Source: Dipteris shenzhenensis
Lineage: Eukaryota
NCBI GenBank assembly: GCA_047967505.1
Contig: CM106538.1
DNA: 64,000 nucleotides
Direction: 5' to 3' (one strand)
Shown: piece by piece, positions 1 through 64,000 of the stretch
Position numbering within the stretch: the first letter of the stretch is position 1
Layout: each line of letters opens with the position of its first letter
The notes under the pieces: generated by a model
What the model was told of the DNA's origin: nothing
Database searches by the model: none
Seen by the model: only the letters and a program-made list of their open reading frames with translations
Translations under genes and position numbers: made by a program

Positions 1-13190: not shown

Positions 13191-16100
13191 GTATTAAGTC
13201 CCAATAATTAAATACACCTCACTCATCGTCCCTTTTTGCTGTCGCCACATAATGAATGTGCGCTTAGAAAATTTCTCCTCCTCTAATAATAGTGCACCCC
13301 CCTTTGCTATTAATTATATTGTTTAATCACATATTATGTACGCGCGCACACACAGGTGCACATGCATATGTACATACACATACACATACAGACACATGTG
13401 CATACACACATATGCACATGATTTATACACTTTTGTGGTCCCTACCAATTGTATATAGAACTATTCCATCTCAAGATATCTATGTTATGGAATGTTTTAA
13501 ACATATAACAAATTTTCCATGCGCAAACGTTTGTATGTTATTTGGGAGTAGTTTTTATTAATGGGTGTGCACATGAGAGAGGATTGGCATTTCTTATGTT
13601 ATCTATCTCTTTCACTTATTCGTACAATCTTGTGTGTGCCCCTACATTGTGCCTTTCTCTTATCGTATTCGTGCTTGTACCTTGGCATTTGCGAACTGAT
13701 ATATGATATATTTTATGCCCCGCTTGAACACGATGGTTCATAAAACAATTATCAAGATTTGGATCAACGCATTGGGAGCGCGCATTCTTGATATGACTCG
13801 GTAGTCGTTAGAATAGCTCCTTGGCGTGCCGTGTACAACTCGGCATGCTTACAGAAGGGATGACTGTCAAAAGCGTCTTTGATTCTTTTGAAATGGTGCA
13901 ACATGTGGGTTTGCCATATTTGCGAGGCTCTCTTTTCGTTTCGTTGTAAGCATCGTCTTTCTATCGGGGATCGAATTTGTCGGTGTGAAAGACATATCGG
14001 TAATTGCATTGCAGCAAAGCAGCCTCAAACCAGCGCAGCAGCATGCACGACTCTAAGCGGTGGCAATATCTAATGCCTGCAGTGCTGCACTCACAGGGAT
14101 TTGCCCGCATCTGGGGTCAGGCAAAGAGCATTTTGCAAAGCCCACCCACTGAAAAGTCCAAGAACAGGTAGCGTAAAAGAAAAAGAGATGGCGGAGCAGA
14201 ATGGAGTCTGACACAAACCGATTAGAGTAATGAAGAGTGATGGGAAGGAGGATGCAGTGAATGTATGTATATGTAAATACGTCAGGCGAGGAGATGGAGG
14301 CCCGATGTGAGATATATTCGTCGTGATGGTTGAGAAATGGCAATTGTTTCGTGCATGGTGATGTTGTCGAGTGAATGAGAGCGTGGGAGTTTGTTTCATG
14401 TAGAATTGGAGGATACCGAAATCTGATATAATCGAAGTTTATCGAACTTTTGAAAGGTATGGCGTGGTGCTTGGCGATGTCGGGTACCTGGGAAGCTGAG
14501 TGTGTCTGTTGACGGACCGTTTCAATGGGATTCGTCGTCGTCCATTGTTTTCGTTTTTTGGAAGCGACCACGCCGGCAGATTCGCAAGACTTGGCAGCCA
14601 AACCCACGCCTCACACCCAGCATTTGCTCCGCCGGAATCGGAATCTCCAAGATCCCTGCCTGCCCTTATCACGAATTTTCAGTCTTCATCTCTCTCTATC
14701 ACACCTTTTCATGCGCATTCCTGGTTGCAACAAATTCACTCGCTCAATCTCACATGCTTGCTAAAACTTTTTTGGCGTAAAAAGGAGACTTCATATTTAT
14801 ATTACTACATAAAAGATTTGCAACCGCAAGGGTTTCAATTGCAATTGATTTGGACAAGATTTGCAAATTGATTTGGAGAGACATTTGCAACCCCTCCAAA
14901 TTTATTTGACAAAGATCACGAGCCCCTCTATGCCTTCGGCTAATTCGTATTCTGCCTAGGTTGTTGGATGTTGGTGCTGCTCGCATGCACCATGCCTATT
15001 GCAGAGTGGACGAATTTGCGAGATCACGGCATGGCCTTCGGTTGGACCTATGAGTTTTCTTAGCGGTCTTCAGAGCGTCAATCACCTCTCCCTCCATCGT
15101 CGCCCCGTTCTCCCCTCTCCATCTTTTCCAGCTTTATCAAACAACCTCTCTTACTCATGATTTCCTCAACCACACCTCCAGACCCATGGAGACCTATGTC
15201 CTTGAACTATTCTTGTTTTCACATGGGTTGCCAACCTTCCATAGAGAGCCCAAATGCACAGGACTCACACATATGCTTTCACACCTTTTGTACTCTTCCC
15301 ATGACACCATAAAGTCTACGAGGTAAGAAGCAAAATCGACTTCAAACTTGGCATTATCTTGCGCACGTTCTTGAAATGTATGTCTTGATGATATGATCAC
15401 AATGCTCAGATCACCACAGTTTTCTATGACTCTTGTTGCTCTGAGGAAGGGCTCATGAGGAAGCCATTGATGAGCTTCCTAGGTTCATCTCTGCTATGCT
15501 GAAATTTTGCCATGGTCATCGTCACATACAACACTTAGAGGAAACCCATCTCATAGAAGAATTGATGCTCCTATCTACAATCGATGATGAGTTTGTCAAT
15601 GTCCAATCTTTATTGAGGTGGTACAATTCATCGTCGCCCACGTAAGATATTTGCAAAACTCTCTTCCTAAGTGATGTGAGGTCTAGTGTGCCTTTTGTTT
15701 TGACGTTATCGTCGCTACTTGGATCGAAGAGCTGGGCGTTGTTCTCGATGTCCTCCATTTTGTTAAAGGCGTCCATGCTTGAGGAAAGGCCCCATGATTT
15801 AGCCTATGAGAGCAGAGAGGAGACTAGGATGGGGAGGCTGATGGCAGCAACGCTTGCAATAAGGGCAAGGGGGTTGAGCAGGATGAAAGCAAATATCGAC
15901 GCTAAGTCAAGGTTGACGAAAAGGGTGGGAGAAGTAGGAAGGGAGATATTGATTTAGGAGAGAGCATACACGGAGACATCACTTGAGGCTCTAAAGTAGA
16001 AGGAGGAGAGTGGCCATGGCTATGTATCAGTGACGAGGGAGATTTAGAGCATTGAGTAAGCCTCTTGAAGAACGGCACCCCGTGGACTGTGTTATTAGGC

Positions 16101-16299
16101 TTCCTCATTCAGATTGGGTTTGTTTTCATGCCTTTTTTTTTTTAAAAAGATGGTTGACTTGCCGACTTTTATTAAAGGGTGGGGGGAACCACCACCAAAA
16201 AGAACCCCCTAGATGCAAAACAGAAAAGGCTCAGTAAAGGGGCAAATTGCCCAGAGCCCACACTGCCGAAGTAGTTTGGTAAAACAAGATGACCCCTAA

Positions 16300-16925
16300 A
16301 TGAGATGAAGTCCTACATCTCTCAAAGAACGTGGGTTTTGCCCTTATGTACAATGACTGTGAAGTCGAATTCTAGCAGGATCAGCATCCGTCTAGTGATG
16401 TGTCCCCTCGGGGGGGTAACTATGTATAAACCCTCTATATCACGTGCGTTCAAGGCCTATTTTTAAAATCCTGTATTTGTAAAATTTTCATTAATTAAAT
16501 GTACCCCTTTTCTATACAAATCTGCAATTTTTTCCCAAAACTATTTTAAATAGTCCCTTATGTATATTTATTTCTGTAAATTTTAGAAATAAAAAATATG
16601 CTTCTCTTGAACTCACATGATAGGGTTACATACGATGAGTGACCCCCCCGAGTGTGTCCCGTCATGCAAGGTTTGTTGACCAAGTATAGCAATGCTTGAT
16701 GGTCCACAAAGAAGACAAACTTGTTAGCTAACAAGTAGTGCCTGAACTTCTTTATTGCATAGACCATGGCTAGACTCTCTCTCTCGGTGGTAGTATAGTT
16801 AACCTCGGCCTCATTTAGTTGACGGCTCGCAAAATATACTGGGTATTCTAAATTATGCTTCCTAGGTTGGGCTAACACACATCCAATGGCAAAGTTAGAG
16901 GCATCAATGTGCAACATGGAAAGGG
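16300..16925 (-). mobile_element. Gypsy RNase H fragment interrupted by a MITE
   Basis: LHIDASNFAIGCVLAQ...YFASRQLNEAEVNYTTTERESLAMVYAIKKFRHYL...DHQALLYLVNKP. After removing the MITE and one TSD copy the frame continues GHITRRMLILLEFDFTVIVHKGKTHV. Confidence 0.9.
16407..16652. mobile_element. 246-bp MITE with TIRs and 8-bp TSD
   Basis: TSD TGTGTCCC at 16399-16406 and 16653-16660. Termini CTCGGGGGGGT... / ...ACCCCCCCGAG, with ~45 bp of imperfect inverted similarity. Confidence 0.92.
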
Positions 16926-16933
16926 GGAAGAAA

Positions 16934-16936
<3 letters not shown>

Positions 16937-16976
<40 letters not shown>
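16937..16976. repeat. (GA)n microsatellite
   Basis: Directly visible. Confidence 0.95.
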
Positions 16977-16981
<5 letters not shown>

Positions 16982-18684
16982 GTGTGGCTCCACACAGCTG
17001 GAATCCCTTTAAAAAATGAGCTTTAGAAATGCCCATCGGCTTCACTTAAGCCTCCATATATGGCAGGCCAAAAAAATAGGAAATTCAATTGATTACACCC
17101 TCCCTGCGTTCACTAAGCTCTCCTATGAAATTAGGCAATTCAGCCAAAGTTATTAATATGTGGCTTGATCTCGAAAATGTTCAAAGTGGTAGCCAATGTG
17201 AGTCTCCCTTTGCCCATAAAATGTCTTCTGGCCTAATTGCCGCAACTTCTTCACCATTGTCCGAAATTCGGCCCCCGATCTCTGCCAGAATATCTGAGCG
17301 TAATCTCCTCAAAAGTGTCGTTCTCTGTTTATGAGCTTCGAAATTCGAATCCTCGTTCTCGAAATAGACGATTATTTGACAAATCTACCAGTAATAGAAA
17401 TGCGATCGTTTTGAAACCTTCAAACGTTTCAAAAGAAGCGTGCGCGTAGCGTCTCGCCGGTGCGACACCCTCGAATCTTGCCGTGATAACAGGATCTTTC
17501 TTCCCCTGTTCTAATTCAAACTTCAAACTTCTAAAAGTTCTATTTTTTGTCCGGTTCAAACTTCAGATTCCATACGTTCTATTTGTGCCCAGGGCTAAAT
17601 TGACCCGTCACACGGTCATAATGACCTCTTATGATCAGCCACGTGTGATTTTATGGGCGAAAGTGTACAAGCTAAAAGCTACCTCAAGGAAATATGATTA
17701 AAATATGTTCTAATCTCTACTAATACCCTTCGAATTTCTTTAAAACCCTCAAGACGTGGCTTAATTAACGTAGGTGAAATGATGAACATATGTAATTGTA
17801 AAAAAACACAGACAATGAGATAAAAGAACTACTGGAACACACGAGGCAATGCTAATCAAAAGGATGTTAGAAGCACTCTTCAATAAGCAACAAAACTAAA
17901 TCCGGTTAGCGCCTTTGTTGATAAAAGGTGAGGGAGACTCTCTTGAAAATCTCCATTGACAAATTGGAAAGCCACTCTCGGCTATCGTTTCGTTGTGAAC
18001 CTTGATGTAGAATCTAGGCAGTCTACATGCATTTCAACTCACAAAGGTTTTCGAGATTATAACTAAAGCATAGACAACATATAATTGCAAAAATGAGATT
18101 CTTGTGTAAAATTAAGAATTTGCAATCTCGTTGTGGAAACGGTGAGATTATTATCCTGCAATACTATCATTATGATAGGCACTTAGAATAAGTAAATGCT
18201 CGAGTAGTTCATCCTTGCCTACGTTACATAGATGTGAGCATCTCAAACAGCATGACCTCTATAATGCTGATCGATGTTTTAAGTATATGACTGTGTTACA
18301 TAAGTGTAGAGCTCCATCATCAAATGGGACCATCAAACAACATGGCCTCCCTTTTGCCAATAACCAAAGGGGCTAATAACCTTGCAAGTCTCTCTATTCA
18401 CATGTTGTACCCTTTAGGAACTTGATGACTATTGAATGGCAGATCGAACAAGACTCCAATAATTGCTCAACCTTTGGAAAATCCCCAAGAGAGGGTGGGC
18501 ATGATATTTATTGTTATGATTGGCTATAAGTTTTGCTTGTAGTGATAGTATGTAAGGTTGGGTTCACACTAGGTGCCCAGCCAGGGAGGAGAGAAGGACA
18601 TGGAAGGGTGGCCAAGCGGGGTGTGTGGTTCACACGAGCAAGTATATGTTTTTATAAATGGACTTCCACATTAGTTGCAACATC

Positions 18685-18775
18685 TTGTGGTTGGCCTAGT
18701 GGAAGGTAGATACTTTGTGGGATAGCGGGTTCAAATCAGATACTTTGTGGGATAGCGGGTTCAAATCCCAATCAG
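18685..18775 (+). mobile_element. tRNA-derived SINE-like head with duplicated B box
   Basis: A-box-like TGGCCTAGTGG (18692-18702), B-box GGTTCAAATCCC (18758-18769), and a 30-bp direct duplication at 18708-18737 / 18738-18767. Confidence 0.5.
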
Positions 18776-19487
18776 TGCATTCTGCACCAAGGTTCTTTCC
18801 ATCTACTCACTCCCTTCCCATGGCGGACACCTTCTCTTTTGGAGGATGTCTAGGCACATGCCGACTCTGTGATTGGACCAACGTAAACCAAGCTCCTGTT
18901 TTTCTTTTTTGCACGATGGGTGGGCAAGTGGTGTGACCGGCGGACCCTGAGGTGAGAGAGGTGGGAGGGGGGGTTGTGTGTGGAGGAATGAATGTCTAAT
19001 CAAATGCTAACATAAAGATGGAAGGTTCGGAAGCTTTGACAAGCAAGGCCAAGAGTGAAAGAAATGGGGGGAAGAAAAATTGGGAAGGGCACAAGATTCC
19101 AACATGGGAGTTGAACAAGGGAGAGGAAGGTGATGAAAGGGTACGACTTTGAAAAGCATAGCACGCATCCACTTAAGTGAGATGAGGGAGAGTTCAAGAC
19201 TCTGTGCAAAGCTGCATCTCTTATATAGGCTCTGTCAAAACCAAAGCAAAGCTCTAAAAGCATCCTATGACTGACTATACAAGCTCTTCCCAAAGTCTAG
19301 ACTGATCCAAAGCAAAGCTGGCTCTCATCCTCTTTGCAGAGCCCTTGTGTCTGACTATGAGAGTTGGGTGATTGTGTGTGATTGCAGAGGTGCAAGAGCT
19401 GTGAGAGGTTGGATGATAGAATGTTGATAAAGCTTGGAGCTTGCAGTGAAAGAAGAAGAAGAAGAAGAAGAAGAAGAAGAAACAGAG

Positions 19488-21095
19488 ATGGAGAGATGGG
19501 AGATAACTCTTGCAATTGCACTGCCTTGTTCTGTAGCCATACTCTTCTTCTTCTTCATCATCTTCTATCTTCGAATCAGAGCTTCTTCTTCTTCTTCTTC
19601 TTCTTCTCCACCTCCTTCTGATCATCATCCCAAACTCACCCTCTTCTCTGCTGTCGTCCACCACTCTGCTTCCCGCCATAGCTCTCGTGTTGCTTCCGCT
19701 TGGCGCTCCTCTTACCCCATCAAACCTTTCTCTTGGTCTCACCACCCCTCCCTCATCTCTGATGCCGTTGAACATGGCTGGCCTTCCTTCTGCTTCTCCT
19801 TCTCCTGCTCTTCTTGCCCTCCCCCCCCCAACCTCTGGGATTTGTGCACCTCTTGCTCCCATCGCCAGGTCTCCGAGCCTGAGATCTCTTGGCAGATCGG
19901 TGGTGGTGGCTCTGATTACCTCCAGAAGATCCGGTTCCATCCTGGCTCTGGCGACCGCAAGAAGGAGAATTCTAACCCGTCCGTTCAAGCCCTGCAGACC
20001 GCCCTCCCCCTCCCTGGTCCTCCCCTCGGACCTCATTCCTTCCCCCAGGAAGGTTACTTCGAGATCACCATCTTGGCTCAAGGGCGTGAGTATAATGCCG
20101 ATGCGTCTGAGAGCTCGCTCACGGATAACGAGCACGTGAAGCTCATCTCCAAGCATTTCTTGTCTGGGAAAGATCTTGCCTCCGAGCTCGCGACCAGCTA
20201 CCCGAATCACGTGCTGGAAGAGAAGCGCCAGGGAGAGCATGAGGAGAGTCATAAGGGGACGATGGAAAACAGCGAGCTGAAGCTGGTAGAGAAATACGAC
20301 AAGCACTTCGGCAGCATCGAGTTCAGCAGGGTCACGGCGAACGATTTGATTCCGCTCACGGCAAACGATTCGATTCCGCCCAGGCGAGATCGCGCTCCTG
20401 GAGACCAATTGCAAACGATTGCTGTGGGATTGGCTGCGGGAGCGGCACCGCCATTCAGATTTCCAGGCTCTGATCCTGTATCCGTAGGCTTCCATTCCAG
20501 CGGTCGAGTGTATTTGAACGGTGAGCCAGTCGATCTCTCCATCCCTGCTCGATCAGTTTGCGCTATGCTCAAACCGTTCGCACACCGCTTACAGATTTTT
20601 GCGTTCACGCCTGCAGGTGTTCTTCATCTTCGTCAAGAACCCAAATTTCCTGCTTTGCATCGTTCTTGGGGCGCCGTCAACACAACAGTAGGCTGTGGCT
20701 TTGATCCTGCGGCGAAGAGGGTGTACTTCACGTTGAATGGGGAGTGCGTCTATGAACTCGCGACCTCTAGTACTGATTTTGGCAACCCTCTGTATCCTAC
20801 CATCGCAGCGAATTACGACGTGACAGTGCTAGCAAACTTCGGGCAGGGCTCGTTCGAATATCTTCCGGCCAATGCTGAGCGCGTTCCTGATCCCTGCTTC
20901 AGGCGAGCTTTCTCTCGGTCTGCGAAGAACGGTTCCGTCAACGAGGACAGCGGGGATCTCTTCTCCATGGGAAGGATAGACTCGCAGTGGTTTGCTGAGA
21001 TTGGATCACCTAGCTCCGAGGATCTACAGCACCGGCATGTCTTGTCGGAGGCTGAATCCGACCTGTTTGAGATTGTGTTGGACACGCGAAGCTAA
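19488..21095 (+). CDS. Membrane-anchored SPRY (B30.2)-domain protein; two exons (19488-20520, 20617-21095)
   Basis: Intact ORF with a hydrophobic N-terminal helix (ITLAIALPCSVAILFFFFIIFYL) and SPRY motifs SFPQEGYFEITIL, FPGSDPVSVGFHSSG, TVGCGFD...VYFTLNG and LYPTIAANYDVTVLANFGQ. A 96-bp in-frame GT..AG intron lies at 20521-20616. Confidence 0.9.
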   Translation: MERWEITLAIALPCSVAILFFFFIIFYLRIRASSSSSSSSPPPSDHHPKLTLFSAVVHHSASRHSSRVASAWRSSYPIKPFSWSHHPSLISDAVEHGWPSFCFSFSCSSCPPPPNLWDLCTSCSHRQVSEPEISWQIGGGGSDYLQKIRFHPGSGDRKKENSNPSVQALQTALPLPGPPLGPHSFPQEGYFEITILAQGREYNADASESSLTDNEHVKLISKHFLSGKDLASELATSYPNHVLEEKRQGEHEESHKGTMENSELKLVEKYDKHFGSIEFSRVTANDLIPLTANDSIPPRRDRAPGDQLQTIAVGLAAGAAPPFRFPGSDPVSVGFHSSGRVYLNGEPVDLSIPARSVCAMLKPFAHRLQIFAFTPAGVLHLRQEPKFPALHRSWGAVNTTVGCGFDPAAKRVYFTLNGECVYELATSSTDFGNPLYPTIAANYDVTVLANFGQGSFEYLPANAERVPDPCFRRAFSRSAKNGSVNEDSGDLFSMGRIDSQWFAEIGSPSSEDLQHRHVLSEAESDLFEIVLDTRS

Positions 21096-23492
21096 CTTAC
21101 ACTTGTCCTTCGATTCGCCACCCAGGGTAAACTTCAGCTCACGGGATTGTGCAGCGAGTTATGTTCCTTCTACTCATGGGTGCGCCTGACCTCCATCGTC
21201 TCGCTGGTATCGGATGCTATCGTGGGTACATAGAGCTTGATACCAAATGTCTGTGCTGCTAGCCAGACTAACGAAATATCGTCCCATATAACTTATGGAA
21301 ACATTCTTCTGTAACGTTTGTGGTATCCTCATCTCCGAGCCAGAATCGTACCTTGTGCCTACTTGTCAGAAACTGCGTGCGCATCTCAAAAGAAGATATT
21401 CAGTCTTTGTAGGAGCCTTTCGAACTCGTGTTCGGCAGAAAGCTTTCCCGAGGCGAGGTTTTGGATAAAACATTGAGCTCTGAGGTGGAGAAGAAATTCC
21501 TCCGTCGGCCGGCTGAATTTTGCGACTTGGAATGTTGGAATCAGTGTTGCTGTAAACGAGGCTTTATATAAAAGATTGCTCGAGTTCCTGCCTTGACGAA
21601 CAACAGAAACACAAGTTCCTGGACAGATGTGGAATGCTTTTGCTAGTGTAGTAATGGGACCTCAAACTATTGTATTTTGTTGAGGGCTCACTAGGATCCA
21701 ACACTGTTTACTCTCGTCAATGCTTAATGTACCCATTTTCTGAGATCTTTTACAAAAACCTTTTTTTTTGCCTCACAGTCCTACAGGTCTTGATTCCAGA
21801 TTATGCAACGAAGCCCGTAATTTTTTGATCGTCGAATCTTTCTCCACTTACCAAGGGTGGATATTATTTCATAGCTGTAACAGATATTGGCGATTGCTCT
21901 TCTTCTTAGAAGAGCAGAGACCCAGGCTCCTCACAAGTCAATGGATTGAATATCCTATATACTAAGGTTTTGATAGGAGTTTTCCATTTCATCTCACTCA
22001 GCGCGTGCGAAGACCTTTTTTGTCAAGAAATTTTGTGAAGGTTTGAAAAGTCCAGTAAGTATACTGTTGGTTTCATCATTTACTTCTAAAAACTATTCTT
22101 ATGTGAAAACTCTTCTTGGCTTGATTTGGGTCTTATGAGTAACCCATAAGAGATCTGGTTCACGTGAATTCCTCCTCCATGTAGGCAATGACTTGCAAGA
22201 ATTGACATGACCTGATTGATATACATGGCAGCTTCAGTTTTGCAGATTGATTTAGGTTCCGGGTATCTCCCAACGTTGGTTGGGAGTTCACAGTTTCGCC
22301 CTAAAATATAGATGTTAATTCTACAAGTTGATGAACTAGAGCTACAAGGTTTTCAACCGTGTGCGCTGGATCAACAAAACACACTTGAATCAGGCTCATG
22401 AGATTTTGGCAAACATAATTTCAATAAGGGTTTACTTTTTATTATAGCTCTATTCGTTACTGTCATCCGTTTAGCATTGGGACTAGACAGATAGAGTTGA
22501 ATTTGTTAGGATTGCCAAGATTCCCCTACTTTTCAGACATACCAGAGGTTAAGGTCCTTTTTAGTCTGAGCACACACTAACAAAACACTTTAATTATTCG
22601 AATGTCATTGCCCAGTTTTGGGTTTGTTAACCTTCGTTCATAAAGATAAACTGGTTGTTTCGAGTTCTTTTATCTTCGACCACACCTTTGCTTCTTGGTC
22701 TCTCTCTTTAAAAAATAACGGAAGTTTACAGTTACAAATTCGCTTATTACTGGTCAGTGGTAATGAGATGGAGACTGGAATGAGTGAACATCACAATATG
22801 GAGCCAAGTTCGTACATTAACCATAGTCCAAAAAGCTGAGCAGAGTGAGGTGAGCCTCTTCTCTTGTTTTGCTGTTTTCAAACATATCACAGGTAGAGCC
22901 TTTGAAAAAGGGTAGAGAGTGATAAGCTCCCGTTCTTCATCAGGATATAAGATGTGTATGTGCACACCCACCAAACTAAAAAATACTCAAGTAAGATTTG
23001 TCAACAAATAGAATGTACTTGGAAATCAGCCACAGAAAATCAGATGCATCCAGAAAGCAGATGGGTTCGGCCATTTGGAATGCTGAGGGATGGTAGTGAC
23101 CGGATTCTGGCACATTGCAGATGTATATGTTTGTGAACCAAGTAAAATCTCCGGGATTGTACAGGGTGAACCAGAGATGGGCTGTCAAATTTCAAGAAGT
23201 TCTCAGGTAGCCTCTCAATTAGGCCAAAGGCTGTAGGAATTGCTGAAGTGAGAGGATGCCATGTCAGAAGATGCTAATTCCGGATGACCGAGTTCTTTCC
23301 TAAAAGGCTTGATCGTTGACCCATCACATTTAAAAATCTTTGTTCAATATTCTGGCAAAAGGAATGGCTCTCCGGGAGCAAAATGGTTTTATCAAAGGAT
23401 GGGACATATCTGAAACCCTACAAAATGTGACACTTGCTATTAACTTTGCAGTAGACTCTAATGCTTCAGCTATTGTTTTTATTGAATGTGGA

Positions 23493-26400
23493 TGTTAGAA
23501 TCTCACTGCGCCCACCTGTGAGCCCCCGATTTGAGGGGACAAGGGGAAGTGAGAGGTAGTAGGGCCGGGCAGAGACCTAGGCAGGTATAAGGGGGCTCTA
23601 GGCCTCACATGGAGGCACCAGCAGCAGCACAGACTGGCCACCCAGGGCACCCTTATATAGGGGCCTGTGGCTGGCCAAGTTGGCCCAACCAGGGCCACCA
23701 ACCAGGGCCAACCCTGGTTGGTTTATGGGGCCCTAAGGTCGGCCACCAGACAGGGTAACCGACCCTGCTGGTCGGTCATTTGAAGGGGCCTGGGCAGAGC
23801 CTATAAAAGGCCCACTTCTGCATTCAGTCCAGCATCCAGTGCATCACAGAAAGCCCTTCTCCAAGGCAGTGTTCAGCACTCAGATCTGGGACAGTTTTGT
23901 GTGAGAGAGTTCATCAGTTTTCTCCAGCACCCTGCTGTGATTTGTATTGCTCCCTTGGAGCCATTTTCTGCCCACCATCCGGTGGATGAATATACTCTCT
24001 CTCTCTATCTATATTTGCTGTTACTTCTGAGTGTGTGTTTGTTGCATCTGTGATCATCTATCTAAGTTGAGTGTGTAAGAGTTGGAGAGATCTTGGGTGG
24101 ACGATTGAGTGATTCATTCCCTCATTTCTAACATGGTATCAGAGCGATAGGCTCTCAACTTTTCTTCATCAAAGCACTCTCTGAAAGGAGTCCCTTGGTA
24201 GGCTTTACAATCTTGATATGTGCAGGAACTATGCTAGTTTTGAATAGCCAAAATAATGATTTTACAATATGAAAGTTGGTAGCATTCCTTTCATTACGAC
24301 CGTGAGAGAGAAGGATATCTCTGGAGTACTTTATGTACCCAACCTTTGCAAAAACTTACTGTCTGTAAGTCAGATGGACAAGAACAACATGTCAGTTCTC
24401 TCTTTGAGGACGGTAAGGTTACCATGACATCCAAAGCAAATGGACAGATGCTGGCCCAAGAAGTCCAAGAAAACACACACTGTACTGCCTCAGTGCAACG
24501 TTGGTTCATGGAGACAACGTGAAGTCCAAACTTTGGCATGAGCGCTTCGGTCATGTCAGCTATGGAACCTTGGCTGAAATGTCAAAGTCGAAGATGGTGG
24601 ATGGACTTCCACCCATTACAGGCAATGATGGTGTCTATAGGGCTTGTCTAGAAGGCAAGCAGCACAGGGACGACTTCCCACAAGAGACCTCATTTCGGGC
24701 CAACAAACAACTTGAGTTGGTTCATGCCGACATTTGTGGTCAAAGGAATTCAAGATGTCAGAGGATGCAGACCGAAAGAAGAAAATGAAGTGCTTTTACT
24801 GTGAAAAGCTTGGCCACTCTACCAAAGAATGCTGAAAGAAGGCAGCGGATCATAAGCGGAAGAGAGAAGCCAAGATCAAAGAAGAGCCTAAGAATGATTC
24901 TGCCAACGTGACGAGAGGACAATTGTTTTTAATTAGTGAACATTGTTCAGTGTATACAGTCAGTAAAGGAAAAGAGGGTTGGTATGTTGATAGCGGAGCT
25001 TCAAAGCACATGTCTAACAGAAAGACTTGGTTCAAAACCATGGAAAGTACACACCTGGATTCCAAAGTTTCTATCGGGGAAAGCTGGACATGTCTTGTGA
25101 AGGGCATTGGTAGCATTCCTTTCATTACGACCGCGGGAGATAAGGATATCTTGGAGTACTTTATGTACCCAACCTTTGCAAAAACTTAAAGTTTCTGTCG
25201 GGGATAGCCAGACATGTCTTTTGAAGGGCATTAGTAGCATTCCTTTCATTACGACCGCGGGAGATAAGGATATCTCTGGAGTACTTTATGTACCCAACCT
25301 TTGCAAAAAATTACTGTCTATAAGTCAGATGGACAAGAACAACATGTCAGTTCTCTTTGAGGACGGTAAGGTCACCGTGACATCCAAAGCAAATGGACAG
25401 ATGGTGGCCCAAGGACTCGAAGAAAACGGACTGTACCGCCTTAGTGCAATGTTGGTTCATGGAGACAACGTGAAGTCCAAACTTTGGCATGAGTGCTTCG
25501 GTCACGTCAGCTATGGAAACTTGGCTGAAATGTCAAAGTCGAAGATGGTGGATGGACTTCCACCCATTACATGCAATGATGGTGGCTATAGGGCTTGTCT
25601 AGGAGGCAAGCAGCACAAGGACAAGTTCCCACAAGAGGCCTCGTTTTGGGCTAGCAAACCACTTGAGTTGGTTTATGCCAACATTTGTGGCCCAATGTCT
25701 ACAGCATCGTGGGCAGGATTCAGGTACTCACTTCTTTTTGTGGATGATTTCAATAGAATGACCTAGGTGTATTACTGCGCTAAAAAGTCACAGGCTTTCG
25801 AGAAATTCAAGGACTAGAAGGCCAGAGTTGAAAAGGAGACGGGGGAGAATGTCAAGATGTTCCATATAGAGAGGGGGGAGAATTCACCTCTGATGAGTTC
25901 AACACATTTTGTCGCAAGCTTGGGATCAAGTGACAACTCACCATATCACGTACATCTTGGCAGAATGGACTAGCTGAGAGGAAGCACAAAACCACCATGG
26001 AGACAGGGCTTGCTATGATATGAGCGAGGAACCTTTCTAAAGCCTATTGGAGTGAAGCTGTCAATAGAGTAGTACACATCCTCAATAGGACCAAGACGAA
26101 GGCCGCTAAGGACAAGACTCCATATGAGGCGTTTTATGGTAAGAAGCCCTCTATCACTCATCTTTGCATGTTTTGTTCTAACGCATGGGTACATGTGCAC
26201 AAGGAAGAGAGGACCAAGCTTGATTCTTGGAGCAGAAAATGTACCTTTGTTGGGTATAGTGAAGAATCTAAGGCCTATCGACTCTTCGACCCAGTAAAGA
26301 AGAATATCCTTATCAAACGGGATGTCATCTTCAAGGAAAAGGAATCTGAACCCCAGGAGGAGCCTCAAGTTGAGGAGGAGAAGATTATTCAATCCCCGAA

Positions 26401-28299
26401 CCCACCCCGCCCCAGGTTGACCATCCAAGAGGTGGCAAAATCGGAAGTTGATATTCCACATGGTACTGAGGAAGAGCAGGATGTTCCAGAAGCAGTTCCA
26501 GTTCCTCCTCCTACTGAGAAGCAGAAGAGGTTGCCCCAATGGTACCTAAGAACATTGGAAGACTCTCGGGTCACCGATATACCTGAGAGTAGCAATTTCG
26601 GATTGCGTCGGTCCCAATGTCTTAAGAAGGCCCCATCCATGAACTTTGCATTGGTGGCTCAGCTTGAAGAGCCAAGGTCTTTCAAGGAGGCGAAGGACAA
26701 TCCAGAATTGTAGGTTGCCATGCAGGCAGAGATGGATGCTATCCTGAAGAAGAATACCTAGGACTTAGTGGCCAGGCCCCCGTGATGGAAAGTCATCGGC
26801 ACTAAGTGGGTATACAAAATTAAATTCAAATTGGATGGCAGCTTGGATAAGTACAAAGCAAGGTTAGTGGTTAAAGGTTTTGGTCAGACTAAAGGCATGG
26901 ATTTTGATGAAACTTTTGCTCCCACAGCTCGCATGGTTACTCTCCGGACAGTGATTTCCCTTGCTGCACAATTCCATTGGCCTATTTCTCAAATGGACAT
27001 GAAGTCCACATTCCTTAATGGAACCTTGGAGGAGGAGGTGTACGTAGAGTAGCCACAGGGCTTTCAAGATCTAGGGTCCCCATTAAAGGTGTGCAGGTTG
27101 AAGAAGGCATCATACGGGCTAAAACAGGCCCCCAGAGCTTGGTACCAAAGGATAGATGTATTCTTTTAGAAGATAGGGCTAAGTCGGAGCCCTTTTGAGG
27201 CAAACCTCTACTTGTTCATTGAGAAGGGGTTACGATTGGTACTCATCCTCTATGTTGATGATCTTATCTTGACAGGTGACCATGTCAAGAAGATTTCCCA
27301 GGACAAGGAGCTACTCATGATTGAGTTTGAGATGACTGGCCTTGGGTTATTACACTACTTCCTTGGGATAGAAGTGAAGCAGACCACAGACACAATCTTC
27401 ATTTCACACTGGAGAAATACTGGAGAGAACTTCTAAAGAGATTTCAGATGGAGGATTGCAGGACATCAGTAACTCCCATGGAGGTCAGACTCAAGCCAAG
27501 TGTTCATGACACATCTCAGTCGGTCGATACTCCTTTGTACCGACGATTGGTAGGAAGCTTGCTTTACCTTACCAATACTCGACCTGATATTTGTTATGCA
27601 GTTGGGCTATTATGCCAATTCTCTTCTTCTCCCAGGAAGAGTCATTGGGATGTAGGTTTACAGGTGCTACGGTATCTAAAGGGTACTTGCACCTACGGGA
27701 TCACCTACACCAAAGGCATCGAACTAGGCGGGTTCTGTGATAGTGATTGGGTGGGTGATGGTGACACCAGAATATCAATAATAGGGTATTGCTTCTTACT
27801 TGCATCTAGTGCCATCTCTTGACTGAGTAAGAAGCAACCCACAGTGGCCTTTTCATCTACCGAGGTAGAGTACAGAGCCGCATGTATAGCAGCTTGTGAG
27901 ACACTGTGGTTAAGGTAGATTCTGGAGGACATGGACGTGAGTCAGGATGTCGCAACAGTGCTGATGTGTGTCAATTAGAGTTGCATAGCCATTGCCAAGA
28001 ATCTAGTGTTCCATGCGCAGACCAAGCACAGCGAAGTTCATTACCACTTTGTTCGAGAGCTCATCATCGACAACGTGATCGACCTTATGTACTGCCCAAC
28101 CACCAACAACTTGTCCGACCTCTTCACGAAGGCACTCCCTCAAGAGTAGATGGAGCACCTCATCAGACGTATGGGGATTGGCCCAGAGTTGTGACATTGA
28201 GGGGGGGTGTTAGAATCTCACTATGCCCACCTATGAGCCCCCGATTTAAGGGGATAAGGGGTAGTGAGAGGTAGTAGGGCCGGGGAGAGACCTAGGCAG
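23493..28299 (+). mobile_element. Degenerate Ty1/Copia LTR retrotransposon with truncated 3' LTR
   Basis: 5' LTR 23493-24133 (TGTTAG...CTAACA) and PBS TGGTATCAGAGC at 24134-24145. Zinc knuckle ~24790-24832, protease WYVDSGASKHM, integrase, RT (LYVDDL) and RNase H, all with many stops. PPT ~28199-28207. 3' LTR only 28208-28299. Confidence 0.95.
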
Positions 28300-28884
28300 A
28301 ACACCTATTTCATTAATTTTGGACTTTTTGTGTTGTTTTTGGACGAAGCCCAAAAATCCTTCCCAAATGAAAACTTTACTTTGTGAAAATATCCTTCCCA
28401 AATCAAAATTTTACTTTCTGAAAATATTCTTCCCAAATCAAAAGTTCACTTTGTGGCACTATCATATTCACATAAAAATATTGTTTTTTCAATCTATACT
28501 TTTGCACCAACATGCAAGAATTTTAAATAATCCTATATTAGAAATTCTAGCTATATCTAAGTTATTTGTTAATTTATTTATTTTTAATATTTTTCCTTGA
28601 CGTGATAAATTTATAAATCCATGAAAGGAGACTTATATATTTCATGAAAATAACATTGTCACTCGCAATATGCACGAAATTTTTAAAACTTTTAATAAAT
28701 AGAAAAAAGACATGATGCCATAAGACCCAAGTTTTGTATTGAACCAAAGAGGTATAATAGCAATTATAGCTATTATTATATGATTACATTGAGAGACGTT
28801 GCTCTCAACTAGAGTCTTTATATCCAAAATGATATAGATTGAACATATGTTTACAATTTAAATTGTTGCTCTTAAAGAGCCTCA

Positions 28885-29300
28885 CTTCGTGCCATCTGCA
28901 TAATTTGACTCCCCATTGTCTTATTGCTCAATGTCATGACAGTCCCTTGCCAGGTGCCATCTGCATAATTTGACTCCCACTTGTCTTGCCAAGCCTTGCC
29001 CCTTGGGTGCATTGACTCCCCATTGTCTTATTGCTCAATGTGATAGTCCCTTACCAGGTGCCATTTGCATTAACTCCCTATTGTCTTGCCAAGCCTTGAC
29101 CCTTGGGTGACATCCAGTGCAAAATACAAGTGCCATCTGCATTAACTCCCACAAGTTATCTTGCCAAGCCTTGCCCCTTGGGTGCATTGACTCCCCATTG
29201 TCTTATTGCTCAATGTGATGGTCCCTTGCCAGGTGCCATCTGCATTAACTCCCTATTGTCTTGGCAAGCCTTGACCCTTGGGTGACATCCAGTGCATATT
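28885..29300. repeat. Short nested tandem repeats downstream of the transposase
   Basis: Recurrent GTGCCATCTGCAT, GACTCCCCATTGTCTT and GCCAAGCCTTG blocks. A ~140-bp duplicated segment at ~28981 and ~29157. Confidence 0.85.
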
Positions 29301-29412
29301 TTGACTCTCATTTGACATAGGAGGTGATGACTCTGATTATAATTGTCTTAGATTGGCTTCTTGCCTAGTACCCAAATAAAATCCTTCAATGGCCTTCAAT
29401 ACAAAGCTTTAA

Positions 29413-32400
29413 TCATGGACATTCTTCATTTGCACTGTCTCCTTCTACTTCTTCCATGGCGAGCATCCTTAAAAATTCGTGTATATGCAAAATAGTTTGC
29501 TGTGTAGTTTTTATTTTTCCTTCTACCTGATATCCCATGCGCTTCTTTGATTTCTTTGCCCTTGAATGCCAAGACACTATGATTGTCTCCGTCGAAACTT
29601 GAGAGACCGCTTCATCATTTAGGACCCACTCCTTCATTATACAATTAGTATACAATGTGTTGTTATCCATATTCTCCTTCCCGCCCTTTGGCTGATACCA
29701 TACCGCTGTAAATGTTGTAGCTCTCCCTTGGTCATCTCTTTGCACATCAACTACTTTTGCAACCCAAAACTTCACATTCTCATATTCATCATCCGATGGC
29801 CGAACCATAACAAAACAATCGACCTCTATATCTACTTGTGGCATAAACTCTCTCTTCTTTGGTCCACAATATGGATGTGGGAGTAATGATACAAATTCAT
29901 TTTCAAAGACTGGAGCTCGGCGCAAATCGTTATGAACATTTGGCCAAAACATATTGCATTCTTCGTTGACATCCTTTGAGCCTCGCATTCTCTCAAGGTC
30001 CTTTATTAAATTTCGTGTCTTGTTAATTACAGTGGTAGTGTGTTCTCTCCAAGTAGGCTTCGAATCAGGATATCTCTGGAGCATTTCCTCTTTGTATGTA
30101 ATAAATGCTTTTAGTCCTTCTATTTCACAGTTAGACCTCTCATTGAATTCTTGTATAGGAGCCCATGTTGGATACCTTTCGTTGCTGGGAATTGAAGTTA
30201 AGAGACTGTAAGGTTCTTTAGGTTCCCATTTTGTATCATGAGAATACTGTTGCCATTGCATTACGGGTTTTTCATCTTAAAAAAAAAAACGAAAGTAGTG
30301 TGGATTGGTATGACCTGTCAATGTATCACCACCCGTTTGTATGAAAGGTAGAATGAAGCTCTTTCAATCATACATTCTTTCGAGCCTCTCACATACTGTA
30401 CTTTCCTTACGACCACCAACTTGCCTGCCACATCTTCTTACCAAGTCATCTACTGTCTCCATATCCTTGCATTTAAGCTCCCTTGAGACTGTGCTAAAAA
30501 CCTGATCGATATCCTCATGTGTATGCCCAACATATAAAAATCCACATTCAACCTCATTGAAGATTCGATGAGCAACTAGCATGCAGCAGAATGCAAACAT
30601 GAGTACATTCTTATTTTCTCGCCAGCATTTATCAGCTTGTATTCTCAAAGTCAGTGGTAGGCGACCTTTTTCTGCATGTACATTGCAAATTGCCTTCATA
30701 ATAGATGTTACAACTTGATTGGTATCATGTAGATGCAAGGAATCAATCCATATATCTGCAAAGAACTTAATTCCATGCACTAACACTCCACATAGATGTG
30801 TCTTTAGAAAGTGCTTTCCTGTGGCAACAAAACGAGGCAATGTTGTTGTATTCTGATCCATGCCATCTACAATAAGGCACATGTAGTCATCGGGATGTGA
30901 AATCGCTTGCTCCTTCCAAAATGCATATTTTTGTCTGGAATGTCGAATAAGGTCATGATGAGATTTTCGGTTTTTTTTGTATAATTCCCTTTGATTTGGA
31001 CATGTTGCACTCTCAATCGCTCGCTTTAAATCATCACAGGCTTTGCACTTTGACATTTTTTGCCTCCTTGGGATTTTAACATATCCAAAGTTCTTCTTCC
31101 AAAGAGTATACAAAGTATGAGAAGAAGCTACAGCATCCCCTCTTTGCCTTTGCTTTTCTGCAATAGAGTCAAATACTTCGAGCTTTGTCAAGCCCATTGG
31201 AAGGTGCATTTCAGTGATCACGTCACCGTTAGGGAGTTTGGTAGATATATGGGGTTGAGGTAAAGCATTTTCATGTATGAAGTCTTGCAAAATTGCTACT
31301 GCCCTGACAGTTGAGATTCTTGATTTGGACCTTCCTCTATTACCGTGAATGCTAAATTTTTGCCGCCCTTTGCCTTGGTGACTAAATCCCAATATGTACC
31401 ATGGGATAATCCAGTAATATTGCGATATGCCTTATTGCAAATCCTTTTTTCTATTTACGAGAGGTTTTACCTTTTGTCTTGAACTTAGCCTTTTATTGCC
31501 ATTCTGAAGAAAGCAAGAGAGACTTGTGAGAAGGTATTCATTTCTTTCGCTTCCTCTTCTTTGCCACACGTGTCCTCTACATTCCCTGATGTCTGCAAGA
31601 TCAATGAAGCGCATACATATTCGCTTGCAACATAGATATCCCAATGCATTTAACATGTTCTCCTCCTTCATTACTCTCTTCCTCTTTGGTTGCTTTTGTG
31701 GATCTGCTTGGATTCACTTTCTCTTCATGCATATGTATGACCGTTTTCGTTCCTCGTGCACGTTGTTATCTGTATTTATGCACTTATTCTCCTCACATTT
31801 GTTTGTAACCAAGCATCCATGATTGGTCGTTGCATCCTTGTCCATATCACAATCAGAGTTAAATATTGAATAATCCTCTGTTGATCTCATCCTCGTTTTT
31901 AACATACTCTTAGGACCATTCAATGAATTCAATATTCTACGAGAGTATTAAGAACCTTGAAACTCTTCCACTCCTGAGAGAACATCACTCATTGGGACAT
32001 CTTGCATGGCTTTCACAAATCCACAAGCTTGATTGACACTAGGTTTGTTAATATGCATGAACTCATCCACACTTGACAAGGCATCGCTATTGAAACCTTT
32101 GCCCTTCTCACTGTGCAAGAATTCATCCACCCCAGATAAGGCTTCGCTTCTAAAATCATTTTGTTTCTCGGAACCAATGAACTCATCCACTCCAGATAAG
32201 ATGTCACTTCTATAATTGAGTATATTGAAATCATCCACATTTGAAGTGATAGAGCTTGGCACATGGGCACGCTTTTTAGGTCCTTTGATATTGTAGTATA
32301 CCTTATCTTTATCATTGAAAACAATGTGTCTCTTTCTCATGTTTAAAAATTGCATGCTCCATCTCATATTCTTGCCTACCTCATAGTAGGGATCACATAA

Positions 32401-32916
32401 GGATGTTATGTTATCAACCATACCATCATCAGTGACTTTTAGAATCCTCATCTGTGCAAATGACCATTGCTCCACTTGTTCAAATCCCAATACTTCACCT
32501 TCTGCTACAGTCTTATTTGCAAATGATCTCATTTGTAAAATGTCCCCTATAGTAAAATCCAAGGTGGTGCACTTTGTATTCTTGATAATGTCTGTTGCAT
32601 AAGTCTCATCTTTGTCCCATGCTATAAATGATTTGTTGGATGTATTGTAGGGCATAATATCTCCAAGTGTTTCCATATCTCCACATTTATACTTTAGCTC
32701 AACATGTGCGCTAAGAATCTTTGATACAGTAACTGCCACCTTATCTTCGCCAAGTCTTCGAAAGTGGCAAACTGAATTGGGATCACTATCATGGATTGTA
32801 GCAAATGCAACTACTTCTCTTTTGCTACATAAAATCACATCCATCCCTGGAACAAAATCTATAGCCATCTCCTTTGTGAGAGTCCTTCGCAAGCAAGCTG
32901 CAGTAGCAACAATCAC
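29413..32916 (-). pseudogene. Large DDD/E transposase, Sola1-like, one reading frame with 5 premature stops
   Basis: Five ORF-track pieces share one frame (stops at 31948, 31714, 31432, 30364, 30277). CxxC-H region (KCKACDDLK...HH), then IVDGMDQ, QADKCWRENKN and VGHTHEDIDQVFS. C-terminal FWVAKVV...AVWY beta domain. Confidence 0.75.
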
Positions 32917-32989
32917 ATAAATATTAGTCTCTTTTTAATAATCTACTCATTTATTATAATTTTTAATTAGTACTTAATTTATTGGTGGG

Positions 32990-35900
32990 AGAAGTTATCC
33001 AATCAAGTACTCATCAGATGGACATGCCAAGTTATCCTTTGCATGGTTGATCGAGCATTAAATACTATTTTTGCTCTAGTGTCATGCACATTCGTAAAAA
33101 AACACGAGCCTGCTAGGTATGTTATCCAATCAAGCACTTATGGGATGGGTGTGCCACTTTACATATAAGTCAATTCCACCTATTTGAAGGTGTGTGCAAA
33201 GTATTGTGCCCATCAGATATGCTTTGCATTGTCGATCAAGCATAAAACACTGTTTTTGCCTTAGTGTCATGCACAACCATGAAAAAACACGGTCCTAAGT
33301 GTGTTAATCAAACAAAAACTTATTGGATGGGGGCTCCACTTTTCATGCAAGTCCGTTTCAACTAGGTTGAGATGCATGCAAAGTATTGTCACCATTGGAT
33401 ATGCTCTGCATGGTCGATTACACATTATACAATGTTCTTCCCATAGTGATATGCACATCTGCAAAAAAAACACGCCCTTAGGTATGTTATCTAACCAAGT
33501 ACTACTTATCGGATGGGTGTGCCTCTTTGACAAAATCTCAATACCACCTAGGTTAAGGCGTAGGAAAAGTATTTTTCCCATCGGATATGCTTTGCATGGT
33601 CGATCGAGCATTAAATACTATTTTTGCTCTAGTATCATGCACATCCGTAAAAAAAACACGCTGCTAGGTGTGTTATCCGATCAACTACTTATGCGATGGG
33701 AATGCCACTTTGCATGTAAGTCAATTCCACCTGGTTGAAGGTGTGTGTAAAGTATTGTGCCCATCGGATATGCTTTGCATTGTGGATCAAGCATAAAACA
33801 CTGTTTTTGCCTTAGTGTCATGCACAACCATATAAAAACACAGCCCTAGGTGTGTTATTCAAACAAGTACTTATCGGATGGGGGCTCCACTTTGCACACA
33901 AGTCCGTTTCAACTACGTTGATGTGCATGCAAAGTATTATCACCATAGGATATGATTTGCATGGTCGATCATGCATTATACACCATTTTTTCCCGAGTGA
34001 TATGCACATCCGTAAAAAAACATGCCCTTAGGTGTGTTATCTGACCAAGTACTTATCAGATGGGTGTGCCTCTATGAGAACATTCCAATACCACCTAGGT
34101 TGAGGTGTACAAAAAGTGTTGTGCCCATCGGATATCCTTTGCATGATCGATCGAGCAATAAATACTATTTTTGCTCTAGTGTCATGCACATCCATAAAAA
34201 ACAAACTGCTAGGTATGTTATTCGATCAAGCACTTATGGGATGGGAGTGCCACTTTGCATGTAAGTCAATTCCACCTAGTTGAAGGTGTGTGCAAAGTAT
34301 TGTGCCCATCGGATATGCTTTGCATTGTCGATTAAGCATAAAACAATGTTTTTGCCTTAGTGTCATGCACAACCATGAAAAAACATCGTCCTAGGTGTGT
34401 TAATCAAAAAGTACTTATCGGATGGGGGCTCCACTTTGCACGCAAGTCCGTTTCAACTACAAAAAGTGTTGTGCCCATCGGATATCCTTTGCATGGTCGA
34501 TCAAGCATTAAATACTATTTTTGTTCTAGTGTCATGCACATCCGTAAAAAAACACACTGCTAGGTATGTTATCCGATCAAGTACTTATGGGATGGGCGTT
34601 CTGCTTTGCATGTAAGTCAATTCCACCTAGTTTAAGGTGTGTGCAAAGTATTGTGCCCATCGGATATGCTTTGCATTGTCGATCAAGCATAAAACACCGT
34701 TTTTGCCTTAGTGTCATGCACAACCATGAAAAAACACGATCCTAGGTGTGTTATTCAAACAAGTACTTATCGGATGGGGGCTCCAGTTTGCACGCAAGTC
34801 CGTTTCAACTACGTTGAGGTGCATGCAAAGTATTGTCACCATCAGATATGCTTTACATGGTCGATCATGCCTTATACACCATTTTTTCTCTAGTGATATG
34901 CACATCCGCAAAAAAACACGCCCTTAGGTGTGTTATTTGACCAAGTGCTTATCGGATGGGTGTGCCTCTTTGAAAACATTTCAATACCACCTAGGTTGAG
35001 GCGTACGAAAAGTGTTGTGCCCATCAGATATCCTTTGCATGATCGATCGAGCAATAAATACTATTTTTACTCGTGTCATGCACATCCGTGAAAAAACACG
35101 CTGCTAGGTATGTTATCCGATCAAGCACTTATGGTATGGAAGTGCCAATTTGCATGTAAGTGAATTCCACCTAGTTGAAGGTGTGTGCAAAGTATTGTGC
35201 CCATCGGATATGCTTTGCATTGTCGATCAAGCATAAAACACCGTTTTTGCCTTAGTGTCATGCACAACCATGAAAAAACACGGTCCTAGGTGTGTTATTC
35301 AAACAAGTACTTATCGGATGGGGGCTCCACTTTGCACGCAAGTCCATTTCAACTACGTTGAGGTGCATGCAAAGTATTGTCACCATCGGATATGCTTTGC
35401 ATGGTCGATCACGCCTTATACACCATTTTTTCTCTAGTGATATGCACATCCGCAAAAAAACACGCCCTTAGGTGTGTTATCTGACCAAGTGCTTATCAGA
35501 TGGGTGTGCCTCTTTGAGAACATTTCAATACCACCTAGGTTGAGGCGTACGAAAAGTGTTGTGCCCATCAGATATCCTTTGCATGATCGATCGAGCAATA
35601 AATACTATTTTTACTCGTGTCATGCACATCCGTAAAAAAACACGCTGCTAGGTATGTTATCCGATCAAGCACTTATGGGATGGGAGTGCCACTTTGCATG
35701 TAAGTCAATTCCACCTAGTTGAAGGTGTGTGCAAAGTATTATGCCCATCGGATATGCTTTGCATTGTCGATCTAGCATAAGACACCGTTTTTGCCTTAGT
35801 GTCATGCACAACCATGAAAAAACATGGTCCTAAGTCTGTTAATCAAACAAGTACTTATCGGATGGGGGCTCCAGTTTGCACGCAAGTCCGTTTCAACTAG

Positions 35901-38716
35901 GTTGAGATGCGTACAAAGTATTGTCACCATCGGATATGCTTTGCATGCCGATTACGCATTATACAACGTTTTTCCCTTAGTGATATGCACATCCACAAAA
36001 AAACATGCCCTTAGGTATGTTATCTAACCAAGTACTTATTGGATGGGTGTGCCTCTTTGAGAAAATTTCAATACCACCTAGGTTAAGGTGTATTGTGCCC
36101 ATCGGATATGCTTTGCATGGTCGATCAAGCATTAAATACCATTTTTACCTTAGTATCATGCACATCCATAAAAAAACATGGTCAAGTACTTATGCGATGG
36201 GAATGCCACTTTGCATGTAAGTTAATTCCACCTAGTTGAAGGTGTGTGCAAAGTATTGTGCCCATTGGATATGCTTTGCATTGTCTATCAAGCATAAAAC
36301 ATCGTTTTTGCCTTAGTGTCAAACAAGTACTGTGCCCATCAAATATGCTTTGCATTGTCGATCAAGCATAAAACACCGTTTTTACTTTAGTGTCATGCAC
36401 AACCATATAAAACACGGCCGTAGGTGTGTTATTCAAATAAGTACTTATCGGATGGGGGCTCCACTTTGCATGCAAGTCTGTTTCAACTACGTTGAGGTGC
36501 GTGCAAAGTATTATCACCATCGGATATGCTTTGCATGGTCGATCACGCAGTATACACCATTTTTTCCCTAGTGATATGCACATCCGCAAAAAAACACGCC
36601 CTTAGGTGTGTTATCTGACCAAGTACTTATCGGATGGGTGTGCCTCTTTGAGAACATTTCAATACCACCTAGCTTGCAGTGTAGGAAAAGTGTTGTGCCC
36701 ATCAGATATCCTTTGCATGGTCGATCGAGCATTAAATACTATTTTTGCTCTAGTGTTATGCACATCCGTAAAAAAAACATGCTGCTAGGTATGTTATCCG
36801 ATCAAGCACTTATGGGATGGGTGTGCCACTTTGCATGTAAGTCAATTCCACCTAGTTGAAGGTGTGTGCAAAGTATTGTGCCCATCGGATATGCTTTGCA
36901 TTGTTGATCAAGCATAAAACACCGTTTTTGCCTTAGTGTCATGCACAACCATGAAAAAACACGGTCCTAAGTGTGTTAATCAAACAAGTACTTATCGGAT
37001 GGGGCATCCAATTTGCACGCAAGTCTGTTTTAACTAGGTTGAGATGCATGCAAAGTATTGTCACCATCGGATATGCTTTGCATGGTCGAGTACGCATTAT
37101 ACAACGTTTTTCCCGTAGTGATATGCACATCCACAAAAAAAGATGCCCTTAGGTATGTTATCTGACCAAGTACTTATCGGATGGGTGTTCCTCTTTGAGA
37201 ACATTTTAATACCACCTAGATTAAGGTATAGGAAAAGTATTGTGCCCATCGGATATGCTTTGCATGGTCGATCGAGCATTAAATACCATTTTTGCCTTAG
37301 TGTCATGCACATCCGTAAAAAACATGCTGCTAGGTGTGTTATCCGATCAAGTACTTATGCATTGGGAATGCCACTTTGCATGTAAGTCAATTCCACCTAG
37401 TTGAAGGTGTGTGCAAAGTATTGTGCCCATCGGAAATGATTTGCATTGTCGATCAAGCATAAAACACCATTTTTGCCTTTGTGTCGTGCACAACCATATA
37501 AAAACACGACTGTAGGCATGTTATTCAAATAAGTACTTATCGGATGGGGGCTCCAATTTGCGCTCAAGTCTGTTTCAACTATGTTGAGGTGCGTGCAAAG
37601 TATTGTCACCATCAGATATGCTTTGCATGGTCGATCACGCATTATACACCATTTTTTCCTTAGTGATATGGACATCCGCAAAAAAACACGCCCTTAGGTG
37701 TGTTATCTGACCAAGTACTTATCGGATGGGTGTGCCTCTTTGAGAACATTTCAATACCACCTAGGTTGAGGCATAAGAAAAGTGTTGTGCCCATCGGATA
37801 TCCTTTGCATGGTCGATCGAGCATTAAATACTATTTTTGCTCGTGTCATGCACATCCGTAAAAAAACACGTTGCTAGGTATGTTATCCGTTCAAGCACTT
37901 ATGGGATGGGCGTGCCACTTTTCATGTAAGCCAATTCCACCTAGTTGAAGGTGTGTGCAAAGTATTGTGCCCATCAGATATGCTTTGCATTGTCGAACAA
38001 GCATTAAACACTGTTTTTAACTTTGTGTCATGCACAACTGTCAAAAAACGCGGTCCTAGATGTGTTATTCGACTAAGTACTTATGGGATGGGCATGCCAT
38101 TTTGCATGTAAATCAATAATACCTAGGTTGAGATGTGTGCAAAGTATTGTGATGATCGCATATGCGTTGCATTGTCGATTAAGCATAAATCAGTGTTTTT
38201 GCCTTAGTGTCATGGACAACAACCAATAAAAAACATGGTCCTAGGTGTGATATTCTAAAAAGTACTTATTGAATGGGCATTCCACTGTGCATGGAATACC
38301 ATACCACCGCTTTTGAGGCACGTGCACAGTATTGTGCCCATCGGATATGCTTTACATGGTAGATTGAGTATTAAATACCGTTTTTGGCCTTGGTGTCATG
38401 TACAACCTTCAAAAAATAGGATCGTAGGTGTATTTTTCAAACAAGTACTTATCGGATGGGGATGCCACTTTGCACACAAGTCAATACTGACTAGGTTGAG
38501 GAACGTGCAAAGTCTTGTGTCCATTGGATATGCTTTGCATAGTCGATCTGACATTATACACCATTTTGTTCCTAGTGTTATGCACAATCATCATAAAAAT
38601 ACGTTTGGAGGTTTTTTATGCAAACAAGTACTTATGGGATGGGTGCACCACTTTGTATGCAAGTCAATACGACCTAGGTTGAGGCATGTACAAAGTTTTG
38701 TGCCCATCGGAGAAAT
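32990..38716. repeat. Satellite of ~182-bp monomers in ~544-bp trimeric higher-order repeats (~30 monomers)
   Basis: Monomer starts TAGGT(A/G)TGTTAT at 34561 (A), 34743 (B), 34925 (C) and 35105 (A). Same-class monomers are far more alike than neighbours. Confidence 0.95.
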
Positions 38717-39399
38717 GTAGATACGATAATATTAGAAAATTCTCGGTATGTGTATATGTGTGTGTGTGTGGCAAACAATTTTGATACAACAAAGTAAACA
38801 CCTAGTGCACAAATTATGCACTTCATATCTTGAGTAAATAAGCTTGTTGATGAGGATAAATATGGCCTTGAATAAAAGCACAGTTGTTGTATGACCACAA
38901 TAGGATCGCTTTGACACCTATGATTTTGCCCACATGTAAGTTTGTAAATAGTATAAAAAATCATATAATAATATATTAATAGTTTGCAAATGTGTATAGC
39001 AAGTGAGTAATGGGAAGTGGAAGTGGGAGTGAGGAGGGAGGAGTGGAATGGGAGAGGGAAGTAATAGGGGTGTATGATAATAAGTATAAAAAATAGTATA
39101 ATAAAATATTAATAGTTTTCAAATGGCAAGTGAGTAATGGGAAGTGGAAGTGAGAGTGGGGAGGGAAGAATGGAATGGGAGAGGGGAAGGTAATAGGGGA
39201 ATAGGATAATAAGGGAGTGAAATGAGTGAGGGGAGTTAATAGGGGATGAAAAAGAGGAGGGTGAGATGGGGAAATATGGGATTTTGGGAAATGGGAGGAG
39301 TATGGGACGTGGTGGAAATGTGGGATGGGAGTGGTGGCAATGGGGGAGGAAGAAGAAATGGATGGGGGGAGGGCTAATGGAAGATTGGGATGAGGGATG

Positions 39400-39535
39400 G
39401 GGGTCCAATGGGAGAGGGGGAGTAATGGGAGCCAATCGGAGAGGGGATAAATGAAAAGCCAATAGGAGAGAGGGGAGGAATGGAAAGCCAATAGGAGAGG
39501 AGGAGGAAAACCTAAATTTTCTTATATATAGTCTT
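39400..39535 (+). promoter_or_regulatory. Putative Pol II promoter: four phased CCAAT boxes and a TATA box
   Basis: CCAAT at 39405, 39432, 39459 and 39488; TATATATA at 39523-39530; donor-like CAG|GTACTT at 39655. Confidence 0.55.
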
Positions 39536-39699
39536 CCTTCTTCATTCATTCTCCCCTGCTTTCATTCATTGAAGCAAGAAAGCAAGGACGATCAAGAAAG
39601 CAAGGAAGGAAGAGCAAGAAAGCAAGAAAGAGCAAACTTACAAACTTTTTCCAGGTACTTGCAAATTTTTTTGATTAATTCTTTATCTAGATTTTTTTA

Positions 39700-41760
39700 A
39701 AAAAATTTGAAGAGAGAGGAACTAGAGAGAGAAAGGGAGGGGAGGAGAAGGAGAGGATGGAGGGGTGGGAGGGAAGGGAGGAGGAGGGGAGGCAGAGGCG
39801 GGGGCGGGGTCGAGGGGGGGAGGGGGGAAAGGAGGGGGGAAGGGGGGCGGGGGGGAAGGGGGGGGGCTGGGGCAACCTCCCTAGAGGGGGGGAAGGGGAA
39901 GGGGGGGGAGCGGTCGCCACCCCCCCTGGAGGAGGGGAAGGGGGGCGGGGCAGGAAAGGGGGGGGAAGGGAGGCGGGGCGAGAAGGGGGGAGGGGGGGCT
40001 GGCGCCCCCTTCAGGGGGGGAAGGGGGGCGGGGCGGGAAGGGGGGGCTGGCAGGGGGGGGCTGGCGCCCCCCTCCAGGGGGAAGGGGCGCGGGGGGGAAG
40101 GGGGGATGGGGGGGTGGAGGGGGATGGGGGCTGGCGGGGGGGGAAGGGGGGAGTGGGGGGGGCTGGCAGCCGTGGCCGCCAGCTCGGGGGAAGGGGGAGG
40201 GGGGCGGGGGGGAGGGAGGGGGGGCTAGCGGCCATGGCCACCAGCCCTAGGGAAGGGGGGTGGAGCGGAAACCCGAGGGATTCACTCTTCATGAAAGGGG
40301 GACGTCACCTGTGTGCATGAACTTCAAGAAAACCCCCTATTTAAGATCCATGTAGGATGATAAAACACCCCTATTTAAGCTTATAAGATACCACCAAAAT
40401 TCTATTATGTCCCCCCTTTCCTTAAATCTACATTCTTTCTCAAGCATTTAGATCACACAATAAGAAAATTTAGATTACTTTCCCTATGACGATTTAAAAC
40501 CATACACAAAACCAAACTTGTTTGGACTAGTCACCCAAGATAGCCTATACTATGTCCCCCCCTCTTAAATATGGCATGGCCCCCCTAACTTAAATTCAAT
40601 ATTGGGAAAAAATAAAAGGCCCCCCACCCCTAATGTATAAGATTATGCCTCATTTAAAAAAACCCCCCTATTGTACACTCACGTGATATCATAAGTTTCC
40701 TCTTGTGAATCCCCCGGGAGCGGAAAGGGGGTGGGACGGGGGCGGGGGGGAAAGGGGGGAGGGGGGGCTGGCGACTACGACTGCCAGCCCTAGGGAAGGG
40801 GGGGTGGAGCGGGAAGGGGGTGGGACAGGGGCGGGGGGGGCCAAAGGGGGGAGAGGGGGGGCTGGCGGCTGCGGCCGCCAGCCCGGGGGAAGGAGGGAAG
40901 GGGGCGGGGGGGAAGGGGGTGGGACGGGGGCAGGGGGGAGGGGGGGCTGGCGACCGTAGCCGCCAGCCTGGGGAAAGGGGGGCGGGGGGGAAGGGGGGGC
41001 AGGGGGCTAGCGGGGGGGAAGGGGGGAGGGGGGGCTGGCGGCCGCGGCCGCCAGCCCTAGGAAAGGGGGGGTGGGGGGGAAGGGGGTGGGACGGGGGCGG
41101 GGGGGAAAGGGGGGAGGGGGGGTTGGCGGCTGTAGCCGCCAGCCCTGGGGAAAGGGGGGTGGAGGGGGAAGGGGGGGGAAGGGGGGAGGGGGGGGGCTAG
41201 CAACCACGGCTGCCAGCCTTAGGGAAGGGGGGAAGGGGGTCGGACGAGGGCGGGGGCAGGGAAAGGGGGGAGGGGGGGCTGGCGGCCACGGCCGCCAGTC
41301 GGGGAGAAGGGGGGAGGGGGGCGGGAGGGAAGGGGGGAGGAAGGGGTGGGACGGTAGGGGCTAGCGGGGGGGGAGGGGGGGCTGGCAGCCACGGCCGCCA
41401 GCCCTGGGGAAGGGGGGAAGGGGGGGTGGAGGGGGAAGGGGGTGGGACAGGGGCGGGGGGGCAAAGGGGGGAGGGGGGGGCTGGCGGCCACGGCCGCCAA
41501 CGCTGGGGAAGGGGGGTGGAGGGGGAAGGGGGTGGGACAGGGGCGGGAGGGGAAGGGGAGGGCTGGCAGCCACAATCGCCAGCCGTGTGGAGGGGGGGAA
41601 GGGGGGTGGGGGGCTGGCGGGGGTGGGAGGGGGGGGGAGGGGGAAGGGGGTGGGAGGGGGGCGAGGGGCTAGCGGGAGGGGGGGAAGGGGGGGAGGGGGG
41701 CTGGCAGGGGGGAAAAGGGGGGGGCTGGCACCCCCTTCCAGGGGAAGGGGGGCGAGAGGG
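39700..41760 (+). repeat. Extremely G-rich minisatellite with recurring GC palindromes
   Basis: Dense G-runs. About a dozen variants of GGGCTGGCGGCCGCGGCCGCCAGCCC, a perfect 26-bp palindrome at 41032-41057. Confidence 0.92.
40272..40718. mobile_element. 447-bp MITE with 14-bp TIRs and 8-bp TSD inserted in the G-rich array
   Basis: TSD AGCGGAAA at 40264-40271 and 40719-40726. TIRs CCCGAGGGATTCAC / GTGAATCCCCCGGG. AT-rich interior. Confidence 0.9.
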
Positions 41761-42135
41761 GAGCAAGAGATTAAGAGAGAGAAGAGGAGGGAGGGAGAGA
41801 AAGAGAGAGAGGGAGAGAGAGAATGAGAAATGAGAGAGAAGAGTAGGGAGGGAGAGAAAGAGAGAGGGAGGGAAGAGAGAAGAGGGGTTCCTTAAATGAG
41901 AGAGAAGAGTAGGGAGGGAAAGAAAGAGAGAGCTGAGAGAGAAGAGATTAAGACAGAGAAGAGGGGCTCCTTAAATGAGAGAGAAGAGTAGGGAGGGAAA
42001 GAAAGAGAGAGCTGAGAGAGGGAGAGAGAGAAGAGAGTCTCCTCGCAGCAATGAGAGAGAAGAGTAGGAGGGAAAGAAAGAGAGGGAGGGAGAGGGAGAG
42101 AGAGAGAGAGAAGAGAAGAGGGAGACTTAGGGAGA

Positions 42136-42190
<55 letters not shown>

Positions 42191-42244
42191 GGAATGAAAC
42201 TTCTCTGCTAGAAGAGTAGGGAGGGAAAGAAAGAGAGGGAGGGA

Positions 42245-42280
<36 letters not shown>

Positions 42281-42328
42281 AAGAGGAAGACTTAGGGAAA
42301 GAGAAAGAGAGAGAGGGAGAGAGAGAGA

Positions 42329-42368
<40 letters not shown>

Positions 42369-42473
42369 GGGAGGAATGAAACTTCTATGCTAGAGGGAGG
42401 GAGAGAGTAGGGAGGGAGAGGGAGAGAGAGAGAGAGAAGAGAGGAGGGAGACTTAGGGAGAGAGAAAGAGAGA

Positions 42474-42519
<46 letters not shown>

Positions 42520-42603
42520 GGAGACTTAGGGAGAGAGAGATAAAGAGAGAGGGAGAGAGAATGAAACTTCTAGCGGCCGTGGCCGCCAAGAGAGGGAGGT
42601 AGA

Positions 42604-42648
<45 letters not shown>

Positions 42649-43125
42649 CTCGCAGCCGTGGCCACCAAGGGAGGGAGGGAGGGAGGGAGGGAGGAAGGCT
42701 GAGAGAGATTAAGAGAGAGAATTCAGAGAGAGAGAGAGACATAGAGAGGGAAAGAATGACAAATCCTAGCGGCCAAGAGGATAGAGGTAGGGAGGTAGAG
42801 ACGGTAAGAGAGAGAGAGAGGGAGAGAGAGAGAGAAGAGGAGAGAGAGAGAGAGAGGGAGAGAGATGGAGAGAGAGAGAAATAATTACAAATCCTAGGGA
42901 GAGAGAGAGAGAGATAAAGAGAGAGAATGAAAAATCTTAACCGCCATGGGAGGGAGAGAAAGAGAGAGTTGAGATAAACTAAGAGAGAGAATGAGTGGGA
43001 TGAGGACAGAGAGGGAAACACATAAGAGTTGTCAGAGAGAGAGAGAGAGAGAGATTAAGAGAGAGAATGAGGTGTCTTGACTATGGCTACAGAGAGATTT
43101 AGGAGTCGAGAGAGAGAGAGAGAAA
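41760..43125 (+). repeat. Long GA-rich polypurine tract
   Basis: (GA)n blocks with interspersed GACTTAGGG and GAATGAAACTTCT motifs. Confidence 0.95.
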
Positions 43126-46100
43126 GTAAAGAGAGTTTTATATATTTACATGTTTTATATTATACTTTTAAAAATTATAAAAGAGTGAATTTATGGTTTG
43201 TTTTGAAGGTGAGATAATATTTTTATATATATTCATCTTTTAAATTGAAAAATGTTAACTTTTCTTTAGATACTTGTTCTTCATTTATCTCACATGCAGG
43301 TTTAGCCTCTACATCAAAACCCCTTCTTTTGCATATTTAAGCCTCTTAAACCCCAGCACATTAAAATGAACACAGAAAAAGAAATTATTTATTGCTTTTC
43401 TTCGCTTCGACGGTTGATGCTCAAATTTTTCTAACTAGTTCCTAATCGTTGTCAGTCCCTTCGCTCACATGTAGTTTAACACTCATAACATGCTATTAAA
43501 TAAGACCTTTTACCATTTACCAAGAAGTTTATCAGTGGGCAGATTGCATGAGCAGATATCAGTGGACAGATTACATGTCATGGGACATATTGGAGCTTGA
43601 TGATTATTGGTTATTTTTATTGCATTTGTATAAATATTTAAGCTCCTTTATGTCATAAAAAACCTTGTAAAGCCTTCTATGCTATTTTTTACATTTATTA
43701 TTATATGAAGTGCCTTGTAATAAACCCGACCATCCCGACCATTCACTATTTAATGAGTATAAGTGGGATGCATAAGTGGATATCATGTGGGCTGCATAAG
43801 TGGATATCAGTGGAACAGTTTTTCGTGGGTAGATTGCATCAGTTGGATATCAGTGCATAGATATCAATGGATGGACAGATTACATGTCATCACGAAGATT
43901 GAAGCTTTATGACTAGAGGGCAAATCAATGGATGGAGAGAGTACATGTCTTCACAAAGATTGAAGCTTTATCACTAGACAACATTTTATATTACTGTCAA
44001 GCTTTATTGGCTAATTTTTTTACATTTGTACAAATATTTAAGCCTTGTAAAGCCTTCTAGGCTATTTCCCACATTTATTGCCATATGAAGCCTTGTAAAG
44101 CCTTTTGGGCTATTTCCCACATTTATTGTATCAAGGGTTGTATATTTGTATCTAAATTCTTCATTATCTTTTCTTATAGGATTATGGAGCAATCAACTAA
44201 TGTGGTGGCTATCGTAAATGACTCTGAGATCAGAGAATGGGTTTTTGATGTCACTTTGAATTTCAAAGGAAAGGAATATGGCCCCAATGGCTTTGGTAGG
44301 TGGACTCGATATCACATGGGCAAAAGAGCTTGGTTTCTTCATCAAAAGGAAAAGAGACTCTTTCTACTTATGTCAAAAAGGGAGTTCAATGGTGTTGAAG
44401 ATCCATGGGATGCTACTTTCTTCAAAAAAGATATGACTTCAAGCCTTGTGGTAGGCATAATGATAGAGCCAAAAGAGACCTTTGTGGATATTTTTACAAA
44501 GAGTTCAGATCCTGAAGTTGGCGGTATTCATATTGTTGTGTCAAGGAGAGACTCAAAGACCTTTGTGATGCCTCCTCCTCAACCATCAAAGTTTCCAGAG
44601 GTGCAAAGTGCATTGGAGACTCTTTCATATACTTGGGAGCAATTTCCTAGTGTGGTGGCAAAAAGGATGCATGCAAAGATAATGTTTGAGTACTTTCAAG
44701 ATGCACAATATGCTCCTCATATTCAAGGATCTTCACATGAAGGAGATCAAAAAGCTCAGACTTCGATGCAGGGACAAGAAGAACAGGCACACTATCACAA
44801 ACGTGTAGAACATGAGCACAAACTTCTAGAGTAAGAAATGGTGGATGTAACTAAGGATGATGAAACACAAGCCTTGAGTGCATGGGAATTTAAAAAAATT
44901 AAAGAAGATCAAGGTCGATCCACTGCAGTTATGCTAGAAGCTCTTGCTAGCAAACCACGACGTGAAATGCAAAAGGCTAGTACTGCAAGAGCCACGGTTC
45001 CAAGCAGTAAAAAAAGACATCGTCCCACTGTAGAGAGAGATAATGTGGATGAAAAACGGTTAAAAGAAGAGAAAGATGAAGAAGACTCAGAACCCAAGGC
45101 TGAAGATGATCAGGATGAACTCACATCAATCAAAAATCTTAATCTACGTCTTAATGAAGTAGTTACAGATGATGATGTGGGATATATTTGGGGTCAAAGG
45201 ACGTGGTTTGTGAATGCCAAAGATGTGGAAGCTGCAGCTCTCTTTACTAATAGCTGAAGCCTTGATATATCCTATGCAATGCAAATATACGAGGCTTTGA
45301 GAGATGGTAAGAAACCTATGGCAAGCAATGTGGTCTTGCGCCCAATAATGTTTTGTCCAACCAAAAATAGTTTTCTGGATCAAATAACATTTACAGGGCC
45401 TACACATTTCGAGGAAACCTTTAGTCGATTCTTTAAAGACACTCTTAAAAATATTCCACATGAACAAGGTGAGAATATGCTAAAGGAAGCAAAGAAGGAA
45501 TTCCTCCTTCATTACAGATTCCAGCCCATGGATGGTCAACATTGGGCTTATGCTTATAATCAGATCGCAAGGGAAGCAAAGGAGGTCAAAAGACTCACTC
45601 CAGAATAATTTGCAAAGATAAGTTCATTCCATTATTATCCTACAACAATCTGTATATTCAAGCATGAGATCAAGTATTTGATTGAGTCCGAAAGACTTAA
45701 TCATTATGTCCATGGAAAGCATAAGATATCCTCAACATCAGAGGTCTTACAAAAGGCAAGTGTTATATGGACAACATTTGGTTCTCCAAATCCTGATTTG
45801 AAGTGAAAGGTCACAAAAGCAGACGCCGACACACTCACGAACTTCTATACTTCTTTGAGTGCAGTTGTGCCTAGGGGAACTCAAGAGTGAGAAGAAAGTA
45901 TGACAAGCCTCAAGGTGGTGAGGGACAGATATGCCGACTACACTTCTATCATATTTCGTCCTGTTGAAGTGTTCAATGAGATGCTTGAAACGTGCATTGC
46001 TTGTGAGCGTGGATAGTTGACCTATGAAGCTCCTTTGTTTGTCTCCGGAAAGTCAAAGGTAATGGATAAGAAGGAGTTGACGGCAAGGATGTGGAGGCCT

Positions 46101-46362
46101 ATAAAGTACTTACCTGACAAGTATGCATCCATGGCAGCACAAAAAATTTTAAAGAAAGAATGGTTTTTTGGAAAAAAAGACAAAGACCACTGCATGGAAG
46201 AATGCATCAATGTACAGAGGTGAGGCGTGATGCAGTGCATAGTGCCATTAAGTATTTGCTGTCAGAGAAACAAATTCCACTTACTCATTATAACATTGAC
46301 TATAATGTGGTGAAGCATATGGCTTCTTTGTCAACACCCAAGGTAAAGCTATGGGCAAATAG

Positions 46363-49300
46363 TGTGGGGGTTAAAGGTCACTGTGCCTTTACCCCAGTTA
46401 TGTACAATACTCAAACACATATATAAATGAATGAAAAAGAAGATTAGGGTGGTTCTGCACCCACCAAACTTGTGTGGCTCTCTGTCTCTCTCTCTCCTTC
46501 TTCCGTTCTTGCTTCCGTTGAGAGCACTCTCAACTGGTATCAGAGCCCGGGTGATCTAGCTAAGCGTGCGTGAATGCTTGAAGCTCAGTAGCTCTGTGGG
46601 AGGAAGGAGAAGCTTTGTGAGAAGCTTTGTGGGTGACTTTACTTGCATCCGAGTGTGCAGAGACCTTGGAGAAACCTTTGGAGAAGTCACTTTGGCTTTG
46701 CGAAGTGGTTTTGAGAGCCTGTTAAGAGCTTTCAAAGAAAAAGTCGTTTTTTGAGCTTTTTCCTGTTCCGTTCGATGACAGAGACTCCGTATTGACTTGT
46801 AGAGGCAACTATTGCTTGCTTTTGGTGTCCACATTACTTCAAGAGCTTGGAAACACCTTCATTCTTGAATTTGAGATCATTTCAGTGGATTTCTGACTCA
46901 CTGTGTCAGTTCCTGCGTTTTTTGCCCGGGTGTTGGAACTCAAGTTTGGAGCAACCATTTACAGATCTGTCAGTTCCGGTGGACTCAAGAGGTCCTAAAA
47001 CTTCTATGTTGCTCATCATTCGCACTCCGGTGGAGTTTACAAACAGCTCTATTTCAAAAAACGTTTTTTAGTCCGTGTGTTGGACCCAGTGATTGAGACC
47101 ATGATTTCCAAAACCGTCTGTCCCATTGCGTTCCGGACGCCCAAAAGCCCCTACCTATCAGTTCTTGCGTGAGTCGGTGGAGGATTTTCATAGTTATAAA
47201 TCTCTGTGTATTCGATTTCATCTCTCTGTTATGCATTTTCATACTAAGGTTTTGAAACCTTAGATTTATGCCACATGGCAGTGGATAAGTGTTGACTCCC
47301 ATTTCTCACTCATCGGTTGGGATTTTGGAGTTCTGGCAGAAGAGAGATATTTGCAGATTTTCTTGCTGAGTCCGATTATGCAATGGCGCCCATGTTTTGA
47401 AGCATCTCAGGTTCTATTTTCAGTAGCGCTCATTACCGTGGGACTATGATTTCTTGAGCATACCTTATGCAGATCACTCTGGTTGCAGTTTGAGCAGTGT
47501 GCGCTCATTCGTGGTATGCATTGGGTTGCAGTGGATGATTTATAGGCCATTTGGATGCATTGCGGTCCTTGTTGGATGCGCTGATAGGCCCAAATTGCCT
47601 TGTAGGATGCTATTTTTTATGGACGCTTTGCACATGGATGCTATTTTATGCTGAGGGACAGCTTTGACACATTGTTGGTGATGCACTGATAGTGCTATGC
47701 TCTCTTAGATGAGATATAATTGATGCATATGCCAGTGGACGGTGTTTATGCTTGAGTTATTTGGCACTTATTGGCATTTTCTTTTGGGCCAGATTTGCTC
47801 ATATGGATGCATAGTATATGCACATGAGTCAGATGCATCTTTTGATGCTTTGAGCTTTGAGTCTTTTGTGATATTTCAGTCTATTGTGGCATACACATTT
47901 GGGTGCACCTGGTATTGGTGTGATTCTCTCTTGAGGCACTAGCATTTGGGATTTTGCTTTATTTGCATCATGGCATCCTCTTCCATGTCTGAAAAGGAGT
48001 TTTTCAACATTAAAAAGTTTGATGGGACAAACTTTTCTTTGTGGAAAGAACAAATAAGGGATGTGCTTATTTAAAAGAAGCAGATTAAACCCTTGGCAGG
48101 GATTGAAGCTAAGCCTGCAAATATGTCTGAGGATGATTGGAATGAGTTGGATGCATTAGCAAAGTCTACTATTAGACTTCATCTTGCAGAGTCAGTTTAT
48201 TTCACAGTAGTAAATGAGCAGACTACTGAAGATTTGTGGAAGAAACTATGTGCCACTTATGAGAAGGAAACTGCCTCTAATAAAGTTTACCTCATGAAGA
48301 GGTTGTTTGAGCTGCAGATGAAGGAAGGGGTCTCCATTGCTTCTCACTTGAATGAATTCAATATTATTTTCAGCCAGCTTCAGGCTCAGAAAATGAATTT
48401 TGATGCGGAGACTAAGGCAATATTTCTCTTGTGTTCATTGCCATCCTCATGGGATACCTTCCATACAGCTGTCAGTAACTCTGCACCTGGTGGAGTACTG
48501 AAATTTGATGATGTTGTGGGTAGCTTGTTGGCCGAGGAGATTAGACGGAAGTCTATGGATGGCAACAAGCAGGATGCAGCCTTAAATGTGCAAAGGGGTA
48601 GATCACAGTTCAGGGGGAAGTCCCAAGAAAGAGGGAAGTCACGTAGCAAATCCAGGGCACGGAACATTGAGTGTTACCATTGTGGCAAGAAGGGCCATAT
48701 GAAAAAGGATTACTACAAGCTGAAAAGTGAGCAAAAGGATAAGAAAAAGAATGCAAATTGGGGTGCAAATCAAAAGGAAGAGAGTCCAAGGGAAGACAAA
48801 GCAAAAGTGAAGATCAAGGAGATCAATGCAGTGGACTTTGTATCCCTTACATGTATCAGGGGTATTTGATCATGTTGTTGCCATAACCGAGCAGCCAAGC
48901 ACTTCTTTGTGGCATTGCAGGTTGGGGCACATGAGCCAGAATGGAATGAAACTCTTATGCCGTTTGGGTTATGTACCGCATTTGAGTTTCTCTGATTTTG
49001 AATTTTGTGAGCACTGTCTCTATGGGAAGCAGACTAAATCAGCCCATAAAAGAAGGGGAAAGAAAGAGTTTGAAAAGCTTGATTTGGTGCATTCAGATGT
49101 ATGCGGTCCCATGCCTACACGGTCATTAGGCGGGGCTGAATACTATGTGACATTCATTGATGATGCAACTAGGAAAGTGTGGGCTTATGCTATAGCTCGG
49201 AAGAGTGATGTGTTCCAGGTATTTAAGAAATGGCTGGCCTTGGTTGAGAATTAGTCAGGTAGAACGCTTAAATGCCTACGGACTGACAATGGTGGAGAGT

Positions 49301-51853
49301 ATCTCTCTCATGACTTTCAGCATTTCTGTGATACACATGGGATTAAGAGGGAGCTAACATCCCCTCGTACTCCAGAGCAAAATCCAGTTGCAGAAAAGAT
49401 GAACCGTACCATTCAAGAAAGGTTGCAATGCATGTTTTCCAATGCAAGTCTTTCTGGTGGTTTTTGGGCTGAGGCAATGAAGACTGCAGTGCATGTGATC
49501 AATAGATCACCTAGTAAGAGTTTGGATGGTGGTATTCTTAAAGAGGCATGGAGTGGCAAGAAGCCCTCTTACTCTCATTTGCGTATATTTGGGTGTGAGG
49601 CATATGCACATGTGCCAAAAGAGCTTCGAAAGAAGCTAGATCCTAAGTCTAGGAAATGCATCTTTCTAGGTTATGGTGAAAGTGGAGAGATGGGCTATCG
49701 TCTCTGGGATCCAGAAGCAAAGAAGATCATACGCAGCCATGATGTGGTCTTCAATGAGAAGAAGATGCATAAGGCACCCATGAGGGATGTGGAAATGAGG
49801 AGAATCACTTTCCAAGATGTGAATCCACCTGCATATGTTGATAGACAGCAAGCTATCCATGCACCAAATGTGCAAGAAATGGTGCCACCAAGTACTCCCA
49901 CAGGTATACAATCAAGGGTAGATGATGGATCATCTATTGGTGGAAATGATGAGCCAAATGTGGCTGATATGCAAATGGGACAGCAAGCTGAAATGCCCTT
50001 GAGAAGATCATCTAGAGTGTCTAGACCGCCTGATAGGTTTGTTCCAGGGGTAGACTATGTGATGCTTACTGATTGCGGGGACCCTTCTTGCTACAGAGAG
50101 GCTAAGATGCATGAGGATCAACGCAAGTGGGAGTATGCTATGCAATCAGAGATGAGTTCACTTATGAAGAATAAGACTTGGGACTTGGTTTCTTTGCCAC
50201 ATGGAAAGAAAGCATTGCCATGTAAATGGGTCTACAAAATGAAGGTCACAGGTGATGATGTGCCTAGGTACAAGGCCCGTTTGGTTGCTAAAGGGTTCAA
50301 GCAAGAGAAGGGTGTGGACTTTGATGAGATATTCTCTCCGGTTGTGAAGATGACCACACTTAGATGCATGCTTGGACTAGTGGCATCAGAGGATATGGAG
50401 CTTATGCAGATGGATGTCAAGACAGCTTTCTTGCATGGGGATTTGCATGAGGAAATTTACACGGTGCAGCCGGAAGGCTTTGAAGAAAAGGGCAAAGAGC
50501 ATTTAGTTTGCAAGCTGAAGAAGAGTCTCTATGGTCTTAAGCAAGCGCCTAGAGAATGGTATCAGAAGTTTGATGCTTTCATTCGGTCCCAGGGTTTTAG
50601 AAGGAGTGAAATTGATCACTGCCTCTACACTAAAAGGGCTAAGGATAATAGCCTGATAATCTTGGCACTATATGTGGATGATATGCTATTGGCTAGCAAG
50701 AACACTTATGAGCTAGATGCATTAAAGGGCAAGTTGCATGAGGCCTTTGATATGAAGGATTTGGGACTTGCAGGTCATATTCTTGGTATGCGCATCACGT
50801 GTGATCGGAGTAGGAAACTCCTTTGGCTTTCACAAAAAGAGTATGTTACGAAAGTATTACAACGTTTCAATATGGAGGGGGGGAAGGCAGTGAGTACTCC
50901 ATTGCCTCCATATGTGAAACTGAGTCATACAGATAGTCCCAAATCAGATGAGGAGAGGGCCATGATGGCCAAGGTTCCTTATGCATCAGCAGTTGGGAGT
51001 CTTATGTATGCTATGATAGCTACTAGACCAGACATTGCATTTGCAGTGGGAGTTGTTAGCCGGTATATGGCTAATCCAGGAAAGAGGCATTGGGAGGCAG
51101 TTAAGTGCATCATGAGGTACATGAAGGGTACCAAGGAGATGTGCATCTGCTTTGGTAAAGGAGACATGTGTGTACTTGGGTACACAGATTCAGACTATGC
51201 AGGGCATGTGGATAGTAGGAGATCCACTTCTGGTTATGTGTTCACCTTTGCAGGTGGTGCAGTGTCGTGGATGTCTCGTGCACAGAAGTGCGTTGCTTTG
51301 TCTACCACAGAGGCTGAGTATGTTGTAGCCACAGAGGGTTGCAAGGAGGCTATATGGCTTGATCGGCTAGTGGGAGATTTGGGGATTCATACAGGTGTAC
51401 CGACATTGCATAGTGATTCCATGAGTGCTATTCAGCTAGCACGGAATCCGGTCTTTCATGCAAAGACCAAACACATTGAGGTCAGGTACCTTTTCGTCAG
51501 GGAGGTACTTGAGGACAAGCGCATAGAGCTTATCAAGGTTCATACAGATGATAACCCTACAGATATACTGACGAAGAGTCTACCTAGTCAGCGGTTTGAG
51601 TATTGTCGTGTATTGATGGGCATTGGATAGTATGCTCACTAGTTGTTCTCCCTTAAAGGCACATTGTCCTTTAAGTGGGAGGTTGTGGGGGTTAAAGGTC
51701 ACTGTGCCTTTACCCCAGTTATGTACAATACTCAAACACATATATAAATGAATGAAAAAGAAGATTAGGGTGGTTCTGCACCCACCAAACTTGTGTGGCT
51801 CTCTGTCTCTCTCTCTCCTTCTTCTGTTCTTGCTTCCGTTGAGAGCACTCTCA
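46363..51853 (+). mobile_element. Ty1/Copia LTR retrotransposon with both LTRs intact (170 bp)
   Basis: LTRs 46363-46532 and 51684-51853 (TG...CA, one mismatch seen). PBS TGGTATCAGAGC at 46535-46546, PPT AAGTGGGAGG at 51673-51682, TSD AATAG / AACAG. Confidence 0.97.
47970..51630 (+). pseudogene. Copia gag-pol with stops and no protease domain
   Basis: Gag KFDGTNF with TAA at 48072, CYHCGKKGH knuckle, then a frameshift straight into LWHCRLGHMS. Integrase has TAG at ~49252. RT (LYVDDML) and RNase H are open to 51630. Confidence 0.93.
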
Positions 51854-52969
51854 AACAGGTGGATTAAAAAGGATGAAGATGGTTCAAAAATAGTAACCTC
51901 TTATATGAGAAAAGAAATCCCACAACAGGTGGTTGCATATGTGGAAAGATTAATGAGTGAGATAAGGATGCCGACAGATATGCACCAAAGCTTTCAATTC
52001 AAAGTAGAGGTTACGGCAGAGTCTGGAAAGCTTGTGAACTTCAGGGGAGTCTCAGAAGATGACTTCTTCAAGAATGAGTCAGCATGGGATAAGCCACAAC
52101 TATTCTTTATCAATGAAGTTTCTAGCGATGATATCCATAACTTCATTGATAGAATAGTATATACCACCATTAGCAAAGTGGCAATTTGCAACATTGTCAT
52201 TTTTGTTGATAAAAAAGACAAAGAAGCCATGCAGGTTACTCTAGAGCAAGCATATTCATCAGATTTGAAGATCTATAGTGGTGTTTATGCAGCAAAGAGA
52301 GGCAAGAGAGAATGTGGCATAGCGATTCAATCTCTTGAATCATTCTTTTTGTGTATGCAGAGTCCCAACCCTGATCACTCCTTGCAAAAGAACATAAGAG
52401 GGAATTCAAATAATTTGAGATTGATGCTAGAAGAGCAAGATATTCCCAGGTCCATACATTATCAAAAAAACAACTATGGAAGTCCTGCAAAAAGTGGGAG
52501 TCTCTTGCTTACCATGATGGAGAATTTGCTACCGGTAGGTTGGGAGGTCGCCTTGTGCAGGATGGGATATTTATTTGAGGATCTCCTCAGAAAAGGCAAC
52601 TCCACAAATATTATTGAAAATAAGCATTTCATGGCTTATTTTCAGCTTCAAGCAGATCTAACCACAGGCTATGAAAAAGAGATAGACCACAAGGACACTG
52701 ATGACATGGATGATTACCTTGAAGATCATAATGTCCCAGTTGATGATGATGAAAAGATGGACTTACATGACCCGTTCAGAGAGAGGTTGGTGGATGAAGA
52801 CAAACATGATGATGCCTTCTTTGATAATTATGGCTCGCAGGGTTATGAAAAAAGGCCACTACGACAATACTTAGTGGTATGAACTCTCTATTTCTCAACT
52901 AAATACAATTTTTTAAATAAGATTTAAATTTAAAGATAATGAATCTAATCTCTCATATTTGTTTATAGG

Positions 52970-55900
52970 CAATAGAGGGAGAAGAAATGGATGAAGTCAA
53001 TATGGAGGCACTCCCTTCTACTTCAACAATGCAACCACCTCTAAATTTGATTGAAGAATCCGATGAGCACAAGAGATTTAAAGACACCATGGAAAAGTAG
53101 AATGACCCCAAACATAGAATACAAGCTATGACAGAGACCCATTCTGCAAATTTAGCTGAATTGGATAAAATGGAGAGCTCATTTGAAGTTAGGACCATTT
53201 TGAAACGAGAACATCAGTATTTGAGCTTTGGTAGAGAGGAGGTTTCAATCCTCTCCAATCCTTTAAAAGAGGTTAATGACAATGTTATCTTGGCCATTCT
53301 TAGGTAACGTTTGTTTATTTGTTGCTACTTCAATGAGCTAACATTTGTTTATTTATTCATAGTGTAGTTATATATCAGTTTCCTAGTGCGGAATACAAAT
53401 CAATTCTATGAGCTAACGTTTGTTTATTTATTGGTGCAGTGTAGTTATTTCTCAGCTTCCTAGTGCAGTGCAGCATTGTGTCTACATGCTCGATGCTCTC
53501 CTTTCTTCTATTCTTAGCTCTCCTCAAAAGACTATAGAAGATGTCTGTACCTGGTTAAGCCCTTTGAATTTAGATGGGGTGTGAGTCATCTTAATGCCTT
53601 ATCATGAGGCGTAAGTATCAACTCTAACCTTATTTTTACTATTTCTTTGGCAAGTTTGTGTAAAACAATAATCATTTTTATTCTGGTTGTGTAGCTCACA
53701 TTGGAGTCTGATCATCTGGGACCTTGAACTCAACCGTTTGTGGTTTGTGAATTCAATGGAAGGCTATCATGCCAACTCCCCAAGGTAATTATTCTCTTAA
53801 TATTTTTGATACTTTCTTATTTTGTATCTTATGATCATGACATATTAATATATTTAATATGTCATGATGGACAGTGCTGTATATCTGCTAGTATTTGCTG
53901 TCAAAACAACCACGGAGCAACAAGATCAAGTAGAATTCAAAAGACGTCTGCCAGTGGAGCAAAAAGATGGGCACAGCCGTGGGTGGAGAGTTGTCTACAA
54001 CTGCATGTTGTTTCTTAGAGAGATTTTTGATTTGGAGTTACCAGTCAAAATGGAATCATATATAGAAGCCGATCTGCTAGCATTTCGAGCTGAGAGTATT
54101 CAGTGTCTAATTACTACCATTGGGAAACAACCTAAAAATATGACTACATTGCAACATGTATAAAACCTTATCTTTATACTTGTATGCTTGTTCAAGCCTT
54201 TAATTGGGATGTGTAAATCTCATAACTTTTTTACATTTTGCTCCAAGAGGAGAAGAGACCGAGTCTAATGAAAGCATGCTATCTTTATACTTCTATGATT
54301 ATTTAAACCTTTATTTTTATTTAGGATGTGTAAATCTCATAACTTTTTAAATTTTTTCTCCAAGAGGAGGAGAGACTCACTCTAATGAAAGCATGTATGA
54401 AACCTTACTTTTTAAATTTTTGCTCCAAGTGGAGGAGAGATTCACTCTAATGAAAGCATGTATGAAACCTTATCTGCTTGTTTAAGCCTTTATTTGGGAT
54501 GTGTACATCGCATAACTTTTTTATATTTTTATAGCAGAAGGAGGATGTAGAAGACATAGCAAGTGAAGAAGAATACGATGTAGACTACTCTCTCAATAAG
54601 ATGAGTCATGAAAATATAAATCTATTGGAGCAGATTGGAAGTTCATTCACCGCTATGTTGTTAATGCGACAACAACCTCATTTTTTTGAATTTGGTGAAG
54701 AAGAGATTTCAATCCTCTTAAATCCTAAGAAAGAGGTTAATGTCAAAGTCATTACAACCATCCTCAGGTTTGATGCAGCCTTTTCCTTGGCTTTATACTT
54801 TGCTTATTTTGATTAAATCCAAGAAGCTAATACTTTTTTTTAAAATATAGTAATGTTATAGCAAATTTTTCACAAAATATACAAAGCATTTCATATATGC
54901 TCGATCCTCGTATTTCAGAAGTGCTTAGCAACAAAGAAGACACCATAGAGGATGTTTGCAAGTGGTTGAAGCACGTTCCTATGAATGATGCACGAGTTAT
55001 TTTTACAGTATATTATGAGAAGTAAGCATCAAACCCTACTTGTTTTTTCTATTGCATTGCTAGAATTGTCTCAAACATAATAATTATTCTTTATTGATAA
55101 TGCAGCTCACATTGGAGTCTGGTAGTCATGGACATCTTTGCGAAGAAGTGCTTCTTTGCCAACTCAATGACATCTGTCCATGGCACTGTGTTAGAGTAAG
55201 TATAGACTACACTTCTTGTCACTTCTTGACATGTAGATTGATATGCAATGCACATATTCACTATTGTTATATGTTTTGATGTGCAGATCAGCTCGAAAGT
55301 TAGTAGGTGCTATTGACACAATAATGCGGCAATGTGACTTGGCACAACAAATAGAGTATATAACATGTTAGGTATCACATCAAGAGAATAGCCACATCTA
55401 TAATTGTGGACTCATTGTGGATGGAGGGTGGGCTACAATTGCTTTTTGGTACTTGGTCAAATTTTTGAGATACAAAATGACACCACACTGTCAACATATA
55501 TGGATTTGCATCTCTATGCATTTATAACATGTACCATCCGAGCAATCATTAAGGGTGACATTATGGACCCTCCCACAAGGCAAATAGATAATGGCTCAGA
55601 GGAGTGCGAAATGAATGCCGTCAAAGAGTCAAAGGGGATAGAAGACCTCAACTCTACAAACATGGCTTCATTGGAAGAATTGGGAAGCTCTTTTAATGTT
55701 AGGGTTATGATTCAACATAGACCTCCGTATCTTGAATTTGGGGGAGAGGAGATTTCAATCCTCTCTAGAGCTTCAAATGAGGTCAATAACAACGTTATGA
55801 TGGCCATTCTCAGGTTTGATACAAACTTTTTCTCTGCTTGATAATTCAATATTTTGATTAAATCTAATAAGCTAATATTCATTTATTTGTTGGTGCAGTA

Positions 55901-56745
55901 TAGTTATCTCACGATTTGGTAGAGCCGTACAAAACCATGTGTATATGTTGGATTCCCTTCTTTCTCCTATACTTAATGATAGCAGAAAGACAATAGCCGA
56001 TGTTTGTAAATGGTTACAGCCTTTACATTTACATGGCGTGCGAGTCCTATTTATGGCATATCACGAGATGTAAGTATCATGGCAACCTTTATTTTCATCT
56101 TATACTGGCAACATTGTGTTAAATAATAATGGTTCTTAATTATTCGTGTAGGGAACATTGGAGTCTGGTGGTTTGGGACCTTGAAGACAACTATTGTTGG
56201 TTTGTTAACTCAATTGCAGGCTTTCATGGCTCAGTTCAAACGTAAGTATTCTATTAATCTGTTGTTACTTCTATATTATGTACCTTATGTAATAGACACA
56301 CTAAGTTTTTTTAATATGTCATGATGAGCAAGTCGATTGAGAAGTTGGTATCTGCTATCAAAGAAACAGGACAGTACAAAGATTCAGTAGACTTCTAAAA
56401 GCATTTAGTAGTAGAGCAGGAAGATGGGCATAGTTGTGGGTGGAGAGTTGCCTACAACTGCATGTTGATTTTCAATGAAATTTTCTCACTTAAGCCATAG
56501 ATCTCATCGGAAGACTCTTTGGAGCTCAAATATTCAGAGGAGGATATACAATTGTTTAGGGCTGAAATCATTCGAGACCTAATTGTTGCCATTAGAATAC
56601 AACGTGCAACTGAAGCAATATCAGAGCTTGCATTTAAGGAAGAGGAGATTGAGTCTACTGTGAAAGCACTGCACACTACAGAAGAAGTAGAGACTCAGTG
56701 TACACCTACAGCACCACAGCCTCCACTGGAAGCATCAGAAGAGTT
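52970..56745 (+). pseudogene. Intron-containing gene with three tandem Ulp1/peptidase C48 (SUMO protease-like) modules
   Basis: HWSL(I/V)(I/V)xD at 53699, 55110 and 56156, each followed by F(V/A)NS. QKDGHSRGWRV (~53960), ...CGWRVGYN (~55415) and QEDGHSCGWRVAYN (56417). Repeated FGxEE(V/I)SIL exon and equivalent GT..AG introns. Confidence 0.8.
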
Positions 56746-56747
56746 GC

Positions 56748-58320
56748 TGCTTTGTGGCAACCTTTGCCAGGCAAGGTCGGTGAAGGACTCTTGGATTTTC
56801 GTTGAGCAAGCAACTAGGACAACAATGTTAGGAGCATTCTAGAGAACCCATGTCAAATAGCTGGAGCAAACAATGCACCAGGATAATAAAATATTCTTGG
56901 CGGTGCTCAATAAAATAAGGATAGGTACACAAATAGAAGAAGACATCGACAACATGAACGATTGTCACTTCAAAACACCAGCACATAAGAATGACATATG
57001 GCACTTGTTCTACACTAACAAAGCAAAGGACATACACAACGTCGCCGTCTTTGAGAGTCTCAAAGGCATTCCACACATTCTAAATGCAAATGACGTCAAG
57101 CACAGAGCTTGCAGCAAAACAATAAAAATACCTGAAGACCCCAGGAAAATAGTTGGGCTGCACCGCCAACTTCAGCTTAAACCAGGAATGATCATAGAGA
57201 TTTGTTGAAGGAACCTAGATATCAACGATGGCATCATGAATGGGGCTAATGGTCTATTCAAGGACTCCGACATGACAAAGAAACCATCGATAGTCTGAGT
57301 AGAATTTAGTGACAAGAAAGTAGGAGAGAGAGCGCATTGCGAATTCAAAAGTCTATACGACAAGAATATGCCAACAACAAGGACATCGATGCTACGCGTC
57401 GCCTGCGAGATCCAAATTGGCAACAACAACCTAAACACAATAACTAGGAAACAATTCTTGATCCAACCGGCAGCGGGAAGAACGATCCATCATTCACAGG
57501 GGCTAACATTGGAAGCCCTCGCACTTGATCTGATGGGAATAAGGACGCATGGACTAGTATACATGGCAATGACAAGGGTGAACGACCCCAGAAGTGATAC
57601 TCTTAACAAAGCTAGATAGCAAGCAGGTAAAAGTAGATGGACAAGTCTTACACGAGCTCTCGAGATTGCGGGCGGAGAGCATATAGGAGTTTAAACAACA
57701 AGATTTCAACAAAAACAAAGATGGGGTCAAAACTCTGCAAAGCTTGAACACGCAATCATTTCAGCTTCATAAAGACAACATAATGGCATCTGAAAGCATA
57801 CTCATCACGACCATCCTGTGCTTCTAAGAAACGCACTCAAAAAAACACCACACAATGAGTTTGCCATTTCCATATGAAAGCTCAACGTCAGATGGGTTCA
57901 AGGATGGGTTAGGCATCGCAACCTTCTATGGAGAGGAGTTAGAACTGAGCAAGTGCAAAGAAACCTTCGAGGATGGATGCGAGTGCTTACTTCTGGTCTT
58001 ACTAACAAAAAGAAAAGAAAAGCTGGCGGTTCTAAACACATACAAATCACAAAAAACAAAAACAACATTGCTTCAGAGCATTGTCGAAATGCTAGGAGAA
58101 ATACCAAAAGGGGCGACGACATATGTTGTGGGTGACTTCAACATTGACTACAATTTGAACAAATCACCAACAATAAGATTAAAACAACTATTCAAATACC
58201 ATAAGAAAGCACTATAATACACGGCTCTACTATTGATCACATTTAGACAAACTCAAATCAACAGCACAAAATGTACAGAACAAACTACATTATTGATCCG
58301 ACCATTCGCTAACAATAGAT
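56748..58320 (+). pseudogene. C-terminal half of a PIF1-family helicase followed by an AP-endonuclease-like (EEP) domain, Helentron type
   Basis: CGNLCQ (motif III-like), QDNKIFLAVLNKIRIG, NLDINDGIMNG, RKQFLIQPAAGRTIHHSQGLTL and GLVYMAMTRV. EN motifs SLNTQS, LCFxETH, VVGDFNID and TIDHIxTN. Confidence 0.85.
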
Positions 58321-58896
58321 GCATAAAAAAGCAAGGGGGGCAAGGATTTCGGGTTGAACCCACAACAGAGAATCTGGCAAGCCCATTGAAGAACCTTCAA
58401 CCCTTTTTTTTTTTTTGTGTGTGTAAACGTTTGGTTTAATAAAAGACAACATAAAGTTCTTGAAGTTTGATTTAATGAAAGAGAACTTAAAGTTTGAGAT
58501 TAATAAATGAAACCTTAAATTTTAATAAAGGTAATCTAAGCTAATTGTTCGTCTTCAACGTCCAATAGTGAAAGCTTCTTCTACTTCCTAACATTTGGGC
58601 TTGCATCTCAAAGGAGTAAGGCTGCTGGACCTGGAGTAGCCTGTGTAGTCAGTGCAAGGACTAAAGCCTCAGGGCGTGCCCCTAGAGATTGAAATTTAAA
58701 CCAACGATGTGTTGCAAGAGCCAAGCACACAGGGCACGACAAATCGTGAGGTGTGTAAGCTTTGTGCATATTGGTCGCTCCAACTGGCTATAGAGGAGAA
58801 AGTCCACGGAAGCGTGTGCAGTGATGGCAAGACTTCCTCTTTGCCAAAAACTGTAGTGCTTTTGGAGTAGACTCAGTATCCTCTTCCTTAAATGCA

Positions 58897-60400
58897 TGGT
58901 AAGTAGAGCAGGCAAAGTTCTTTGTAATGGTTTTCAGGTTCTTCCACTTTATTGTAAATATTGAATCGTATTATTCTGTCTCTTTTTCTTTTCTTGTTGT
59001 GGCCGGCCTTGGCTATGTCTTGGCTCTTCGCAAATGAGGCCAAACAAAGGTTCTGCAATGCTATCCACCTATTGGTGTATTTTTTAGTTATGTCGTCAAA
59101 GAACATGTCGGAGCTCTTTGGATGGAGCATCTCTAATTGGGCGCGTCACTTCAGCAAGAGCGTCATGTCCTCCAATGGGTTTGTGTTTATGTATATGAAT
59201 TCTCTCGTGGAAGCAGTCAGCGGCAGAGAAAGATATAAGTAGATGGCTTGTTGTGCGCTTATGTGTTGCGTGTTTTCTCGATCTTGCATACTCGCTCATC
59301 GACAGGCGCGCTACCTTCACGGCTTTGCTTGTCTCCTTGTCAATCTTTGTCATGTAAGACGTCTAGTACGAAGCTGCTCCGTCGGGCTTCAAAACGAATT
59401 GGATGTCGGCATTTGCTCCCCACATCTTTGTCCGAACGGGATTGAAATTGTTTGTGTTGATGTCTTTTGGGGCTCTCCTGTTAAACACTTTTGGTTGGCA
59501 GAGGCTGCTTCTATTAGCAAGTTTGTATTCTTGCTCAAACATTGACAGTGCCTGGAAGAATTCGTCAATTGTAAGAGAGGTGATTGATGCGTCTTGCAAA
59601 GCTTTCCTGAAGTTTTGCCTGTGCACTGTCTCGTCTGCGTCAGTTGGTAGGGGCCTGAGAATATTGGTTTCCCACAAAGGTGGTCGTAGGAGCCCGAACC
59701 GACAATCTCTTTTTTTCTTTCGGCATGTTTGCCTGTGCCTATGTGTTTGCAAGTCCTTATGATCAATGTGGAGCTCGTCGGTGTTTGGGGAGATGTACTT
59801 ATCAATGAATTACAGGCCATGGTCATGGTGACTCCCTCTGTTTTGGAATTCTGTGACGAAGAAGAAGAAATTCATTATTGTGCCTACAATTCTTTCATCC
59901 TGCCGCAACAACGTTTTCAGCGCTCGGAATTTGTGGACATAATATTGGGGTGTGTGCAACATTTCATGCAGTGCACGCACAATCAAGGTGGGGCGCACCA
60001 ATCCACTGATGTAGTTGTGCTTGTACTGGATACGCCTTTTGATTGCGACTGCGACTGTGGCACTGTCAACAACAATGAAGCGAGGAAGGACATGTTGAAC
60101 CCTGTCAACATCAGCGAAAACATTGACGCAGTTGTCCTTCGTATGTTAGTTCCCTGAACTGCGCAAAAGGTATCCTAATTGAAATAAGCCGTTGCTCGAC
60201 TTTATTCACGTGAGATTTAGCCTCTCGGACATTTGCATCTTGTCTTTTGAGAACCTGGGTTTCTTGTTGCTGCGTAACTGATCGTAGCAATGCGAGCAAA
60301 CCGGTGGCTCGATGCTGGTTGATGTTAGTTTGGATAGGAAAGTCAAGCATCCACAAAAATTGCATGCGAAGCTTGGTGTGTCATTGATTTTTTTTTGTAA
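58897..60400 (-). pseudogene. Helentron/Helitron2-type Rep (HUH) region, internally deleted
   Basis: VLPRF...AIKRRIQYKHNYISGLVRP N-terminal domain, HUH motif VTEFQNRGSHHDHG (~59815-59865), QTHRHRQTC, NADIQFVL...AASYxTSYMTK (59345-59380), and RIIRFNIYN...LLYLP. Confidence 0.88.
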
Positions 60401-60454
60401 AGGCGATGTGCCTTTGCAATGGTCCTTTTACGTTTTGCACTATCCTTCCCAGTT

Positions 60455-61186
60455 CTAGAGGGGATAGGCGCCTGAGTTTTGCCGATGACAATCAATTCTT
60501 GGTTTGCTTGCCTGCTTGCTGTTGTACATGTCCGCGCTTGCTCGATACATCGCAGCTTTCAATTTGTAGATCTTATTGCATGTAGCCTTGAAATTGTGCG
60601 CAGTTTTCGTATGGGTTTCCTCGTACGCTCCTACTATGTCCTTTGCTAGTGCGTCTAAATTTTCCTGGAGAAGATGCCTCAAGTATACTTCGTCCTCTGT
60701 TGACCAGACGTTGTATGCCCTCTTTTTTTGGATGTGTAGGAGGGGCATGATTGTGTAACGAGAATGTAATTGCTCGTTGCTTTGACGGCCATTTCTTGCT
60801 CGCAAATCGAGAATTTGTTTCAATGAATGTCCATTGCGCAGGAGGATCATGAATGAATCCTGCAGGATTTCTTGCAAGCATCCAACGCAGCGGCATACTA
60901 GCTCGATGGGCTTTGCAAAGTGTTGGAGCGCATGGGAGACGCCATGTCGTTGCCCTTCGTGCGCATCGCTACCGTGCACCAGGTGGCTTCCAGCGCCTGA
61001 TGCCACTTCCTCCCTTTTGTTTTGGCTGATCTTGTGCAGTCGGATCGTTTCCAAAATCGTGGCGTGGATGTGTGGAGGATAAAGTGCGACCAAACAACAA
61101 GCCAGGTCAGTGTTTGATGGATGGCTCATTATGAACTCTTCATCTAGCCTCACATTGTATGATGCCAGATCCATTCCGGATTCCAT
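60455..61186 (-). CDS. Hypothetical protein with a Myb/SANT-like segment, possibly the N-terminal part of the Rep gene
   Basis: 243-aa ORF containing KKRAYNVWSTEDEVYLRHLL...NKIYKLK, on the same strand and immediately upstream of Rep. Confidence 0.4.
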   Translation of the reverse strand: MESGMDLASYNVRLDEEFIMSHPSNTDLACCLVALYPPHIHATILETIRLHKISQNKREEVASGAGSHLVHGSDAHEGQRHGVSHALQHFAKPIELVCRCVGCLQEILQDSFMILLRNGHSLKQILDLRARNGRQSNEQLHSRYTIMPLLHIQKKRAYNVWSTEDEVYLRHLLQENLDALAKDIVGAYEETHTKTAHNFKATCNKIYKLKAAMYRASADMYNSKQASKPRIDCHRQNSGAYPL

Positions 61187-62356
61187 TTTGGCTGCTCTTC
61201 ACCTCGAGCCTTTTGTAGGTGCGAGCAAGAAATTTCTAACGCTGCAAGGTTTGTGTTTGCAGTGGTGCAGTCTTCACGGACAGATGCGGGGCAAAGAGTG
61301 GAAGACTCTACAGAAAATTTTTTTCCAATGCAGATGGGAGAGGCAGTGTTTGAGGCTCTTATGAACGCAAGGGGCAGCTGGGTGTGATTGCATCCACATG
61401 ATGATCACTGAATGTCGCAGCACAACACCTGACAAACAATCTACGAGCCTGTTTCCCAAAGGGATTGTAGCTTTGATGGGTCGGTCATTATTTCCAGAAA
61501 ATCCTTGCTTGTCTTTCGGCGACAGTTGAGGAGGAAGCCTTTTTTGCAATGGAGTTTATTGAGAGGGTGACATGCAAGCAAAGGCGATGTTGCTACGCGA
61601 GAAAGCATTCCCAGGAGCTTGTGCGCTTATCGGGGACGTCCATTTTTTTTTGGAGACCATTGAGAGGAAACTGGAAGAAAGAAACGGCATGAGAAAACCT
61701 CAAAGGACAAGGAGCTACACGAGGATATTGCAATGGAGATTCTCACGATGGCGATGGGAATTGCAGGCGACGATGCTTCAGGAGGAAGTATTGTTAAGAG
61801 GTTGTGCGATTACCGGGAAGGGCATGGAGGGCACTTGTATTTGTGGCCACCATTGAAACGAAACTCGAAGAAAGAAATAGCTTGTGATAAGTTTAAAGGA
61901 TGGGTCATGTCTTTTGTTGCGAGACTACTATAAGGTGCTACAAGAATTATCAAAATTTAAAGTAGATGCAATGGAGGCAAGCATAGGACATTCTATATGC
62001 ACCCAACCAAAAAAAATTATATAATGCACGTACATTTTACTTTTACTTATGGAAGCACGTTCTCTGCGGGCAATGTGCCTTTGCGGAAATCAATTTATAC
62101 AAAATCCAATGTGAACAAACCAATTTATACAACATATGTACATTTTTTTTAAAATTTATGGAAGTACTTACAATGGGGCGCCACTCAAAGGACTGGGTGG
62201 GGAATGTACAATGTGATGTCAAAACACAATGTTTCTACAAAAGCAAGAAACTAACTAGTAGCTGCTGTGCAAGAGAATAGGGGAATGCAAGCTCGATAAA
62301 TAAAGAGTGCAAAGGGGCATGTACAATGAGTGGCCGCATGAGTAAAATCTTTCTGT

Positions 62357-63483
62357 CTAGGCTACCTTAGTGAACGATGTCACGAAGCCGAAGCTATTGA
62401 TTGTGAACTCCCCAAAGGGCCGCTTCTCTGAAAGCATAGTACCGGGTTGCAACAACACTACGGGCATGAAACTCCAGAAATAGGAAATGCAACCCAAGCA
62501 CGTCGTCCACATGTGGCCCTCGAACCTGCACAATGACTCGGTTGCCATCACAGAGAACAACACACCCTTTCAAGGAAGGAACTTGGGAAATGGCTTGGGC
62601 TCCATCGTAGCTATAGCAGTAGGGGTGTGCTGGGTCTCTGCTCACGCGTGTGCCGGTACTCAATAAGGGGGTTATTCAAGGAGCTGATTAAATGGAGGAC
62701 ACCAACTACTTGCAAGAGAAGGAGTTTTGATTAAAAAATAACAGCGGGGCCAATAACATGCGTATACGCACAATTGTTGTAATGTTCACCTTTTTTTCAT
62801 ATCCCAACTGTGAGACCTGACGTGTGAATGCCTCCTACAGAGTCGAATGAAGATTCCCCTTCGGAAGTGCTCTGATAATGGTGAAGTCAAAAACACCTAT
62901 TGCGTGTCGTGCTTGCATGTATGAAATATTTTTCGCAACATACATTACGACGCCCTCCGTAATGAATTCTTCCACCAAGCGCGCAAGGGTGTGCCTCCTA
63001 TTGGCTATAAAAGACAATTGGTAGGTGCGAGGGGAGGTAGGTTAGCAGATGTTGTTGTGCTATCTACCTTATTGAATAACCACATTAGAGTAAAGGAAAG
63101 AAAGCGGCTTACCATAGCGCGGTCCTCGAGGTTTGGCCCATCAACAATGATGACCTGCTCTGCTGGCAGCCCATCTAGGTACACCTTCACAATGACGAAG
63201 GTGAGGGTGTGTCGATAACTGAAGTGAATGGTATGTGCATGTTTTCCATTTGATTAGCCGCCCATGGTGCATACCATTTGATGACATTATCTGGCACGAA
63301 CGAAATCTCTCCATCGAATGGTTTCTCCTTCAAAATAGTGGTGGTTGCATCTACGGGCAGGGAAAAAGATGATGTGCCTCCCTTGCCGAATGCACGTGCT
63401 TTGTATGTACCATACTTTGCCAAAACCCTACCCTTGAAGGCAAAACGGTGTGGCAAACGAAGGTATATTGGTCCTACTTCCAT
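62357..63483 (-). pseudogene. Possible RPA-like OB-fold ssDNA-binding gene remnant
   Basis: FKGRVLAKY...GKGG..FSLPVDATTTI and VVLCDGNRVIVQV beta-strand patterns in consecutive minus-strand ORFs, next to a Helitron-like gene. Confidence 0.35.
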
Positions 63484-64000
63484 CCTCCATTACATGTATG
63501 GCTTGGTGATGTTGTGTGGTGCTAGCAACGGGCTCAGCTATGCTCTTTAATTTGGCGGGTACAACGTTAGAGCTAGTTGGGAGAATACATGAAGAAAAGT
63601 TATGAGAAAATGTTGTTCGTTCTTGTTGGCATTACGCAACTTGTACTACAAAACCAATTCTTGTTATACAATTCACTCCGCTTTATGCGAAGCCTCTTCA
63701 AAGTTTTTATTGGTTTTTTGTCTTTAAAAAAGTGCAAGTGTCGTTTCCACAGTGCATGTGCTCAACATTTCTATCTTGTGCTACAAGAAAACACACTTGG
63801 AGCGTGCATAAGTTGTTTGAGAACTGACGCGCGTGAGCAACTGGTTGGTAGGGGTCGCAATAATGCAAAGGGGGTGGTGCTATTATGAACTTGGAAAAAA
63901 AACATTATTCTTGCAAGAATTCTATTTCAAAGGACTGGGTTGCAGCAATAGGATTCAAAAAACCAAGTAAGATAGTTTGGAGTTTCAGTTATTCACTTTT

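Follow-up and report, generated by a model that had tools for sequence, protein, structure and literature searches.

It was only in 2025 that brown and red algae were reported to carry giant cut-and-paste transposons with accessory genes directed at their own DNA. In Ectocarpus, the Sola1-1 family is described as a 21.5-kb element whose 1104-aa ParB-like/methyltransferase (MTase) gene lies on the strand opposite to the transposase, and the same source describes giant families as often holding transposase pseudogenes, with unrelated TEs nested inside the elements (PMC12477816). Red-algal giants, as they are presented in the preprint, carry tandem inverted-repeat arrays beside a ParB-like accessory gene that is missed by InterPro (10.1101/2025.02.11.637652). 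More generally, the feature list given for the Sola superfamily includes a 4-bp TSD and TIRs of 11-1124 bp (PMC10741241), and some Sola elements are said to exceed 15 kb and to capture foreign genes (Bao et al. 2009, as cited in PMC10741241 and PMC3627910). Further, Peptidase_C48 counts as one of 20 domains that Helitron-like elements carry stably (PMC11417382).

A block of mobile-element modules occupies positions 28300 to 64000 of a 64,000-nt window from Dipteris shenzhenensis, the window being the whole stretch of DNA that was analysed (Table 1). The initial annotation took this block for a single element of more than 35 kb, and the order of modules that it gave is real: a transposase (minus strand), a satellite, a purine-rich tract, a long reading frame (ORF2, plus strand), three Ulp1-like units (plus strand) and pieces of a Helentron. 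It had seen no junctions between them; sharp structural junctions do occur, one at 56747/56748 and another at 58896/58897, and a Copia element with its TSD (Copia-2) lies inside ORF2. On balance, the block probably consists of two unrelated mobile elements and one nested insertion, with a copy of a giant cut-and-paste transposon standing beside the wreck of a Helentron. Of the proposed single element, the stretch from 28300 to 56747 stays plausible as a large, cargo-carrying cut-and-paste transposon, and the Helentron as its machinery is not supported; nor is there support for a DDE/rolling-circle hybrid. The architecture had also been called undescribed, which the algal reports of 2025 make outdated for its Sola, satellite and ParB/MTase-like part.

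Table 1. Features of the window, with the main evidence for each.
Feature	Coordinates	Strand	Evidence
Copia-1, old and internally rearranged	23481..28299	+	LTR pair, Pfam matches
Left end of block, downstream of transposase stop	28300..29412		repeat search
DUF7869 (Sola-like) DDE/D transposase pseudogene	29413..32868	-	Pfam PF25273
Satellite, 5.7 kb	33016..38763		~31.6 monomers of 182 bp
Purine-rich low-complexity tract	38950..43054		base composition
ORF2 first part, strand opposite to transposase	44184..46355	+	translation, contigs of X1/X2/X3
Copia-2, young, nested in ORF2	46363..51854	+	LTRs, TSD, Pfam
ORF2 second part, 342 codons, stop at 52880	51852..52882	+	translation
Three tandem Ulp1-like units and 122-nt unit	53101..56747	+	unit alignment, PDB profile search
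Inverted segment: helicase C-half and AP-endonuclease part	56748..58896	+	tblastn of P0002/P0003, Pif1 matches
Helentron RepHel N-terminal region, Rep, linker	58897..60724	-	tblastn of P0002
Sequence with the formerly annotated RPA-like ORFs and end of the Myb-like ORF	60725..64000		no domain support

The transposase reads as a single frame of ~1150 codons with five internal stops (TAA and TGA mixed) and no frameshift. Read through with X, it matches PF25273 at E 4.2e-50, scoring 170.5 bits where the cut-off is 26 and covering profile positions 5-191 of 192, while its uninterrupted ORF at 30364-31431 gives E 7.5e-44, and its Atlas neighbours are DUF7869 clusters; a search for literature on DUF7869 by name found none. 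In the translation of the uninterrupted ORF, DGMDQ, IQADKC and HTHEDID are D...D...D/E-like motifs; the enzyme is taken as a DDE/D transposase, probably of the Sola type. The transposase region is also represented in public sequencing runs: the share of 31-letter words of 27800-33000 present is 0.48 in run X1 and 0.47 in run X2, values that would match a difference of ~2.3% across that whole region.

From the start codon of the transposase it is only ~150 bp to the satellite, which has a higher-order period of ~545 bp and holds all 13 occurrences in the window of the inverted-repeat motif ATGCT-N12-16-AGCAT. A part of the satellite of ~50 nt is weakly similar to an inverted-repeat cluster at 5206-5767, outside the block. 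The purine-rich tract comprises a G-rich part at ~39690-41760 (GC is 0.665 in the bin 40001-42000) and an (AG)n-rich part at 41774-43054. Altogether, ~11 kb of satellite, low-complexity and other sequence (33016-44183) separate the transposase side from ORF2, and the contig comparison, which covered 44001-64000, gave no contig or read that spans from the transposase side (28300-33015) to the ORF2 side (from 44001).

At its left border, the block abuts Copia-1, which has the layout of a Ty1/Copia element (5′ LTR, primer-binding site, truncated 3′ LTR) and retains domains from the integrase side only (Pol_BBD, gag_pre-integrs and SH3_retrovirus in Pfam). Its 5′ LTR measures 653 bp (23481-24133), preceded by GTGGA and followed by the primer-binding site TGGTATCAGAGC. 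Its 3′ LTR, starting at 28196, keeps 104 of the 653 bp, is 89% identical to its partner over these 104 nt and loses homology exactly at 28299. The next stretch of the LTR (GTATAAGGGGGCTCTAGG) has its sole occurrence in the window at 23585, so both the break and the missing remainder are as first annotated. The new end, AACACCTATTTCATTAATTTTGGAC, is found only at 28300 when both strands of the whole window are searched with up to 3 mismatches, and looking within the window for inverted partners that are shorter or weaker gave none. Just inside this end are three 35-bp repeats (28352-28456) and tandem repeats of 100-175 bp (28872-29296), which are like the subterminal repeats of DNA transposons. 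A search of the window for a TIR, TSD or right end belonging to a block that starts at 28300 found none, which leaves a simple insertion into the LTR unproven; the junction at 28299/28300 could be a deletion breakpoint instead. On the preferred reading, the giant-transposon copy would have entered, or become joined to, the 3′ LTR of the older Copia-1.

This ambiguity gives room to a plainer account, in which the DUF7869 remnant, the satellite with its purine tract, and ORF2 with the Ulp1-like units are three unrelated neighbours that accumulated in repeat-rich DNA and were brought together by deletions and rearrangements, and the cut in the LTR is a deletion breakpoint. Such a mosaic would suit a window full of TE debris (Gypsy and Copia fragments, the internally deleted Copia-1) in which searches for the TIR or TSD of a larger unit found none, another site 28 kb away shows an inversion accompanied by deletion, and a satellite-like motif recurs at 5206-5767, beyond the block. 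What makes it unlikely, if still a serious contender, is the layout: the transposase starts so close to the satellite that a separate right end would not fit between them, sequence from both sides is present in one small contig set (X1), and the arrangement of strands, the size of ORF2 and the adjacent inverted-repeat array match published giant algal elements. We keep to the giant cut-and-paste transposon, within which transposase, satellite and ORF2 would have moved as one unit.

The right-hand part of this candidate transposon, 44001-56747, is a multi-copy family. Contigs of three public runs were compared with 44001-64000, where X1 yielded 369 of 17,770 records, X2 184 and X3 46 (Copia-2 included); among the contigs listed, the covering pieces are at most 1.3 kb, too short to show how other copies are ordered over long distances. 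Up to 4-5 distinct X1 contigs cover one and the same place in ORF2, and the listed pieces over 44001-56747 differ from the window by ~1-4.5%; several distinct contigs in three runs with this much difference make the family multi-copy. The window's ORF2 has seven in-frame stops, five of which read C, giving a sense codon, in contigs of X1, X2 and X3, and at 46216 other copies have a 2-nt indel that keeps the frame going; read in this way, ORF2 is open in other copies. Relative to X1, the window has A/T where the reads have G/C 170 times and the reverse 72 times, an excess of G-to-A and C-to-T changes that suggests a silenced, mutating copy.

Copia-2 also has the layout of Ty1/Copia (TSD AATAG/AACAG, a primer-binding site of the tRNA-Met type, matches to Retrotran_gag_2, rve and RVT_2), and its LTRs (46363-46533 and 51684-51854) differ at 1 of 171 positions (99.4% identity). 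Its empty site is present in X1, in a contig of 753 nt, and in X2, in one of 1299 nt; both join 46355 to 51852. Across this site, the two parts of ORF2 are in frame, for a total of ~1072 codons. The young Copia-2 would have hit the giant-transposon copy at a later time.

The nature of the ORF2 protein is less plain. It had been labelled ParB/MTase-like, and that label finds its one point of contact in the motif DGQHW, read as ParB-like, in the first part of ORF2. This first part has no match in Pfam, NCBIfam or PDB, and the second part has none to a family or in PDB; a ParB-like domain was not found in ORF2 by Pfam or NCBIfam up to E 10 or by phmmer against PDB; and a methyltransferase domain of the PF01555 type was not found in 45609-46223 or 51854-52882 by Pfam, NCBIfam or PDB searches, whether run alone or as a profile together with P0001. 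That protein is the one relative of the second part among 1.84 billion representatives (E 6.2e-13, 28% identity). Two AlphaFold models (pLDDT 42 and 47) lend no support to a ParB-like or MTase-like nature of ORF2. The likening of ORF2 to published accessory genes rests on position, strand, size and this one motif.

The Ulp1-like units (~53101-54163, 54535-55571 and 55640-56620) contain intron-like gaps and share 70-76% nucleotide identity; a 122-nt unit follows them (56626-56747), of which other copies carry tandem repeats. A profile built from their three His exons retrieved only clan-CE proteases from PDB (13 of 13 matches; best SENP2, E 0.016), aligned on HWSL...DSM, and a profile of the Cys exons gave no match. 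Pfam Ulp1/C48 (PF02902) was negative for 52883-56862, translated in all three frames with X at stops, as it was on single ORFs. The order of motifs resembles that of an Ulp1-like protease, with His (HWSL), the Asp position (NS[MI]), Gln (EQ[EK]DG) and Cys (SCGW). The position of the catalytic Asp is Asn in all three units; unit 3 shows both Gln and Cys, unit 2 keeps the Cys but has no Gln in the alignment, and in unit 1 the Cys is changed to Arg. Contigs over this part show in-frame differences of 87 and 54 nt, both multiples of three. Transposon-borne Ulp1/C48 proteases are known from KI-MULEs, CACTA, Zisupton and Ginger1.

These parts allow a bolder reading, which we hold to be speculative and rather improbable: 28300-56747 would be a self-recognising giant transposon of the Sola type, in which the ORF2 protein binds the 31-monomer satellite and, through the three Asn-bearing Ulp1-like units, interferes with SUMO-dependent silencing of the element. 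ORF2 would in that case be an orphan whose DGQHW motif is ParB-like and whose tail resembles a degenerate methyltransferase, a proposal that shares the same doubtful standing. If true, it would add a protease arm to the accessory proteins of algal transposons that have been proposed to mark self-DNA.

Beyond the 122-nt unit, the window holds the Helentron. The helicase C-half (56741-57589) and the AP-endonuclease (EN) part (57600-58288) lie on the plus strand, followed by 563 unassigned nt and then by a 45-nt inverted copy of the start of the 122-nt unit; the 45-nt copies (56629-56673 and 58852-58896, 87% identical) thus flank both ends of an inverted segment, and in run X2 a contig links 56747 with 58896, the two lying on opposite strands. 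The minus-strand pieces correspond to residues 166-413, 670-903 and 929-1053 of P0002, and residues 414-669 and 1054-1303 (~256 and 250, together ~506) have no counterpart in the window. RepHel and EN had both been placed on the minus strand, which holds for Rep and linker and fails for the helicase C-half and EN. The closest relatives are proteins of 1839 and 1845 aa with Helitron_like_N, PIF1 and Exo_endo_phos domains; in P0002, Pfam places DUF6570 at 319-423, Helitron_like_N at 553-714, PIF1 at 1154-1370 and Exo_endo_phos at 1646-1830. The Rep-Pif1-endonuclease make-up (PF14214, PF05970, PF03372) is seen here by homology to P0002 and P0003 only, and Pfam applied directly to the window is weak (Helitron_like_N E 0.012, Pif1_2B E 0.0037, EN none). 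The match to RepHel lies in five pieces on two strands with stops in every piece, leaving no intact colinear frame. The junction with the Ulp1 block falls inside the helicase coding sequence, at LLLCGNLCQARSV, which we take to be helicase motif III, and marks a rearrangement breakpoint rather than the end of an element. Downstream, Pfam in six frames and PDB sequence searches found no RPA or SANT/Myb domain in 60701-64000; the supposed RPA-like ORFs are thus unsupported, and the supposed Myb-like gene (ORF 60455-61198) overlaps the match to RepHel residues 166-413, being the RepHel N-terminus.

With its two internal gaps, inverted half, many stops and a junction inside the helicase, the Helentron is a dead remnant and ordinary debris, not the working machinery for which it had been taken. 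This bears on the original proposal of one element of at least 35.7 kb, running from 28300 past 64000, in which the Helentron genes would be either working parts or cargo. The absence of the LTR remainder from the window would indeed require an insertion exceeding 35.7 kb, published giant algal transposons exceed 30 kb and have nested foreign TEs that are fixed among copies, and Peptidase_C48, RPA and EN recur in Helitron-like elements (PMC11417382). The proposal is nevertheless very unlikely: besides the fragmented protein, the breakpoint within the helicase and the unsupported RPA-like and Myb-like genes, other copies run past 56747 into further 122-nt units and no helicase (joined back by 122 nt, with loose ends at 56747). 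Since published giants often carry nested, fixed foreign TEs, the Helentron remnant could still travel with some copies.

Ownership might also run the other way, with ORF2, the Ulp1-like units and perhaps the tandem arrays belonging to the Helentron, as a Helitron-like element with captured Ulp1 and satellite (DINE-1/HINE-type). Peptidase_C48 is a stable domain of Helitron-like elements (PMC11417382), non-autonomous Helentron elements are described as carrying satellite-like arrays (PMC7492417), and, once the inversion is undone, 563 nt would separate the Ulp1 block from EN, with the two facing tail to tail. We regard this as highly improbable, because no hairpin, short-range inverted repeat or Helentron end was found in 58200-58900, the unit array is cut after 45 nt at 58851/58852, which has the look of breakage rather than of a designed joint, and ORF2 is open in other copies while RepHel is wrecked here.

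Returning to the giant cut-and-paste transposon beside a dead Helentron, 28300-56747 would be a single, decaying copy of a very large DNA transposon that occurs in multiple copies and is of the kind lately described in brown and red algae. The transposase of an intact copy would cut the giant element at its ends and paste it elsewhere, and the accessory protein encoded by ORF2 may attach to the repeat array of its own element and alter chromatin or SUMO marks. The inversion of the segment from 56748 to 58896, with loss of the ATPase half of the helicase, would have put the Helentron wreck against the Ulp1 block, and from ~56741 onward it would supply no function to the giant transposon. Such elements bear on how very large transposons escape silencing and on how satellites originate inside mobile DNA.

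Compared with described systems, the Helentron pieces are like Helentron/HLE2 elements in that their relatives carry the hallmark DUF6570, Helitron_like_N, PIF1 and C-terminal Exo_endo_phos domains (PMC11417382, PMC4067079), with 41-52% identity to the closest proteins in the Rep and linker pieces; unlike them, this copy has lost the ATPase half of the helicase and some of Rep, an inversion splits it, and it carries stops throughout. Helentron ends are marked by terminal hairpins, short subterminal inverted repeats and insertion at T|T; no ends were found here, and on the 5′ side recognisable sequence stops before 64000. The transposase has D...D...D/E-like motifs of DDE/D type as in the Sola superfamily, whereas the defining 4-bp TSD and TIRs were not seen and the window holds one candidate end (28300). 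The Ulp1-like units appear to share their His-Asp position-Gln-Cys motif order and, on the preferred reading, their placement inside a DNA transposon with transposon-borne Ulp1/C48 proteases, but here there are three tandem units instead of one, Asn replaces Asp in all three, Arg replaces Cys in unit 1 and PF02902 is not detected.

The closest likeness is to the algal giants. As described, Sola1-1_Ec32 (PMC12477816) is likewise a very large cut-and-paste element with its transposase and a ~1100-aa gene on opposite strands (1104 aa, versus ~1072 codons for ORF2), and families of its type often share the pseudogenised transposase and the nested foreign TEs; it differs in having recognisable ParB-like and DNA-methyltransferase domains, neither of which was detected in ORF2, and its available description, the basis of this comparison, mentions neither Ulp1-like units nor a satellite, where the present element has three units and 5.7 kb. 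The red-algal giant Plavaka (EnSpm) elements with PAG1-3, as presented in 10.1101/2025.02.11.637652, have, like the present element, an inverted-repeat array beside an accessory gene, and the ParB-like N-terminus of the gene there is invisible to domain scans; PAG3 escapes InterPro, any ParB-like domain in ORF2 would likewise have escaped the scans used here, and the idea of an accessory protein that binds its own element would be shared, at sizes there of 17-19 kb. The transposase is EnSpm/Plavaka there and DUF7869/Sola-like here, the three accessory genes there have SET, MTase and 2OG-oxygenase domains, none of which was detected here, and Ulp1 is not reported in that account, against three units here. 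Should the 28300-56747 unit be confirmed, it would give another giant cut-and-paste transposon with a self-directed accessory gene, one of different structure, distinguished by an orphan accessory protein, a long repeat array as a possible binding platform and a triplicated Ulp1-like module.

The segment from 28300 to 56747 is read, with moderate confidence, as a single giant Sola-like transposon copy in decay, carrying a private Copia and lying beside an unrelated, dead and rearranged Helentron. The surrounding sequence is eukaryotic and crowded with transposon debris (see the table below). Part of the Copia RT fragment (12718-13188, minus strand) shares 71% DNA identity with 50611-51077 (plus strand) of Copia-2, the young element nested in the accessory ORF, and represents an older, related Copia lineage with a second member here. 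The SPRY-domain match (E = 1.1e-08) lies in a 554-codon open frame that is overlapped by an antisense open frame of 425 codons (19275-20552, minus strand); this region has the highest GC content among the window's non-repeat parts, and the frame may be the window's sole host-like gene.

Positions of transposon remnants, other tracts and Helentron protein matches in the window (RT, reverse transcriptase; P0002, a related Helentron RepHel-EN protein)
Feature	Position	Strand	Method
Gypsy integrase and RNase H fragments	1-378 and 16558-17022		
Copia RT fragment	12441-13188		
SPRY-domain ORF	19431-21095	+	
Copia-1, 4.8 kb, rearranged internally	23481-28299		
Low-complexity tract, G-rich then (AG)n-rich	38950-43054		
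P0002 residues 166-413	60724-59942	-	tblastn
P0002 residues 670-903	59947-59315	-	tblastn
P0002 residues 929-1053	59274-58897	-	tblastn
P0002 residues 1304-1588	56741-57589	+	tblastn
P0002 residues 1593-1787	57600-58196	+	tblastn

The left end of the segment is marked by the older Copia-1. Its 5′ LTR is 653 bp long (23481-24133), with GTGGA upstream and the primer-binding site TGGTATCAGAGC downstream; its 3′ LTR starts at 28196 and retains 104 nt of homology at 89% identity, ending exactly at 28299. The continuation of the LTR past these 104 nt occurs in the window solely within the 5′ LTR, and the comparison of the LTRs together with the window searches confirms the initial annotation's observation that the 3′ LTR stops abruptly and that its remainder is absent. 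If the LTR was truncated by an insertion, then that insertion exceeds 35.7 kb or underwent later rearrangement. The sequence of the new end at 28300 is unique in the window, where no inverted partner was found by 10-nt exact matching, 20-nt matching with 4 mismatches or short-word BLAST of the first 600 nt; its 23-nt left end also had no match as a query in the metagenome scan. Copia-1 itself contains an internal tandem duplication (24233-25695, ~950 bp, 91-95% identity), and no RT domain could be detected between its integrase part and the C-terminus of pol. Elsewhere, a MITE-like cluster of ~60-95-nt repeats, inverted relative to each other, occupies 5109-5767; its arms end in ...CACCTATTT, which recurs 2 nt inside the 28300 end.

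Past this end, three minus-strand ORFs form a single frame of ~1150 codons, from an ATG at 32868 to a stop at 29413, with five internal stops (three TAA and two TGA) and no frameshifts. Read through with X, the frame matches Pfam DUF7869 from end to end (E = 4.2e-50), and its Atlas neighbours are animal DUF7869 clusters. The claimed transposase is thereby recovered as a DUF7869 frame, now a pseudogene; its Sola-like label is inferred from motifs, and the literature search found no publication on DUF7869. Outside DUF7869, a C-terminal extension of ~290 residues (29413-30276, minus strand) and an N-terminal region of ~330 residues with SGVDEF repeats have no family match, and the clusters neighbouring it in the Atlas reach lengths of only 454-717 aa.

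Tandem repeats beyond the transposase stop codon (28352-28456 and 28872-29296) resemble the subterminal repeats of DNA transposons, and only ~150 bp separate the start codon from the satellite. An independent 4.7-kb DUF7869 element that stops short of the satellite was considered and rejected, as 28300-29400 and 32900-33100 share no inverted repeat; nor was the right end of a small element found between the transposase start and the satellite. The transposase ORF had no match in the metagenome scan, and no RNA runs containing 27800-33000 are listed. The main rival to a single transposon copy is a plain mosaic of unrelated neighbours, which is consistent with the finding that no read connects the transposase with ORF2 and that the element ends were not found; we regard it as rather unlikely.

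The satellite (33016-38763) consists of a 182-bp monomer repeated ~31.6 times, in higher-order units of three. All 13 occurrences in the window of the inverted-repeat motif ATGCT-N12-16-AGCAT fall within the array, making 'palindromic', as the satellite had been called, a fitting term for part of the monomers. A ~50-nt part of the monomer has weak similarity (75-84%) to the inverted-repeat cluster that lies upstream of the block, at 5206-5767. Inside the low-complexity tract, the strand is strongly G-rich at 39690-41760 (GC 0.665, GC skew ~0.5), where units of 44-103 nt each contain G-runs alongside a GC-rich palindrome-like core (CTGGCGGCCGCAGCCGCCAGCC).

ORF2, the long plus-strand accessory ORF, runs from an ATG at 44184 and has seven stops up to 46223. 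Contigs from three public sequencing runs (X1, X2 and X3), in short pieces, were aligned to 44001-64000; among runs with parts of the window, two carry the label algae metagenome and one the name organism A. The contigs have C in place of the window's T, and hence sense codons, at five of the seven stops (45255, 45606, 45804, 45888 and 46014), and a 2-nt difference at 46216 in the contigs shifts the frame and bypasses the sixth stop. We rejected a variant genetic code as the source of the in-frame stops, because they mix TAA, TGA and TAG and other copies have sense codons. Further, in a 753-nt contig of X1 and a 1299-nt contig of X2, 46355 is followed immediately by 51852, providing an empty site for Copia-2, and the ORF2 frame runs on across this joint to a stop at 52880, for a total of ~1072 codons. 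Copia-2 (46363-51854) has a primer-binding site, one mismatch in 171 LTR positions and the TSD AATAG/AACAG; it is a young insertion, private to the window copy.

X1 has up to 4-5 distinct contigs over single ORF2 positions, and 369 of its 17,770 records match 44001-64000, Copia-2 included; divergence from the window is ~1-4.5% among the pieces listed for this region. The several distinct, divergent contigs thus place this part in a multi-copy family, whose other members retain an open ORF. Across 44001-57000, the window has A/T and X1 contigs G/C at 170 positions, versus 72 in the opposite direction, and the five ORF2 nonsense codons derive from the window's A/T-biased changes. This bias fits cytosine deamination in a silenced copy.

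The ORF2 product matches no Pfam or NCBIfam family up to E = 10, and its parts have no PDB relative by sequence or profile, leaving the initial 'ParB/MTase-like' name resting on a DGQHW motif and a general shape. One relative (P0001, 269 aa, E = 6.2e-13) was found among 1.84 billion representative proteins; the N-terminal part had Atlas neighbours below threshold only (0.79), the second part had no relative in a word-based protein search at near lengths, and the ORF2 profile matched no genome contig. Two AlphaFold models (pLDDT 41.9 and 47.0) were too poor for a fold search.

Downstream, 53101-56620 contains three tandem units with 70-76% nucleotide identity and intron-like gaps in each. A profile of the three His exons matched clan-CE proteases in 13 of 13 PDB matches (among them SENP2 at E = 0.016, chlamydial Dub1/2 and yeast Ulp1), with the alignments centred on HWSL...DSM. 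The three proposed Ulp1 genes stand as three units, likely Ulp1-like at the level of motifs. Peptidase_C48 is absent from the Pfam results in any frame, and every unit has Asn where the catalytic Asp would be. The Cys exon reads EQEDGHSCGW in unit 3 and HCGW in unit 2, with Arg replacing Cys in unit 1; Cys-exon and exon-2 profiles had no PDB match, and an ORF from one of the units had no relative at longer lengths in the word-based protein search. Contigs of X1, X2 and X3 cover these units. Other copies lack 87 nt (53060-53146) and 54 nt (55551-55604, with GAT instead), both multiples of three, which suggests coding constraint, and the reading frame from ORF2 may be continuous into the units. 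A 122-nt unit (56626-56747) closes the block and is tandemly repeated in other copies, as seen in X1 from a joint leading back by 122 nt and from loose ends at 56747 in which the unit recurs.

Beyond the block, the Rep frame read through with X matches proteins of 1839 and 1845 aa (P0002 and P0003) with Helitron_like_N, PIF1 and Exo_endo_phos. P0002 additionally carries DUF6570; this domain and the AP-endonuclease (EN) are reported to be nearly confined to the Helentron/HLE2 group (PMC11417382). In the tblastn map of P0002 against the window, the helicase C-half and EN run in the opposite direction to Rep, and two stretches of residues have no match: 414-669, which belong to Rep, and 1054-1303, which form the ATPase half of the helicase; the EN ORF has no PDB sequence match. 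A single hybrid element that includes the Helentron, as initially proposed, is very unlikely, because RepHel is split over two strands and has lost both stretches. Its supposed Myb-like gene overlaps the RepHel N-terminal match, and its RPA-like ORFs have no support within 60701-64000, with negative PDB sequence searches. X1 cover is absent over 57341-64000 and X2 and X3 provide short pieces there, making the contigs neutral on Helentron linkage.

A 45-nt inverted repeat (56629-56673 and 58852-58896, 87%) bounds the inverted segment; its right arm repeats the beginning of the 122-nt unit, and in one X2 contig 56747 continues into 58896 on the opposite strand. The simplest history would be an inversion of 56748-58896, with one break between two 122-nt units, the other inside the helicase, and ~750 nt lost. 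The earlier layout would have placed the Ulp1 block and EN tail to tail with 563 nt between them. Ownership of the Ulp1 block by the Helentron is hardly probable, as no hairpin or Helentron end was seen within these 563 nt.

Giant transposons provide the closest comparison for the reading of 28300-56747 as a single copy. According to excerpts on Ectocarpus (PMC12477816), nested unrelated TEs are frequent in them and fixed among copies, and transposase genes are frequently pseudogenised; the 21.5-kb Sola1-1_Ec32 family has an 1104-aa ParB-like and DNA-methyltransferase gene on the strand opposite its transposase. In passages on Bostrychia (10.1101/2025.02.11.637652), the ParB-like accessory gene of giant Plavaka elements escapes detection by InterPro and is adjoined by inverted-repeat tandem arrays. 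Sola elements are summarised elsewhere, in part, as having 4-bp TSDs and TIRs of 11-1124 bp, some exceeding 15 kb (PMC10741241). Compared with those descriptions, 28300-56747 resembles the giant algal transposons in its strand layout, ORF2 size, adjoining array and pseudogenised transposase. Because this layout matches, the architecture is not undescribed, contrary to the initial annotation, and the block is probably a variant of a known giant-transposon kind. Three features apparently go beyond the same passages: a tripled Ulp1-like module, the array's size and the distance of the accessory protein from recognisable domains.
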